From Guillardia theta CCMP2712 (taxonomy: Eukaryota; Protista; Cryptophyta): a stretch of DNA of 64,000 bases. Positions 1 through 64,000 of this stretch are shown here, piece by piece. The translations under genes were made by a program, and so were the position numbers. The notes under the pieces were generated by a model. That model did no database searches and had not been told where the DNA came from. It saw only the letters and a program-made list of their open reading frames with translations. The stretch covers positions 358,011 through 422,010 of the forward strand of contig NW_005434601.1 in NCBI RefSeq assembly GCF_000315625.1, in the 5' to 3' direction. Within the stretch, counting starts at the first letter, position 1, and each line of letters starts with the position of its first letter.

Positions 1-2525
1 AGCACGCCGACGTGAAGGTAGAGGTAGAGCGAGTCCGAGTCCTTGACGCCTCCTGCCACCTGCGCGAAGCCTGTGATGTCACAGGGATGGGGATGGGGTG
101 ACGAGCGAGGGGAGAAGATGCCGCAGGAGGCGTCACCGTCACAGTGGAAGCGGAAGACTGAGAAGGGGCGGATGAGGAAGACGTCCGGGTCGAGGATGAG
201 GAGGACGTCGTCTGCGAACTCCTTGAAGATCACAGAATGCAGCAACCACTGCAGCGCGAGCATGTGGCCGTAAGACGGACGTTCGCTCAGCTCGAATTCC
301 TCCTCCTCGTCGCTCAGAGGCGTCCGATGGCACTGCACCCGCAGGTCTGCGCAGCGGAGGAGGAAGCGAGTGCGGAGCTCGGGAGTCGGGGAGTCGACGG
401 CAGCGACGAAGACGTGCGGATGCAGGAGGAAGGCGTTGAGGCTTTCGACCTGCAGCTCAAGGTACTCGAGGCTAGAGTAGAGGACGGTAGCCACCACCAC
501 CCTCCTCTCTCCCGGCCTCTCCCCACTGCTACTGTCAGATCCTGCTTCTCCTTCCCATGGCGTAGGAGGACCAGGAGCGGTGGCTCCAAGGTCTTCCTTC
601 CCAACCTCCTCAACGTGCCTCCTCCATGCAGATCGCAGCTTGTCGAGATCCTCCTCTTGCTCGCGCTGTCTGCCAGCATCTTCCGCTGCTCGTTCAGCAG
701 CTGCATGCTCCCCCGACAGGAAGGCACCAACGTCGGTCCTGTGCTCTCCCTTGTGGTTGGTGTGCAGGGGAAACCTGGGGAAGGGAAGGAGGAAGGCGTT
801 GGAGCAGCGACTTCGGGCATGAAAGTGACTGCCGATGCTGCTCAGCCCAACATTGTCCTCCATCTCCTGCACGTCTCCGACCTCTACGGCAATCGGTGCT
901 CGTCCTGTCTCCTTCGCCACCAAGAAGTTGAGGAGGATATCCTCGCAGCTCCCGTACGCGTCCACCACTCGCCTCCCCTCCGCCATCTCCCCCACTCCCT
1001 CCTCCTCGCTGTACTTCACCAGCCACCCCCTGTGGAAGAGCGCGAAGCCGGTGAGGATAAGGTTGTAGTAGCCGGGCCAACCCCCCGTGACGTAGGTCAG
1101 CTCAGCACAGCTCGCGTCCTTGCACGCCAGACTTCGCGTTGTCAGCCACATGGGGCCCACGAGAGTTTCGGGGAAGGAGCACCAGACCTCCAGCAGCTTC
1201 TTCAGCTGCTCCTCCTCTGGCCTGAAGTCGTCATCCATGCTCACCACCGCCTCTGTCCTGATCTGCTCCCAAGGGAGGAAGCGATGGTTCAGCGAAGACT
1301 TGCTTGCTCCCCTATCTGAAGGATCGACCACTACCACCTTGTCTCCTTTCAAGCCCCCCCCACAAGCCTCTGCCTTCATGATCAGCGAGGCAATGGAGCT
1401 GTTCTTGGACCACATTTTGTTGTTCCAGAGGATGAGAACGCGGTCGACGATGTCCATCCCCACCAGCTGCCGCACCGTCTGCAGAGAGAAGCAAGCTCGC
1501 GGCTTCCAGAAGACAGGCATCACCACCGTCAGCTTCCCCTCGCAGTGGCTGCCCCATGTTGACGCAAGCACCGATCCATTGCTCCCTGACTCCCCTTGCT
1601 CCCTCCTCTCGATGCAGGGCACGTGCGGGCAATCGTGCTCCTCCTCCCCGTCCTGCTGAGGGTCAACCTCGACGAGCGTGTAGGTGAAGGAGCCGATGCT
1701 CTCGTCTGCTACCCGGAGCTTCACGAGGAACGTCGATGCTTCAGGCAGACTTCTTGTCCTCCATGGTGCGAACTGAAGAGCGAGCAGCAGCGCTGGTCGG
1801 GACTCGCCCCGCAGCTGTTCGATGCGCTGAGGGAAGAAGAAGGCAGGAGGGGTGGAAGGAGAGGGCACAGGAAGCCACTCGGAGGGGCAGGAGAAGGACA
1901 AGCGCGCGATCTCATGCAGGAGTAGGTAGGTAGAGAAGTGAAGGTCCGCCAAGCCCGACCGGAAGGCTTCGAGCAGGCGGAGGAGAACGTTGGGTTCAGT
2001 GAGACTTGAATGGAAGCTAAGGCTTCCCACCTGCAGCACATCCACCCACACGTCAAACTCATGGGGCTGCTCCGAGCTCGTCGGGAACGAGATCATGGCG
2101 TTGCTCAAACTGCGCGTCCTCGTTATCGCATGCTTGTTCCACACAAACCCACGAGCTCCCACAACTGCTCGCCGTCCTATCGCATCGACCTGATTCTTTG
2201 CGACAGAGATCCAGTCGGCAGCATACGTGAGCGTGTCCTCGAGTACAACAATGTAGTGCTCGTCAAAGGAGCAGCGCTCGAGTTCATACTTTCTTGTGAT
2301 GACGCGAACCCTCTGCTCCTGAGTTTGCTCTTCCAGGAGCTGCTTATCAGCTTCATGAGCAAACACCAGGATCGACTGAACGTCGTCAGTGAAGTCAATG
2401 GAATGGAGGAGGTTCAGCTCCCTCTCTCCTCTCTGATGCAAGATAACGACAAGCGTGTCGGCCTGCTTGCCCGCGACTACAGGAAGGAACACCAGGAGAG
2501 CAGCGATGAGGACAGGAAGGGACAT
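1..2525 (-). CDS. Signal-peptide-bearing, intronless multi-domain glycosyltransferase with a central GT64 (exostosin C-terminal/EXTL2-like) domain; 3' end runs off the window
   Basis: Frame from ATG at 2525 (MSLPVLIAALLVFLPVVAG) reads open to base 3; absent from the ORF track because no stop lies in the window. GT64 motifs: LTVVMPVF, ILWNN, SLNHRFLPWEQIRTEAVVSMDDD, YNLILTGFALFHR, SCEDILLNFLVA, GLSS..HFHARSRC. A C-terminal DVLLILDPDVFLIRPF provides a further DxD GT-A-like motif. Confidence 0.85.
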   Translation of the reverse strand, partial: MSLPVLIAALLVFLPVVAGKQADTLVVILHQRGERELNLLHSIDFTDDVQSILVFAHEADKQLLEEQTQEQRVRVITRKYELERCSFDEHYIVVLEDTLTYAADWISVAKNQVDAIGRRAVVGARGFVWNKHAITRTRSLSNAMISFPTSSEQPHEFDVWVDVLQVGSLSFHSSLTEPNVLLRLLEAFRSGLADLHFSTYLLLHEIARLSFSCPSEWLPVPSPSTPPAFFFPQRIEQLRGESRPALLLALQFAPWRTRSLPEASTFLVKLRVADESIGSFTYTLVEVDPQQDGEEEHDCPHVPCIERREQGESGSNGSVLASTWGSHCEGKLTVVMPVFWKPRACFSLQTVRQLVGMDIVDRVLILWNNKMWSKNSSIASLIMKAEACGGGLKGDKVVVVDPSDRGASKSSLNHRFLPWEQIRTEAVVSMDDDFRPEEEQLKKLLEVWCSFPETLVGPMWLTTRSLACKDASCAELTYVTGGWPGYYNLILTGFALFHRGWLVKYSEEEGVGEMAEGRRVVDAYGSCEDILLNFLVAKETGRAPIAVEVGDVQEMEDNVGLSSIGSHFHARSRCSNAFLLPFPRFPLHTNHKGEHRTDVGAFLSGEHAAAERAAEDAGRQREQEEDLDKLRSAWRRHVEEVGKEDLGATAPGPPTPWEGEAGSDSSSGERPGERRVVVATVLYSSLEYLELQVESLNAFLLHPHVFVAAVDSPTPELRTRFLLRCADLRVQCHRTPLSDEEEEFELSERPSYGHMLALQWLLHSVIFKEFADDVLLILDPDVFLIRPFSVFRFHCDGDASCGIFSPRSSPHPHPCDITGFAQVAGGVKDSDSLYLYLHVGV

Positions 2526-2555
2526 GATGGGGGAGTATCTTTAAGGGAAGATTCA

Positions 2556-2591
<36 letters not shown>

Positions 2592-2903
2592 CCTGCTATT
2601 ATACCTGCATCCTTTCGCTCCCTAGCAACCCTTCATTCTTTCGCTGCCTGAAAAATGTTTACTCATCTGATCGATCAATACCATTTCAAGCTCGCCTCAT
2701 CATAGAGTCAATCTTTTTGAAAGGCAGCAAAATAATCTTATCGAGTTCTACTATCCAACACGGAAACAGACTTTTAGCTCTAGCTTTTATTTTAACTACC
2801 CACCCCAATCAACTCAATCACCCCTTTTTCCGACGAGATCTGATGGGGTAGTGGCGATAAGCCCACCGGTACCCTCACCATCGACCTCTGTTCACGCGCA
2901 AGT

Positions 2904-3807
2904 ATGGCGAGGATCCTTATGGTCGTAGCGGCCATGTGCATGCTGGGGGCTCTTGGGGCCGCAGAGGCCCTCGCTCCTCCTCTCACTCTGACGTCTTCCC
3001 CCTCTCTCCTCGCCCCTCGCCTCCTTCCCCTGTCCTCAGACTCCCTGCTTTCCGCTCTTGAGCAGGCCAAGCATGCCGGATTCAACCATGGCGCGATCCT
3101 CGCACTGCGGGTGAGAATGCAGGGCCCCGTGCTTCCTGAAGGCTCATGACGCATGGGAACTACAGGGAGGCAACGATGACGAGGATGGCGACTTGTTTGC
3201 TGATGGAGACGAAGAAACCACCGCTGCAGCAGAAGAGTTGAAGAAGAAAGCTGAAGCGGCCAAGGCAAAGTCATCAGGAGGACGAGGACCAGCGAAGACT
3301 GCGGTGGTGATAGACGTCAAAGGTTAATCTACTCATAGAAGTCACGATTCTGATCAACATACCAGGTCTTGATGAGAATACCGACTTTCAGGAGGTGGAG
3401 AAGTCTGCGCGAGAGGTCAGTTTCTTTGAATGTTTGATGTGCGACCATGCGAGGCAATGAGCGAGTGGCTGTCGTTCAGATCAAAATGGAAGGATTGCTG
3501 TGGGGTGAAAGCCACTTGGTCTCCATCGGGTTCCGTTGCCTTCCCTCACATCTCATCGTTTCTTACCATCGAGCAGGTACGGCCTCCAGAAGCTGCGGAT
3601 CACAGTGGTAGTGGAAGACGACAAGGTGCAGTCAAAGCGTGAAGCCTTGAAGTAATGTGAAACTTTTCCTGCAGGTCAGCATCGATGACTTGGAGGAAAC
3701 ACTTGGCGAAATCTCCGGAGTCCAGGTGAAGATATGCGACCCATGCAGACAGCAAGTAACCACGTATTTATTAGAGTGTTGACATCGTCTCCATGAACAA
3801 GATTTGA
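2904..3807 (+). CDS. EF1B: Elongation factor 1-beta/delta (EF1B GEF domain) with N-terminal signal peptide + transit-like leader ending in LRGG; 6 introns
   Basis: Spliced product MARILMVVAAMCMLGALGAAEA...AILALR|GGNDDEDGDLF...AKTAVVIDVKG|LDENTDFQEVEKSARE|IKMEGLLWGESHLVSIG|YGLQKLRITVVVEDDK|VSIDDLEETLGEISGVQ|SVDIVSMNKI* matches the EF1B C-terminal consensus. First intron 3111-3165. Confidence 0.9.
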
Positions 3808-3867
3808 TTCTTAGAGCTTAGAATATCACAAGAATGAATTCGAGCGCCCGTCAGCCTTTCTTCTCCC

Positions 3868-4588
3868 TCACCACGAGCACTGAAAGCCGAAAGCAAGTGA
3901 CAGCGCAGGCACTACACAGGTGGCGGCTGACCCGAAGAGGATGGCGACCTGCGAAGAGCCGATGAGCACAATCGCTCAAGATGTGTGGGAGTAGCTTACA
4001 GGAGCAGCAACGATAAGAATGAGATAGAAGATCGGATCCTCAAGAAGATTCATTGTTTGCGCGGTCTCGTCCTTCCTTTCCAGGGACCCGTTCAATGGCT
4101 GTGAACCTTTGTTATTTTCGCACACAGCAGCACACTGGCAGAAAACGATTACATTCAAAGTTCTCCCAAACACCGAGCGCTTCTGCTCCTGGGTTTTATA
4201 CCACTCGTTGCTCTCTTCCTCGATACCCCATCGTGATCCTCGTTGCGGAACCTTGCTTGGCTTCGATTTTGGCGAGAGAGGATCGCCTCCAACTCGTGAT
4301 CTGTGATCAAACAACATCATGTATGACTCAAAATCAAGAGGAAACGTACTCTCTGTCTGCTGAAGTCGTTCGTTCAAACCAGTTCTTGTCTACACCCACG
4401 GCAGTGGAGGGCACGTCGGTATCGACCAACGCGTCTTCCTCTGTCTTCCTCGCTTTTAGAATCAGGCAGCCCTGCCTGACCGAAGAGCAGGTTGAAGGAA
4501 GCTGCGCGCGCAAGGGAAGAGAGGAGGAGAAGGTGAAGGCATGCGCATGAGCTGCCAGCATGCACACGACGACCGCCCTGGCAGCCAT
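3868..4588 (-). CDS. Plastid-targeted protein of unknown function with C-terminal hydrophobic segment(s)
   Basis: MAARAVVVCMLAAHAHA-FTFSSSLPLRAQLPSTCSS is a signal peptide + AxA-F + Ser/Arg-rich transit peptide. The spliced C-terminus is EDPIFYLILIVAAP|VAILFGSAATCVVPALSLAFGFQCSW*. Confidence 0.7.
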
Positions 4589-5384
4589 GAGGCCGGGTAA
4601 AGGGATGCAGGTCGGGGGGCGTGTCATCCACTCCGCCTCAGAGCGACACTGAGGCGCACTCAGCACTCACTCAGTGCCAGACTCAGGCTCAGTGTAGGTC
4701 CGCGTCGCCGGCCCCAAAGCCATGATGTTCACCAATGCCATGAAGATGATTGCTGAAACTGAGTCCAGAATACATCATCTCTCTAGCAGTTTCAAGTGAA
4801 ACTTCGCTCAGCCGTCACTTCCCGAGTCCCATTGCTGCAAGCACTCGGATCCGATCCGAAATCACGGTTCGCGTTGACAAGTTTCGCAACTATCATCTTG
4901 CGGTCCGGGTCGTGGTGTGCAGGCTGCGAGAGTGTAGGAAAGCGATTGGTGTCAAACGATGAGGAGTAGTAAGAGGACAGGTGAAAGAACAAAGCGATGG
5001 CAAGTTTGATGTTGGGATCAGATTGCTTCAGGGAAACTTGTACACGAAGCATCAGATGAAGTTGACGAGCTTCATTGGATCGAGTTGGTCAAGATTCAAC
5101 GGGCCTCGCAGCTTTGGGTTGTCAGCAGGGTAGCCTGACATTCACCAACCGCGTTCCCGACTGAGTCCCGGCGGTGGGCACCTCCTGCAACCGAGGCAGC
5201 CCCGCCGAGAACTTCATGACGCCAAGTGAAATCAAGAAGTGAAATTCTCTGGCCTGGCTCACTGGGCTCAGCTCGGCATTGCCGCCGCCTTGAAGTCAGT
5301 TCTTCATCGACTTTTGAGTGCTCAACAGTCCGAGAATCTGCCAAAGAAAGCACAGTCACGGTGATCATGAAGAGCCCGTTCATC

Positions 5385-6452
5385 TGACCTGCAAGAGAGC
5401 ATCATATTCTTCCTTCTTCAACCTTTCTGCATCAAGAATCATCTTTTTGCCTTCAACCTGATAGGTTGGCCGTCAGCGGACATAAAATCAAATCAAGCAA
5501 GATTTCTACTTCAATGAAGAATGTTCGAATGTTCCGAAGCTGTTACACAAGAGTCACAGATGGAAAGTGATTCTGTTGTGCATACATCGGGAGGAGGAGT
5601 GTCAACACCCTTTGTGAAGAAACTTTTCATCAACGCAGGTTTGATGGCGGATGTATCTGCCTCGATCTTCTTGTCCGCAAGGAAGAAAGGGGTGTGTATC
5701 TTCACCTAAACCATCAACTTCACATCAGCCAACTTGTGAGGGTCTGCTTGGCTATCTTGATGACCTTCTTTGTGTTCAACATGGCGACTACTTTGGAAAT
5801 GTATCGATCTTGAAGCATGAGCGAGCTCCAGAATGCAAACCCGGAGAAGGCAAGAAGCCCTCCTCCGAACGCCAGCCTGTGTTGCAGGTCACACTTGCGC
5901 GCAGTCAGGCAAGAAAGCACTTAGTGAGTTCTCCAGTGAAGATAACCTGATCGCTGTAAAACATGCAAAATGACAAGGTGACCGCAAGCTGAATAGAAGT
6001 GAAGCATACTATTGCTCTGACAATGCATCAGTGTTCATCATGATCAAGAGCCAGCCCGTAACTCACCTGGGAAAGAATGCATGCGGCATGTCAATCTCCG
6101 TAGCTTCTACAAGGAATCTGTTCATGATAGGCTTCTCTGCTCGTGGTCTTGTGAAGTAGCTCACGGTTTTTTTGGTTGCATCATTTTCTTTGTTTGCTGT
6201 TGACAGATGTCTCCTTGTCGGAATCTCAAGGGGTGCAGTTTCTCGCCCGCACATAGCAGCACAATTACGTGACAACAGGGTTGAAAATAGTCGAGGAACA
6301 ATTGAACTCTGGTATTTTCCTCCAAACCAGACGCTGGATGAAGGCCTTGATATCCCGATTGCTGGGGACGGTCGACTCCGTAGAGCAGAACAAGCTCGTG
6401 CATGGCCTAGCAAGATCGCAGAGGCCGACTGAGGGCATACAGTATTGATCAT
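5385..6452 (-). CDS. Probable mitochondrial inner-membrane protein (TMEM70/TMEM186/TMEM223-like), multi-exon
   Basis: Arg/Ser-rich presequence-like N-terminus (MINTVCPQSASAILLGHARACSALRSRPS...RRHLST). A TM segment (HRLAFGGGLLAFSGFAFWSSLML) is followed by RYISKVVAML...VKIHTPFF and VEGKKMILDAE. Family call is by architecture only. Confidence 0.45.
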
Positions 6453-7137
6453 GATGGCTCCTCCTCCCCCCCATCCTCTTCCCCCCCCCCCCCTCCATCC
6501 TCCTCGGAGCACCACCTGGATCCTGATCCACGACGCCATTCCACGACCGTTATGGCAAAACCACATGTAACGGTTACACTTCCCGTCGACATTGAAACCG
6601 TCGACAGAAAAATGTAACCGTCATGGAGGCAGAGGGGGAGGACCAGGTGGCTGCAGGTGCGATTCTGAAAAAGAGTCTTTTCACTGGATAATGGATCTTG
6701 GATACAATTAGGGCAGGGACTGACCAGAAATCGCAACCTTTGGTTGTGTCACGTGAGAGATGCTTCTAAAAATACCATCCGATGACAATACCAAGTTATC
6801 GAAAACACTCTTTTTCACTGTAGCCTTTTTATTCAAAATAAGGTGGGGTGGGTGGGACAAAATCGAAACTGAACTGCGCGCCTGCGAGGGGTGGGTGAGA
6901 TCATAGTGATAAAGAGTAATTTAGGGGGTGGGGGTAGGTACCCCACCATTCAGATCCGTTTTCTTGACACAGAAGCGGAAGCGAGTAGGGGGAAGCGATT
7001 GCGAGGTGAAGGTAGAGCAGCTCGAGGAGAAGAGCACGTAATGATCTGCCCCTGATAGAGCGAGCAAGTAAAGCTCCAAGTCCTGCTCGGCTTGCTTTCA
7101 CACTCATAGCCCTGTTTCCTTCATTCGGTGAACAACA

Positions 7138-9546
7138 ATGGTTTTCTATCTCAGCGGCGGTGCAGCCAATATCACTTGGATGGAACGAAAATCAGAGAAC
7201 AACTTTTCTGCGCACAGCACATTGCTTTCTTTCCCTTCTCTTCCTTACATCGGCATTATATCAGTCCTCTTGTATTCCAAAATTGCATATACGCTTCTCT
7301 TCACAACAATGCAACAGGCTGGGAAACGAGTTATTTATTTTCGGAATAGTTCGATAGATTTGGACAGCCGTACAATAGGCTTCTTTTTCCTCCTTGTATC
7401 AGTTCTACTAGCTACCCTTCTGATCATTTCGTTTCCGGGAGACCTCATGATTTGGGTTGCTTGTGGTCTGCTGCAATTGTTGGCTGGAGGATACACCGCG
7501 AGGAAAGTGTTTGCAAGGATTCTGAACCAGCAGAAGAAGTTCGAGTATCTCAAGAAGCTCGCCCTCACCTCGGAGGAGAGCAGACGACTCGTCCACACGC
7601 TGATACCCGAAAACGTCATGGCCAGGCTCACGTACCACGAGGACCGCGAGTTCCTTGGCATCGAGATTCCTCGATGCATCGTCATGTTCTGCGCACTGGA
7701 GCCACAGACCGAGCTCAAGTCGCTGCTGGGGCACGAGAGCTTCAAGCTGCTTGACCGAGTCTTCCAGGACTTTGACGAGGCAGTCCAGATCTTCGGCATG
7801 TACAAGTACCAGCATGTCGGCGACTGGTACATCGTCACGTGCCCCCGTGTAGCCCAGCCGTTCGACCGCGAGGTCCAGGAGTCAGAGTATCCCTTGAGCT
7901 ACTTCGAGGAGATGTGCTTGCTGGCAGAGGAGCTGGAGACTCGTGCAAAGAAGTTCGAGATCAACGGGAGCAGGCTGACCCTCCGGGTTGGCCTCCACTG
8001 TGGGGCTGCAGCAGGAGCTGTGGTGGGGCTGCATCGGGCCTTCTACTGCGTGTACGGGGACACGATCAACACCACAGCTCGCATGTGCAAGTACGCGCAG
8101 TGCTCGCAGATGCTGTGCACGGAAGAGTTTGCGGAGGAGGTGAAGAGACTGAAGAGCAGCAAGTTGTCAGCAGAGCCGATGGCTCGGATCGAAGTGAAGG
8201 GGAAGGGAACCATGAACGTCTATCGGGTGATCCTCGACAGCGAGCAGGAAGTTCAGTCGCCCATCACGCTGAAAGACATTCAGCTGCAGCGAGATGCAAG
8301 TGGCACTTGCCTGCCGCTGCCGCTGAGAAGACCTTTGGATATGTTCTCAAACCCCACCACAGAGTTCAACTTCAGGAGCGAGCAGGCGCGGGATCACTGG
8401 ATCACCATCGCCACCAGGCTTCTCCTGCACTTCATTGCCGTCCTGTCGCAGCTCAACGTCTTGAAGGTCTTTCCACTCGACGAGCTCTGCCCCTTCGACC
8501 CTCCTGCTGCCAGCCGATGCCTCCTGCTGAGGCAGCTCGCCGTCATCGGGGTACATGCTTGCGTCATCACCTCTTACTTAACCTTCACCGTGCGGAGTCT
8601 GTGGGAGGAGCTCAAGGTCTGTCCCAAGTTCTACCGGCACTTCATCATCTCCAAGATCAGCTGCGTCTGCTTCGCCGTCATCGCCAACCAATTTCTCGCC
8701 AGCGATCGCATCACCGTCATCTTCAGCGCCATCCTCGTCTTCACCAACCTCATCACCTGCGGCAAGTCGCTCTTGAGCTTGCTCCTCATGGCGATCCTTG
8801 GCGTCTCCTCCTCCACCGTGATCCTCATGCTCGACATGGGGCTGGCGAGGAGCTTCGTGATCCCCATCGCTCTCTCCGTCACTCTCCTCGTCACGCAGCT
8901 CAAGTCTCGGGCGCTGGAGCTCACGGAGGGCAACCGCCTGCAGTACTACAAGGTCATCGAGTTTGAGCTCGGGCGCTTTGAGTCCGTCCTGCGGGATCTG
9001 CTCCCGGTGGAGCAGGAAGACTTCTGTAAGACGAGGTTGAGGAGCCGCCGCGCCGTTGTCCTCCAGCTCGACGTCTGCAACTTCACGCAGCTCTCAGCCG
9101 CCATGGCGCCGCTCGCGCTCGCGCGCGCCATGCACAAGCTGTTCTCCTCCTTCGACCAGATGGTCCTCGACCGTAGCCTCTTCAAGGTCGACACCATCGG
9201 GGATGCCTACGTCGTAGTCGGGTGGCTGCCAGAGGAGAGGGGGGAGGGTGAGAAGCTTCGGTCCCTTGAGGTCTGCCGCTCGGTGCTGTCGCTGGCTCGG
9301 CTCATGGTGGAGGAGGTGCAAGCTTGCGGTATGTGCTGCAGGGTCGGCGTGTCGGTCGGGTCTGTGGCAGCGGGGGTGAGGGGGAGGATGCAGTCGAGGT
9401 TCCATGTGGAGGGACCGGCAATGCAGGAGGCGGAGCTGCTGGAGCGACGATGCGCGCAGAATGCCGTGCATGTGAGCTGGAAGTTGGGGGAGATGATGGG
9501 GAGGAAGAGGAGGGAGGGAGAAGGAGCCCTTGGTTGCTTCCTGTAA
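7138..9546 (+). CDS. Intronless membrane class III nucleotidyl cyclase, TM-cyclase-TM-cyclase architecture, probably a guanylyl cyclase
   Basis: 802-aa ORF. Domain 1: KYQHVGDWYIV, LRVGLHCG, FYCVYGDTINTTARMC, IEVKGKGTMNVY. Domain 2: VLQLDVCNFTQLS, FKVDTIGDAYVVV, RVGVSVG. Two hydrophobic clusters. Confidence 0.92.
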   Translation: MVFYLSGGAANITWMERKSENNFSAHSTLLSFPSLPYIGIISVLLYSKIAYTLLFTTMQQAGKRVIYFRNSSIDLDSRTIGFFFLLVSVLLATLLIISFPGDLMIWVACGLLQLLAGGYTARKVFARILNQQKKFEYLKKLALTSEESRRLVHTLIPENVMARLTYHEDREFLGIEIPRCIVMFCALEPQTELKSLLGHESFKLLDRVFQDFDEAVQIFGMYKYQHVGDWYIVTCPRVAQPFDREVQESEYPLSYFEEMCLLAEELETRAKKFEINGSRLTLRVGLHCGAAAGAVVGLHRAFYCVYGDTINTTARMCKYAQCSQMLCTEEFAEEVKRLKSSKLSAEPMARIEVKGKGTMNVYRVILDSEQEVQSPITLKDIQLQRDASGTCLPLPLRRPLDMFSNPTTEFNFRSEQARDHWITIATRLLLHFIAVLSQLNVLKVFPLDELCPFDPPAASRCLLLRQLAVIGVHACVITSYLTFTVRSLWEELKVCPKFYRHFIISKISCVCFAVIANQFLASDRITVIFSAILVFTNLITCGKSLLSLLLMAILGVSSSTVILMLDMGLARSFVIPIALSVTLLVTQLKSRALELTEGNRLQYYKVIEFELGRFESVLRDLLPVEQEDFCKTRLRSRRAVVLQLDVCNFTQLSAAMAPLALARAMHKLFSSFDQMVLDRSLFKVDTIGDAYVVVGWLPEERGEGEKLRSLEVCRSVLSLARLMVEEVQACGMCCRVGVSVGSVAAGVRGRMQSRFHVEGPAMQEAELLERRCAQNAVHVSWKLGEMMGRKRREGEGALGCFL

Positions 9547-9661
9547 CTCCAGGAGAAGGTCGACAGTGTTATAATAGATGTGAAGTTTCTTTCGTGCCTT
9601 GCCCTTCTCTCCCTCCCTCCTACTTCTCCTTCGTCTTTGTTTACATCTCGTTTGTCTTTCT

Positions 9662-12266
9662 TTACTTCTTCTCCAGTCCCTCATACCTGCACATTCACGT
9701 TACCTCCTCCCTACCCCGCTTCCTCCTCCTCCTCCTCCTCCTCCTCCTCCTCTAGCTCCCCTACCACCTCCTCTATCTTATCATTTCCTTACCCTCCACT
9801 CACTTCCTCTCCTTACCATCTCTGCAGTTTCTCGCAGGCTCGCTCCATGTCTTGGGTGGCACCGGCGAAGCTGAAACGAATGAACTCTCCTCCTCGCGAG
9901 AGGTCGAAGTCCTGCCTCACGTCAGGCGGCCACCATGGGCCTCCTTGACTTCCAGTTCAAGCAGGCGATCGAGAAAAAGGGGATAGTCGAAGAGGAGGCG
10001 GAGGAGGAGGAAGGAGAAGAGTACGTAGAGGAAGGGGAGGACAGAGGAGAAGGGAATACCAAGCCGGGAGTGACGGCAACGGAGCAGCTGCGTCACGAGA
10101 GTGAGGACGGGGGAAGAGGAGGAGGCAGACTCACTCAGCGAGGATCTTCTTGGCGAGCTCCATGCTGTCCTTACAGCTGCATCTCATCTCAAACAAGCTC
10201 TCTCCTCCTCCCCTCCCCCACCCTGCGGGTCCCAGCATGTGCTTGACGTGCGCGTAGATGTAGAAGGCTCCCTGACGTATCGGTCAGAGATGAAAAGTAG
10301 AGGACGGAAGAAAGGGAGAGGAGGATGAAGAGCGAGGGAGGGCGTGGAGAAAGAGAAAGACGAGAGGTGGATGAGATGGAGCATGACGAGGTGAAGGAGG
10401 TTGACGAGGTGGTGGTGGTGGAGGAGGAGGAGGAGGAGGAGATCAGAAGGAGGAGGAGATCAGAAGGAGGAGGAGGAGGAGGAGGAGGAGGAGGAGGAGG
10501 AGGAGGAGGAGGAGGANNNNNNNNNNNNNNNNNNNNNNNNNNNNNNNNNNNNNNNNNNNNNNNNNNNNNNNNNNNNNNNNNNNNNNNNNNNNNNNNNNNN
10601 NNNNNNNNNNNNNNNNNNNNNNNNNNNNNNNNNNNNNNNNNNNNNNNNNNNNNNNNNNNNNNNNNNNNNNNNNNNNNNNNNNNNNNNNNNNNNNNNNNNN
10701 NNNNNNNNNNNNNNNNNNNNNNNNNNNNNNNNNNNNNNNNNNNNNNNNNNNNNNNNNNNNNNNNNNNNNNNNNNNNNNNNNNNNNNNNNNNNNNNNNNNN
10801 NNNNNNNNNNNNNNNNNNNNNNNNNNNNNNNNNNNNNNNNNNNNNNNNNNNNNNNNNNNNNNNNNNNNNNNNNNCGTACGAGGGAGGTGGAGGAGGAGGA
10901 GGAGGAGGATTGCGGACAAGGACCTGTGGCCTGCTGAGCTCGTGGAAGCCAGCCTTCGGGAGTCCATTAAGGAGAACCTGCAAGGCTGTGAGGAGACGCA
11001 GCGAGAAAGGAAGGGAATGAAGCATCGCTGGTCGGAACAAGGGGAAGAGAAAGCCGAGGAGGAGGACGGAGGCGGGGGAGAAGGAGTTAAGCACCTCTCG
11101 GTTTTTCTTGTACCGTTCGACATGTTGTTCCAATTCATCTATGCAATCAAATGCAGCAATTCCTGCAAAGAGAGTCGACGAGACGAGGAAGAGGAGCAGG
11201 AGGCGAGTCAGAAGGAGATCAGTCAGAGGGAGGCGGAGGAGAGAGGAAGGGTCACCAGCGAGCTGGGAGAGGGTGGGAGCGGAGATGAAGAAGTTCTGCA
11301 GGAGATTCTCAAAAGATTGAGCAAGCTGAGGATCCTGGCAGACGATCCATCCCAGTCGCCATCCTGTCATCGAGTAGTACTTGGAGAAGCTGTTGATGAT
11401 CACCTGCTCCTCCTTCAGTTCCCCCTTCCCCCTGCGCCTCCTCCACCTTCTCCGCACGCTCACCGCGTCCTTCTTGAACTGCAGCGCCGAGTCGGCGCGG
11501 CCCTCCATGATGATGCCGTGGTAGATCTCGTCGGAGATGAGGCGGATGCCGTGAGTCGAGCAGCAGGAGCAGAGGTCCTGCATCTCCGACGAGCGCAAGA
11601 TGGTCCCCGTGGGGTTGGAAGGAGAGGCGAGGATGAGCCCATGGATCTTCCCTCCCTTCATCGCTTCTTCCAGCATGGCGCGAGTTGGCTGCCAGTTCGT
11701 CTCCTCCCCCACTGGCAGCTCAACCACCTCAACTCCGAGAGCCTCTAAGATGTTGCGGTAGCACGGATACCCAGGAGAAGCCATTGCCACCCGATCGCCA
11801 TGGTCGAAGGCGCCAGTGAAGGCAACGATGAAGGCTCCACTGCTACCTGTTGTGACCAGCACACTACCTGCATCAACCTCCACCCCGTAGCTTGTCTTAT
11901 AGTGCCCTGCTATCTTCTCCCTCAGCTCCCGCACCCCTGCTGCCTCTGTGTAGCCCAGCTTCTCTTCCCCCTGCAATGCGGCGCTCGCAGCTTCCCTGAC
12001 CTGTAGCTCTGTCAACAACAACATCCATCCTCGCCTCTATCCTGGCTGCTTCCAACTTTACCCTCAACCTCACCCCCTCCGCTCCTTTCCTCCACTTTGC
12101 CTTCCCTCCTTCTCCTCCTCTCCTCTCGTTGTCCTCTCACCTTCCTGGGTGCAGGGGAGGAGGGCTGGCCGACTTCAAGGTGGATGGTCTCCTTGGGGTC
12201 CTTCGCCAGCGCCTCTCGCATCACCTCCATCACCAGGAACGCGCGCGTCCGCCCTCGCTCCGACAT
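9662..12266 (-). CDS. PLP-dependent aminotransferase class I/II (aspartate aminotransferase-like), multi-exon, spans the gap at 10517-10874
   Basis: IHLEVGQPSSPAP, GYTEAAGVRELREKIA, VTTGSSGAF, PGYPCYRN, SPSNPTG, ISDEIYHG, INSFSKYYSMTGWRLGW (PLP lysine), DFDLSRGGEFIRFSFA. Last exon (WYEGLEKK* at 9662, versus a stop at 9813) is uncertain. Confidence 0.9.
10517..10874. other. Scaffold gap flanked by (GGA)n; other gaps at 36004-36103, 54570-54669 and 56512-56611
   Basis: N runs adjacent to simple repeats. Confidence 0.98.
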
Positions 12267-12520
12267 GGCGGCCCCCCCGATACCGAGATTGAGGTGGGCC
12301 AGGAGGGGATGAGGGTATAAGAGTGAGGGGGATGATGCAGGGGAGGGCGGTATGAGGGGCTGTGGCAGCGGCACTGCTGGGGCGGGCCTGTGAGAGGGGG
12401 GAAGGGGGGGCAGGGAAGGGGGATGAGGGCGAAGGGGTATGAGGGAGATGATTTAATATGGCTCTTGGCGAAGGGTCAGGGTTTTTAAGAGGCGCCGTCG
12501 TCCCGCCCGCCGTCTAGACC

Positions 12521-13257
12521 ATGCTGTTCTCCCGCCTCGTAAGTTCCTGCTCGCCTCCTCCTCCCGATTCCGCTGCGCCTCTTCCCCTGTCTCCCTGTCT
12601 CCCTGTCTCCCTCTCTTCTTTCTTTCTTGTATTCATCCTTGTATCCTGTTGTATTCTTCAATTGTGTGCCCCCATCCATTTTGTCCTCTCAAACGTTGCT
12701 GGATAGCTTCGTTGTTTCGTTTGAAAACTCGAGGTGCTTCTAGCGCTTTGCTCCGTCTGACTTAACGAGTATTATGATTCATGTTCTAAGATTTTTCACA
12801 AACGTTGTTTGTTTTGAAGATCGTGCATCCTGGTTCACTCGCCTGTAGTTGCTGTTGCCTTGCTTTGGGACAAAAAACGAAGCGATGAAACGATTTGTTC
12901 TTAATCGGATCGTATCTTCGTTTTCAGTGTTGTTTTCTAATTCTCTGGAAAATTCTGTTTTGTTCTGCATTACTTGTCTGAGCAATATCCTGTTCCCTTG
13001 ATCGCATCCTGTGGTATCCAACGGTTGTGGAGGGCTCACATTGTGTGACAGGATTGCTCGTTCCCTGCCTACTTCTACACCCAGCCCATGGCTACTGGAC
13101 CTGGCTTCTACGACAACTTGTGCCCCCAGTCCTGGCAGGATGGCTCCGCTGCCACCTTCACCCTCCAGGATCCCCACCAGCAGAGTAAGAGCTTGTTGAT
13201 TTTTTGTGAGCTTTACCTGACCTGCTTTGTACAGCCTTCGATTGCCCGGGAAACTAA
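12521..13257 (+). CDS. 57-aa micropeptide, copy A (exons 12521-12538, 13052-13184, 13235-13257)
   Basis: MLFSRL|DCSFPAYFYTQPMATGPGFYDNLCPQSWQDGSAATFTLQDPHQQ|TFDCPGN*. Canonical GT..AG junctions are in phase. The paralog at 31418-32368 differs almost only at synonymous sites. Confidence 0.8.
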
Positions 13258-13375
13258 GCTATCCGTTTGTATATGTGATTACGTAAACGGTTTCGAAAAA
13301 CTTCAATCGTGTCTGCGTTTCGGTTTTCTCCCCATCCCTCAACCCGATCTAGAAGATCTATTTTTATTCGTCATG

Positions 13376-15149
13376 TTACAAGGCTACAGCCGCTTGGAGG
13401 ATTCTCCGCCACTGGCAAACACATCATGTCAAATCGAACATATGCTGCCTCAACGCTCACCTGAGCTGACGGAGAGCCGTGATCGCACAGCGAGCAAGGG
13501 CCATCCTACAAACAGCTGTTACTGGCAGCAGCTTACTTGTATCACAAATTACCGATGTGTGATGGGCCTCTCCAGTCAAGGCTTCCATGCTGTTCCCCAC
13601 GTATGTGATCATCCCAAGATCATAGCGGACGGACCAAACCACACTGCTCAAAGACAAAGGAGATCAGCAAAGCGCAAGATGACGAGCAGCGGTGAGATCA
13701 CGAAGAGATAGCAAAAAAAGCTCGAACATACCTGTCTCCGATAGAGTCGTAGTAGGATCTTGCTCCAGGAGGGAGGGAGCCCAAGTGAACTCCATATATT
13801 CTGTTGTCCCTCCCTGATTCCAACATGCTGGGCATGCCCGCGAAGACCGTGTTGTGAACATTCCTCTTGGACCTGTAGAAGGGACCATCCTGACCAGTCG
13901 GGCAGATTAGAACAGCATCTTCCAAGGCTGCCTTTGTCACCTGATATTCCACTGGTCGGATTTGCCACCTGCAACCCGCTAGTGTCACTGACACGACTGG
14001 AGCACCATTTGAAGCAAGCACCCGAAGATCTCGTTGATGACCGAGAGGGAGCCGAACCCGCCGAGGAAGACGATGTTGTTTCCTGACGCTCGGATTACAT
14101 CGGTCCAAGTACATCAAGTTGCGGATCACCAGAGGATGCGTAACCTCGCAGGTCTGTCTTGGAGATCATGTGCAGGTCCGGATAATCGGTGAACGAAGGG
14201 AAGACTGCACCGACCTGTAAGAATCGTGCATCTCCAACATTGATCAGTCACCGATAGTATGTGCAGCTTCATCCCACGCTGCAGCTCTGATTGTAGCAGT
14301 TCGAAAATCTCCGAACGTTTTCACCATCACCTGGTTCAGGAGGAGTGTCAGTGCGGGTGACTCGAGGCTCACAATGCCGGCCACCTCGGGGTGATCTTTT
14401 CGTAAGACGCTCTTGAAGTTGGTGATGGAGTTCGAGTGCCCATAGAGCGAAGTCTCTGGACCAGTGTACAGGTAAATCTGTCGAACCTAGTCAATCCGTT
14501 GACAATGCGTGGCCCCATGGCAGCGGCGACTCACAACGTTCGGGTAGTACTGCGGATGCTCTGGCCGCAGCGGTTCTGGGGAGCAGGTGAGCACGAGGGG
14601 CAGCAAAACATGCGCTCACTCACCCCACTGAACTTTCTGCCCTCCAAACTGCTCGAGCGACGACACTCGAGCACCTCGTTGTTGCGCAAGAAGCACATCC
14701 CCACGCTGACAAGCATGATCGTGAGACGAGTTGCCTCACCAGTTCACAAAGTGCAGGGGATGAAAGTAAACCTGGAAGATCAGGGACGGCATCCTCTCTA
14801 CGAGGAGAAGGGGACATAGTACGAGGGCGGCGAATACAGCCTGCAAGTCGTTGAATCAAGATCCGATTTCTCAATTCCACTACTCTCATCTCAACATCTC
14901 AACGCCGTACATGCAAGTTCAAATATCTCACACTTGAACATCAAGACAAGACGACTGATCAAAAGGGAAGCATCGAAACAAAACAGCACCCAAACCCTCA
15001 GACACGTAGAAACATTTTCTCGATGAGGGCAAAGAGCTCCAGCGAAGAAGACCAACAAGGCTGTGGTCTAATACCGATCTTGACATCATCACTCCACTCC
15101 CATCCACTCTGATCTTCAACATAATACATACGCCTCCATGAAAGCTCAT
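13376..15149 (-). CDS. Secreted-type protein X (copy A), ~270 aa, about 12 exons; putative class-I GATase/ThuA-like fold
   Basis: Spliced: MSFHGG|AVFAALVLC|LLSSPALCEL|RGDVLLAQQRGARVSSLEQFGGQKVQW|EPLRPEHPQYYPNV|VRQIYLYTG...AAWDEAAHTIVFPSF...KTDLRGYASSGNNIVFLG...DGPFYRSKRNVHNTVF...SLPPGARSYYDSIG...VRYDLGMITYVG...WRRILQAAVAL*. Colinear homology with 29678-30897. The 5' exons are less certain. Confidence 0.75.
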
Positions 15150-15770
15150 CGTCCCTCTCGTTTCCCTCCTGCTCCTGCTCCTGCTCCTGCTCCTCCTCTC
15201 ACTCACCGCTGCTCGCAACCCCATGGCGACCCTTGGCCCTTTTCTTCAATGGTTCCTTATTTTACCGGTTCCTTGTATTAGAGATTCCCTCCTGCGGTTC
15301 TTTGTTTCAACGGTTCCTTGTATTCTCCTGAAAAAATCTTGTCCGAACATGAACGAGCAGCCGCAAGTCAGAGGATCAGGGGCTGCGAAGTAGACGGAGA
15401 CGGAGACGGAGACGCAGAGGGAGAGGGGGAGGGAGGGAGGGAGGGAGGGAGGGAGGGAGGGAGGGAGGGAGGGAAGGAGGGAGGGAGTGAGTGAGGGAGG
15501 GAGTGAGGGAGGGAGGGGGGAGAGAGAAGGAGGAAAGGAGGGAGAGGGAGAGACGAGAGGAGAGGCAGGGGGAGGAGAATGGGGGGGGGGGAGGAGGAGA
15601 GAGGCGACGCATCCTTACGGCTGCTCTACAGACCTGGATCTTCGGCTCAAGGACTATCGATGAACTGGCCCTGACTGCACGATTTGGAAGCCTTGGACTA
15701 GAGGAAGGGAGGAGGTGGAGGAAAAGACTAGAGGAAGAGACTTGAGAGCATCTTCAAGGAGAAAGGGTTG

Positions 15771-17066
15771 ATGTCTGCTGCTCTTGCTAGTAGAGCATCT
15801 GGCCTGTTCCTCGGCCTTAAGCTAGGCAGGCGGCCACATGCTCTGTTGCTGCTCCTGGTGCGTTCAATGGGCGCAATGAACGATTGTTTTGCGGGTGGAA
15901 GGCAGACGAGGAGCGTGATGAGGTTGCGAGGAGGATCGGCCGATGGGACCTGGAGGGAGCGCGGCACGGCGTTGGATGATGTCAGAGCGTACAGATCTTC
16001 TGTATTGGGAGAAACGTTCTTCCTTCTGACGTCAAAGGATGCAGACAAGTGGTACGGGTGTCCTCACTGCCAGTTCATCAACGAGCACACGTCTGTTCTC
16101 AAGCAGCACATTCTCAACCATACAAGCAAACCTGCTGGTAACTGCTCTGCGCTACCTGAAGCTGCCTGGAAGATGCGAGCAGTGCTGGCTGCAAGTCAGG
16201 GCGAGGTGCTGGAGTACGTCATCCAACAGCGAGCGGCAGGTCAGGATGCCAACGGCTCGCTCTGGGTTCCTTTCAGCGGTCAGCAGCAGGAGGCGAGGAT
16301 GCGTCGGCAGCGAGAGGAGGTAGGGAGTCAGGGAGGAGAGGAGACGAAGAGTGCGGAGAAGATGCGGAGAATATCTGAAGGGGAAGGCTGGGTCCCTCTT
16401 GTGGTGAAGGTGTACAACCAAAGCAGCAAAGAAATGCTCTGCTTGAACCTGCTCAGGAAGACGGAGACAACGATCCAGGAGATCAAGGAGGAGGTGAGGC
16501 TCAGCACCGGCATCCCAAGTGAGCTCCAACGAGCCGTATGTCGAGGAAGGTTCCTCAGGAACGGCAGCACCTTGCAGGAGTTGGCAGTGAGCAAGGAGGG
16601 TGGCCCTTGCTTGTACATCATTCCTGAGGTGGCAGAGGATGCAGGCGGGGACGAGTCGGGGGGTAGGGAGGCGAAGAACGAAAGCTTGCTGGTGAAGGAG
16701 GACTTGGGCAGGGCCTCTCCTGGGTCACTGCAGTCGAACTTAATGATTGCGAGGATGATTCAGCGAATGAGAAATTACCTGACGGGGGAGAACATCTCGT
16801 CGTCCCCAGTTGATCTCGTCCGCATGAATGAGTCGGCAGTGATCGAAGTGGGAGGGAGGCGACTCAACGTCACCTTCACCACCATCACTCCGACTAACTC
16901 GTCGATGTTCGACCGCGTGCTCGAGTTCAGAATGCCTGCCTTGGACCCGATTCTGCAATCAGACGGGCAGCTAGCTGAGGATGTGAGGGCGGACGGGACA
17001 GGCTGGGGAGGGTTTGGGGGAGGAAAGGAAGAGGGAGGTCAAGACAACGACATTTATGGAACCTAG
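15771..17066 (+). CDS. Protein with hydrophobic leader ending MRLRGG, a C2H2 zinc finger and a ubiquitin-like domain
   Basis: C2H2: WYGCPHCQFINEHTSVLKQHILNHT. UBL: TTIQEIKEEVRLSTGIPSELQRAVCRGRFLRNGSTLQEL. A further 3' exon to 17232 is possible. Confidence 0.7.
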   Translation: MSAALASRASGLFLGLKLGRRPHALLLLLVRSMGAMNDCFAGGRQTRSVMRLRGGSADGTWRERGTALDDVRAYRSSVLGETFFLLTSKDADKWYGCPHCQFINEHTSVLKQHILNHTSKPAGNCSALPEAAWKMRAVLAASQGEVLEYVIQQRAAGQDANGSLWVPFSGQQQEARMRRQREEVGSQGGEETKSAEKMRRISEGEGWVPLVVKVYNQSSKEMLCLNLLRKTETTIQEIKEEVRLSTGIPSELQRAVCRGRFLRNGSTLQELAVSKEGGPCLYIIPEVAEDAGGDESGGREAKNESLLVKEDLGRASPGSLQSNLMIARMIQRMRNYLTGENISSSPVDLVRMNESAVIEVGGRRLNVTFTTITPTNSSMFDRVLEFRMPALDPILQSDGQLAEDVRADGTGWGGFGGGKEEGGQDNDIYGT

Positions 17067-17136
17067 TCAGGCAAGAGAGTTCATATGCTCGAATCAGCCC
17101 GGAGAACCTCTGGAACAACAACTGATACATCGAGGA

Positions 17137-18391
17137 TCAGATGAGGAGAGCGCAGAGGAAGAGGTCCAGACCTGGCTCGGTGTCGGACAAGCTCTCAAGA
17201 GACCTCTCAACGCTCCTCCTGTGCTGCAGTGAGGGAGAGGGAGATCGCACGAGGAGAAAGACCGGAAGAGGAGAGGGATCGACGCGAAGATCGCGAGCCC
17301 GCCGAGGGTGATGAGGATCCTTCTGTCGACCGCATCCTGTGCCGCGTGCGTGAGCCTCGAGCAGCACGATTGAGAGGAGGAGACCTTAAGGCTCTCCAAC
17401 GAGGACAGCGTCATTCCTGCCTGCACCGTAAGGAAGGTGATGGGGGCGAGGCCTGCGGGAAGCGTCAGAAGCGCCATGGCAGCAAGGATCAACCGATGGT
17501 TGCCGACGCCACATGGGGAACGAGGGGGAGGCGAATCAAGGGAGCAGCAAGGTTGATGAAGAAGTTAGGGGTGATGGGAAAGATGCGGATGACTGTGAGG
17601 TAGTAAAACAGCCTCCGCCTGTGATGCCGCACTGCCTCGTCCAACCTCACCAGCTGCTCCAGCAGGAGCCAGCGTACCACAGGGCCTCCGAAGGTCTGGA
17701 AGAAGACGTAGCACAAGGCTGTGCCGATGCTCGTGCAGGCCATGCAGACGATGAAGCCGACGGGGACGCCGAAGAGCGCTCCTCCGAGAAGGTTGAAGAG
17801 AGGAGAGCCTGGGAGAGCGAGGACCATCTTGATGAGGTAGGCCATAGCAAACCCGATGAGGATGGCCCAGTAGTGCTTCGTCTTGTACTCCCCCAGCATG
17901 CCGTACATCTCCTGCACCTCCGAGAGCGACTCGGGGACTTTGAGGCGGGCTCGATCCTTGGCGTCCATGACGGGGAGGACGAAGAAGGAGATGACTATCC
18001 AGCAGGCTGTGGAGAGGATGACGAGGACGAGCACCTGCGACCTCCAACTTCAGCCCCCGCCGTCAGCACGGCGGACCCTCACCTGCCTCCCGCAACCATG
18101 CCGGATGATCATGGCAATGGTACCACTGACACGAGACATCATCCCGCGGCGAGAAGAAGACATGGAGTTGGGAAGGAACTGAGACCTCTCGTCCTCCTCG
18201 TCGCATTCCATACCGTTCTCATGAGCTTCTCCTATCTGAACCAGCCGATCCGTCGCTTCTCCTATCGACAGCCTCGACATCTCTACATCGCCCCTTCCCT
18301 CGCTGGCATGAGCGGGCGACGGCTTCCTGTTGACGGCAGTGTTGTTCCCCCCCTCGTCAGCCTTGCTTCGCTCTCTCGCATCCTCGTGCAT
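17137..18391 (-). CDS. TMEM41B/TVP38-like DedA (SNARE-associated/VTT domain) membrane protein
   Basis: AYLIKMVLALPGSPLFNLLGGALFG, CTSIGTALCY, FYYLTVIRIFPITPNFFINLAAPLI, ASATIG|LAPITFLTVQAGMTL are characteristic of TMEM41/VTT. The 3' end is uncertain (17094-17137). Confidence 0.88.
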
Positions 18392-19194
18392 CTTCTTTGG
18401 ACCACAAACAACTTACCCATCAACCTCAACCTTCCTCGACTGACTTGAGCTCTCGCTTCCTTCAACCACACTCACTCTCTCGTCTACTTGGGAGGTCGCT
18501 CTACGCCATGCTTCCATGAGCCACTTGTATTCCTGCATCAGATGTCATCGCATCGACCCGCTACTCTTCTCCTGTCTGCACAATCCGTAGGCGAAGAATC
18601 TTCTCCTCTTATCTCTTAGCTGATACTTGAGATGTCTAAATTCTATGGCTATGATATTGACAGCAGGAACTGTCTTGTCTGCATTGATCATGACCTCGCC
18701 CTGATCATCAGGTTGAACTCATCTAATTGAGTTTTCCTTTCGGTATCTTGCTTCCTTATCATATCTTCATCTATCGTCCTGCCTTGCCACCATACAATCC
18801 TCAAACAACTCATGAGTAAACGCTCACAATACTACAGAAATGAAAGCGATTCCCGCTCAATTCCAATAGGAATCCAACTATTTTTCGTTTATTCGATACC
18901 ATGCCTCATTCTTCTCTGCTCCTATCTCGGACTCATATCTCTCCCTGTCCCCCTGTTGCTTCCCCGTTGTTCTCTGTGGCAGTCTGCCCGCCTGCCTTGC
19001 CTCTCATCAAGATCGATCACTTTACTTGTGTTGGCATTTCGCTTCTCTCTGAATATCATCCTCTTCCTCTCCCTCTTTCTTCCTCTTCCTTCTCGCTCCC
19101 CTTCCAGCTCTCTCCTCTCCTCTCCTCTCCTCTCCTCCCCCATTTTCCCCGTCTCATGTTTCCCGCTATTTGTTTGAAGAAAAAAGAAAAAAAG

Positions 19195-19233
19195 ACTTTG
19201 AAACTTTTGAAACTTTGAAACTTTGAAACTTTG
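19195..19233. repeat. (ACTTTGAA)~5 tandem repeat upstream of the AKTIP-like gene
   Basis: actttgaaacttttgaaactttgaaactttgaaactttgg. Confidence 0.85.
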
Positions 19234-19344
19234 GAGTGGGTAAAACTTCAGACGTAATACTTGCAAGTTGCGAAATATCATGTCCATGCTCCAGCACAGC
19301 CATGCAGCGCAGGGAGCCTTTGCTGCTGAAGCGCGACAAGCTTC

Positions 19345-21630
19345 ATGCAGAGCTTCTTGATCCCCAGAGCTTCAACTTTCCGCTCACTCGCTCTGCTCCT
19401 CCTGTTCATGGCATCTTCTTTCCTGCTCCTGCCCCTCCTGCTCGTCTCCCTCCCGTTGCTTCGTTTTTCTCCTTCTGTTGCTCCTCTCGCTTCGTCTCGC
19501 CTTCTCCTGCTCAGCTTGCAGCTCTTCACCTGACGACGCTGAGCAGGTCTCAAGGTCTCGACTATGCTGTCAGAGGAGGCGTCGGACCACGATGCTGATT
19601 CCAGCTTCCTGGACATGAGGGCGGTAACCAAAGCACTCCAGGTGATGGCAGAGGGCAGCAGCAGGGAGCTGAGAGACTCGAGCAGGAGAGCGAGTGGCGA
19701 TCAGCGATGGAGAGTGTGACGCCTCAAGTCAAAGATCAGTTCTTGTGGGAGGTAAGGGGAAGAGATGGAGAACGGGAGCCGACGAAAGTCCCGCAGGAAC
19801 TGGAGGCGATTAGAACAAAAGCAGGAGATGTACTGAGCGGAGTATATGTGCTCCCTTCCTTGGGCTCGCTCTTCGGTATCTCATGTCAATGTTTGCCCAT
19901 GAAACATCTCACGTTTCTGTCCTCTAAGAATGGCACGGCGTCATCTTCCTTCGCTCTGGTCTGTTCCAGGTCCAGTAGCAAAGCAAGACCCGCGAGGGCT
20001 GACGGGGCACGTGCAGCATGCGGCCTTCAAGTTCTCCATCAAGATACCCAGCAGCTACCCCAACGCAGGTGCCGATGCTCTGCTGCTTCTCCCGCAGCTC
20101 ATGGGATGTGGCCAGCGCCGAAGCTAAACTTCATCTCGAACATTCCTTTCCATCCCTTCATCAATCCGAGAACAGGCAGACAGTCTGCGCTGCTGGGAGG
20201 AGAAGACTAACAGGACTCGCAGGGCTTGTTGACTTCCACTATCTGCTGATGACGGTGAGTGGGAGGAGCGTCGAGGAGGCTCGCGTGACATCGGCGAAGG
20301 AGTCGAACCCGCTGGGCGAGTGGAACTCAAAGGAGCATCGACTGTGAGCTTTTTGTCGCAAGTTCTGCTCCCTCCTGAGGCAGGGCTTGCAGGCACAGTC
20401 TGCTCGTAGCCCTCAAGAGCTTGTTCTATCCGAATTTCAACGATGGGAGGATCAAGGTCCAGCTCTTGCTCGTCCTCCTCCCCACCTGACGCTTTCTTCC
20501 AGGAGCTCCATGGCGACCCCCAAGTGAACCCGTTCCAACTGTTCAATCCCAACTTCCAGGGTGGTGAGGCTCTGCTCATCTCTCCTGAAACTTGTCTGCG
20601 CAGCCAGACGACTGATCGTGGTCAGGCGGGGAGCGCGCGGGAGTCCTGAAGAGCTCCGTGCAGAATGAGAGAGCGATCAGGTGACGAGGAGAGGGAAAGA
20701 GCAGTTGAAGAGGAAGGGAAGGAAGGGGAGACAGGGGGCACATGACGTTAGTGATAGAGGAGGAGAGTTGGGACGTTGGATACTTACGTGCATTACTCAG
20801 CATCTTGACGAAGAATCTGATGTGGTGGAGGAAGAACGGAAAGGCTTTCCCTCTCCCCTCTCAGGTTTGCGTGACATTGGGAGCAGGCGAGCGAGTCAGG
20901 GAGATAGAAAGAGCAAGGGGGGTCAACCTCTTCAAACTGTCGACGGAGATGATCGCGGTTCCTCCCTCCCTCCCTCCCTCCCTCCCTCCCTCCCTCCCTC
21001 CCTCCCTCCCTCCCGGTGAGGTAACGACAGCACAGATGATCAGGCTGGATGACCGCCCTCTGTCCAACGAGGTCGAGGGTCTGCTGGTGCAGCTCCAGGA
21101 CGAGTCGCTCAACTTCCGGCATCACGTCGGTCTGTGGAGCTGCCGCTCGAGCCTGTCGCCCCTGACTTCACGTGCAGAGATGTGTGTGGGAGAGAGCCAG
21201 GACTGCCTCAAGTACAACCTGGGAAGCTTCTTCCTCCGTATCCTCCTCCTCTCTTCTCTCCTCCCCTCTCACTCCCCTCCTCTCGCAGGCTTGCGGAACG
21301 ATGTGCTCGAAGTGAACTCGTCGCAAGCTCAGCATCTCTTGGCCGGTGACGACGCAGCTGCGGTTGATCCAGATGGCGACACGAGCTATGGTAGCGTGCG
21401 GAAGGGGAAGCGAGGAAGAGGAGGGGGCAAGGAGGACAAGAGTGGAAGTGAGGAGTAGGAGGAGGAGGAGGAGGAGGAGGAGGAGGAGGAGGAGAGGAGT
21501 ACTTGTCATCACAAGCAGAACAGGTGCCAGCATCAGCAGTCACGTCGCGGCACTTCTGAGCCTGGCGGGGATAACGGCAAGTGTGGTAGAGGAGCGAGAA
21601 GTGCGTGACAACTGCTGCAGGTTGGAAGAG
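19345..21630 (+). CDS. AKTIP/FTS-like ubiquitin E2 variant with hydrophobic N-terminal leader and uncharacterised C-terminal extension, multi-exon
   Basis: LSGVYVLPSLGSLF|EWHGVIFLRSGLFQ|..AFKFSIKIPSSYPNA|..PKLNFISNIPFHPFINPRT|GLVDF...EWNSKEHRL matches the AKTIP UEV consensus. Exons from 20750 on appear to continue in frame. Both ends are approximate. Confidence 0.7.
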
Positions 21631-22982
21631 GAGAGGAAGACAAGCAGGAAGAGGGACAGGGGGAGGCGCAGTACGAGGGGGAAGGGAAGGGAAGGGAGGA
21701 GGAGTGGATGAGAGACGAGGAAAAGGCAGAAGAGAGGAGGGAAGAGGAGGAAAACGAGACTAGGGGTGAGGAGGCTGGAGGGAAAGATAGCCAAGACAAA
21801 GAATGACCAAGTTAACAGTTAAGCATTTCTCTCTCCTTCCCTCCTAGTTCGATTTTTCCTTCTCCTCCCTCTTTGATAATTATCTTGGAGGAAACTCAAA
21901 CGTCCAGGAACATCTTTATTTATTACAGTTGGAAACAACTTTGAATTGAGTGCACTACGCAGCCTGCTCCTCTCCTCTTGACTGTACATCCTCTCGTTTC
22001 CTGTCCTGTCCTGTCCTGTCCTGTCCTGTCCTCTCTTCTCCTCTCCTTTCTTCTCCTCTCCTCTCCTCTCCTCTCCTCTTCTTGTTGATGTTGCGATTCT
22101 TTTTGTTGGGGCTCTGACCCGGGGAATTCGTCGGGAGTGTGGGGGGTTACCATCAACAAAGTGGGTAGGGGTACAATTGATGTTCAGTAAAGTACCAGTA
22201 AAGGTGGGTGATTTTTGGTATAAAGTGAGGGTAGTGTTGCTGTTGGTTGCTTTCACACTGGGTAGGGGTAGTTCATGATTGATTCTTCCTAGGTAGGGTG
22301 TTTTGACAAACCGAAACAATGTAGGGGATGATGAGGGAAGGGGAGGAGGAAGAGGAGGAAGAGGAGGGAGGGGGAGGAGGAAGGAGGAGGGGGAGGAGGA
22401 GAGGGGAAGAGGAGGAGGGAGAAGATGATATCAGAAGTACCAGCAAAGAGAGGGTGAAGACAGTATCAGATTTCCAACTGATTTGCAAAGTTTGGGAAAG
22501 GATATGGATAGGAGTGGGAGAAGTATCAAATGAAAGTTAGGTGTGATAGGCAACCAAGTGAAGGGCTCAACACCAGCAGATGTGCCATGTATGAAACATC
22601 ACAGAGGAGCAGGAGAATGCTTCATGGAATGTCAGAGAAGGAGAAGTCTGCTTTTTGACAGAACGAGCTTGAACAGATTAGATCCAGGAACTCCTCTATT
22701 ACTGCAGAGATAGAGGGACCCAAAAGCTAATACAAGACTGAGAAGAAGCATCTGCAGAAGGGAAGAGAGCCTCTGTGAGATAGACAAAGAGCTGTAGACG
22801 CGTGTCGGCGGCTCACCTGGTGGTCTGAAGTGAACGGCAGCAATGCAAACGGACATGAGCTGGACGATTCAACGTGCCTCGAGCCCTTGAAGCTCCCCAG
22901 TGACCGTCGGAGTTTGTTTGTGTATCGACCAGCTTGCATTCAGATCCTTGTGAGGACGCAATGGCGAAGGAGGAAGAGAGCA

Positions 22983-25900
22983 ATGGGGGCTCGCAACGCA
23001 AGCCTGGAACTTATGTGAGCTGAGGGGAAACGGTGGCTGGTCGTTGCTGATGCAGGGAGCAGGAGCTGCAGAAGCAGAAGAGTATGGCTCTCCTGCAGCA
23101 AGGTGAGCGAGGAGGAAGAGCTGCCGTCTCGTCCGATGACAAGTCGAGGCAGGAGGGAACACTCTTGCCAAGAGGCTGTCGATCGCAGCAGGGGTGAGGT
23201 ACAAGGAGAGCCTTGACATGGACCAGGTCTCGAAGCTCTTCCGCAAATCAAAGGCGCACGAGTTCTGGATCTACATCGTCTTCCTCACCGTCTTCAGCGC
23301 TAGCTCGCTGCAGCAGCGACCCGTGGAGGAGACGTACGACCTCATCCACCAGGTGTACGACGGGACTGTCACTGGCTCCTCCTACATCTCGACTACTTAC
23401 TTCAAGAACATCGGCGGTCAGTGGGTGGGAGCGAGAGGGAGGAGAGCGAGAGCAGGAGGAGGAGCAATGGGAAGGGAGTGGAGAGACGGAGGAGGATGGC
23501 AGAGGGCATGGGGGAGGAGAGGAGGGAGAGGAAAGGGGAGGGCAGGAGGGAGGCCACGGGGGAGAACATGGAGGAGAGGAGGAAGGAGAGGAGGAGTGAC
23601 TCCTGGCAGCGGGCTGACGGGAAGGACGCAGACATCGGATCGATTGATGACTTCTGGGCATGGATGACGGAGGTTCCCCCGCAGTTCCTGTTCCAGTACA
23701 ACTGGTACAACGGGAGCTCGTTCGAGCCGGATTTCCAGGGGGTGAAGTGGCGGGTCCTGCAGAACAACCTGATTGTCCAGCCTCCTCGCCTCCGCCAGAT
23801 TCGCATCGAGCCCAAGAAGTGCGAGGTGCCGAGGAGGATGTCGAGTCAGGAGTACGGGGGAGTGATCAGCCAGGGGAGCTACAACGGGACCAACCTGTAC
23901 ATGACCGACGGCATCTCAACCTGCTATCCCAGGATGCCGAGCGCCACGATCAGTAAGGAGACCATCCAGGGGCTGAAGATTGACAACGGGACCATCTCGG
24001 TGGTTCCCCTCCCGTACAAGAGCGCCAAGGAGCTCAACTCAAAGTCCTTCACGTCGAGAGGGAGCACGACACCGATCACGTACGAGGGGGGAGGATACGT
24101 GCAGGACTTCCCGCTCAACATCTCCAACGACGAGTTCAAGAGCATGTTGGCCGCGCTCAAGGCCATGAGGTGGACAGACAGGCAGACGCGCGCTGTCGTC
24201 TTCGACTGGGTCATTTACAACCAGGAGCTCAACACGTTCCTCTCCGTCCGGCTCGTCTTCGAGTTCCAGCCTCACGGCTTCGTGGTGGGCTACCAGAGCC
24301 TCCGGGCGATGAGGATGGGGTACGTTAGGGCCAACGACGTGTTCCTGCTGATAATGGATGCGGTTGTGTACGGCATCGTCTTCTTCTCCATCTTCAACTC
24401 CTGCTACAAGGTGTATCTGCTCAGCTGGGACTTCTTTGGGTACTTCTGGAATGTGGTCGACCTTATGAACTACCTCTTCTTCCTTGTGTCCCTCTACTAC
24501 AAGGTGATCTTCTTTCTTGAGACGCAGACGTTTGTCTCCACCCCGGTCAGCAGTGCTGTGGAGTATGTCGACTTCGACTACGTCGGCAGCATCTACAACC
24601 TCATCGCCTCCTGGAACGGTTTTAACGCGCTCTTCACCTGGATGAAGATATTCTCCTTCCTCAAGTTCCTCAGCTCTGCTGCCGAGCAGCTCATAGGTGA
24701 ACATGCGTGGAGGAGGAGGAGGAGAAGCAGATGATGATGACGACGACGATGGAGATGAAGAGGAAGAGGAAGAGATAATGATGATAGTGTTGTTGATGTT
24801 GTTGTTGTTGATGATGATGATGATGATGATGATGATTATGCTTCTGGCAGAAACAATCGCTAAGGCAGGGGCAAATCTTTCTATCTTCGCGGGCCTCTTG
24901 TTTGTTGTCCTCTGGGCCTACGCGCAAACGATGTATGTCTCCTTCGGTGCCTACATTTCAGACTACAAGGCCCTGTAAGCTCTTCTATGCTTTCTCTCTT
25001 CCTGCTTCTGCTCCTCCTGCTTCCTGCTCCTGCCCCTTCTCCTCCCCCTTCTTTTTGTCTTTTTCCTCGTCCTCGTCTTCTCCAGCTCACCTCCTCCCAG
25101 CTACAGCGCGTGCGTCAACACGTTCAAGGCTCTGCTGGGAGGGTTCGACATCGACCAGCTGAACGCCAGCAACGCGTACCTGGGCCCGCTGATCTACATC
25201 ACCTTCCTCTTCGTTGCCTTCTTTGTGATGCTCAACATGTTCCTTGCCATCATCGCCAAGACCTACGATGACGTCAGCAACCAAGAGACCGTCGACCCCA
25301 TGGCCTTCGAGTTCCGCGAGGGCATCCTCTTCTCCCTCCGCGTTCCCCTCCGCCTCCTCGGCTTTTCCTCCATCCTCGACCGTCACTTCCGCAAGGACAA
25401 GGACCAGGTCTCGGGCTTCTCCTCCCTCAAGCAGGACGACGACAGGCAGTCTTCCGTCATCGCCTCCTCCCTCATCGCAGGAGGCAAGACCAAGAGCCAG
25501 GGCTCCCTCTCCAGCGATCCTCCAGCTCAGAAGCTCAACGGCAAGTCGCCCTCTGAGGTCATCTTCAAGGACGTCAGCAAGGACGAGAACCCGCCGCTCC
25601 AGTCCCTCGGCAGCAACCGAAGAGCAAGTAGCCAGTCGCACATCCTCCACTTTCTTCCCCCCTCCTCCCTCCCCCCTCCCCCGTCCTGCCTCCTGCCTCC
25701 TGCCTCCTGCCTCCTGCCTCCTGCCTCCTGCCTCCTGCCTCCTGCCTCCTGCCTCCTCCCCCCTTCCTTCTCCTTCCTCCCTCTCCCCTCCCCCCTCCTT
25801 CCCTTCTCCCTCCTCCCTCTCCTGCTGCCACCCTTTTTCCTCGTCATTCTCTCCCTTCTCACAGTGCTGTCAGACTACAACAACGACGGAGCCTCTGCAG

Positions 25901-27097
25901 CTGTGGATTCCAAGGGCAGGCAGGCGACAAAAGTCACCATGTTGGTGCCCGACGAGGTTCTGCTGGGACTCCTTTCGTCTGTGAGGGACTTGAGGTACTT
26001 CACTTGATCCTCCTGCTGTCCCCTCCCTCCTCTCCCTCCCTCCTCTTCCCTCCCTTCCTTCTCTCTATCCATCCCTTCTCTTTCTCCCCTGCCCTCCCCT
26101 CCCCTCTCTTCTCCTCTTCTGTCCTGTCCTGTCCTGTCCTGTCCTCCTCTCCCCTCAACTCCTCTCCTCCTGGTCTCTCTCCCTCGTCCCTCCTTCGCTT
26201 TCTCTCACCTTCCTCAGCAACAACGTGAGGGAGCTCGGCGGTCGCTTGGACGACCTCAGCAAGTTCGGAGCAGAGGCCGTGAGTCTCGTCTACTCACCCT
26301 CGGCAGGGCTGATCGCTACAGCAGGCAAGGCAGCTGGAGAATGAGCTGGAGGAGACTAGGAGGGGACATGCTTTGAGGGAGGAGGAGGAGGAGGAGGAGC
26401 CGAGAGAAAGAGCCCCGAGAAACTACCACAGTCATTCTCTTCCTCTTGCTCACAGAGAGCCGTACCATCCCCTCCAGCAGAGCCCCATCAGAGCTGAGAT
26501 GTCCTGGAATCCTCCAGGTGCTGTGATCCCTTCCCGCCTTGCTTCCTCTCTCTTCTCCCCTCTTTTCCTCTCCTCTCCTCTCCTCTCCTCTCCTCTCCTC
26601 CCCCGCCTGCTGAGCTGTTCACGGCTGCCGTCAGATCACTTCAGGACTTCCAAGTGGCCCGAAGACGATCGCAGGTCTCGCTTCCTCCTCTCTCCTCGCG
26701 CCTCCTCAACCTGCCCAGGAGCCTCCGCAGCCCCATGGTCGACTGGTCCGGCATGTCGCCAACCTCGAGGATGCTGGCAGCCACGGCCGACATGATCTCA
26801 GCGGTGGCGGTTCAGAGGTGAGGAGCAGCTGGGCAGGGAGAGTCTCTGCACCTTCAGATCCCCCTGACTCATCGAAGGGACACCAGTCTGCGGGGCGACG
26901 CGAGGATGGCAACCCCAGACCTCGGGACCCGCAGCTACACGAGGAGGAAGCCGGCGAAGGGAGGATGGGAGAACTCGCCGGTGGAGCAGGTGGAGATCGA
27001 ACAAGGAGGTAGTGAAGTGACTGCTGAGCAGGAGGGAGTCAAGAAGCTCCGGTTTCATGCCGCACACGAGGAGGAGGAGGAGGTAGCCGTAATGTGA
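22983..27097 (+). CDS. Polycystin-2 (PKD2/TRPP)-like cation channel, multi-exon
   Basis: EFWIYIVFLTVF, SIDDFWAWM, NNLIVQPPRLRQIRIEPKKC, YEGGGYVQDF, RWTDRQTRAVVFDW, FWNVVDL, WMKIFSFL, LGPLIYITFLFVAFFVMLNMFLAIIAKTY. Start may lie further 5'. Confidence 0.9.
25685..25756. repeat. (CCTGCCT)n heptamer repeat in a PKD2 intron
   Basis: About 10 units, directly visible. Confidence 0.85.
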
Positions 27098-27247
27098 TGA
27101 CGTGTTGATATCTGATGCGATCTCAGGACGACTCGACCCCGAGGCTTCCGGCATATGTAAAGTAGGAGAGGAGGAGGGAGAGGAGGAGGGAGGCGAGGAG
27201 GGAGCAGACGATGTTTCACTCACTTCATTCTCCTCTCATCATCCCCA

Positions 27248-28131
27248 TCACCTCACGAGCTCGATCACGCTATCCACACTCTCTACAATCACATCCGCGT
27301 TCCCCCTCAGATCCTCCTCCGTCCCCACGCCGGACAGCACCCCGATGCTTCCTGCCACCCCCGCTGTCTTGCCATCCGCAGATCAGCGTTGGTGTCTCCT
27401 ACGATGATCGTCTCCTCCGGCCTCACACCGAGTTTCTTGCAGAAGTTCCACGCGTTGTCCGGCGCTGGCTTGGGCACGTTGAACGAGTCATCCCCGCAGA
27501 TGGAATGATGCACCATGCTAGAAATCCCCAGGCTCCGCAGGTTCAGCTCCGTCGGCCTCCTCGCGTCCGACGTGCACACCCCAGTCATGATGCCCATCCT
27601 GTGCAGCGTTTGGAACAAGGTCTTGGTGCACCTGCTGATGGGGGACACCTCTCCCTCCTCGCACTCAGCCCAGCACTCCCTCACCGCCTCCCTTGCGTCT
27701 CCTTCCTTCATCCCTCCTTGCTCTGTCAGACAAGCTTCCACCGCCTTTCTGATCAAGGGCTGCGCCGCCCACGCCATGAGCGACTTCTCTCCGCGTACCT
27801 TCCTCAACTCCATGTCGTACCCAAGGGTGTCTGCGAGAGGAGTTCGCAGCTGCTCTCCGCACTTGCTCACGAAACGAGAGATCAGATCGTCTGCCCACTT
27901 GCTCCAAGTTGCGTCGAAGGAGATGAGGGTCCCATCCTTGTCAAAGATGACGAGCTTCACTTTCTGTGTCTGAGAGGGAGCAACCATGGTTTCAACCATC
28001 GGGCTCATCGCGCTGTAGGAGGCTCGGCTGATCGAGCTTGCATTCTGCAGCAGAGGAGGTCTGAGGGAAGGGACGACAAGTCCCTTTGAGTGAGCGATAG
28101 CTCCTGTAGCGATGCTCTTGATGAGAGACAT
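27248..28131 (-). CDS. HAD-superfamily hydrolase (phosphoglycolate phosphatase-like) with mitochondrial-type presequence; apparent 1-bp frameshift near 27372
   Basis: LVIFDKDGTL (motif I), GVCTSD (II), PKPAPD (III), IIVGDTNADL (IV). The conserved tail GKTAGVAGSIGVLSGVGTEEDLRGNADVIVESV lies in a shifted frame. Confidence 0.85.
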
Positions 28132-29677
28132 GTTTCAAGCTTCGAAGCGCGGGTTTCGTTTGATGACAAAAAGGTTCCTACAAGTCTTCCTCGTTGACGC
28201 CTCGTCTTCCAAGTGTAAGAGTTCTGTTCGTCTGCCTGTCTTCCTCCTCTCTGTGTGTCTTGACCCGTGTCTCTGAACTTGTTCTGCTCGTCGTGCTCTC
28301 CCCTGAGACTCTCTCGCTCTTCTACAACTTGGGTTTGCACTTTCGGAGAGACAAACAGGCGTACCCACTGTACCCTTTCTCATCACCCACCCCAATGGTC
28401 ATGGACCACCAATTGCTAAAAATCACCCCTACTCTTTACTATTTACACCCACCACTTCCTCGGACCATAAAACCTTCTTCTAAATAGAACCCTACATTAG
28501 ATCACCCTACCCCCTCAAAAGGGCCAGGTACCAGCTACGCCTTCATACCCCACCCAATCACTGCAATTGCACCCCAAACCACACCATTCTGGTACCCTAC
28601 CCTTCAGTTCATCACCCCCCTTCCTCCATACCTACCATACTATTTTTCAGAATTTTGTACTAAACGTACCCCTATGAAAGTACCCTACCTCTACTATTTC
28701 TAAGTACTCACACTCAAGTACCCCTGTCTCCCCCTGGCCCCCCATTTAGCCGCCCACCAATCATGATTTATACACCCCCACCCCATTGTACAAAACAAAG
28801 TACCCTTACCATATTTTTTTTGTTTAGAAAGGGGGGTATTGAGGATACCCCCACCCATCCCATCAGATGAGTGAGAAACCACCCCCTTAGAAACCAGTTT
28901 TATACCTTTATGAGGCTCTCTCACCACCCGTCCTCCTGTTCTTCGTGTGTGACTACGCCTCACACCGGGTGACCGTCGGGCCCGATCACTCAGTACGGGA
29001 GTGACTAACTTACAGTTAGTAAGTTCCGACAGCGGCGGTGGCAATCGGCACACTGAGTGACCGTAGCCGCACAGCCAGTGACAGTTGACCGTCCGACCGT
29101 CTTACGCCGTACCGGCGGTGACTCGGACGGTGCAGGCCGGGCTCCGAAGAGGCGGCCGCACTGCACACTGACGCGGCCCGGCGAGCGCCCGCGGCCGCGC
29201 CGCGGCTCTCGACTCGGTCCGGGGCCGACGCCGGACACAGGCTGTGACCCGACGGTCCGAGCGAGTCCGAGATCGTACGCCGGGGGGTGCCGCAGTGACT
29301 GCCGGGTGCGGCAGTGATCGGACCGTGACCGACCCGGTCACGGTGACGGTGAGTCACTGTGCCACAGCCTGACCGTCGGACTCACAGCCTAGTCCGAGGA
29401 GGCTGACGGTGAGGGCCGCCCGGCGGCCGGCGGGCCGCTCGGAGTTACTTTGGCATGGTCACCAAGTCTCCTGCAGGCGGGCTGACTCAGTGAGTAACTC
29501 AAACTTGTACTCCGTCGGTTATGAGCCGCAGGCCGCTTCACCGGCCCCGCGGCTGTCACTAACGCCGTACGGTCGGAGGCCGGGCCGGGCCCGGGCGCCG
29601 GGCCCGGGCCAGCCTGTTTCGGTTGGATTTTGTAACGGTCAGGCGCGAATCGTCGCCTGCCCCTTGGCGCGTCCGCC

Positions 29678-30897
29678 ATGTCCTCCTTTTCCTCACGCGC
29701 CGTCAACACAGCCGGCGCAGCAGGCGCTCTCGTCGTCCTTCTCGCTCTGGCAGCATGGCAGGGATCCTCCTCCTCCTCCTCTGCGGCTTCGAAGGTTGGT
29801 TTCCTCTGATACTCTGGACCCAGCATGTTGAGGGCTGTGCTATGCTGTTCATTGCGGACTGTATGGAATGAGTCATGAAATAAGGAGACTAGAGTGTTGT
29901 ACCGTCCTCTCTCTGTCTGTGATGACCTGATGATGCTGATATGTCATGGTCTCTGATCCTTGACGTCCGTCGGTCATCTTTGTTCTGAGACTTGCTGGCA
30001 GTTGGCCGCTAACAGGCAGCAGACCACCGAGCTCTCGTTCCTGCAAACCTCTGGTGGGTGGCAGCAAGGAGAAGAGGGCGCTACCTTGCTGCATGACTAA
30101 CACTGCGACAGCTTTCGTGGACCAGATTTACATGTACGCCGGACTTGCCGTGGACAACAAGCACGAGACCGGATTTATCGCCAAGGAGATCAGAAAGCAC
30201 AATTATCAGACTGTGAGCTCACAGCGACTTCTTGCCTCTTGTCCTCAAGTTGTCACAGATGGTTCGCCTCTTCACTTCCCTGGATGATGCCACCTTCCGG
30301 GCTGTCTTGTGGGATCAGGCTGTTCACTGCCTGGTGAGCCTTGACCCTCCTCCGCCTCGCCTTCCACCTTCTTGTTGACTCCGGGTAATGTTAACCTGAT
30401 CCGGCAGGTTTGGCCGCCTTTTGTTCGCTACCCTGGTATCAGTGAGACCGCCAAGACTGATCTCCGTGCTTACACTGCTGCTGGAAACAACGTAAGCACG
30501 CACATGGTGACCTCGCCCTCTGGTCCTCACAGAGTCGTGCTTGCAGGTGGTCTTCTTGGGCAACTACGTTGCTGTGCAGTTCATGAACGATGTCTATGGA
30601 TTCCAGTTGACCGATGACTATCAGAACGGTCCTTACTACCGTAACGACCGCAACGTCCGCAACACTCCCTTCCAGTACCTCCCGTCTCGCGTGGAGCAGG
30701 CTTCAATAGAGACTTATGCTGTCAAGTCAAGATCTCTCCCTCCTGGCGGCAAGTCCATGCTCGACACTCTGGGGGCTACTGTTGCGTTCGTCATCCGCTA
30801 TGACTTGGGTACCGTCTGTTACATTGGATACAACTACAACACTCCGTTCCATGCAGACCAATGGACCAGAGTTCTCCACTGTGCCATTGACATGTAA
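29678..30897 (+). CDS. Protein X (copy B), paralog of 13376-15149, with N-terminal signal/anchor; putative GATase/ThuA-like fold
   Basis: MSSFSSRAVNTAGAAGALVVLLALAAWQGSSSSSSAASK|QTTELSFLQTS|AFVDQIYMYAG...NYQT|MVRLF...WDQAVHCL|VWPPF...KTDLRAYTAAGNN|VVFLG...GPYYRNDRNVRNTPF...SLPPGGKS...IRYDLGTVCYIG...QWTRVLHCAIDM*. Introns are canonical. Confidence 0.8.
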
Positions 30898-31417
30898 TAA
30901 AGTGAGTTTGGGGAGACTAAGAGAAACATCAGTCAGCAAGCTCTTCACACCCTTTGCAAGCGTAATGTTTGCCATGATGTTCAATTTTGTCATGCCTTCC
31001 AACAAAGCGACGAAAATGACTATCTCCACAAAATATTTGTCTACAAGTTCCTTCTTTATTGTTTGTGTACAAACAGCTTTTTGTATTTCAATATTGCAAT
31101 GTCCAGCTCAAGAAACAGTAGTCATGTCACTTTCCAATCCTCGCCCGCGATTTTTTATGGATATCTCTCAGAGTGGAGCATGAACTCAACCCTGCACTTA
31201 AATCGGAAAGTGGAAAGTGCGTGAATTACTTCGTGCAGTTGTATTCACCTCAGTGTAGAGAGAAGCAGACTATGTTGTTGATGTCCAGTACCTCGAGATA
31301 GGACGCGACTAAAAGACAGGTCGGATGCGGACGTGCAAGAGTGGGATCAATTGTCGAATACTTCTCAGTCATTTCATTAAGCCAACATAGCTTCTTGCTC
31401 GATCCTCTAGAACTAAT

Positions 31418-32368
31418 TTAGTTGCCCGGGCAGTCAAAGGCTGTACAAAGCAGGTCAGGTAAAGCTCACAACCAACATCAACAAGCTCTTACTCTGCTGG
31501 TGGGGATCCTGGAGGGTGAAGGTGGCAGCGGAGCCATCCTGCCAGGACTGGGGGCACAAGTTGTCGTAGAAGCCAGGTCCAGTAGCCATGGGCTGAGTGT
31601 AGAAGTAGGCAGGGAAGGAGCAATCCTGATGCAAATTGTCAGGCAGTGATACTTGTGAAATTTTGTTTTCAGGAACATGCACCAACACCGTTACTCACAA
31701 CCAGATGACAAAGTGTAAGTATTTGACCTTACTCTCAGAGATTATCAATTGGATACAGACAAAAAAATCGGAACTACGAGTTGTTTGAATCTATTTCGCA
31801 GTCAACAGAAACAAACTACCCTGCAAGAAAGGAGTCGAACACCTCGTGTTCAGACAATTCTGATGCCTCAAGGGAATACAGAACCAAGAAGTATTGCAAA
31901 CAGGGGATCAAGAACATGGGGATCAAGAAAATTGTCTCAGAGACAATGGATATGGTCATCAATTTAGAACAACTGAATATTGTAGAGTGGCAAAAAGGTC
32001 AAACATTGAGAGAACTTTCATAACAAACTAGTTCGATAACGCCTTTTCACAACGACCATGGTTGCGACGAAGAGATATCACAACAATAAGAGAAGTACAA
32101 AAGAAGTAATATGGTCATACGAAGTTAATACGGGAAGAAATACAACAGTGAGAGGGAAGCATCCGCACAGAGGGGGCCAGGTGTAAGACAAGCGCGAATC
32201 GACCAGATAAGAAATCAGAAGCCAACGTTGGAGTGGAGGGAAGAAGAGGGCACAAACGCTAGAGAATGAAGGGGACAATGATGAGGAGAGATTCTGCATA
32301 GCAGGAGAGGCCGGAAGGCCACGGAAACGGGCGGCATGAGCGATACTCACAAGCTTGGAGAAGAGCAT
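31418..32368 (-). CDS. 57-aa micropeptide, copy B (exons 32368-32351, 31625-31493, 31440-31418)
   Basis: MLFSKL|DCSFPAYFYTQPMATGPGFYDNLCPQSWQDGSAATFTLQDPHQQ|TFDCPGN*. Exon structure is identical to copy A. Confidence 0.8.
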
Positions 32369-32762
32369 TGCGGCAACGATGACCCTTGGTGAGACCGAGA
32401 GAGAGATAAAGTAGGGTACAGGGGTGGTTGTCTGGTCAAACTGGGGGGTGGGAATGGAAAAGGGAGGGGGTCCAGATTTTTTCTTTCCGAAGAGCCGTCT
32501 GTCGGTGAGGTAGGGTCATGGTGTCTGAGGGTAGGGTGATAAAAGATAAAATGAGGGGTACTCAGCTTATGAAATCCACCACCCCTCCCGTCAAACGACC
32601 CCTGACCCTTCAGCAGAATCGGAGCCCGCATCCCCGATCACATGAACTTTGAACCTGAACTTTACATAGAACTATTGCCGGGCTATTTACTCGACGCCTT
32701 CCTGAACTTTTGGACAGTCGCATTATGAACTTCTCAAGGGCCAGGCAACGGCAGCGACCGAC

Positions 32763-33230
32763 ATGGCGGCGGCTCCCTGGAGGTCCTCCTACCACATGCC
32801 CAACGGGCCCATCGCCATGTCCATGGACGCGCATGATCCCTGGGCCAACCTTGTGAGGGGCAACCGCCGGCTCTCGTGCGATGTCAGGGTCTCTGCCCTC
32901 GGCCATGCTCGCAACCTCAGGCTTATTGAGGCAAAGAAGAAGACGAGTCGAGTTCCAAAGGAGTCGCGCGCACAGAACTTTGAGTTCAACAGGGGGCCTG
33001 TGCTGGACATGTTGCCCTCAGGGAGCTCTGCCAATGCTCCTCCTTTCCTCCTGGGGGGAAGGTTGGGCGGGTCAGGAACCCCCGGGGCCTCTACAAAGGG
33101 CATAAAATCGACAGCAGGGTGGAGCAGCGCATGCGCACCGGACGAAGTGGCACCCAAGGTGATCGAGAGGCTGAGGGTTAAGTCGAGCATGCCGTCCTCA
33201 GCTGTTGGCGGTGCGTTCGAGAGAGTATGA
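32763..33230 (+). CDS. Hypothetical 155-aa single-exon protein
   Basis: Clean ATG-to-stop ORF with coding-like composition, downstream of a GAACTT-rich intergenic stretch. No recognisable motif. Confidence 0.45.
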   Translation: MAAAPWRSSYHMPNGPIAMSMDAHDPWANLVRGNRRLSCDVRVSALGHARNLRLIEAKKKTSRVPKESRAQNFEFNRGPVLDMLPSGSSANAPPFLLGGRLGGSGTPGASTKGIKSTAGWSSACAPDEVAPKVIERLRVKSSMPSSAVGGAFERV

Positions 33231-33504
33231 GGTCGTGCTGGCAAGTTGGCCACTCGCGCGCCCGTGTAAAGTAGTTGTGATGTACATGATGTATTGCGGA
33301 ATAAAGGCTCCAAATGAATGGCGTAAGGTTTGTGGAATATTGGTTAATGAATCTCTTGTGCAAGTAGAATGATTCACGTCACCTGTGACAACACTGCGTG
33401 ACATCGAAAGAGACGATTTCATGACATTTTTGTTTCTGAGCGATTTAATTTCAAACAGAGCAAAAGTATCCATACAAATACTTCTGAGGAGAAGGAGATA
33501 CTGC

Positions 33505-34178
33505 TTATCGGCAGGAGGGGTTCAACTCAGGGTCGCACCAGGCGTACTGCACCTTGCCGGCAACTCCGTCCATGTTGGGAGGGAACGCGGGTCTGGCACA
33601 TGAGTCAGCGAGCACAACTGATCAGGAAAGGCAAAGCGCTCACCCCATGGGGCCGGTGGATCCGATCATGTCGTGAGCAGCCTGATGCCAGATAGCGTTC
33701 TGCTCGCGTTGTCAGAAGCTTCCATCCACACCACAACAACAGCAGCTTCACTCACCGCCTTGAAGTAGTCGAGGTCTCTGGCGCAGTCTGCAGGATCAGC
33801 GCAGAACTGGGAAGCAGGATCCAGTTCAAGGGACTGGAGCCTGGCCTGTTTCAACGCTGGTCTCCTGCGGTGAATGGCCTTGATGTGCTTGGACTTGTAG
33901 GCGGAAGATCCGAGGAAGGGAAGCTGTGGGTTGATGTTCAGCCTGGAAGCCACGAACTTGGTGGGTAGAGAGTCCCCCCGAGCAACGAGCACAGCGTTGA
34001 TCAGCGCATCAGTGCCATCGTCCTTGTCGACCTGAGAAAGAGAAACTCTGCGAGAAGAAGCGATGACCACAACCCCCACGACAAGAAGAGCTGCGCCCAC
34101 GGCGAGCAAGACAGACTTCTTCTGATTCTTATTGCTGGACACCTCAGGTGCTCCTCCAAAGAAGGTACCGTCTGTCAT
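33505..34178 (-). CDS. Type II membrane-anchored precursor-like protein with C-terminal 4-Cys domain (3 exons)
   Basis: MTDGTFFGG...KKSVLLAVGAALLVVGVVVIASSRRVSL...KQARLQSL-ELDPASQFCADPADCARDLDYFKA|NAIWHQAAHDMIGSTGPMG|PAFPPNMDGVAGKVQYAWCDPELNPSCR*. Both introns are canonical and in phase. Confidence 0.7.
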
Positions 34179-35502
34179 CAGAATCAGCAACCCAGCCCAA
34201 GGATTATCGCTTTTTGTGTGAGGTGCACAAGACTCAAGACATTCATTAATGACCTTGTCTCTTGCAATGCGCAGAATGATAATATATGTTCGATGCAGCG
34301 TCAGATCATCGAGACGAAGGCGATCAAACATTAAGAACCATGGAAAACGAAACAATACTATGTACACAGGCAAGTACACCGCCAAACATATTACTGCATC
34401 AAATAATCTTGAAGTAATTGTGAAGAAAATGCAAATGATCATGCAATCATGGACTAGAATGAACATCTCATGTGCAAGGCATTTCACATCGTACACGAAA
34501 ATTGAACCGATCAACTGACCGGCTACCCAACACATTTTTCTATCTTCATGTATACACCACGAAAAAGAAAATCACAACACGGAAATTCACGTTCGATGTT
34601 TTGAATCTTAACAACTTTCATTCATTCTCGTTGTGTGATGAGATAACAACCAAAAAACATACGAATCGACAATTCAGCATTGATGAAAACTCAGCATTGA
34701 TGAATGTTTGCGCGGGCAAACATGACCAAGATACAGTATGCCAAGATGAAAATAAGAATAAACAAAAACAGACAAAATTCAGGGATAGTTCAAGATTATC
34801 AGGTTCATATAAAACGGCGCTCATAGAAGATTCAAGCAGATGAATGACGAGGTCATGGGCAAGGAGGTGATGGTGGTTCATGCATTCAACACGTGTTTGA
34901 TGATGAACGAGTCATGTGGATGAATCAAATAAGTCGCTTCTTCATCATCGTTCATCTCCTCCTCCTCCCCCCCTCATGAGGAATCATGTTGCAAACTCAC
35001 ATGCGGTCATTTCGGTGCCTTCCTTCTTCAATTCTCCCAGCAGGTGCTCCAAATCAGCACAGAATTTGAGTATTTTCACCAAAATATCCATTATACTGTG
35101 ATTTTCCTCTTTGAATTTGGTGGGTTTTATGAACTTTATTTGAAATTTCCATGGAGTATGACCCTCACGGAAAGATGTCTCTTCGATGAAGGAACACAGG
35201 ATATATCTCATAGCCCCCGCCGCACTGGAGGCATCAGGATACGGCCCCGGGCCGGGGCCCGGCCCCGGCGGGCCCGGGCCAACTTGGCAACGTTCAACCG
35301 TGAAACGGTTGATCGCTGACTGAACTCCCGGCACCGACTCGGAGGCTCAGCGGCCCGGCAGGACTGAACGGGCCGCAGTGGCACCGAAGTTGAAGAGTCC
35401 GTCAGAGTACGGCAAGTGAAGATCACCGGCGTGCCACTGCCAGGGTGATGGGCCAAACTTGGCAGTTGGGTTTAGGCCTTCACCGTGAGGGCATCGGGTG
35501 GT

Positions 35503-38500
35503 TCAAACTAGATCCCGCATCTTCTTCATGACCAGGTCCACCTGCTCCAGCACGTCAGCGGCAGGAAGGAGGCGAGAGCCGATGCCTCCTTGCGACGAGT
35601 CGAGCTCGTACTCTGCGAGAAGAAGATGCCTTGCCCTGGATCTCTCGACTGGAAGCAGCAGCGTCACTGGGGGGAGCACAGGAAGGTGCCTCTTGCCTTC
35701 TCGAGGATGGCGAGCAGGAGACGGAGGTCGATGTTGGGGTACGTCTGTCCTCGCTCCACCTGCCCCACTGCTGAGCTCGAGCTAGGGCTGGGGGTAACGG
35801 TACCTCGTCGAGGATGGGGAGGATGCTGGGGGCCACGAGGAGGTTGACGAGCTGCCGCAGGGGAGCGAAGCAATCCTTGAGGCCAGAGACCTGCTCCATG
35901 GTGACGCGGGTGGTGGTTGTGGAGGAGGAGGAGGAGGAGGAGGAGGAGGAGGAGGAGGAGGAGGAGGAGGAGGAGGTGTTGGTGGTGGTGGTGGTGGAGC
36001 AACNNNNNNNNNNNNNNNNNNNNNNNNNNNNNNNNNNNNNNNNNNNNNNNNNNNNNNNNNNNNNNNNNNNNNNNNNNNNNNNNNNNNNNNNNNNNNNNNN
36101 NNNCCAGCCCCTGCTTCAGCTTCTTCCCAACTGCTCCTGCTCCACCTCCTCATCAGCAGCGTGAAGAAGGCGGTCGACGCCTCTCATTACTCCTACTTGT
36201 CCTAGTCTACCAGAAGAAAAGCCTCCCCGACGTTACAAAAGAAGTAGCAGCAGCACCAGTGGAGGAGGCAGCAGAAGATCCTGTTTTCCATGTTGATGTA
36301 GAGGAGGAGGAGGAAAAGGTGGTGGATGGTGGTGCTTCATTCTGCTCCTCCACCCCCGCTATCATGAAGTGGAGGTGGGAGTGGTAGGAGTACTACGAGG
36401 ATGAGGAGGATGAGGAGGGGGAGGACGAGGTCGAGGAGGAGCTGGACCAGCTGGCGGTCGCCATAATCGTCATCGTCGTAGTCGTCGTCGGTGGTGGTGG
36501 TGGTGGTGGAGGAGGAGGAGGAGGAGGAGGAGGTGTTGGTGGTGGTGGTGGTGGAGCAACAGCAGGAACAGCTTTCATGAGACCTTTGATTCGATTGCGA
36601 AGGCTTCAAGAGCATGCAGGTCCTTGTCAAGCTTCTGGAAGGCGTTGAAGAAGATCTTCTTGACGCTGTTCCTGGGGTTCAGCACGAGGAGGAGACGCGA
36701 AGGCTACCTGGAGCTGAGAGGCTGCTGATAGAGACGCTGAGCGATGGCGTTGAAAGCCTTGTAGTGGAGGGCCTCTAGAGCAGAGTCAGGGTGATGGAGA
36801 GATGAGGAGGAGGAGGGAAAGGAGAAGAGGAGAGAGGACGAGAGCAGAGGGAAGTGGCGGAGGGCGGAGGGGAGGAAGAGCACAACCTCGAACGTGAGAT
36901 GGTAGAGAGATGAAGGTGGAGAAAGTAGATCCTGCTTTCAACTCAACCAAGACCAAAGGAACTGACGGAAATAGAGGAGGGGGAGAATAGGGGGAGGGGG
37001 AGGGGGAGGGGGAGGGGAGAAAGAGGAGACAAGGGATCGAGGTATCCTCACGGAGGTAGGCGACGAGGTCTAGGATGTAGTCTGAGGGCTGGTCCATCTG
37101 CTTCATCGAGGACGGCGCCCAGTCGAACTCTGCGACTCCTCGGTCCATGATCTCGTTCACCTGCCCCCAGTCAGCCACGTCCGCACTGCCCCGCCCATCG
37201 ACCACCTTGGCCATCACGGCAGAGAAGAGAAGGTCCTCCGCCCCGCTCCTGGAATGAACTTCAGCTCCTCCCCCAACCCCTCAGTCGTTCCCTTCCTCCT
37301 CCTGATCATCCTCCTCCTGATCCTCCTCCTCCTCCACGTTGTCGTCTTCCTTGTCCTCCTCCTCCTCCTCCTCCTTCTCTCACCTCGCTCGCTGAAACGC
37401 CTCCGAGGATCGCTCTACGCGCTGCTGGATCGTTTTGATCCCAGCCACTGCAGATTTCTCGCTCGGGGCGAGATGGAGGTAGAGGGAGCCCACGTAGCTC
37501 ATCAGCTGCTCGCAGCTTTGGCTAACAACCTGCCACCAATGTCACGATGCTGCTACTCCTCCTGCTCCTCCTCCTCCTGCTCCTGCTCCTCCTCCTCATC
37601 ATCATCCTTCTCCTTCTCCTTCTCCTTCTCCTCCTCCTTCTCCTCTTCCTTCTGATCCTCCTCCTTCCTTACCTCAGTGTTTACGCAGATCTGCAGTGCA
37701 AGATTGATCGGAACTTTCTGCCCCCCTCGCATCTGCCGGCTGCGTCAGGAGGAGCGACGAACGGCAGCACCTGCCTCGATGTAGGGATGAAGCGGACGAG
37801 TCATCTCCTCGCTGAGGACCTCCCGGAGGAACGTCTCCAGCGCTGCTCGAGCGAGGGATCAGCGGGAAGGGAGGAGGAGGGAGGAGGAGACGGAAGATGG
37901 AAGAGGGAGAGGAGGGAGAGATGGAAGGGTGAGGGGGGAGAGAAAGATACTTTCAAGGACCGTCTCACGGTCCGACGCAGCTTGATCGGTGAAGGAGGAC
38001 AGGTCGAAAGCCAGGTTCTTGCAGATCTTGACACGAGTCATGGGAAGGAGGAGGAGGAGGAGGAGGAGGAGGAGGAGGAGGAGGAGGAGGAGGAGGTTGG
38101 AAGTTGGTAGGAGGAAGAGGAGGAGCAAGAAACACCTGCAGAAGTCTCGGAACGCTGCGCGAGAAGGACATGGTAACAGTCTTGAACTTCTTGCTGCTTC
38201 CTTGTCAGGATTCCTCGCTGCCTTCAGAAGGTTTTGATGACTCACCTCGCCTTGCTCTCCTCCGATGACATCTCAAAGTGTGTAAGCTAGCAAACGCTCA
38301 GTCATTGACCTGCTCCTCCTCCTCCTGCTCCTCCTCCTCCTTCTCAATCCCCTTCCCTCTTTTACCTGATGGTCAACAACGAGTCTCTCATAGTCTGTGG
38401 GGCTTTCAACACGGAGGGGATCATGGCTGCCAAGATCAAACGGATCAGCGCTCTCTCCATTCTCCATCTACCCCTTCCATCTTCCGAGCTCCTTTCCCCC

Positions 38501-40805
38501 GCCCCCCCCATCCTCCCCCGCCTTCTACCCACCACCATCTCCCCTCATCTCCAGCGTCCGGCCTCGCCCGCCATCTCCTCTCTCTCCTTCCTCACCTGTC
38601 GTTCTCGATGACTCGCCGCGCGTCTTCCCTGCTCTCCTCCTGCACCCCCGTCAGCTCCTCCCCTGACCTCCGCCAGCAGCACCAGCAGCAGCTTGATGTA
38701 GAGCGGGCGGACGCTCTCCAAGGAGGCGCGGAGAGCGCGCGTGCTGTACCCACACTTGTCCAGGGACCCGCAGACGAGGTGGAGGAGAGCTCGGAGCTCG
38801 ACGAACGTCGCTGACTCCCTGACCCTGCTGCACTCCTGGGAGATGGAGGAGGAGAGCAGGAGAGCGCAGCCGGCCCACTCGTAGTCAGACTGAGCACGAG
38901 GGAAGACGCCGTTGGAGGCGGTGGAGACGGCATCTTCCAGCACGAAGAAGCCAAGGATCTTCTCGAGGAAGGGGCGGAAGAGGCCTGAGGAGCTCGGATG
39001 AGCCCCAGGAGAGAGGAGGATGGCGAGAGAGCGAGCAGGGGGTACAATGATAGATGGAGAAGATTGAGGAGAGTCACGGGAGGAGAGGGAGGGAAGGCAA
39101 GGAGAGAAGAATAGAAGTAGGGAGGGAGGGAGGAAGAGGAGGGAGGGAGGCAGTGAAGGAGGGAGGAGGGAGGAAAGAGACTTCATCATACCGCTGATGT
39201 CGAGCACGAAGTCCTTGGGAGGAAGGTGGTCGATCCTGGCGTGGGACCTCCGAGTGTCGCGGAAGTGGGAGCGGAGGGAGGGGAGCTGCCCGAGCTCTCG
39301 GAAGATGTGCAGGCACTGGAGCAGTGAGCCCATGTCCACTCCGACCTTACGGAAGTCGATGAGGCCGGAGGATCGAGCGCTGCTGCTCATGGCGGCGAGC
39401 GAGAGCCGAGGGATGCTTCCCGGCTCCTCCCCGTCCACCTGCGCTGCCTGCGTGTTGCGGTTGGCCAGCTGCAGGGCCTCGTCCTCTAGCACGCTGCTCT
39501 CCTGCATAGCCTGCATCGCCGCCTTCCCCACGGGCTGTGCGAGCATGCGAAGCTGCGAGATCCACTTGTTGAACTCCATCAGGCAGCTTGTCCGCATCTT
39601 CTCCGCCTGGATGGGGAGCTGACGCTCCAGCAGTCGGCTGAACGAAGGAGCCTGCATGTCTGCCACATGCATCGCCTGCGTGAATGAGGATGGGAGGGGG
39701 AGGGGGAGAGGGAGAGCAAAGTGGAAGGGGGGGGGGAGGAAGCGATCAGATCAGAGGACGTGGATACAAACTTTCACTGCTTGCCTGCAGCTGCTGGAAG
39801 GTCTTGAGCGCCCTGAGCAGCTTCTTCTGGTCGAGGAACCTCTGGAGGCAGGGGATGAGAGGGAGCCAACAAGCGACAACGGTTGCCTTGATAGTGCAGA
39901 TGAGCTGCAGGGCCCCCTGGAGCTCCGCAAGAGCCTCGTAGGAGTTGTCGATGTTCCTCACCGCAACCCCGAGCCTCTTCACCTCCTCTTGCGCCGCCAG
40001 AAGCTCTCGCCCCTGCCATGAGGACAGCAGTCAGCGGTACACGCTAGCGGTCGAGGTGAGGGGGGGCAGGGAATGACAAGCAGGGGGGAGGGGGGCAGGA
40101 GGAGGACGAGAGCGAGAAGAGAAGGATGAGGAAGAAGACGATGAGAGCAGGAGCAGGAGCAGGAGCAGGAGGAGAGGAGGAGGATGAGGAAGAAGACGAT
40201 GAGAGCAGGAGCAGGAGGAGGAGGAGGAGGAGGAGGAGAAGGAGGAGGAGGAGGAGGAGGAGGAGGAGGACCTCAGATTGCAGCTCGTCATTGACTGAGA
40301 CGATGCTGTCGCCGACTTGTCGCGCATGGTCCCTGATCGACACAATGGCCTCCACGGACCGGATGAAGTCCAACGCACTTTCCTGCCCGCAGAGCCCCAG
40401 GATCTCCTCGTCTTTCTGATCCACAATCCCATCCAAGGACGAGAGCAGCGACGTTTGTGCTCCTCTCTCATACACTGCTCGAACCGCTGGCCCGATGTCC
40501 TCGCTGTCCAGCAAGCTCCCTATCAACACTTCCTCCTCCAGCGACGTAAGGTGCCCGTCCACGATCCCGTCCCCGACGTTGTCCCTGAACTCGTTGTCCA
40601 GCTCGTCCTCGTTGTCGTACTCGTTCCAGGTGAGCTCGTGGCTCCTGTTGTTGCTTGCCATGTCGTCCAGCATGTTGTCCGATGACGAACGACGTGTTGA
40701 AACTTTGTGAGCGAGCTTGTCCGTAGCCCCCCCGTTGACCCTCTCGCCCGGTCGAAACATCTTCTTCCCATGTTTGATCAGCTTGCTCGGGGACAAGAAA
40801 GGCAT
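35503..40805 (-). CDS. SEC15: Exocyst complex component Sec15/EXOC6, multi-exon, spans the gap at 36004-36103
   Basis: EDIGPAVRAVYE...DEEILGLC...DFIRSVE, VAVRNIDNSYEAL, EFNKWISQLR, VDMGSLLQCLHIF, FLEKILGFFVLED, FDWAPSS..PSDYILDLVAYL, FAPLRQLVNLL. Confidence 0.88.
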
Positions 40806-41632
40806 CCTCGAGCTCTCTTTCGTTCTTCTCTCCCCTTGTGACAGGAATCAAGTCCTCCCTATGACCCCATCCATGCAGTCTCTCCCTTATGCTGCTTGCT
40901 GTATCACTGTCCGCTCCGACCGAGTTATCTCTTCCTTAGCATCCTCCTCCTCCTTATCTTGTCTCATCCCTTACTCTTCTTCCTCACTCCTCCTCACTCC
41001 TCCTCCTCACTCCTCCTCCTCTCCATCCTCGCTCCTCCTCCTCCTCCTCCACCTCCCTCGTTCGCTTCAATGTTCTCTCTGAACACCATTCCTCATCTGT
41101 TTGACTACAGCCGTGCTCAACACTGCGAAACCCGACGCCGGCCGGGCCGCGGCGGGCCCCGCCGGCCCGGGCCCGGTCATGGCACTGCCAGCGGCTCAGG
41201 GTACAGTACACGGTGTTTTGCAAGGATCACTGAGTACGGTTCAATGTGCCAGCAAGGACTGAGCCCGACTCTACTCAACCTCAATCTCGTAGATCATATT
41301 CTGTCTACCGTCTATGACATTCACGGTTATAAGTTCAAGTTGTGCAGCCTTGCAAACTTGAAACTGAAATCATCATGGCATGGGTTTGATTTCTCACCGG
41401 AGTCCGAAGCCTGGCATCATCAGTGTAATCACACGGTGACCGTAGAACCTGGGCCCGGCGGGCCCGGCGGAACTTAAGTTGCCGTCACTGGTAATTTTGA
41501 CTACAGTCGTGCTAAACCCTCAAATATTGATTAAAGAGTTTTATAGTCAAAATTCAGGACGAAATATTGACTATAAACATGGCTTATTCACTAGAGACGT
41601 TGGTAGGATGTGCTGGTTAGCCGCAATGCGAG

Positions 41633-41900
41633 AAGAGAGGAGAGGAGGAGAGGAGAGGAGAGGAGAGGAGAGGAGAGGAGAGGAGAAGAGGAGAGGAGAA
41701 GAGGAGAGGAGAGGAGAGGAGAGGAGAGGAGAGGAGGAGAGGAGAGAAGGAGAGAAGAGGAGGAGGGGAGGGGAGGGGAGGAGAGGAGGAGAGGAGGAGA
41801 GGAGGATAGAGGAGGAGAGGAGGAGAGAAGAGGAGGAGAGAAGAGGGGGGGGGGAGGGGAGAAGAGGAGAGAAGGAGAGAAGGAGAGGAGAGGAGGAGAT
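41633..41900. repeat. ~270-bp almost pure-purine (GGAGA/GAGGA)n tract in the Sec15/ZnT9 divergent intergenic region
   Basis: Directly visible in the sequence. Confidence 0.9.
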
Positions 41901-42265
41901 GATATAGGGGCTGAGGAGCCATGACAAAACCAAAACGGAGGAGTCAAATTGAAGTCCAAGGTGAAGGGTAGGTTGAAAATGCTTCAGAGACGCTCAAGGT
42001 CTGAGAGGATCCGAGGGTCAGGTTGGACAAAGACGTGGGCGAGAGGAAGAGCAAGAGATAGCGAGAGATGGAGACAATAGACTATGATCATATGATTTGT
42101 GTGGAGACGGAAGTACCGTTTCCTGAGTGCCTCTAGAGACTTTGCATAAGCTTTTCTTTGTGTTTGGGATGGAGTTGTTCTCTCAGACCACGTCTTGATG
42201 CTGTTCCCTTAGGACACCACCGAGCACGAGCATGGGCACGAGCACAACCTCGCTCGCTCGCTGAT

Positions 42266-44950
42266 ATGCCTGGTGGCGCTCGAAGTTTGCAGCGAGTGCA
42301 GGCGATCTGGCATCACAACCCAAGTGCCCGGGGGGCGCTTGCCCGGCCCTTCCTCGTCAAGTTTGTTCATAGAAATCAGGTGGACTGGGGCAGCAGGAGT
42401 TTCCCCTCAGCTCCTGGGTTGCCATGTCGTCCTTTCTTTGCTCCATCGCGTCTTCCCGCTCTCTGCCTGCTTCCTCCTCGAATGAGCCCCCAAGTGCGCG
42501 CAAGGGCCCTGTCACGCTTCAACGACGAGATCCCTACCGACGCCTCCATCAACTTCCTTGACGAGCCCATCCAGTTCGGGTTGCCGAGGGGAGAAGGAGA
42601 CACGATGCCAAAGGTCGTCGCCAAGAGGAGGTGAGGAGAGCGCTTGTCAGGTGCAGGTGGTGAGGTTGGCTGCAGGTACCTCCTGCTAGAGGAAGACCTT
42701 GCACGCCTGAAGCCCGTTCCCCATGAGAACAAGATCGTGTACAACGTAGAGGACCTCGAGCGAGCATGTCTTCGGCGGTGGGGAAGCGAGAAGGAGTTCA
42801 GGAGAGAGCAGCTCAGGAGGGAGATCAGGCGTCGGCGTCGAGTGAACCGCTATGACCTCTCGGACCTTCCCTGGGATCCCGCACTGGGCAGGTGATGAGG
42901 GTTTGACCTTCTCCTGCTGCACCTGACGAGCTTGTTCCCCCAGAGTTCCGGTGTACGACGCATCTGCGGATGTGGTGGGCAGACGCGCTGTTCATACGGC
43001 TATCGCTACCAATGGGGTGAGAAACGCTCTTTGCACCTGATTCTCCTCCACTCTCCTGCCCGCCTCCCTCTCCTCTCCTTCTCCTGTGAGGTCAAGTCGT
43101 CCCCAGATCGTTCTCGTGAGCAAGCTTGTGGCATTCGTTTACACGGGATCGGCTTCGGGTCAAGTTTCTCCTCCTCTTGTCTCCTTATGTCACCCGCTCC
43201 CTCCCACGCAGTTCTCTCTGAATGCGTTCACTCCATCGCGGACTTTGGAAATCAGTGCCTCCTCGCCGTCGGAATCGCGCAGGTCAGAGGGAGGAGGATG
43301 CATAAGGGAGGGGCGGGGGAGCTCGGGGGCAACTAGGGGACAGGAGCACAAGGCATCTCAGATCTGACGAGCCCTACAGTCTCTGAGAGAAGCGGATGCT
43401 TCTCATCCTTACGGGTACGCGACGGACAGGCAAGTCAAGTGGCCTCGGAGGCTGAGGCTGAGGGAGCGAGCAGATACGTCTGGTCCCTTATCTCCGGCGT
43501 CGGCATCTTCTTTCTCGGATGCGGAGTTTCAGTCTACCACGGTCCTTGTGCTCTCCCGAGCCCTTCTCTCCTCACCTGCTGAGCCATAGGCATCTCGGGC
43601 CTCCTCCAGCCTCATGAGATCGAGAACTTCCAGGTTCTTTACTGCTGCTGCTGCTGCTGCTCCACTGCCTCATTCCTCGTTTCTCCACTTGGCTGATTCT
43701 GACTGTCGACCTCTTAGATCGGCATGGGGGTCCTCGGCATCGCTTTCGTTGTTGAAGGATACAGGTACGTTAGGAGAGGAGCAGCGCTAGGCAGAGGAGT
43801 TGCATCTGCTTCCGCTCCTGACGCTCAGACAGTTTTTGGATTGCCGTGAAGGAGTGCCGGATGGAGGCGAAGAAAGCGAACCTCACTCTCCGCGAGTACA
43901 TCCTCGAAGGTCCGATGCCTCTCTCTCCCTTTGCTCCTTGACGCCTCGTCGACTCTCTCCCCTCCCCTCTCCTCCCCTCCTCAGGCTCGGACGCGATGAA
44001 TGTGGCTGTCCTCATGGAAGACGGGGTTGCGGTGAGCTCCTCCTAGTGCTTTGGGGGAGAGCAAGTGATGAGATCGCGCTCAGGTCGGAGGATGCGGCAT
44101 CGCCGCCTCCTGTCTCTACGCTTCCCAGGTCTGATGAGCTTCAAACTTTGTTGGTGCTGCTACTCTGACATCTGTCAGCTCACTGGCAACCCCTTGTTTG
44201 ACTCCTTTGGCTCCATCGCCATCGGGAGGTGAATAACAAGCTTCCCCCCCCCCTCCCCCCCCACCTCGCTCTTGTTTCGCTTTCTCACCTCTCTGCTCTC
44301 CCCCCATGTCCCTCCCTGCCATCTGACTCAGAGGCTCAGCCTTCTCGGTTTCGTGGCCATCATCCTCATTCGCAAGAACCGGTAAAGATTCCTCCCTCCC
44401 CTCCCTCCTCTCCCTCCTTCCCCTCCCCTCCTCCTCCCCTTCTCGCTACCTCCGCCCTCTTCCACCGCCACCATCCCAACCTTCCCATCCCCCATCCTCT
44501 TCTTCCTCCTCTCCCCTCAACTCCTCTCAGAAACCTCCTCGTGGGCTCGGCGCTGCCCGAGAAGCGGATCTCCAGGGTGATCGAGATGCTCGAGAACGAC
44601 CCTGTGGTGTCGTCGGTCCACGACGTGAAGGCCATCATCATCGGGGCAGACCGCGGGCGCTTCAAGGCCGAGATCAACTTCGACGCCAAGACTCTCGCAC
44701 GACGATCGATCCAGCGGTGCAGGAGGTGCTTGCAGTCGCTACAGTCCAACCTCTCCCCCACCGAGGTGGAGAATGTCATGCTGACGTACAGCACCGAGAT
44801 GCTGGCGCAGATCGGAGACGAGGTGGACCGGCTGGAGGTGAGCTGGGGAGAGGAGGAAGCTTCAAGGGAGAGATTGACGTGGGTGTGCTGCAGGGCATGA
44901 TCCGGCGAGAGCTCCCTGAGATCAGACACGTTGATCTTGAGATTTTGTGA
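42266..44950 (+). CDS. SLC30A9: Cation diffusion facilitator, ZnT9/SLC30A9-like, multi-exon
   Basis: N-terminal YLLLEEDLARLK...YNVEDLERACLRRWGS domain; LSECVHSIADFGNQCLL, HPYGYATDRYVWSLISGVGIFFLGCG, VAVLMEDG, FDSFGSIAIG, LENDPVVSSVHDVKA, FKAEINFD, IGDEVDRLE, PEIRHVDLEIL*. Confidence 0.88.
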
Positions 44951-45105
44951 GAGGAGGGTGGAGAACGAGGGACAATGGTCCTACAGAGGAGGGAGGAGGG
45001 AGGAGGGAGCAAGGACGAAGGCTGTGGGATGGAATGCGTTGTAATCTGAGTCCTTGCACTACCCTCTCTTCTTCTGCCTGTCAACTCAATGTCAGTGCCC
45101 TGCCG

Positions 45106-46175
45106 TCAAGCAGACTTGCGCTTCCTCGACGTGTAGAAGTCGTACTCGCTCTGAATGACGTTGTCAACATCTGCAAGATACTCTCAGGAAAGACTCGCAG
45201 CTGGCAGACGAGGAGATCACGTTTGCAGTCTCTCAGCATCAGGAACCTTGAGATCCCCCATGCCGCCATGTCCGAGAAACGCGGGAAGATGAGGAAGTGG
45301 AGGAGAGTGTAGTAGCAGCCCCCGAAGAGGACACCAACGCACAGACCGACGATCACCTGCGCCTCCGTGTGGAAGCCTGCGGCTCTCCATCACTCCCACA
45401 ACTCCTTCACCTTCTTCCTACCCAAGTGCACCCTGCCGAAGACAACAGCGCCGGAGAGGAGCAGGTTGAAGGCGATGGGTAGCAGCTTGTACACCATCGA
45501 GACGTTCTTGATCCGCAGGAGGATGACGGCTGCGGAGAAAACAAGGTAGAAGCCCATGAACTGAGAGTGCGCCGACGGCATCCCATGCCCGTCAAAACCC
45601 ACCGCTGCCACTCCGGGTCACTCCTGACGGTCAACTCCCGCACGCTCCATCACCTGGGGCGCCAGGCGGGCGTTGCTCCTTGAAGAGACGCTTGAGGAAG
45701 AAGTTTAGAGCCTCGTTGAGAATGTGCCCCAGCAACCAGAAGCACACCACCAGCTCCCTGCACCTAGCGATGAGCTGGAAATGGCGTTAGCGCTTCCCTA
45801 CCAGTTGGAGTAGTAGGTCATGTAGTACCGTTACCAACGCGCAGACAATGAAGTATGGCGCCATGGCAGCTACACCTGTCCAACAGAGGAAAGTCTCAGA
45901 CAGGGCAGGATCAGGAGAGGCCAGGAGGAAACGACGGGAATGTCACAGGATACGAGGGAGAGAGGGGCGATGGGGAGCGAACGAGGTAGCGAAGAGGACA
46001 CGAGAAGGGAGGGAGGGAGGCGGGAAGTGTGGAGTAATGGAAGGAGGAGGAGGAGGAGGAGGAGGAGGAGGAGGAGAGTAGGTCTGCCATGTGCATACTT
46101 ACCCAGCAGCTTCTCCCCCTTGCTCTCCGGGTCCACCATAACGAGGAACATCCCCATCGGAACCCGCTCCACCAT
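45106..46175 (-). CDS. DOLPP1: Dolichyl-diphosphate phosphatase (PAP2 family)
   Basis: NEALNFFLKRLFKEQRP (C1), GHGMPSAHSQFMGF (C2), GRVHLG..HTEAQVIVG (C3), FLMLRDC. The C-terminus KRKSA* resembles a KxKxx ER retrieval signal. Confidence 0.85.
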
Positions 46176-46317
46176 CGCCCCGATCCCCTGGCCCCTTCAT
46201 CCCCCTCATCCCCCTCATTCTCCTCATCCCCTTCATACCCAAATCATCGCCCTCATAAAATACTATGAGCCCTCATCCCCCTGCTTTCCCTGCACCGTCT
46301 TCAGGTGACAAGTTTCC
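46176..46317. promoter_or_regulatory. Compact ~140-bp putative bidirectional promoter (DOLPP1 / plastid protein) with repeated CCCTCAT(C) elements
   Basis: Divergent ATGs at 46175 and 46318. About 7 CC(C/T)TCAT copies lie between them. Confidence 0.5.
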
Positions 46318-47618
46318 ATGGCCTTGCGGGCGGTACGTGGCGATCGCGGAGGTGGAGGAGGTGGAGGAGGAGGTGGAGGAGGAGGAAGGATGAACATACG
46401 GAGAGGAAGAGGTAGAAGAAGACGGGAGGGCAGTAAGAGAGATGAAATGCTGCTGCTTTCTTAAGGGTACCGAGCAGCCGAGGTATTCGTGGAGCTTTCC
46501 GACATAGGTCGTAGGACAGGAAGGTAGAGCTGAGGCCAGTCGAGGGATGTCAAGTCCTTGACGAGCCTTCGTTTTCTGTCTCGCGATGACTTGAAGTCTG
46601 TTGCTGCTGGCACACTCTACTGTGTCATGCTCCACACCAGCTGCACCCACTGCGAGTACGGGAATCGAAGTTGTCAACTGATTCGGTGTGCAGGTTCTCG
46701 TCCTCGCCTCTCTGGGCTGTGTCTCTGCGTTTCAACATGCAGGTGATATCATGATCGCACTCCTCGTCCTCTCTCTTGGTCACCCCATGAGCAGGACTGT
46801 CTCTGGGGTCTAACAACCGCCATGTTGCCCTCTCGTCCTGCCTGCAGAGGAAGGCTTGTTCGTTCGGGGACATGAAAAAAAGAACTTTCCTCCGCAGCTC
46901 TGAGAACCAAGAGTCACCGACTGAAGACAACGGCAGCACAGTCGAGATCTCCAAGGAGGAGCTCATCAAGCTCGCCGAACAGGCTGGCGTGAAGGTGAAG
47001 TTCGCGAGCGACTACCTGCAGCAGGAGGAAGCGGCACAAGGTGAAGGTCGGGAGCCTCGATGCTGCTTCATGACGAGCTCCTTGCAGCCAGAGAGCAGCA
47101 GCCATCTGGTCCCAGCATGTTCGAGCCAGCGATCAACGCCCTCCAGCCCATCCTCAAACTCCCTCCCATCCTCCAGTACCCAGCGTTGATCCTGATCTTC
47201 GGGGCCGTCTCTGCCATCTTCCTCCCGCTCTTCGGGTCGGGCTCGATCAAGGACATGAAGTCAGACTCTCCTCCTGCTCCTGTCGCTTCCACCGCAACCC
47301 CCGAGGCGACCAAGAAGGTTCCAACTGCCGGTGAGGACTCCTACAAACCCTCTCCCCCTCCTCTTGACAGGGCGCAGCCGATCCTTCCAACGACATCGCC
47401 CCTAAGGTCCTTCAGATCCAGAGGAAGTCGTGCGACGTCTTCCCCTACAGGTGGGTCGACCTCTCTGTTGAGACCTCACCTCACTTTCCCTCCCCTCCCG
47501 GCAGCCTCACGCCGACCTGCACTGATCCGGACATTGGAAACAAGGCGATCCTCAAGGTGACTTTCCTCTCCCCCGTCTTCCTTCATCAGTCGTCTTCCTT
47601 CATCAGTCGTCTTCCTCT

Positions 47619-47665
<47 letters not shown>

Positions 47666-47800
47666 TCACTTATGGGGTTACAGAACCTTGACAAGTATGC
47701 AAAACCTCCTGCATCCGTGCTCAAGGTGAGCAAAACTCCGACTAATCAGTCGTGACATACTAACAAAAATCAATAGGAGAGGGCCGAGCAAGCCAAGTGA
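46318..47800 (+). CDS. Plastid-targeted single-TM protein of unknown function, multi-exon
   Basis: MALRA|VLVLASLGCVSA-FQHAG|LSLGSNNRHVALSSCLQR is a signal + SA-F + transit peptide. TM segment YPALILIFGAVSAIFLPLFG. Ends ...ASVLK|ERAEQAK*. Confidence 0.7.
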
Positions 47801-47939
47801 TTCACGTATCTATTTTCCTCATTCTTTCAAATTAGATTTTCATTCTAGCAGTAACATGATGGTTTAATGAAGAAGATCAATCTTGGTATTGCTCTTTAAG
47901 CTGAGTTCAGATTACAACAAACTGATATGTACACGCTGT

Positions 47940-50000
47940 TCACTTAGAGACACAGCACGACGAGAGACGACAATGTACAGGACCATATTGGTACACGAAG
48001 GTATGAGAGGGAGCTTCAGCGCATGAAATGAGAGTGGGAGGAAGAGGTCTGAGATGCTCAGTACTCGTGAAGACTATCCTCATCGTTGTAGTACTGCCGT
48101 ACTAAGTGAGACGAGGAGGAGCAAGAGCAGGTAAGATGCAGACCTGGGCTAGAAGTGACTCTTCCTCCACCTCCTCCGCTTCCCGCCGCCTTCGCTTCTT
48201 GAGGTCGCTGGAAGCAGAGTCAGCGAGTCAAGACGTGGGATGGAGACTCAAAGACTCGCCAGACGCATCGAATGCAGCAGACGAGCTCGCAGGCGATGCT
48301 CGTGCCGATCAAGAGGACGATGAGCTGAGAAAAAAGACATCATTCGAGTCAACACACAGGTAGTAGGAAGTCGGCACCTCCAGCCTCCACAAGATCATGT
48401 CATCCACGCTCGGAAGACAGCCCTCTGCTGTTCGGTTGGTGTTGAGGGTGCAAACAAGATCGATGAAGAAGTTCTTGCAGGGCTTGCAAGGATTCTTCGG
48501 GACACTGAGAGGCCTGGGGGACCAAAACCAGTCAGGTCGTCAGTTTCTCACGTCAGATGTGCGTGCGAATCTTCCAGAGGAATGACGACAAACAGGTTCG
48601 CCTCCTCGACCGACATTGCACATGAATGTTGGATGTATGCGAGAACGACCGACCAAAGATGTGGCGATCGCGTAAGTACACCCGTAAGACATGAAGTGGG
48701 GGCCAAACATGACAAGACAGGGATGGTCAGAAGATACAAGACGTGAAGAGGAACGGGACGACGAAGGAGGGACGGAAGGGATAGGAAGTACAAGGTGGAG
48801 ATCAACCGACCCCTCACACCATCAAAGAACTCCAGGTCACCCACATCTTGAGTTCGCTCGGCACGACGCATGCGGCAGAAGAAGAGCACTGGAGGCTCGC
48901 AGGACAGGAGCAGTTTCGATCCCACAGCTGCCGTCATGGTCATGATCAACACATCAGATGAGATGTCCTGACATCTGAGATCATTCGCTCCGAACCAGCC
49001 TGACAGAACCACAATCAGCCTCCCCTTAGCGGCAGGATGAGCACACACCAAGACGAAGTGAAACTTGAACGCTATCACAGTCAGCGTGAAAGCTTGGATG
49101 AGCATCTGAGCTTCAGCTTTCAGCTCAAGTTGCAAGAGACGTCTTGATGGCAGTCACCATCATTGTTAGCCCGGCAATGTCTCCATGCAAGGAACACCTT
49201 CCCAAACAGATCGTCAGTAGTAGACTTCCCCACACGGAGATTCTCACTTCGATCTCAGAGCGTCGCTGGCGCTCATGCAAGACATCGAAAAGAAAACAAG
49301 GAGAAGAAGACCGACGACGACAGCAGGTCCCATCATCAACACCTGTCATCAAATCATCCTAGTACATGTCACGCCACAACGCCATGCCTCCTCGATGGCT
49401 TCGGAGGCTTCCTGCGGAAGCTGTTTGGCAACATACATGCCTTGGAACTGAGTTAGACAGCAGATGAGTCAGGACATGGACGAACTGATACCTTGCAGCG
49501 CTATGACCGCCATGGCCCCCCACAAGAAACCGATCACGACGGCAAGGGCTGTCCTTGCCTCCATGCTGCTGAAGTCCTTGGATGAAGGCGCTTGCGATAT
49601 CCTCCCCTCAGCCTCCCTGTTGGTCTCGCTCCATCCTCTTCAAGTCTCTTGAGTTTCCTCCTTGTCGTCCTCGTCCTCGTCCTCGTCCTCCTGCTGCTGC
49701 ATGTCCCTTCCGAGGCAGCGGAGGCATTGCAAGGGGAATGTCGGTGGTCAGCCATCCACTGCGGTTAACAAATTTGAGTCAGCTGCAGGCATGCGAAGAT
49801 GCTGGCAAAGGAGGGGATGGAGGAGGATGAGGAGGAGCAGGAGGAGCAGGAGCAGGAGGAGCAGGAGCAGGAGGAGCAGGCGCAGGAGCAGGAGCAAGGG
49901 AGGCAGGGCCAGAGGTGCAGCAGCAGCAACAGCAGCAGCAGCAGCAGGTGGTTCACCTTAGCAGACAATGGAAATGTACCTGAAGCAGCGCTATGGAGTG
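47940..50000 (-). CDS. Hypothetical multi-exon membrane protein
   Basis: Series of short exon-like segments bounded by GT/AG, with hydrophobic stretches (ALAVVIGFLWGAMAVIALQ; LIQAFTLTVIAFKF). No family recognised; boundaries approximate. Confidence 0.35.
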
Positions 50001-50307
50001 TGAGAGGAGTTCAGCATGAGAGGAAGAAAGATTGAACGCATAGATAGTGTTCATCCAAGAAGCATGAGAACTACGAGGTGCAGGTGAGGAGGTGCATCCT
50101 CATGAGGACGGAGTGAGTGAATAGGAGGGGAGAAACAAGAATGTGGGAGCAGCGATGTTGTCAGGGAGATCGAAGGACACAAGTCTGAACTTCCAGATTC
50201 TGTAACTTGAGGAGTCGCCTTTGTCATACTGAAGCGATGCTGCCTTCTGCAAACCTTCTGCTCCTGACGGGTCGTCGTTCACCCAGGGTATGCAAGTGAG
50301 CTCTGGT

Positions 50308-51242
50308 ATGGTAGGAAGCAAACAAGCAGCTCTGCAGTCTTGCCTCTCAACGCGCGATGTGGATGGAGCATTGAAGATCTGTGAAGAGCTCGAGCTCGAG
50401 GTATGCGGTCAGAGGGAGCTGCGAGTCGCTCTTACATTTCTTGCCTTGGCAGCACGTGGGTCAGTGGGAGCCGGCGCAGGTGTTGCCGTTTTATCGTGTA
50501 CAGCTATTATGTTATGTCGTGAATGACCTGTATCCCTTGCTCCCGGCCCTCTCCTCTTTGCTGACCTGCCCGTTCAACAGAGTGAACGCAAGGTGGTTGT
50601 GGGAGCGCATGCCGGATGCCGTCAAGCAGGACCCGGAGCTCATCGAGCTGTGGAAGATCGCTCGGCTGTTATGGAAGCAAGACCCTTCCGCCTTCTCCCA
50701 CATCCTGGACCCCAAGTGGTCACAGAGCAACCTGGGCGAGTTGATGAAGCTCCTGCTCGGTCAGTCTCCAGAGCTCTCGCCCTCCTCCCTCCTCCCTCCC
50801 CCTCTTCCCTCCTCCCTCCTCCCTCCCCCTCTTCCCTCCTCCCTCCTCCCTCCCCCTCTTCCCTTGTCTTGCTCGTCGCGCAGGTGATGGCTGGTGCAGA
50901 GAGGCTGCGCGAGAAGAAGCTGCTCCTCATCTCCAGGAGCCACAGCTCCATCTCGCTCCAGTCATGCTCCTCCCTCCTGGGAATGAGTGAGGCCGAGGCC
51001 CAGAGCCGTAAGAGCCCAGCCCTGAGTTTGCCCTGAAAGCCTTACTCCGTGCTCGCAGTCTGCAAGGGCAAGAACTGGGAGATCTCTGGCAACTATGTGA
51101 AGCCGATCAGCCCACCTGCTGCTGTGGAGCATGTCAGTATCTGCTCAAGCGCTTCCTTGTGGTTGACCTTGGTCTCTAGGATCTCAACCCGGATCAGCTT
51201 CAAGCTCTCACAGATTACGTTTGCTCTCTGGACGCCAGATAA
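50308..51242 (+). CDS. CSN8: COP9 signalosome subunit 8
   Basis: LKICEELELE|..YRVQLLCYVVNDL|VNARWLWERMPDAVK..PELIELWKIARLLWKQD...ERLREKKLLLISRSHSSIS...WEISG...DQLQALTDYVCSLDAR*. Confidence 0.88.
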
Positions 51243-52924
51243 CTTACCGGCACGGCGGGACTTGTTGACCTCCACAGTAAAGGCCCGACCCTGTGACACT
51301 GAGTGATTCGCCGTGACGTGCTGAGGCCTCAGGAATCCGATGAGCCTCAAAGTTCAGCCTGAGTCAACTGTAGTCGGTGAGTCAGTGGCCCGGTGACTCA
51401 GGCTGCCAGTGAGCCCCGGGGCCGGCCGTGCCGGCGGCGGGGCCAGCCCGGTGACGGTGGCCGTACGGTCCCGGCGATCCGAGCCGGCGAGGCTCTGAGA
51501 TGCGGCGATCTACGCAGATCATATCCCGGGTGCCTCAGCAGTCACTGCACACGGTGCCACGGTGCTTGGAGTACGGTGCTGGGCCTCAGTGAACGGAACT
51601 TCGGAGGCGGCCCCTGCAGGCTGCCAGTACTACTGTACAGGAGTCCGTTCAATGCTTGAACTTCCGAGTTCCGGTGAGAGTCGGAAGACAAGACGGTGCT
51701 GTCCGCCGGAACCGTTGAACCCGGCCGGATATGCCGGATTGACAGATGATCCGCCCCCGGGGCCGATTCCGCAGCCCTCAGTACGGTAAATCCGAGCCCC
51801 GGGCCCGCCTGGCAGCCTTAGGCCCAGCCGATGGCCGGAGTCGCCGGCAGTCGGAGGCTATTTCTGATGCGATGGCAACGCAACTTGAGGCTCTTGAGGC
51901 TCGAGAGCCACCGGGCGACCTCTTCAAGTCCCGAGTTGTGACCCAAGTCTGTGACCAAGATCAAGATTATCGATACCCCACCCTGTCCTTGCATATCTTG
52001 AACTAGTCATCGGGAGGGGTCCGATGATCCGACGCTTGAGGCAGCTGAGCAGCCGCACTGAAGGAGCAACCTCCGCCCACCGGCGAGACCCACGTGACCT
52101 CAACCCGGGGGCCCGTGACTGACTCGCCTCACCGGTCGCTAGGACCCTCACCCCCTTGAAGCCTCTTGCTGTGAGCTTCCCTATGACCCCCATGGCGTAC
52201 GGTAGGCCTTTCTAAGACGAGGCCTAGAGAGAATACTGACCCCACCCCATCCCACTCGCAGCTCTGTGACTCCAGTACCCCTACCCCCTTGATCAACATT
52301 TCCGGTGGGCCGTGACTCCCCACAATGGGCGGTAGTTTGTAGGGGTAAAATGGTCGTTACAACCGTTACATTGTAGCTTCTACGGTCTTGTCTGACGGTT
52401 ATGTTGACCGTTGTGCCCTTTTGGTACCTTCATTCCCTTACGACTCCTGACACCACCCACCCCATAGAACCATCACCCACCCCACCCACTCTTGATTTGA
52501 TGGTGCCTCCTTCGATTTGAGCCTCACGTGTACCCCCACCCCCATACCTCCCACTCAATAGGTTTAAATACACCCGGTCCAATAGGATTTTACGCCCTCT
52601 CACCTACACCTTTCTGTACCCTACCTCCTACCCCTCCGTTCCTTTCCTACACGGGACCCCCCCCCCCCTCTTTTGCCTCCTCAATTTTTCATGATTTTTA
52701 TGGGTAACCCCCCGCCCCCCCAAAGTTCACTTTCGAAGTACTGAGCACCGGTGCATCCCTCCTCAATACTACCCCTTCATTACCACCCCACCCCTAGGTG
52801 GCAACTCTGTGCACCGGAGCCTTCACTTTACTACCGTATCAGTCCTTCCCGCCTCCGACTAGCTGCGTCCCCGGTCCTTGTATCTCCTGATCTTCCCCCG
52901 CTTCCTCCTGTTGCCCCCCTTGCC

Positions 52925-53629
52925 ATGACTTCACCAGCTTCCTCCCCTTCCTTCCCTCCTCTACTCCCGGTCCAGGTTGACTCTGTCAGCATCCGAGCGC
53001 GCTCCAAGAACTACGAAACGGGACGAACCCCACGATTCGTGAATCTCAACTACACTTTCCTCAGCCCCTGTTCCACATGAGACAAGAGGACGTGGCGGAC
53101 ATGCTGGTAAGACTCCTCCTCACATCCCCGAGCTCTTCTCCTCCTGGTGCACTAGAGCTCGTTCTTCACTCACGCGGCAACCTCGCAGGGAATCTCGCTC
53201 ACGAGTCTCAAGAGCGCGTGTAGGAGGTTGGGGATCGCTCGCTGGCCTTACATGAGATCGGGTAGCAGCCGCCTCAGATCTGGTGCTTCCTCCCCCACAG
53301 ACTCTGATCTCACAGAGACGAGTGCGTCCATGCCGAGCATGAACGAAGTCAGCTGCATGCACAGCTCGATCGAGGAGAGTTGCGAGGTTCACTCCCACGT
53401 CATTCCTAGCAGCGCAGAGGACGTGGAGGAGAGAGGCAGCTCTAGCAGTGCGGACGACAGTCATGTAGGGCTCGAGCCGACTGAGGATCAGCTGTGTGAG
53501 CCCTCGATAGCCACCGTAAGCTCGTTGGCGCCGAGTCTTGACTTGTTCGAAGGGGAGGAGGTGCCACTGGAGGAGAGCTGGATGACTTGGTTTGTGTACG
53601 AGAACGAGGAGAAGAAGGTGGAGCTGTGA
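52925..53629 (+). CDS. Hypothetical Ser/Glu-rich protein, multi-exon
   Basis: Short exons with canonical junctions lead to the acidic ORF 53228-53629 ending EESWMTWFVYENEEKKVEL*. Confidence 0.35.
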
Positions 53630-53639
53630 GGATGAGAGC

Positions 53640-56600
53640 AAGTGTGTGTGAACTTGTGTAGATTGAAAAAAGTGCCCTGAGCTGCTGCTCGCCTTTCTTG
53701 CCTAACAGGCCATGACACCCCGTTCCTCCCCCGCCGCTCTCACGTCACATGTTGCATGTACTCCTCCATTACAGCCCTTCTCTTCCTCCTCCTCTCCTCA
53801 AGCTCGCGCTCATCTGGCTGTCATGGCGCGCATGCTTTGCCCGCTGCTCCGCCTGGAGGCACTAGACGGAGGCTTCGACACCTTCCTGTCCTCTGTTGGC
53901 TTGTGTCCGACAGAGAGGGCGAAGAGAGCTTGCTTGGCAGCTGGGAGGCTGCTGGCGTCGTAGCTGCTCATGATCCTCTGAATCTCCTTGATGGCAGTCT
54001 GAGATGAAGTTAGGAAGAACGAGGAAGAGCAAAGGCAGGAGCAGAGGAGAGGAGAGGAGAGGAGGGGAAGGGAGGGGCGGGGAGGGGAGAAGAGAGGAGG
54101 AGGCAGAGGTAGGAACGATAGTTTCACCCAGTCTCTGTGTGCGTCTCCAAGGGTAGACATCTGTAGAGCTTCAGAGGGGAGGAGCAGGAGGGCAGGGGAG
54201 CAGGTGAGTACCGCCTTGTATGCCGAGTTCCTCACCGCCCAGTCCTTCTCTTGTGCCTGAGGAGCAGCCGAGTGAGGGGGGACGCGAGCCGCGTCGTCTC
54301 TTCACCCGCAGCAGGAGGGCGTTGAGCGCTGCCTTGTCGTGCTTCGGGAGAGCAGGGCGAGAGCCTTGCAAGCGTTGGAGCGGACGAGCCAGTCAGGATC
54401 CGAAGAGGACATGTCGATGAGCTGCAAGACGGTCAGAGGAGGAGGAGGAGGAGAGGAGGAGGAGTCGTACCAGGAGGAGGAGGAGGACGACGAGAGGCGA
54501 TATGCACGGCAGCGATCGTCCCTCCTCTCATCTCATAATCATCTTCCCGTGATCCACCAGCTCCCTCCCNNNNNNNNNNNNNNNNNNNNNNNNNNNNNNN
54601 NNNNNNNNNNNNNNNNNNNNNNNNNNNNNNNNNNNNNNNNNNNNNNNNNNNNNNNNNNNNNNNNNNNNNGGGAAGAGGGAGGGAGGGAGGGAGGGAGGGA
54701 GGGAGGGACCAAGAGAGATTTTGTGTTCTTGTTTGCAAGGAGAGGGAGGACAAAACAATTTCACATCACCTTCAGTGCTTGCAAGGCTTCCACGCAAACC
54801 TGCAGCAAGTGCTACATCAGAACATCCTATCCCTCAACTTTCCTTCCTCTTCCTCCCTGTCTCCCCCTCTGTTTCTCCTCTCTGTCCTCTTCATCCCCGC
54901 ACTGCCATCTTGTCTTCTCCCTCCTCTACCTCTCCTTGCTGCCCTGGACCATCCCCCGCAAACGTTGAATCCACGTTGGCTATGACGGCGGCGGTGAGCA
55001 TGGGGTTCATGCTGCGAAGGAGGTGGTGCTCCTGCAGCAGCTTCACTCGTGCTGCTACTAGAGGAGGAGGAGGAGGAGGAGGAGGAGGAGGAGGAGGAGG
55101 AGGAGGAGAAGGAGGAGGAGGAAGAGGAGGAAGAGGATGTTGACCTGTCGGAGGCCGCTGAAGCTCCGCAGGATCTTGAGACGCTCTTGGATCTTTGTGG
55201 ATGGATCCAGGAGACTGACGGGGCTCGGTGAGTGAAGGAGGGAGGGGAGGGAGGGGAGGTTGTGGGGAGAAGGATAGAAGAAAGAAATGTGATGGACGGG
55301 AAGGAGGGAATGAAGGAGGGGAGGAACGATGAGAGGAGGAACGAGATAGAGGGAGAGGTGTAGGGAGGAAGCAAAAACTCACGCTGCTGTGACGTCTTTC
55401 CCTCCACGAGCCGACAGGTGCATCGAGTCTGGGCGTTTGGAATAGAGACGAGAAGTTGCAGGACGAAGAGGGTCAAGCGCGAGAGATTGACGAGGACTTG
55501 AGCGAGCTGTCTTGGCTGAAGGAGGAGGAGACTCAGATGAGAAAGAGGAAGAGGAAGAGGAAGAGGAAGAGGAAGAGGAAGAGGAAGAGGAAGAGGAAGA
55601 GGAAGAGGAAGAGGAAGAGGAAGAACGAGAAAGAACAAGACCAAGTCGGGAAGCGAGAGGGAGGGGTTGGAAGGTTGATGAACTTCGGTAGGATAGCAGG
55701 ACTGATTATGAAGTCGAGGAGGGAGAGGAGGGGGAGGAGAGGGAGGGGAAGGAGGAGGTAACCAACCTCTTCGCTCCTCCAAGTCCGGCAGCTGAGGAGG
55801 GATGCGCTCGGAGGAGGGAATCTTGAGCTTGAACTTGTTTTCCATGATCGAACCTCTCTGTCCATCGCGATCAGTTTCTCCTCCCTCCCGCTCCCTTTTC
55901 AGTTACCGTCCTCCTGCTGACGGAGCGGGAGGGAACAGAATTTCTTCCTCCTCCTGGTGTTCGGCGTTCAGCTTCGAGGAGGATCATGCTCGGGTTACCT
56001 TGAGCGCGCTTCGGAGGAGCGTCGGACTCGTTGGAGATGGGCGACTTTGCTTCCATGGCCGTGGGAGATTCTGAGAGAAAACGATTAAGAGAAAGAAACG
56101 AGAGCAGAACGAGGAGGAGGAGGAACAGAAGGAGAAGAATGGAGAAGGAACAGACCTGCAGGAGATGCAGGTTGATGGTGTTGCTGTTTGCCTGGAAGGG
56201 TGGAGGTCAATGGAGGAAGAGATGGTAGACGGCGACGAGGAGAAGGTGGCGGAGGAGGAGAAGGTGGCGGAGGAAGAGAAGGTGGCGGAGGAAGAGAAGG
56301 TGGCGGAGGAGGAGAAGGTGGAGGTGGAGGAGGCTTTGGGTCACCGATCTGAATCTTCGCGTTCCTCAAAGTCCGTCTCACTGACTCCTTGATCCTCCTG
56401 ACTTCCACGTCAATCATGCTGATTGCTCCTCCTTCACTCTTCCTTCCCTTCGCCCCGTTCTCCCCCCCCCCCTTCTCCCTTCCTCCTCTCTCTCGTCTCT
56501 CTCTCTCTCCTNNNNNNNNNNNNNNNNNNNNNNNNNNNNNNNNNNNNNNNNNNNNNNNNNNNNNNNNNNNNNNNNNNNNNNNNNNNNNNNNNNNNNNNNN

Positions 56601-59260
56601 NNNNNNNNNNNCCCCCCTTCCCTCCTTCCTCCTCTTCTCCTGTTGTCATCAACTCTCCTCCTCCTCCTCCTCCTCCTCCTCCTCTTCCTCCTCCTCCTCC
56701 CTCTACCTCTGTTGCTTGTGGTGCTCTACCCAGCTTGCAAAGCACTCGTTCACCTAGGGCAGGACGATCAGTCGAACGCAGCAGGAGCCTCGTCCTACCT
56801 TTCCCCCCTTCCAGTTCAGGACCAGCTGGCGACTGACCCCAGCAGAAGTTCTCAGCTCATCTGGTGGGTCACGTGACCTCTCTCACCTCACGTCCTCCAG
56901 CCTGTGCTTGTCGATGTTGGCCAGCAGCCCGTGGCTGCGGAAGATGACCTGAAGCTCTAGAGTGCATGTGAGGAGGGAGCATGTGCCCCTGCTCCCTGCT
57001 GCTCCCTGCTCCCTGCTCCCTGCTCCCTGCTCCCAGCTCCCAGCTCCCAGCTCCCAGCTCCTCCTCTCATTCTGCTGTCCAACTATGGTTTCTCGTTCTC
57101 ATCATCCTGGAGCCCTTGTCCTCATGTCCCCACTCTCCTATTCTTTCTGCCCCCTTTCTCTTTGGTGGATCCTCCACCTTCTCCTCATCCACCTTGCCCT
57201 CTTCCTCTTCCTCGGCTTCCTCTATCCATCTTCTCCCTGCTGTTCCTCCTCCTCCTGTCCCTCCTTCTCCTCCTCCTCACCTTCTTTCTTCATGATCTTC
57301 TTGATCGTGTCCACAGCAGCATACCGAACCTTCACCGCCCCCCGGCCCCTCGTCAATTCCTCACGGTCATTTTCTCACCTCTCTGCCTCACCTGCACGTT
57401 GGAGTCTTTCAGGGCGTACAAGACGCTGTCGACAGCCGTCTGGTCCCCCTGCCGGGCGATCTGCAGGCGGGGGGTCAGGCATGTAGATCAACTTCGTCAT
57501 GCTTGCAACGGGCAGACAGTGAGAAAGAGCACCAGCGGTGAGGGAGCGAAGTAAGGAGGGGAGGGAGGAGAGGGAGACAGGAGAGGGGAGGAGGAGGAGA
57601 GGGTGACAAGACAGGGGAGGGAGGGAGCAGATGGAGGAGAGGATGAAGAGGAGGAGAGGGAGGGAGGGAGGGAGGGAGGGAGGGAGGGAGGAGAGGAGGA
57701 CATCGACGGGAAAGGCACGTTCGCAGCTATGGAGAAGGATCGTTCTCTGTGTTTCTCCTACTCTTCTCACCTGCCGCAGCCCCTGGACCGCACAGACTCG
57801 ATTCCTGGGGTCAGAATCCTTGATAAGAGCCGAAACCTGCAAGGAAATGAGAGATTGGACGAGGAGAGCGAGTAGTAGTTGCCATAGGAGGAGGAGGAGG
57901 AGGAGGAGGAGGAGGAGGAGGAGGAGGAGGAGGAGGAGAACTCATAGGAGGAGGATGAGCCATAGGAGGAGGAATCATGATCCTTAAGGTCCCATCACAC
58001 GATGTCACAGTTCAATCACCATGGCGATGATTTGGGAGTCCCCGGGCTCGACGATGCTCGCTATCATCGAGAGCGCCTCCTGCCTCACCTGCACACCCAT
58101 CGCCTCGTCACCATCGTGCCTCCCCCTCCCCCGCCTCCTCCCGCCCCTCCTCAGCTCCCTCTCTCACAGCCGAGGAGCGGTCGCGCAGTGCAGCCTGGTA
58201 GATCTTCACAGCGGGCGGATGTCCTCGGGAGCAGACCTCTGCTATCAGATGCACTGCCTCCACTTTCACCGGCACGTTCGCGTCCACTTTGGTCTGCAGG
58301 AGCGACGAGACGGCACTGATGACATCAGCGTCGTCCTGCTCCGCCAGGTTGGAGAGGGTTCGCGCCGCTTTCCCCCGCAGCTCGGTAGGGCAGGAGGGAG
58401 AAGTCAACATACCCAGCATCGCTCCTATGACCTTCCTGTCCCCGCGGTTGGCGAGAAACTGAACGATGCCCAAGGCGCTCTCCTTGGTCGACTCGTCCTC
58501 CCCCTGAAGGACATCGATCGCATGCTGCAGGACAGGCTCAGTGCAGGTCTCAGCCGACCACCTATCCCCGTCACCTGGATCGCAAGGACTTTGTACTTGG
58601 GGGTGTGGAGCAACGAACGGAGGGCAGCGAAGTGAGGAGGACCGGACGGGCAACTGGCGTCCCTCAGAGTCTTCGCTGCTGCAACACGCACGTGCATCTC
58701 TCCGTGCAGGCAAGAGAACAGCTTCTCGACTGTCAACCCGTCTTCCTGCCAGGGCCAACGTCAACTTGTCAAGTTGAACTTGACAGCAGCAAGATCACAT
58801 CATGTACCTCACTGCTCTCGTCCTGGTGGGTCTCTTTGATCAGAAGCCTCGGGGACTTGCTGCTAGGGGCCCTCTGCAGGTCTTTCATCCTTCTCTCTGC
58901 TATCTCGATATCGCGCGTGTTGGCAATTTTTTCGTCTGCTCCGTCGTCATGGAATGCGGCAGCGGTCTTGCAACAAGGTCAGGCCAGGAGAACTCCTGAT
59001 GTCATAGGAGGCAGTTCACCTTCTTGTCCTTGCCCTGAGCAGCGAGCTGCTCATCAGTGACTGAGCTGGCGAAGCTGTGCCGGTAGCTATTAATAATGGC
59101 TTCTCCTGAGGAGCGAGTGATATCGCTCTCCCTCAACATCCTGCATGGTTGAGGATCATGAAAGCTCCTCATGAGAACTTGAACGTTGACTCAGCTCCGC
59201 ATCATCTCCCTCTCCTCTTCCCCCTGCTGCTGCTCCCTCCCGCCCCATGTCGTCCTCCCT
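53640..59260 (-). CDS. HEAT/armadillo-repeat protein (one long gene or two adjacent genes), spans two gaps
   Basis: HEAT-like units LQGEDESTKESALGIV, CPTELRGKAARTLSNL, NVPVKVEAVHLI, LRDRSSAVRE, LIKDSDPRNRVCAVQGL, DPDWLVRSNACKALA. Exon linkage across the gaps is not resolved. Confidence 0.55.
55540..55625. repeat. (GAGGAA)n hexamer microsatellite, probably intronic
   Basis: About 13 perfect units, directly visible. Confidence 0.9.
56236..56325. repeat. 18-bp minisatellite GAGGAGAAGGTGGCGGAG x~5
   Basis: Translates as EEEKVA repeats in the ORF track; probably intronic. Confidence 0.8.
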
Positions 59261-59679
59261 TCCGCCATCGCCCCGACGGCGACCGTTAGATTCTTGACAA
59301 GCAGCAACAAGAACTTCGGAAAAAACCGGCCCGGTATGTGGCCTGCTGAGGCGGGCTGCCTTGGGAAACTTCGAAGTCCAAAGTTTGTTTGAAAAGTTTG
59401 GTGGTACAAGTTTGGAAAAGTTCATTCGCCATGGGCGAACGGAAGGGGAGAGGAATAGGAGGAGGCGGAGGAGGCGGAGGCGATATGCACGGCAGCGATC
59501 GTCCCTCCTCTCATCTCATAATCATCTTCCCGTGATCCACCAGCTCCCTCCCTCCTCCCTCTACTCGTCTGCCCCCTCCTGCTTGTTTTATCGAGATCCG
59601 CCCTCTGCCCGGACAGTCTCCAATGCAAGTTAGCGCCAATACTGCCTGAAGACCTGGCGTGTTCCTCCTACTCATCCAC

Positions 59680-62025
59680 ATGAACACGAAGGCGCAACTT
59701 ATCCTGATCCTCTGCCTGGCTCTGAACATCTCCGGCAATCCGTCATGGCATCCCCTTTCCCCGCTCCCCCCTCCCCCAACTATCGCCCATCGCATGCAAC
59801 AGAATCAAGTACTTCTCTCACTCCGATTGCGAGGAGGACGGAAGAAGTATGGCATCTCCTTCCCCGATGACATGGCAAGCATCAAAGTAGCCGTCAGTAG
59901 CTCTCTCGCGAGCCGCGAGCCCCTCATGATCCGGCGCGGCATCTACAAATGGAACGGCCAGATTTTCATACTTGAGGGTCAGAGGTTGGTCCTGGCTGGC
60001 CCCGATCCTCCGGCAGGAGAGCATGCTCCTAGTCCAGAGATCCCCAACTCCTCCAACGAGACCCAGCGCGTTCCCTGTGTCCTCCTGGGCTCCTGGTGCA
60101 TGACGGAGGGCAGCCATGGCGCTTTTTGCGACAATGTGCTGCTGCTCCATCAGAGTCTGGGCTCACGAGGAGTGCAGGAGACTTCAAGGGCCGCATGCTT
60201 CACGTTGCAGGGGGGACCATGGTACCTCGAGCGCGTGCACGTCTGGAGCCACGGCGGGGTAGCGATGTTCTGCCAGTGGTACTCCAACACGGTCGTCAAG
60301 GAGTCGGGGATAGGTGAGGACCCTGGCGGGTCGCATGCTCTTCAGCTGCCGCTCCTTCTCCTCCCCACTGACGTTCCCTTCCTGCTGGCCAGGAGGAGAG
60401 TCGGACGAGAGGGACTTGAGGGCCTACCGCGCGATCGAGATGTTCGACAGCAGCCGTTTCGAGTGCGACCGATTGCCGATTCTGCACGGCTCTTCCTGAC
60501 TTTTGTTCTTGCCCAGAGCGTCCTTGTGCGAGATAGGCAACACCACGGGATCGATTTCTTGGCTGAAGGAGGGCCACAACCGTGAAGATCCGAGCGGGGA
60601 GAAGCAGGAAGAAGCTTCAGAAGTCCGTGAGCTGTCGAGCATCGACCTGTCTGATGGCTCCAAAGAGAGTGAGCGGAGTTCGGGAGGAGGAGGAAGATTG
60701 ATGAGATTTTCTTCCAGATCAGGAGATGGAAGTTGTCTCTGAACAATTCGGCTGTGCCCTTTGCATCCGAGACGCCTCGTTTGCGTCCTTCTTTCAAAGG
60801 TTTCAGCCCTATCCCCCCTGATGAACCCACCTGCTGACAGCTTTGTTTTCCCCTTTCTGCCTCCCTCCCCTCTCCTCCCAGCACCTTGAGCAGCAATGGA
60901 ATCGCGTTCGACATCGACGGAACCATCCGCCTGTTGCTCAACGCCTCCCTTGTGAAGCCATGTGAGCGTCTGTCCTCTCGCCTCTTCCCTCATACGTGTT
61001 ATCTGGCAGGTGGAGAGGGAACTTTCAAGAGTGGGGAGGACTGCGAGAACAGCGCGATCAGCATGATGGAGACGATAATCCATGGTACTCGGGTATGGAT
61101 AGGAGACAGAAGGCCAGGGATCCTTGGTAAGCAAGGAGGAAACGAACGAAGAGGACTTGAGGGGAGGGGAGAGTACTTGGGAGAAAAGTCACGGTTCTGA
61201 GGGGAGGATTGGGGTGGGGGAGGGGGGGTAGTGGTGGAAGAGGAGCCAGAAATGAACACTGGTGGAAGAGAGGCTGACGACAATACTTCAGGGGACAGGC
61301 ACAAAGGGGAGACAGCCCTCGAGTTCACGACCTTCGTCGATGGGGATGATGCATCTGGCAGTGAAGAGAGGGAGAAGGAGAGAAAGAGACGATACCTCCG
61401 GGACCAGGGCAAGGTGGGCAAGAACGTGGACTTCATCATGGAGGATGTGGCGGCACCTCGTGAACTTGACGAACTCGATCCGGCTCTCTTCGTGAAGAGT
61501 GATAGCTCTGGCATCGATAAAGGACAGGGAGGGGAAGACTGGTCAGGGGAAGGCACTAGCACAGACACAGCCGTCGCTCCTTCAGCAAGTAAACCGAAGG
61601 AGCAGGAGACTTCCAAGAAAATGAGAAAAAGACCGACGGCGAGGAAGGCAGCGGAGGAGGGAGGGGGGGTACAGAAATCACGAAGGGGGACCAGGAAGAA
61701 GGAGCAGGGTGAAGGACAAGAGCAAACTCCCAAGAGAAGGAGGACGAGAAAGAAGAAGGAGATTGAGTTGCAAGATGAGGAGCAAGCAAGGGCTCAGTCT
61801 TCTTCTCAAGGTAGCCGTTCCTTGCATGACGACGAAGCGCTGGAGGCAGAGGGAGAAATCAAGTCTGAAGGCAAGACAATGAGATTCTCTGTGTTGTCTG
61901 CCGTTCCAAACTCTGACTCTCAGAATGCAGAAGAAGAATCCCGGCTTGAGCTACATCAGCTCGTGCAGACTGCCATACGAGCTCCTCCAAAGGAACCTGA
62001 CGCCTCGGACGGGGACCATGCTTGA
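59680..62025 (+). CDS. Signal peptide + LRLRGG leader protein with putative beta-helix (pectin-lyase-like) region and charged low-complexity C-terminus
   Basis: MNTKAQLILILCLALNISG...LLSLRLRGG-RKKYGISFPDDMASIKVAV...LMIRRGIYKW...CFTLQGGPWYLERVHV...SNGIAFDIDG. Last exon is ORF 61231-62025. The fold call is inference. Confidence 0.6.
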
Positions 62026-62323
62026 AATTTCTATTTTAATTCTCATCCTGAGAATATTACGTGCACAAGCCGTGTCTAGATAAGCAAGAAATCAAAACAA
62101 AAATTAAGAAGTCACAAAAATTAAGAATCGATTCGGGTCCTCGGAGGTGAATTTGAGGATCGAATTACTTTGTACCGAACAGACGTGTCTCTGGCATAGA
62201 TCCTGACGGTGTAGCAGGAAAACATTGTACATACTTCCACAGAAATCCGCTTTCGAAAGAAGTTAGTCTTTCTTTCGTTCTGAATGTAGGCGAATTCTCC
62301 TCATCGCTTCGTTACTGAGGTTT

Positions 62324-63403
62324 TCACTTTGTCCAAGGGTCTTCCTCAATCTCGCCCTCTCGAAACTCCTGGATTTCCTTAAACACGTCGCTCAGCAGAC
62401 TTGTTTCCTCTGTGTCCAGCTTGATATTGCTAAAGTCATACGATTGGACTCTGTCGACCACCTCAGGCTTGATGTTCCAATTCTTGCTGTTGGCGATGCC
62501 GTTGGTCATGTTGCGAGGAACTCGGCGGTTCCATTCTTCGACTGACCAGAAGTATCTGTCCTTCCGTGATTTGAGGCCTTTTGAGCCTTCGCTAGGGCTG
62601 TAGCCTTTCAGCCCGAGGCTCCAGAACAGCTCGTATAGAATTCTATCATTGTTCCCCTTTATCTTGTTGTGTTTGAACAGCTTGCTTCTGATAGTCCATC
62701 CGAGTAAGATTTTCCAGGCTGTATCTGGATTCAAAATTTTCAATTGGTTCCAGGGCTGACCGGATATCTCAAATAGAGGAAAAGGCGGCGAATTTGAGCT
62801 GAGCGACGCTTCGACAAGTCGCTGATCGCAAAGTTGTGTCAAAATTCGAGAAAGAGCGCAGATCTTGCTCGACAAATTCTTCTTGACGTTTGGATATAGG
62901 ATGTTCTGATATGATGGAATTTTAATTTCCCTGTATTGCAAGGACTGAGATGCTTTGCGCTGTGTCTTGATGCTTCCTGCGAAAAAAAGATGGTCAGTCA
63001 AATGGGTTTCCCATTCAATCTGGTGCAAAAGAGAAGGACAAGAGGGCGATGGAGGGGAACGAGTTTTCAAGGATAGAAAAGCGAGTGGATTACCATGGGA
63101 AGGAGTGTTTGGTTTGACGATGGATCGCTTCGCTGGAAGTTTGTTTGCCTTCATTGAAATTGGAGGGAGGGTCTGAGTCTTGGGCGTGGTCCTTGAGTTA
63201 TTGCGACCTGCGGCACGGCGCGGAGAAGCTTTTGCACAGGGGTTGGATCCAAGCTTTGACTTGGATCTGACTCTTGTATTCGGCGTCTTAGGAGCTTGAC
63301 GCTTTGAGCTGGAGGAAGGAAGAGCGTTGTTGATCGTGGCTACTAATTCCTTGTCGACGGTGATGTTCACGTTGTAGACCCGGTCATCGTCGGAAAATTC
63401 CAT
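62324..63403 (-). CDS. Hypothetical basic ~360-aa single-exon protein
   Basis: Long ORF in a lower-GC stretch, with a Lys/Arg/Pro-rich N-half and a Trp-rich C-half. No motif recognised. Confidence 0.55.
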   Translation of the reverse strand: MEFSDDDRVYNVNITVDKELVATINNALPSSSSKRQAPKTPNTRVRSKSKLGSNPCAKASPRRAAGRNNSRTTPKTQTLPPISMKANKLPAKRSIVKPNTPSHGNPLAFLSLKTRSPPSPSCPSLLHQIEWETHLTDHLFFAGSIKTQRKASQSLQYREIKIPSYQNILYPNVKKNLSSKICALSRILTQLCDQRLVEASLSSNSPPFPLFEISGQPWNQLKILNPDTAWKILLGWTIRSKLFKHNKIKGNNDRILYELFWSLGLKGYSPSEGSKGLKSRKDRYFWSVEEWNRRVPRNMTNGIANSKNWNIKPEVVDRVQSYDFSNIKLDTEETSLLSDVFKEIQEFREGEIEEDPWTK

Positions 63404-64000
63404 CAAGTCGTCCTTGCGAGCAAGATTAGAAGAATTCCAGATGGAGCTGGTTGTGAGGGAGTGAGAGGAGAGGAAGGTATGAGTTGAGATGGTTGACTCG
63501 GTATAGAGAGAATACCGAGATGGTAGAAGGGGATCCTGGAGCAGTTTCCTCCGTGTCCATCCGTGAAGACAAGATCAGTTGAGGTTTTCTGCAAACATTA
63601 CATGATCAGATGGTAGACTCATCGCTCTCTGAATCTCAACGCATGAAATACTCTTCCGCTGGTTTGTTCACAGCCGCAAGTTTTTCTCTGGTGGTTTGAT
63701 CGCTAAATGCTCTCGCATCCTCGTCATCCTATCACCACTCTGCCCTCTCCCATTGATTTTGTTTTGTCTTCCTTTTATTTTTTTCTGTCTGTTGTTTGTT
63801 CCAGCACTGCCACTCTGTCTGTTGAGATTTTCTATTTTGTTCCTGGTGTGGCTCCATTAATGGCTATATTCGCTCCTTCGGTCTTCCCTATCATGACCCT
63901 CCGCCTTTCCTTTTTCTCCATCGTTCTCGTCCTCAGCAGAACTCTTGCCCTCCTGTCTTTCATAAACGCCATTCTCTTCTGTTCCTACCCCCCCCCCCCC

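Follow-up and report, generated by a model that had tools for sequence, protein, structure and literature searches.

Deubiquitinases mature the precursors of ubiquitin (polyubiquitin and ubiquitin-ribosomal fusions) and of NEDD8 by cutting after ..LRLRGG and ..LALRGG, respectively, and most of these enzymes require the ubiquitin fold besides the tail. LXGG sites are also cut by the papain-like protease of coronaviruses, which has a USP fold and doubles as a deubiquitinase; such a fold can therefore act where only the tail is present. For complex red plastids, the only accepted rule known to us for sorting between the periplastid compartment (PPC, the relict red-algal cytoplasm with its nucleomorph) and the stroma turns on whether an aromatic residue follows the signal peptide, and both this sorting and the removal of PPC presequences are unsettled questions on which the motif described here bears. 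As outlined for ASAFind 2.0 (PMC12136025), the PPC rule of Gould et al. (2006) considers only 25 residues around the signal-peptide cut. Stromal transit peptides are cut by a stromal processing peptidase and carry a loose A/S-L-x end motif (Huesgen et al. 2013, PMC3774753). According to the discussion in PMC12412216, Hempel et al. (2010) proposed a PPC deubiquitinase, ptDUP, for the SELMA of diatoms, and its clade is reported to be absent from cryptophytes (PMC12412216). Lysines of diatom leaders have also been reported as necessary for passage.

In a window of 64,000 nucleotides of the Guillardia theta genome, we found three nuclear genes with bipartite leaders ending in [L/M]-x-L-R-G-G. These leaders resemble the PPC-type bipartite signals of cryptophytes and diatoms in their signal peptide and transit-like spacer, cuts placed by eye would leave a non-aromatic residue behind them (Leu in the EF-1beta-like protein, Asn in gene 3), and several published PPC reference proteins share the leader type; the LRGG mark, however, lies outside the stretch considered by the published PPC rule, about 20-55 residues beyond, where the leader ends, and a literature search found no description of an LRGG leader motif. 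As in ubiquitin and NEDD8 precursors, P6-P1 are LRLRGG (gene 3) or LALRGG (EF-1beta), any residue but Pro may follow, and the native N-terminus of the downstream protein would be released, whereas no beta-grasp fold of ~70 residues precedes the tail and the spacer is short, fast-evolving and disordered-looking; the leaders are therefore not members of the ubiquitin family, and the tail alone is copied. As in the coronavirus sites, a ubiquitin-tail-like LXGG would mark a cut in a non-ubiquitin polypeptide, but the setting is organelle import and not a viral polyprotein, and the two bear no sequence relation. Stromal transit peptides likewise place a Ser/Thr-rich, acid-poor, positive presequence behind the signal peptide, and theirs is removed after import, as would be the case here, but they open with Phe (AxA|F), end in A/S-L-x and lack LRGG. 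Since most published PPC proteins of this alga bear the mark, the motif is probably a previously undescribed cut-here mark of the periplastid import route. On balance, we favor the reading that the three nucleus-encoded proteins reside in the PPC and that their leaders are cut after GG, most likely by a PPC deubiquitinase.

Three leaders and a stromal-type contrast gene in the window

The original prediction had named three unrelated proteins whose leaders carry LRGG behind a hydrophobic start and a transit-like spacer, and translation bore this out: the motif was found where it had been placed in all three, at residues 50-71, and the spacers are rich in Ser, Thr and Arg (Table 1). It had also contrasted them with two stromal leaders lacking LRGG. 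The one at 4588 lies on the minus strand, reads AHA|F and does lack LRGG, but nothing leader-like was found on either strand at 46318.

Table 1. Coordinates of the leaders, mature parts and contrast gene within the window
Feature	Position	Strand	Description	Basis
EF-1beta-like exon 1	2904..3110	+	signal-peptide-like start MARILMVVAAMCMLGALGAAEA, spacer, end ..HGAILALR	translation, hydrophobic-core scan
EF-1beta-like intron 1	3111..3165	+	55 nt, GT..AG; parts the motif between R and GG	predicted
EF-1beta-like exon 2	3166..3322	+	begins GGNDDEDGDLFADGDEE; GG codons 3166-3171, then directly the acidic DLF(A/G)xxDEE region of EF-1beta	
EF-1beta-like exons 3-7	3366-3415, 3480-3529, 3577-3625, 3675-3725, 3775-3807	+	predicted guanine-nucleotide-exchange domain	in-frame model
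Stromal-type contrast gene	4337..4627	-	ATG 4627 or 4588; ..MLAAHAHA|FTFSSSLPLRAQ.. (AHA|FTFSS), no LRGG	
Gene 2 leader, 55 aa	15771..15935	+	weak core HALLLLLV, spacer, ..RSVMRLRGGS	translation
Gene 2 mature part	15936..17063	+	CPHC..HxxxH zinc-finger-like segment and weak ubiquitin-like domain (residues 231-274)	
Gene 3 leader, 53 aa	59680..59838	+	signal-peptide-like start MNTKAQLILILCLALNISG, Pro-rich spacer, ..LLSLRLRGG	translation
Gene 3 mature part	59839..62025	+	several exons; conserved GPWY..HGG domain, Lys/Arg-rich C-terminal stretch	

The EF-1beta-like gene, read from the ATG at 2904, was modeled as seven exons in frame that encode 198 aa and are separated by six GT-AG introns of 43-64 nt, with LRGG at residues 68-71 of the spliced translation. 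Its AILALR|GG had been predicted to be split by intron 3111-3165 just before the acidic region, and the in-frame model, in which the splice is itself predicted, agrees: the Leu-Arg of the motif lies at nt 3105-3110 in exon 1, the junction reads GG|NDDEDGDLFADGDEE, and the predicted mature chain starts six residues ahead of the acidic DLF motif. Intron 1 is of the same size class as the other five introns, and unspliced translation through it runs into a stop after 12 codons. The spliced model contains ..GYGLQKLRITVVVEDDKV.. and terminates in ..VQSVDIVSMNKI at the stop codon, which we take to be the C-terminal signature of the EF-1beta family (EF1_GNE). The EF1_GNE profile (PF00736) matched at 3578-3637 over its positions 43-62 with 16.8 bits, below the cut-off of 20.8 because the match is confined to one exon. 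Exon 1 matched no Pfam family, including no ubiquitin family, and the N-terminal EF-1gamma-binding domain of cytosolic EF-1beta is absent from the spliced model, with the leader in its place. An EF-1beta in the PPC fits biologically, since this compartment has its own 80S translation and the published PPC-localised EF-1alpha shares the leader type.

Gene 2, encoding a C2H2/UBL protein, opens with an ATG at 15771 and carries LRGG at residues 52-55 (nt 15924-15935), the tail reading MRLRGG. Its hydrophobic core is short, and the annotated gene model begins at Met36, which excludes the core. A Hanusia phi protein is 49% identical across the entire mature part, and this orthologue, whose recorded sequence opens with M-I-L-R-G-G-S, retains LRGG; the Pfam ubiquitin match of gene 2 (E=1.3e-4, 22.1 bits) fell under the cut-off. 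The gene 3 leader ends in ..LLSLRLRGGRKKY, with LRGG at residues 50-53 (nt 59827-59838) and the full LRLRGG at 59821-59838 (C73:417831), and the N-terminus of the annotated 622-aa protein (P0003) is identical to our reading. No Pfam family matched its mature part. Among the homologues of gene 3, two environmental ones still end their otherwise unalignable leaders in LRGG and two others lack it, and the alignable sequence of the family starts within a few residues of GG.

Signal peptides were called by a crude Kyte-Doolittle hydrophobicity rule instead of SignalP, and the cores reached scores of 2.85 (EF-1beta) and 2.95 (gene 3); cuts placed by eye would fall at AEA|L in the EF-1beta-like protein, at MGA|M in gene 2 and at ISG|N in gene 3, in each case with a residue other than an aromatic one at +1. 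The assembly gaps of the window (10517-10874, 36004-36103, 54570-54669 and 56512-56611; 658 N in total) lie outside all three genes, so continuity across them is irrelevant to the finding.

The motif genome-wide and on localised proteins

The original prediction had proposed a proteome-wide count of the motif near signal peptides against background, and the scan covered the G. theta genome of 87.1 Mb in 669 contigs. The LRLRGG codon pattern gave 353 matches, compared with 255 when it was reversed and 193 when it was permuted to GGRLRL. Taking the first 30 LRLRGG-type sites of the genome and 30 permuted GGRLRL controls, a Met with a hydrophobic core 25-115 residues upstream in the same ORF was found at 16/30 and 2/30, respectively (Fisher p=1.4e-4), indicating enrichment behind signal-like starts, and such a start preceded the exact six-residue ubiquitin tail in 15 of the 26 exact copies sampled. 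Pro followed the pattern in 9/353 matches, none of the nine with a signal-like upstream region, and stood at P1' in 0/19 leaders, while Met, encoded by one codon, came directly after 16 matches, polyubiquitin repeats among them, and after 5 control matches. The 19 leaders contained 2-7 Arg, mostly 0-3 Asp plus Glu, 2-14 Ser/Thr and mostly no Lys (13/19 spacers had none), with 23-58 residues from hydrophobic core to GG. Across these and the published leaders, the P5 residue varies (R, A, S or P).

Proteins of published localisation carry the same mark. Published cloning primers for the G. theta nucleomorph histone H2A, a protein localised by immunofluorescence, match locus L017 exactly, and its sequence reads signal peptide, then ..ADLSLRLRGG|QDAGEKK. 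Six of the eight published GFP-localised G. theta PPC proteins (ugg-t, EF-1alpha, 14-3-3, RRM1, CyP and Ubc8) have the motif, as does symbiont Cdc48 (sCdc48) of the same published PPC set, and the leader at L015 is that of the published protein gt_84077. The GFP-tested PPC proteins hemE and iddi lack it, and since two gene 3 homologues do so too, the motif is not obligatory. On the stromal side, just three LRGG strings occurred in 101 published cryptophyte plastid proteins, and in a pair of FBPases the ASA|F copy is without the motif whereas its non-F partner carries ALRLRGG. Diatoms retain only x-R-G-G. The claim that these leaders target the PPC is well supported by H2A, the GFP-localised proteins, sCdc48 and the stromal contrast, and the predicted targeting of the three window proteins to the PPC/nucleomorph shares this support.

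Probable cleavage behind Gly-Gly and the candidate protease

The motif stands at the junction of leader and mature protein. In EF-1alpha the junction is LRLRGG|GKEK, that is, LRLRGG|GKEKHHCSIVVIGHVDSGKS, and position 1 of the Pfam GTP_EFTU profile falls on residue 4 past GG; in a Trm112-like protein it is LRLRGG|MKLFTHNLL. From this junction position, the retained ancestral Met and the lack of Pro at P1', and the conservation of the motif in otherwise unalignable leaders, we infer cleavage directly after GG; a diatom N-terminomics data set contained none of the PPC proteins that were looked for. In the proposed route, the signal peptide would bring the precursor into the ER, and the second leader part would be a Ser/Thr/Arg-rich, Lys-poor and acid-poor transit-like spacer of about 20-55 residues with no aromatic residue after the signal-peptide cut, its extreme end copying the tail in which ubiquitin (LRLRGG) or NEDD8 (LALRGG) terminates. 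Once the precursor has passed the SELMA translocon, its leader would most likely be cut directly behind Gly-Gly. The protease would reside in the PPC and recognise ubiquitin tails, and would most likely be a deubiquitinase; by freeing the native N-terminus and taking away the transit signal, the cut would keep the protein in the PPC.

Coincidence, with chance LRGG strings in a GC-rich genome and mis-called N-termini, is hardly credible. LRGG does occur contiguously 12 times in the six-frame translation of the window (~128,000 codons, ~1e-4 per codon), mostly in non-coding frames, the annotated start of gene 2 differs from that read here, and the EF-1beta motif hinges on a predicted splice; but the odds of LRGG within the 60-residue zone of one leader are ~0.006, which across three leaders makes chance negligible, and the genome-wide controls, the motif on published localised proteins, its conservation in homologues, the matching N-terminus of the annotated gene 3 protein and a clean EF-1beta model with six matching introns all speak against it. 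The motif could instead be read but left uncut, as a sorting or retention element bound by a ubiquitin-tail binder of SELMA/Cdc48 or blocking transport at the plastid envelope, and the protein would then retain its leader or lose it by trimming at another place. It does distinguish PPC-type from stromal F-type leaders, and in such Lys-poor spacers a ubiquitin-tail mimic might replace ubiquitylation. We nevertheless judge an uncut element quite improbable, because the motif abuts the first residue of native proteins (GKEK in EF-1alpha, MKLFTHN in the Trm112-like protein, MQVF in ubiquitin), with the ancestral Met kept directly behind GG, because the exclusion of Pro from P1' marks a scissile bond and not a binding patch, and because an unstructured tail of 40-60 residues would be odd on EF-1alpha, histone H2A or ubiquitin.

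Closer to the favored reading, the motif may be the cleavage site of PPC leaders while the enzyme is a dedicated PPC processing peptidase, M16-type or another endopeptidase, that favors L-R-G-G. The leaders are too short and too variable to form the ubiquitin fold that most deubiquitinases bind, the peptidase that cuts diatom stromal transit peptides has a loose motif of its own, P5 varies, and diatoms keep x-R-G-G only. Such a peptidase is still unlikely: the full ubiquitin tail, found behind signal-like starts at about half of the sampled sites, goes beyond the demands of a generic peptidase motif, the EF-1beta leader reproduces the NEDD8 tail, the PPC must already cut after LRLRGG/LRVRGG to mature its own ubiquitin precursor, and USP-fold viral proteases cut LXGG in non-ubiquitin chains.

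A deubiquitinase as the processing enzyme is a conjecture, yet a plausible one, because the six residues copy the ubiquitin tail, an activity of this kind is required to mature PPC ubiquitin, and the same leader occurs on a USP gene. This gene (L081, G000:C13) encodes a signal peptide and ..SLLSLRGG followed by a GLENLGNTCYM Cys box; by eye the product looks similar to USP14/Ubp6, and Pfam gave no confirmation of its ubiquitin-like part. With ptDUP reported as absent from cryptophytes, the slot for a PPC deubiquitinase would be vacant. As ptDUP is described in the discussion of Hempel et al. (2010) in PMC12412216, both are USP-family enzymes with a bipartite leader, and ptDUP is proposed to act on imported proteins in the PPC; its role proposed there is to strip ubiquitin off imports and not to cut leaders, and L081 is a different gene.

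If true, a ubiquitin-tail protease acting as presequence peptidase would tie the ubiquitin machinery of the ERAD-derived SELMA to processing and supply what cryptophytes, in which ptDUP is reported as absent, would otherwise lack. An L-x-L-R-G-G junction mark would also provide a simple predictor of the PPC/nucleomorph proteome, probably covering a few hundred G. theta genes, and would fix the mature N-termini exactly, which is of use for protein expression and structural studies. In this window, it assigns three genes to the PPC by prediction: an EF-1beta for translation in the relict cytoplasm, a zinc-finger/UBL protein and a conserved protein of no recognised family. More tentatively, and with doubt outweighing confidence, the PPC transit peptidase of cryptophytes in general (and, with the weaker x-R-G-G, of diatoms) might be a deubiquitinase, the leaders might have derived from or converged on ubiquitin fusions, and the cut at GG might decide between PPC and stroma. 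Either history would fit PPC ubiquitin itself, which is still made behind a signal peptide and a decayed ubiquitin-like leader ending in LRVRGG, after which ubiquitin starts with MQVF.

LRGG-ended leaders of three genes in the window

The original prediction described three N-terminal leaders ending in LRGG, the C-terminal motif of ubiquitin, and all three were confirmed from the sequence. Exon 1 of the EF-1β-like gene runs from the ATG at 2904 to 3110, with ..HGAILALR at its end, and exon 2 begins GGNDDEDGDLFADGDEE. Scripted splicing of the predicted exons gave a model that is in frame, encodes 198 residues and contains six GT-AG introns of 43-64 nt, and reading through intron 1 would lead to a stop after 12 codons. 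The acidic DLF region of EF-1β directly follows the GG, and the model ends in what we take to be the EF-1β C-terminal signature; a Pfam EF1_GNE match on one exon, used as a single-exon query, was below the cut-off. Exon 1 corresponds almost exactly to the leader, with intron 1 separating the R from the GG of the motif, and the mature protein would lack the N-terminal EF-1γ-binding domain found in cytosolic EF-1β. Among the EF1_GNE matches across the genome a cytosolic EF-1β gene was not found; the top match (23.4 bits; locus L061, G000:C4:1193170-1196355) lies within a 216-aa ORF that is unlike typical EF-1β by its reading. On the opposite strand, a divergent ORF of >841 aa starts at 2525 (-) and runs past the window start; it has a strong signal peptide (MSLPVLIAALLVFLPVVAG) with neither LRGG nor a Phe leader, and 378 bp (2526-2903) separate the two starts.

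Gene 2, encoding a C2H2/UBL protein, reads ..RSVMRLRGGS in an ORF whose first ATG is at 15771. The annotated protein begins at Met36 (MNDCFAGG..) and thus omits the hydrophobic N-terminus (15771-15875). Its sole match beyond G. theta's own protein came from Hanusia phi (49% identity), in which the LRGG is kept, since the recorded sequence, which stops short of the upstream part, starts M-I-L-R-G-G-S. Purine-rich (GGA/GAG) low-complexity DNA lies 5′ of gene 2 (15500-15620), and long CTN-type repeats at 37254-37700 produce poly-Leu ORFs near 37.5 kb; both regions yield spurious signal-peptide-like ORFs in simple scans.

Gene 3 (ATG at 59680) reads ..LLSLRLRGGRKKY, and the annotated protein (622 aa) has the same N-terminus as that read from the window. 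An exhaustive HMMER search retrieved two environmental homologues, each starting with a signal-like sequence, whose leaders end ..VQRLRGG and ..FLSLRGG at one shared alignment column, and two more homologues from which the motif is missing. The family can be aligned from a few residues past the GG, and the leaders are unalignable; Pfam returned no family on gene 3 and none on the leader exons. The Lys/Arg-rich C-terminus of gene 3 (61560-61760; ..KKMRKRPTARKAAEE..PKRRRTRKKKE..) looks like a nuclear localisation signal, which would suit a nucleomorph protein. The assembly gaps (658 N in all) lie between the three window genes and inside none of them.

Predicted gene features and leader ends of GFP-localised proteins
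Feature	Coordinates	Strand	Leader end	Description
EF-1β-like intron 1	3111-3165	+		55 nt, GT..AG; predicted splice
EF-1β-like exons	2904-3110, 3166-3322, 3366-3415, 3480-3529, 3577-3625, 3675-3725, 3775-3807	+		predicted seven-exon model
L081 USP gene	within L081: ORF 1654-2967; Cys-box exon 2945-3199	+		leader ORF, then USP Cys box
ugg-t			..MSLRGG	ASAFind 2.0 table, GFP-localised to PPC
EF-1α			..MLRLRGG	ASAFind 2.0 table, GFP-localised to PPC
14-3-3			..ALRLRGG	ASAFind 2.0 table, GFP-localised to PPC
RRM1			..PLRLRGG	ASAFind 2.0 table, GFP-localised to PPC
CyP			..ALRLRGG	ASAFind 2.0 table, GFP-localised to PPC
Ubc8			..IPLRGG	ASAFind 2.0 table, GFP-localised to PPC

Frequency of the motif and its presence on localised proteins

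LRGG occurred 12 times in the ~128,000 codons of the window in six frames, which gives odds of ~0.006 for one leader with LRGG in a 60-residue zone. Across the genome assembly of 87.1 Mb in 669 contigs, the LRLRGG codon pattern gave 353 matches, versus 255 for the reversed pattern and 193 for the permuted GGRLRL. The comparison with background that had been proposed was carried out on the first 30 LRLRGG sites in genome order and 30 GGRLRL control sites, a site being scored as positive when a Met with a strong hydrophobic core lay 25-115 residues before the motif in the same open frame. Signal-peptide-like starts were found at 16/30 LRLRGG sites versus 2/30 GGRLRL sites (Fisher p=1.4e-4), and with this permuted-pattern control a chance origin of the motif was rejected. 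By extrapolation, ~120-250 genes carry a signal peptide and LRLRGG, to which are added variants such as LALRGG and MRLRGG, carried by two of the three window genes. An RxLR/PEXEL-type host-targeting motif was also rejected, as the residues do not match and the LRGG-type motif is borne by published periplastid compartment (PPC) proteins of this organism, an alga.

We then consider the G. theta proteins to which the ASAFind 2.0 sequence table (PMC12136025) assigns PPC localisation by GFP fusion. Six of these have leaders ending in the motif (table), although hemE and iddi, also among them, are without it; symbiont Cdc48, from the same published PPC set, ends ..CMRLRGG, an ending shared with gene 2. 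Locus L015 has the leader of gt_84077, a published protein from G. theta. Locus L017 encodes a histone H2A with a signal peptide followed by ..ADLSLRLRGG|QDAGEKK (| marking the proposed cut), and the cloning primers published for G. theta nucleomorph H2A match it exactly in their gene-specific portions; Onuma et al. 2017 cloned that H2A and placed it in the nucleomorph by immunofluorescence. The primer match and the L015 leader are two independent checks that the genome is that of Guillardia theta. All three nuclear H2A genes lack the N-terminal extension. In T. pseudonana, PPC homologue leaders end, by eye, in FDLRGG (Der1-1), LSLRGG (TrxH) and FQIRGG (sSec14), and those of two Cdc48s in DIGRGG and LSARGG. 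With the motif present on localised PPC and nucleomorph proteins, the predicted targeting to the PPC is well supported for the EF-1β-like and gene 3 proteins and reasonably supported for the gene 2 protein. Searches of the full-text literature for LRGG or LRLRGG linked to periplastid, Guillardia, cryptophyte, nucleomorph, SELMA (the ERAD-derived import machinery) or transit peptides returned nothing relevant; an earlier remark in Gould et al. 2006 is possible.

The claim that two stromal leaders in the window lack LRGG held for one of them: the AHA|F leader at 4627(-) is without the motif, but at 46318 no stromal leader was found on either strand, and the ORF there, taken for an SA|F leader, reads MALRAVRGDRGGGGGG.., where a GGA repeat encodes a run of Gly. 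Among 101 cryptophyte plastid proteins of a published set there are three LRGG strings in total, and the two FBPase paralogues differ: the non-F copy carries ALRLRGG, the ASA|F copy lacks the motif.

Junction position and probable cleavage after GG

The motif lies at the boundary between leader and native protein. In the leader-bearing EF-1α, LRLRGG|GKEKHHCSIVVIGHVDSGKS corresponds to the EF-1α N-terminus minus Met, and position 1 of the Pfam GTP_EFTU profile falls on residue 4 past the GG; likewise, a Trm112-like start directly follows the motif in LRLRGG|MKLFTHNLL. Pro followed the LRLRGG pattern in 9/353 matches, with a signal-like upstream region in 0/9, and occupied P1′, the residue directly after GG, in 0/19 leaders (loci L003-L029 plus the window genes). 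Met, with its single codon, followed the pattern in 16 matches, polyubiquitin repeats among them, versus 5 in the control. A scissile bond after GG would account for the junction position, the P1′ without Pro and the P1′ Met, and the leader is therefore probably cut there. No PPC peptide or x-RGG context sought turned up in diatom N-terminomics supplements, and the study of nucleomorph H2A reports no protein sizes. The spacers between hydrophobic core and LRGG are almost Lys-free (0 Lys in 13/19 leaders); in diatoms, leader lysines are reported to be necessary for SELMA passage.

Candidate processing enzyme

The six tail residues of ubiquitin match the LRLRGG-type leader ends, and the NEDD8 tail LALRGG matches that of the EF-1β-like leader. 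In the precursor of the PPC ubiquitin, gt_155024 (ASAFind 2.0 Appendix S3), the signal peptide leads into a decayed ubiquitin-like segment with LRVRGG at its end, after which come a single ubiquitin and SY. This precursor architecture implies that a ubiquitin-precursor-processing activity must be present in the PPC, and gt_155024 may represent a surviving step between ubiquitin fusions and leaders of the LRGG type. The tail match, the PPC ubiquitin precursor and the leader at locus L081 described below favour a ubiquitin-system reader. That a deubiquitinase performs the cut, as originally predicted, is an attractive conjecture, proposed as a transit peptidase in no paper found by literature search. 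Most deubiquitinases require the ubiquitin fold, and the leaders are without it, which counts against this enzyme.

For the diatom PPC deubiquitinase ptDUP, a 2025 phylogeny (PMC12412216) reported no cryptophyte counterpart and asked which enzyme takes its place. Upstream regions were scanned at 20 of ~34 USP/UCH genes, all 20 of the USP family; the three UCH (C12) genes lie at G000:C19:490691-491686, C274:18757-19555 and C8:880457-880540. At L081 (G000:C13:3100-6300, +), an ORF with a signal peptide and ..SLLSLRGG|DD.. lies 5′ of the domain of a USP encoded at G000:C13:4750-8000 and is followed by the Cys box GLENLGNTCYM. The product is a candidate deubiquitinase of the PPC in a group from which ptDUP is reported absent. 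Between this leader and GLENLGNTCYM, a stretch that looks ubiquitin-like by eye, without Pfam confirmation, was observed.

Follow-up and report, generated by a model that had tools for sequence, protein, structure and literature searches.

Old tail-to-tail pairing of a near-invariant micropeptide gene with genes for proteins of predicted GATase fold in the cryptophyte Guillardia theta

The stretch analyzed here (the window) comprises 64,000 nucleotides of contig NW_005434601.1 of Guillardia theta CCMP2712. It carries two tail-to-tail gene pairs in inverted orientation, peptide A with X and X' with peptide B, each arranged as a preliminary description had reported. Sequence comparison indicates that the pairing of the peptide with an X-type gene is old. 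We tentatively favor, with less than even confidence, the explanation that the products are structural components, present in abundance, of the cell covering or an extrusome, and that one old peptide–X adjacency was copied and kept. The features concerned are as follows:

12521–12538, + strand: peptide A exon 1 (18 nt), leader MLFSRL
12539–13051, + strand: peptide A intron 1 (513 nt)
13052–13184, + strand: peptide A exon 2, invariant core
13235–13257, + strand: peptide A exon 3 with stop
13376–15224, − strand: gene X, about 12–13 exons (signal anchor, linker, GATase-fold domain)
15768–28131, mixed strands: unrelated genes between the modules, four with a Pfam identity
within 15768–28131, + strand: ubiquitin-like domain protein (Pfam)
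within 15768–28131, − strand: VTT-domain protein (Pfam)
within 15768–28131, + strand: polycystin-type channel (Pfam)
within 15768–28131, − strand: HAD hydrolase (Pfam)
29678–30897, + strand: gene X', 6 exons (signal anchor, linker ending TTEL, GATase-fold domain)
29678–29794; 30002, 30020 or 30023 to 30053; 30112–30212; 30259–30333; 30408–30491; 30547–30897, + strand: exons of X'
31418–31440, − strand: peptide B exon 3 with stop
31493–31625, − strand: peptide B exon 2, invariant core
32351–32368, − strand: peptide B exon 1, leader MLFSKL (intron 1: 725 nt)
13049–13257 (+ strand) against 31418–31628 (− strand): 211-nt tract, 96% identical between peptide genes A and B, including the non-coding intron 2

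Several gene models were refined. The preliminary description counted five separating genes; four received a Pfam identity, and the fifth corresponds to an unclassified stretch near 19.3–21.2 kb. A simple repeat at 15517–15554 falls outside all four paired genes. It also found none of the four paired genes intact among the open reading frames, and at least three of them are publicly annotated: peptides A and B as the hypotheticals GUITHDRAFT_154359 and GUITHDRAFT_154362, and X as GUITHDRAFT_164877. The model of X' was not found by accession. For X, the 3' end of the proposed span (13376–15149) held, but the start is annotated at 15224. Both candidate starts yield an 18-nt first exon, and 15224, with its gccATG context and GTGAGT donor, is probably the correct one. 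Comparison with orthologues suggests that the X annotation probably retains a 51-nt intron (13890–13940) and that one of its exons, of 45 nt (13461–13505), may be spurious. Spliced X' forms a single open frame of approximately 259 amino acids. A short first exon, attributed to all four genes, is found in the peptide genes and X (18 nt) and fits X' only loosely, its exon 1 having 117 nt. Searches for spliced genes were run exon by exon or with database proteins, and joined X' models were used for comparison only.

The peptide is 57 amino acids long, with a 6-residue leader and a 51-residue core. The translations of A and B match the database proteins P0053 and P0033 and differ by a single residue, located in the leader. 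The introns of peptide gene A have GT–AG borders; an 18-nt exon 1 was seen at 32 of the 34 peptide loci examined, and intron 1 measures 323–725 nt at all loci, whereas introns in these genes typically have approximately 50 nt. Across the 34 cryptophyte loci the core is near-invariant (mean pN 0.003 versus pS 0.30). Codon bias is extreme: every Phe and Cys codon ends in C or G, as does nearly every codon for Tyr, Asn, and Gln. G. theta has four copies, three of them tail-to-tail with X-family genes; stop-to-stop distances in the tail-to-tail pairs are about 120–800 bp. Datasets from Cryptomonas and Hanusia also contain the peptide, and its Goniomonas counterpart is 82% identical and keeps the terminal Cys8 and Cys54. 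As Goniomonas lacks a plastid, the peptide predates the plastid. One cysteine-free paralogue retains the core, so the cysteines are non-essential to the family. The mature peptide has a computed mass of 5.7 kDa and a pI of about 4; Pro, Gly, and aromatic residues abound in it, and Val, Ile, and repeats are absent from P0053. Modeling of the peptide alone from a shallow alignment gave no confident fold (pLDDT 45).

No match to the peptide was found in Pfam, NCBIfam, PDB sequences, or the ESM Atlas, and a search for viral relatives found none. Two weak bacterial matches and locus L090 were dismissed as chance. P0068 and P0070, which had been grouped with the peptide in error, are bacterial proteins and were rejected as relatives. 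No paper in the literature searched names these genes.

X and X' are homologous yet diverged, as described previously, with 42% identity over 175 aligned residues. In the X-family tree, in which the row for the X' paralogue on contig 46 was stitched and partly out of frame, they fall into two non-sister clades and are not sister paralogues. A separate in-frame comparison of the mature domain of X' with the contig-46 paralogue revealed 0 differences in 203 amino acids despite a pS of 0.67, and a metagenomic orthologue shares 94% identity with this domain. In G. theta the family has undergone lineage-specific expansion and numbers at least 26 loci.

The proposed GATase-like nature of X and X' was borne out by structure prediction for another family member, P0080, whose model (pLDDT 92) adopts a class I GATase-like (ThuA-type) fold. 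It matched 1T0B with a Z-score of 16.0 (rmsd 3.3 over 194 residues) and 3RHT with a Z-score of 14.9, and Foldseek gave an E value of 1e-6. In 25 aligned members the elbow Gly is followed by Gly, Ser, Asp, or Asn and the nucleophile Cys is absent, the elbow position being set by alignment and secondary structure rather than superposition. No Cys, His, or Glu column reaches 70% conservation in the aligned family, and no His-x-Glu lies near the C-terminus. X and X', lacking the Cys–His–Glu triad, are by these alignments predicted to be non-catalytic, which gives no support to the earlier suggestion of an enzyme acting on the peptide. Cryptomonad members fall below the cut-off of, or do not match, every Pfam and NCBIfam family, including ThuA, DUF4350, and Glyco_hydro_42M; a bacterial homologue matches DUF4350 and Glyco_hydro_42M weakly (P0138 scores 16.5 for DUF4350 against a cut-off of 30.4). 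PDB sequences and the ESM Atlas likewise yielded no match to X above the cut-off. The designation of X and X' as secreted agrees with the hydrophobic anchor or signal predicted on both. In the family, basic residues stand ahead of most anchors, and the conserved domain comes after T-x-x-L motifs.

The claim that the pairing was kept across the divergence of X and X' was upheld: both pairings recur in other cryptophytes (L040/L041, L074, L088, and L117) while the flanks change, and contig 46 of G. theta carries a third module, an X' with a peptide. The tail-to-tail pair is conserved with other cryptophytes at three of three G. theta locus types, whereas 0 of 6 flanking adjacencies are (Fisher p 0.012, on a small and partly selected sample). 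The module is not obligate, however. An X-family gene neighbors the peptide at only 3 of 13 informative metagenomic peptide loci, and the peptide lies beside only three of the at least 26 X-family loci of G. theta. On the X side, L117 carries the peptide, L125 and L129, which belong to other X clades, do not, and L116 and L132–L134 end too soon to inform on this neighbor. The regions downstream of a further six X paralogues yielded no short-leader gene, and a search for natural fusions of the peptide with an X domain found none.

In the explanation we favor, the peptide would be a structural building block, very abundant and highly expressed, of a host-cell structure in cryptomonads, putatively the cell covering or an extrusome. 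Several gene copies would provide dosage, and the product would be trimmed behind its short Leu-ending leader and fold only upon packing against itself or a partner. X and X' would be membrane-anchored, lumen- or outward-facing GATase-fold proteins that may help build the same structure. As their conserved domain begins after a similar T-x-x-L motif, they probably share the trimming route of the peptide. One old adjacency would have been copied as a segment to give the X and X' modules and later the contig-46 module, the linkage being kept by selection owing to co-expression of the genes or a dosage link between them. Against this, a leader of 6 residues falls short of a classical signal peptide, and the peptide may therefore miss the compartment faced by the X domains; the many unpaired loci, the unrelated but conserved neighbor of the fourth peptide copy, and the fusion search that found none weigh against it as well. 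A bolder version, which we consider unlikely, makes the peptide and X' partner subunits of an undescribed self-assembling cell-surface or extrusome lattice, constrained like histones or ubiquitin. There, a 6-residue leader would suffice for entry, via the short Leu-ending motif, into a cryptomonad-specific sorting and trimming route.

A serious rival, somewhat less probable than the favored explanation, is that the linkage is neutral: the peptide would be important and abundant by itself, and a chance adjacency would have been duplicated and preserved since rearrangement seldom breaks close tail-to-tail pairs. The short stop-to-stop spacing fits this, as does the fourth peptide copy, on contig 58, whose unrelated tail-to-tail neighbor is equally conserved. 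Some other peptide loci keep different neighborhoods, e.g., with a protein kinase, and in each family the majority of copies lack the partner gene. Neutrality accounts less readily for pairing that persists on two non-sister X clades and through a second duplication despite lost flanks, with none of the six flanking adjacencies conserved. Two other origins are scarcely credible. A recent local inverted duplication would explain the 96% identity of the peptide genes over 211 nt, but the identity is restricted to that tract, intron 1 cannot be aligned, X and X' are diverged and non-sister, and the orthologous modules in other cryptophytes refute it. The near-identity of A and B is better attributed to purifying selection plus putative gene conversion within the tract. 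Two independent chance adjacencies among the four peptide genes have a P of about 3e-5, calculated with at least 26 X-family loci and the approximately 24,800 genes of G. theta; this value excludes independent origins only, and a single adjacency copied as a segment explains both.

An enzyme–substrate relationship like that of ribosomal peptide natural-product clusters, with the peptide modified or cleaved by X and X', is improbable. The fold superfamily does contain amidotransferases and peptidases, the peptide has a leader-plus-core layout, and the family retains certain polar residues (Arg52, Asp81, Asn105, and Asp163 in P0080 model numbering). Against this stand the missing elbow Cys and His-x-Glu and the invariance of the peptide core, whereas such precursor cores normally vary; moreover, close bacterial relatives of the family are PEP-CTERM surface proteins, and its domain occurs repeated in giant surface proteins. 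Unlikely too is a shared regulon with products in different places: the genes would be co-expressed while the cell surface is built and linked via shared chromatin or termination, and the peptide would be cytoplasmic, e.g., a lipid-anchored inner periplast part held by its terminal cysteines, never contacting the X domain. Consistent with this, the peptide has no signal peptide, its terminal cysteines are kept as far as Goniomonas, and several convergent peptide neighbors of different families bear signal anchors. Cysteines in epiplast head and tail domains have been discussed as palmitoylation sites (PMC6212826). The cysteine-free paralogue that retains the core, and the resemblance of the leader-end motif to the motif after X-family anchors, argue against it.

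In the literature searched, few cryptomonad periplast, scale, and ejectisome-accessory proteins are identified, and a multi-copy, codon-biased, near-invariant 5.7-kDa peptide is a concrete candidate for such a protein. Because it hardly varies, it is also a simple cryptomonad marker for metagenomes. If X' proves to be a partner, a non-catalytic GATase fold common to bacterial surface proteins would have been reused as a eukaryotic cell-covering scaffold; if the linkage is neutral, the peptide remains an unexplained ultraconserved microprotein.

Among known systems, the X family shares its predicted fold with non-catalytic members of the class I GATase-like superfamily (ThuA-like 1T0B, STM3548 2GK3, the GH42 trimerization domain, the IFT52 N-terminal domain, and DUF4350), but differs in its approximately 10% identity, N-terminal anchor, and lineage-specific expansion. 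Catalytic class I glutamine amidotransferases and gamma-glutamyl peptidases possess the elbow Cys and His-x-Glu, both missing here. Ribosomal peptide natural-product clusters contain a competent modifying enzyme, whereas here the neighbor lacks the triad and linkage is absent at most loci. Epiplastins are larger, low-complexity, and Val/Ile-rich, and the Val/Ile-rich acid–base repeat domain of articulins has no counterpart in the peptide. These inner-periplast proteins (articulins, alveolins) are candidates for components of the cryptophyte cortex, and many have terminal cysteines (PMC6212826). In Paramecium, trichocyst matrix precursors are cut to small acidic polypeptides that crystallize in a secretory organelle (PMC2119969). 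The peptide is likewise small and acidic, an analogy only; unlike these proteins, its precursor is tiny and lacks a signal peptide. The ejectisins are reportedly about 6 kDa. The peptide differs from them in its Pro-, Gly-, and aromatic-rich composition; a Pfam search gave it no RebB match, and it is not among the listed Tri1 accessions, the only Tri set compared; a separate genome search for RebB was run without a positive control. These ejectisome ribbon proteins, Tri1, Tri2, and Tri3, have bacterial Reb homologues, occur in cryptophytes and Goniomonas, and are multi-copy in G. theta, with 16 tri genes in total (PMC3982174). The peptide shares this distribution and is likewise multi-copy in G. 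theta, with four copies.

The G. theta genome comprises 87.1 Mb in 669 contigs, and the window lies on contig 73. The preliminary description had placed here two inverted modules, in each of which a micropeptide gene converges tail-to-tail on the gene for a GATase-like protein, X or X'. Translations of both three-exon peptide models exactly matched the window's peptide products in the database, GUITHDRAFT_154359 and GUITHDRAFT_154362 (Guillardia theta), and the X' exons joined into one frame of ~259 amino acids, with 42% identity to X over 175 residues. X is GUITHDRAFT_164877, for which comparison with orthologues suggests one retained 51-nt intron. These translations and gene models therefore bear out the described layout, save for the start of X, whose annotated exon 1 begins at 15224, and the length of X' exon 1. 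Searches with the spliced models used either their individual exons or the corresponding database proteins. In 12 runs guessed to be RNA, 10–49% of module A words were present, a weak result that fits the exon-only expectation. The window also contains:

10517-10880 (approximate), assembly gap (run of N) within an aminotransferase gene upstream of peptide A
15768-17066 (+), ubiquitin-like domain protein with a leader ending L-R-G-G
33505-34178 (-), further signal-anchor precursor with a Q-S-L motif and then a short cysteine-containing segment, ~1.1 kb from peptide B

Across 34 peptide loci, drawn from this genome and from metagenomes of marine and freshwater origin (the latter without species assignment), the sole variation after the leader was one Gln-to-Asn change, seen at three loci (mean nonsynonymous difference, pN, 0.003; mean synonymous difference, pS, 0.30). 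Phe and Cys were always encoded by the C- or G-ending codon, and Tyr, Asn, and Gln almost always, a bias that probably reflects high expression. Exon 1 is 18 nt long and codes for M-L-F-[S/Q/T]-[Q/K/R]-L, and intron 1 measured 323–725 nt at every locus where exon 1 was found. The joined protein was present in a Cryptomonas paramecium transcriptome, where its core differs at a single position, and in Goniomonas avonlea, with 82% identity and with Cys8 and Cys54, not Cys30, retained. These joined forms support splicing in relatives and date the gene's presence in the host lineage to before the plastid. Zero matches were obtained in Pfam, NCBIfam, the ESM Atlas, and viral contigs, and only two weak ones in prokaryotic genomes; the peptide modeled alone gave no confident fold. 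Two NCBI records (P0031 and P0039) file the peptide under the name of an archaeal metagenome-assembled genome, which probably reflects cryptophyte contamination of that bin.

G. theta carries four full peptide copies, of which two lie on contig 73 and the others on contigs 46 and 58, plus a paralogue without cysteines on contig 43. Peptides A and B share a 211-nt tract, 96% identical and including intron 2, while their first introns did not align; their pS was 0.07, against 0.25–0.32 for other pairs. This tract probably arose by gene conversion between the inverted copies. Intron 2 was missing from the contig-46 and contig-58 copies and from L117 and present in L074 (loci L027, L026, L074, and L117 compared), independent of locus type, a pattern suggestive of recurrent loss or of conversion between copies. 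Marine and freshwater cryptophytes (L099-L105, L081, and L110) have another old peptide locus, close to a protein kinase gene, that is absent from G. theta. The paralogue and the neighbor of the contig-58 copy are as follows:

G000:C43:443488-443696 (L092:488-696), (-), cysteine-free paralogue GUITHDRAFT_110115
G000:C58:94137-94830 (L026:5635-6328), (-), signal-anchor gene converging on the fourth peptide copy

GUITHDRAFT_110115, whose annotation apparently misses the first exon, carries a C-terminal M-L-W motif and an extended leader that ends in Q-M-L; it is conserved in Rhodomonas, Cryptomonas, and Geminigera. The contig-58 gene is kept in place in L055/L064/L065 and, 70% identical, holds the same position in another cryptophyte; its conservation begins directly after a Q-x-x-L motif, and a Pfam search gave no match.

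At least 26 X-family loci were found in G. theta. A 3,625-aa open frame (G000:C20:160928-169375) contains at least six tandem X-family domains, ~1.6 kb apart, so that a giant protein here uses the fold as a repeat. The family has homologues in cryptophytes and Goniomonas; more distant ones are PEP-CTERM surface proteins of bacteria and copies repeated within giant proteins. The predicted structure (pLDDT 92) of a homologue, P0080, rather than of X or X' themselves, matched class I GATase-like folds, best the ThuA-like 1T0B (Z 16.0). The family has zero conserved Cys, His, or Glu, and the canonical triad is therefore absent. By predicted fold, X and X' are members of the GATase-like superfamily, and the test for its catalytic members was negative. 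In full-length members, read by eye, a hydrophobic anchor, in most cases preceded by basic residues, is followed by a variable linker whose terminal T-x-x-L motif marks the onset of conservation. Similar endings are seen in the peptide leader and in the paralogue's Q-M-L, and cleavage may occur at these Leu-ending motifs.

Tail-to-tail pairing of the peptide with an X orthologue was found at L040/L041 and L088 (from the peptide side) and at L117 (from the X side), and with an X' orthologue at L074. A third module, on contig 46, encodes a mature X' domain with no difference from that of the window's X' over 203 aa (pS 0.67), and none of the genes flanking the window's modules has a counterpart beside it. 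Neighbors on the other sides were shared with G. theta in 0 of 6 comparisons, whereas 3 of 3 tail-to-tail pairs were (p 0.012, from a small sample in which two of the three pairs had prompted the search). The chance-adjacency estimate uses a gene count that we assume. The two-module feature is real and old. The pairing is not obligate, because an X-family neighbor stood at only 3 of 13 informative metagenome peptide loci, no peptide lay near six other X paralogues examined, the peptide on contig 58 has an unrelated single-copy gene as its convergent neighbor, and X and X' are not sisters, since X clusters with a paralogue on contig 41 and X' falls in a different set. The simplest history starts from a single adjacency that was duplicated early as a segment; X paralogues later duplicated as single genes, and the X' module was copied once more.

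A partnership of the peptide with X and X' is a plausible hypothesis. We tentatively favor, at somewhat less than an even chance, that all three would be abundant structural proteins of the cell covering or extrusomes with a common trimming route, their linkage being retained through co-expression or dosage. The weak point of this structural reading is the six-residue leader, which does not qualify as a classical signal peptide. Nearly as likely is that tail-to-tail genes so closely spaced have been retained neutrally. Co-regulation without contact between the products is unlikely, and the pairing of an enzyme with its substrate, which the preliminary description had entertained, is more improbable still.

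The surprising part of the finding is the ultraconserved peptide. None of the papers searched names these genes. The peptide is not an epiplastin (compared with PMC6212826). It resembles the Tri/ejectisin proteins (PMC3982174) in copy number and range, but it is absent from the listed Tri1 accessions and gave no RebB match in Pfam.

Follow-up and report, generated by a model that had tools for sequence, protein, structure and literature searches.

A near-invariant, spliced cryptomonad microprotein with a short leader: a candidate structural subunit of a lineage-specific assembly

A small gene of three exons lies on the forward strand at 12521–13257 of the window, the 64,000-nucleotide stretch of Guillardia theta DNA analysed here (C73:358011-422010; the genome searched comprised 87.1 Mb in 669 contigs). 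Exon 1 of this copy, copy A (12521–12538), encodes a six-codon leader, MLFSRL, and is followed by a phase-0 GT..AG intron of 513 nt (12539–13051). Exon 2 (13052–13184) encodes residues 7–50, a near-invariant core; a 50-nt GT..AG intron in phase 1 (13185–13234) separates it from exon 3 (13235–13257), which supplies the last residues and a TAA codon. The three exons, the two introns and the 57-residue product with three Cys proposed in the first-pass annotation are all borne out by the sequence. Both predicted junctions are present in transcripts of a raw RNA run, 12538>13052 in 218 reads and 13184>13235 in 126; 12,028 of 19.8 million RNA reads were placed on the window at 90% likeness, with all copies of the gene pooled. 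The 57-residue gene is real, spliced and abundantly transcribed. Copy A has no N-terminal extension, since an in-frame stop lies two codons above its ATG. A start at the internal Met19, which would leave 39 residues, was rejected, as residues 7–18 are invariant and the spliced transcripts include exon 1.

Copy B lies on the reverse strand, with exon 1 (32351–32368, MLFSKL) matching GUITHDRAFT_154362, exon 2 (31493–31625) giving the same peptide as copy A, and exon 3 (31418–31440); its introns measure 725 and 52 nt. Exon 1 lies as far upstream in both copies as had been proposed, and MLFS(R/K)L is kept. G. theta carries four copies, two on C73 and one each on C46 and C58, and residues 7–57 are identical in all of them. 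Intron 1 holds its position at every locus where it was found, with a length of 323–725 nt, and its sequence is not conserved between copies A and B. An Rfam search over 12000–14000 returned no family in intron 1 and no snoRNA, with one chance match at E 0.69. Intron 2 is absent from the C46 and C58 copies and from 15 of the 32 exon-2 variants described below.

The description of the gene as unannotated was wrong, as exact 57-residue products are present in NCBI and UniProt. Copy A is GUITHDRAFT_154359 (XP_005826725.1) and copy B is GUITHDRAFT_154362 (XP_005826733.1), both labelled hypothetical; GUITHDRAFT_153271 is a partial model of a third copy, and UniRef100_L1IV83 and L1IU39 are the entries of these genes on the UniProt side, labelled hypothetical or uncharacterised. 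A literature search by accession found no paper, among those searched, citing GUITHDRAFT_154359, GUITHDRAFT_154362 or GUITHDRAFT_153271. The microprotein family is real, strongly selected and uncharacterised, and already stands in databases under a hypothetical label.

Purifying selection had been proposed from a comparison of copies A and B, which differ, exactly as claimed, by seven synonymous codon pairs and one R/K replacement (rough Fisher p = 5e-4). The two copies are 96% identical over 13049–13257, intron 2 included, with intron 1 not alignable and the neighbouring genes far apart in sequence. The shared tract looks recently homogenised by gene conversion, which makes the A/B pair a weak test of selection. 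Far stronger support comes from 32 distinct exon-2 DNAs, assembled from metagenome loci, two additional contigs and all four copies of G. theta; the metagenome scan, which returned 53 loci, used exact 8-residue patterns and so favoured close relatives. Within this set 27 of 44 codons vary silently and one changes its residue, with a mean pS of 0.30 and a pN/pS of 0.019, a value inflated by pathway averaging. The proposed frame is the only one conserved: variable sites fall 2/0/28 at codon positions 1/2/3, and all other frames of exon 2 are variable or contain stops. A HMMER search of 1.84 billion representatives, free of the exact-pattern bias, gave the same picture of conservation.

The leader reads M-L-F-[S/Q/T]-[Q/K/R]-L and occupies a six-codon exon in 30 of the 32 variants, always followed by the phase-0 intron. 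Its positions 4 and 5 vary, and invariance starts at residue 7, directly after the leader Leu. Residues 7–57 form a chain of 51 residues and 5,668 Da with a pI of about 4 and no Lys or Arg; the full 57 residues contain no Val or Glu, no repeats and a single basic residue. The proposed lack of a classical signal peptide held up, with a maximal 15-residue hydropathy of 0.56 and no hydrophobic stretch, and no membrane segment was found in the 57-residue peptide. Searches were run with exon 2, with the contiguous residues 7–57 of the C58 copy or with the stored 57-residue product. Pfam gave no family for exon 2 at E ≤ 10, and PDB sequence searches (single and profile) and the ESM Atlas returned nothing usable for the peptide. 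Two AlphaFold runs gave no confident monomer, with pLDDT of 54 and 50, values as low as would be expected whenever a protein is short and its alignment shallow. A presumed likeness to thrombospondin type-3 calcium loops found no support in Pfam.

The family extends across the cryptomonads. Residues 7–57 of Hanusia phi are identical to those of G. theta, the Cryptomonas paramecium peptide differs by one residue, and the plastid-free Goniomonas avonlea has a 56-residue orthologue with 82% identity. The presence of this orthologue suggests a gene of the host lineage older than the cryptophyte plastid. A second subfamily, represented in Cryptomonas curvata, in Rhodomonas and in metagenomes, lacks Cys but retains the core, with QML in front of it and RRML behind. 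Its diverged G. theta member lies on the reverse strand at C43:443485-443678 (L005); it has additional introns, is extended at both termini and has orthologues in C. curvata and Rhodomonas. The emphasis that the first-pass annotation had laid on Cys stands in part: the cryptophyte form does carry three, invariant together with one His, but in G. avonlea Ala stands at the middle position and just the first and last remain, so that the number across the family is three, two or none. No credible relative was found outside cryptomonads among the 1.84 billion representatives, viral contigs and prokaryote genomes, and no match was named from kathablepharids or Palpitomonas in collections where short proteins are poorly represented and most matches carry no taxon. 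Weak matches to repeat proteins (P0116, P0118, P0119) were rejected as multi-repeat noise. Two cryptophyte exon-2 products (P0023, P0047) are filed at NCBI as Promethearchaeia archaeon, the label of an archaeal metagenome-assembled genome, which suggests that eukaryotic contigs are present in that bin.

The peptide gene is often paired with a second one. Downstream of copy A, a spliced partner gene of the A type runs in the opposite direction (13400–15224, reverse strand, ends approximate), with an intron at 13411–13461 seen in RNA. Copy B faces a B-type partner (29678–30897, forward strand), whose N-terminus is a hydrophobic signal or anchor and whose pro-region closes with QQTTEL. A multicopy family of 32–38 residues, described below, has this ending too. 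The two types are 37–39% identical, and an orthologue of the B type from a marine metagenome matches the last exon of the G. theta gene with 97% identity. About nine clear loci of this partner family of secreted proteins occur in G. theta; the loci recorded for the family include L048. Tail-to-tail pairing is found at three of the G. theta copies (A, B and C46) and at three other loci (L103/L104, L126 and L131). Since the link is retained by each partner type in two or more organisms, the pair appears to be old. The link is not universal: no partner stands beside the C58 copy, nor beside about 13 other variants for which 1.2 kb or more of DNA downstream was available. With single exons as queries, the partner had no Pfam or PDB match and no catalytic motif was established; language-model features gave weak GATase-like matches for the B-type domain.

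Upstream of copy B lies a GGGT/ACCC-rich region (32369–32768, reverse strand), weakly promoter-like, with 12 motifs per 400 nt compared with 6 for copy A. Such GGGT-rich DNA (46 observed, 10.9 expected) precedes most sibling micro-genes. As a mark of an ejectisome regulon it was given little weight, since it also stands before a HAD-like gene and is absent in other species. The gene concerned, assigned by eye to HAD-like hydrolases, lies at 27200–28132 on the reverse strand, downstream of an ACCC-rich tract. Two intergenic blocks, 28300–29650 and 51300–52850, each combine an ACCC-rich tract with a GC-rich tract that carries recurring short motifs; GC-rich DNA similar to both adjoins the C43 paralog, and the blocks possibly represent a dispersed element or a type of promoter. 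Adjoining copy B at 33505–34178 (reverse strand) is a gene for a membrane-anchored precursor, in which a pro-region ending in QSL, a leader end of the same style as that of the peptide, is followed by a Cys-containing C-terminal part.

Two further families of small proteins bear on the interpretation. The first, of 61 residues and rich in Ala and Tyr, has 30 genome matches in G. theta and is near-invariant in metagenomes; the second, of 32–38 residues, has 16 genome matches in two subtypes with MF..L leaders and no signal peptide (L055-L068). Several copies of the second have an intron just before the ATG, and one stands head-to-head with a 61-residue gene on C222. No gene of the 32–38-residue family adjoins a copy of the 57-residue gene, and no gene of the 61-residue family was found near any of its copies or orthologues examined. 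Tri1, Tri2, Tri3-1 and Tri3-2 are named ribbon proteins of the ejectisome (Yamagishi et al., 2012, as relayed in PMC3982174), and the ejectisins, reportedly described by Ammermann and colleagues in 2013, are grouped with them here. When the G. theta Tri1 accessions were interpolated onto the genome, one fell on C48 at about 349 kb, one near C99 and a third on C50. Diverged 61-residue family members lie at C48:382 kb and on C96, with none on C50 among the matches listed. This proximity makes the 61-residue family probably Tri, by an indirect route; no named Tri record was seen for it. A search for a Tyr-heptad pattern in the DNA was swamped by tandem repeats.

On balance, and by a modest measure, these data favour the peptide as a leader-trimmed structural subunit, acidic and of 5.7 kDa, of an assembly specific to cryptomonads. 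The six-residue leader, ending in [Q/K/R]-L, would be cut after Leu6, by the same protease that would trim other cryptophyte precursors ending in QxL, QML or TEL. Cleavage would leave the acidic chain of 51 residues, which may be closed by a Cys8–Cys54 bond and would have no stable fold alone. The chain would enter a secretory compartment and fold only on packing into a repetitive assembly, with which the partner protein may co-assemble or for which it may chaperone the peptide. Folding only on packing would explain both the near-frozen sequence and the retention of several copies. The leader type, size class, copy pattern and invariance that the peptide has in common with the 61-residue and 32–38-residue families speak for a subunit of this kind; the lack of similarity to the 61-residue family and of a partner beside most loci in other species speak against it, as does the presumed entry into a secretory compartment by a protein with no signal peptide. 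The assembly is tentatively placed in the ejectisome, as a component other than Tri, and the smaller share of our expectation falls to periplast plates, scales or hairs. The G. avonlea orthologue does not separate these two, because Goniomonas has both ejectisomes and periplast plates.

The same lack of a signal peptide or membrane segment would suit a different arrangement, in which the peptide stays uncleaved and serves in the cytosol, the flagella or an organelle as a small subunit of a complex found only in cryptomonads. Extreme conservation and high expression are what a core subunit would be expected to have. This is nevertheless unlikely: the first six residues are variable and leader-like, their ending is common to secreted precursors, and four gene copies would be unusual for a stoichiometric subunit.

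The conserved tail-to-tail partner, in turn, raises the idea that the linked secreted protein has the peptide as its substrate or ligand, the two forming either a precursor with its modifier, as in RiPP systems, or a signal peptide with its binding protein. This agrees with the pairing itself, which involves partners of either type and was observed at three of the four copies in G. theta and at three loci besides, as well as with the weak GATase-like matches of the partner and the layout of the peptide as leader plus core. RiPP precursors have variable cores, however, whereas the 51-residue core here is invariant. The partner also has neither a database match nor an established catalytic motif, and the linkage is not obligatory, so that we regard the proposal as decidedly improbable.

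Less probable still is that the peptide is a Tri protein or ejectisin already described and merely carrying a hypothetical label. Its size of about 6 kDa fits, and its copy counts match those of tri3-2, for which PMC3982174 gives four genes in G. theta and a single one in G. avonlea; Tri3-2 was for this reason the first guess. The 61-residue family, with which the peptide does not align, fits Tri instead, the G. theta Tri1 accessions in PMC3982174 differ from those of the peptide, and no Tri name occurs among the members listed for the peptide's clusters. A role in metal binding or redox chemistry through Cys, or as a secreted peptide of defensin type, would account for three Cys and one His invariant in cryptophytes, but has very little chance with a protein that is acidic, has no signal peptide and no Pfam match, and whose relatives show Ala for the middle Cys in Goniomonas and no Cys in the paralogous subfamily.

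The structural-subunit reading can be carried a step further by giving the partner a fixed role, a version to which we assign a low probability. The locus would then be an ancient two-gene module, in which a microprotein with no signal peptide and a GATase-fold partner contribute a second polymer, distinct from Tri, to the ejectisome or the cell cover. The six-residue leader would give secretory entry and be removed by a cryptomonad leader peptidase, and the peptide would assemble with the partner or be matured by it.

Few proteins are listed so far as parts of the cryptomonad ejectisome and cell cover. The 51-residue chain, near-invariant, abundant and also present in plastid-free Goniomonas, is a concrete candidate for one that these lists lack. 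The leader end common to the probable Tri family and to secreted proteins that do bear a signal points to an undescribed processing step, and possibly hints at an import route that needs no signal peptide. An invariant protein with variable silent sites also offers a compact marker of cryptomonads for metagenomes. The B-type partner, strongly conserved across species and belonging to no Pfam family, is notable in its own right.

Among known systems, R-bodies offer one parallel, as RebB proteins (PF11747) are small subunits of a coiled ribbon and have been reported to be similar to Tri (PMC3583457). Exon 2 of the peptide gave no match to PF11747 in Pfam at E ≤ 10. A genome-wide search for PF11747 was blank and is uninformative, because the controls were equally blank. 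Epiplastins and articulins carry Val-rich, charged repeat domains, in contrast to a peptide of 57 residues with no Val or Glu and no repeats. These inner periplast proteins of cryptophytes (PMC6212826) are structural proteins of the cell cover and share with the peptide their restriction to the lineage. Defensin-like Cys-rich peptides combine a signal peptide with a scaffold of even-numbered Cys, both of which are absent from the 57-residue family. In RiPP systems the gene adjoining the precursor encodes a recognised modifying enzyme; the conserved neighbour of the peptide has no match in Pfam or PDB and only weak GATase-like features.

The closest likeness is to the Tri and ejectisin class, which the peptide appears to resemble in habit while failing the test of homology, the Tri identity of the 61-residue family being itself indirect. 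Both are small, multicopy cryptomonad proteins present in Goniomonas, and the peptide, with 5.7 kDa after loss of the leader, four copies and a Goniomonas orthologue, falls within the class in size and copy number. Like the peptide, the 61-residue probable Tri family lacks a signal peptide, begins with a short MF..L leader and is almost totally conserved, yet the two did not align at E ≤ 100. Their compositions differ, the peptide being acidic (pI 4), rich in Pro, Gly and aromatic residues and supplied with Cys, whereas the 61-residue proteins are rich in Ala and Tyr, have no Pro or Cys and have a pI of about 8. The peptide gene also differs from that family in the intron conserved after its sixth codon and in its linkage to a gene for a secreted partner.
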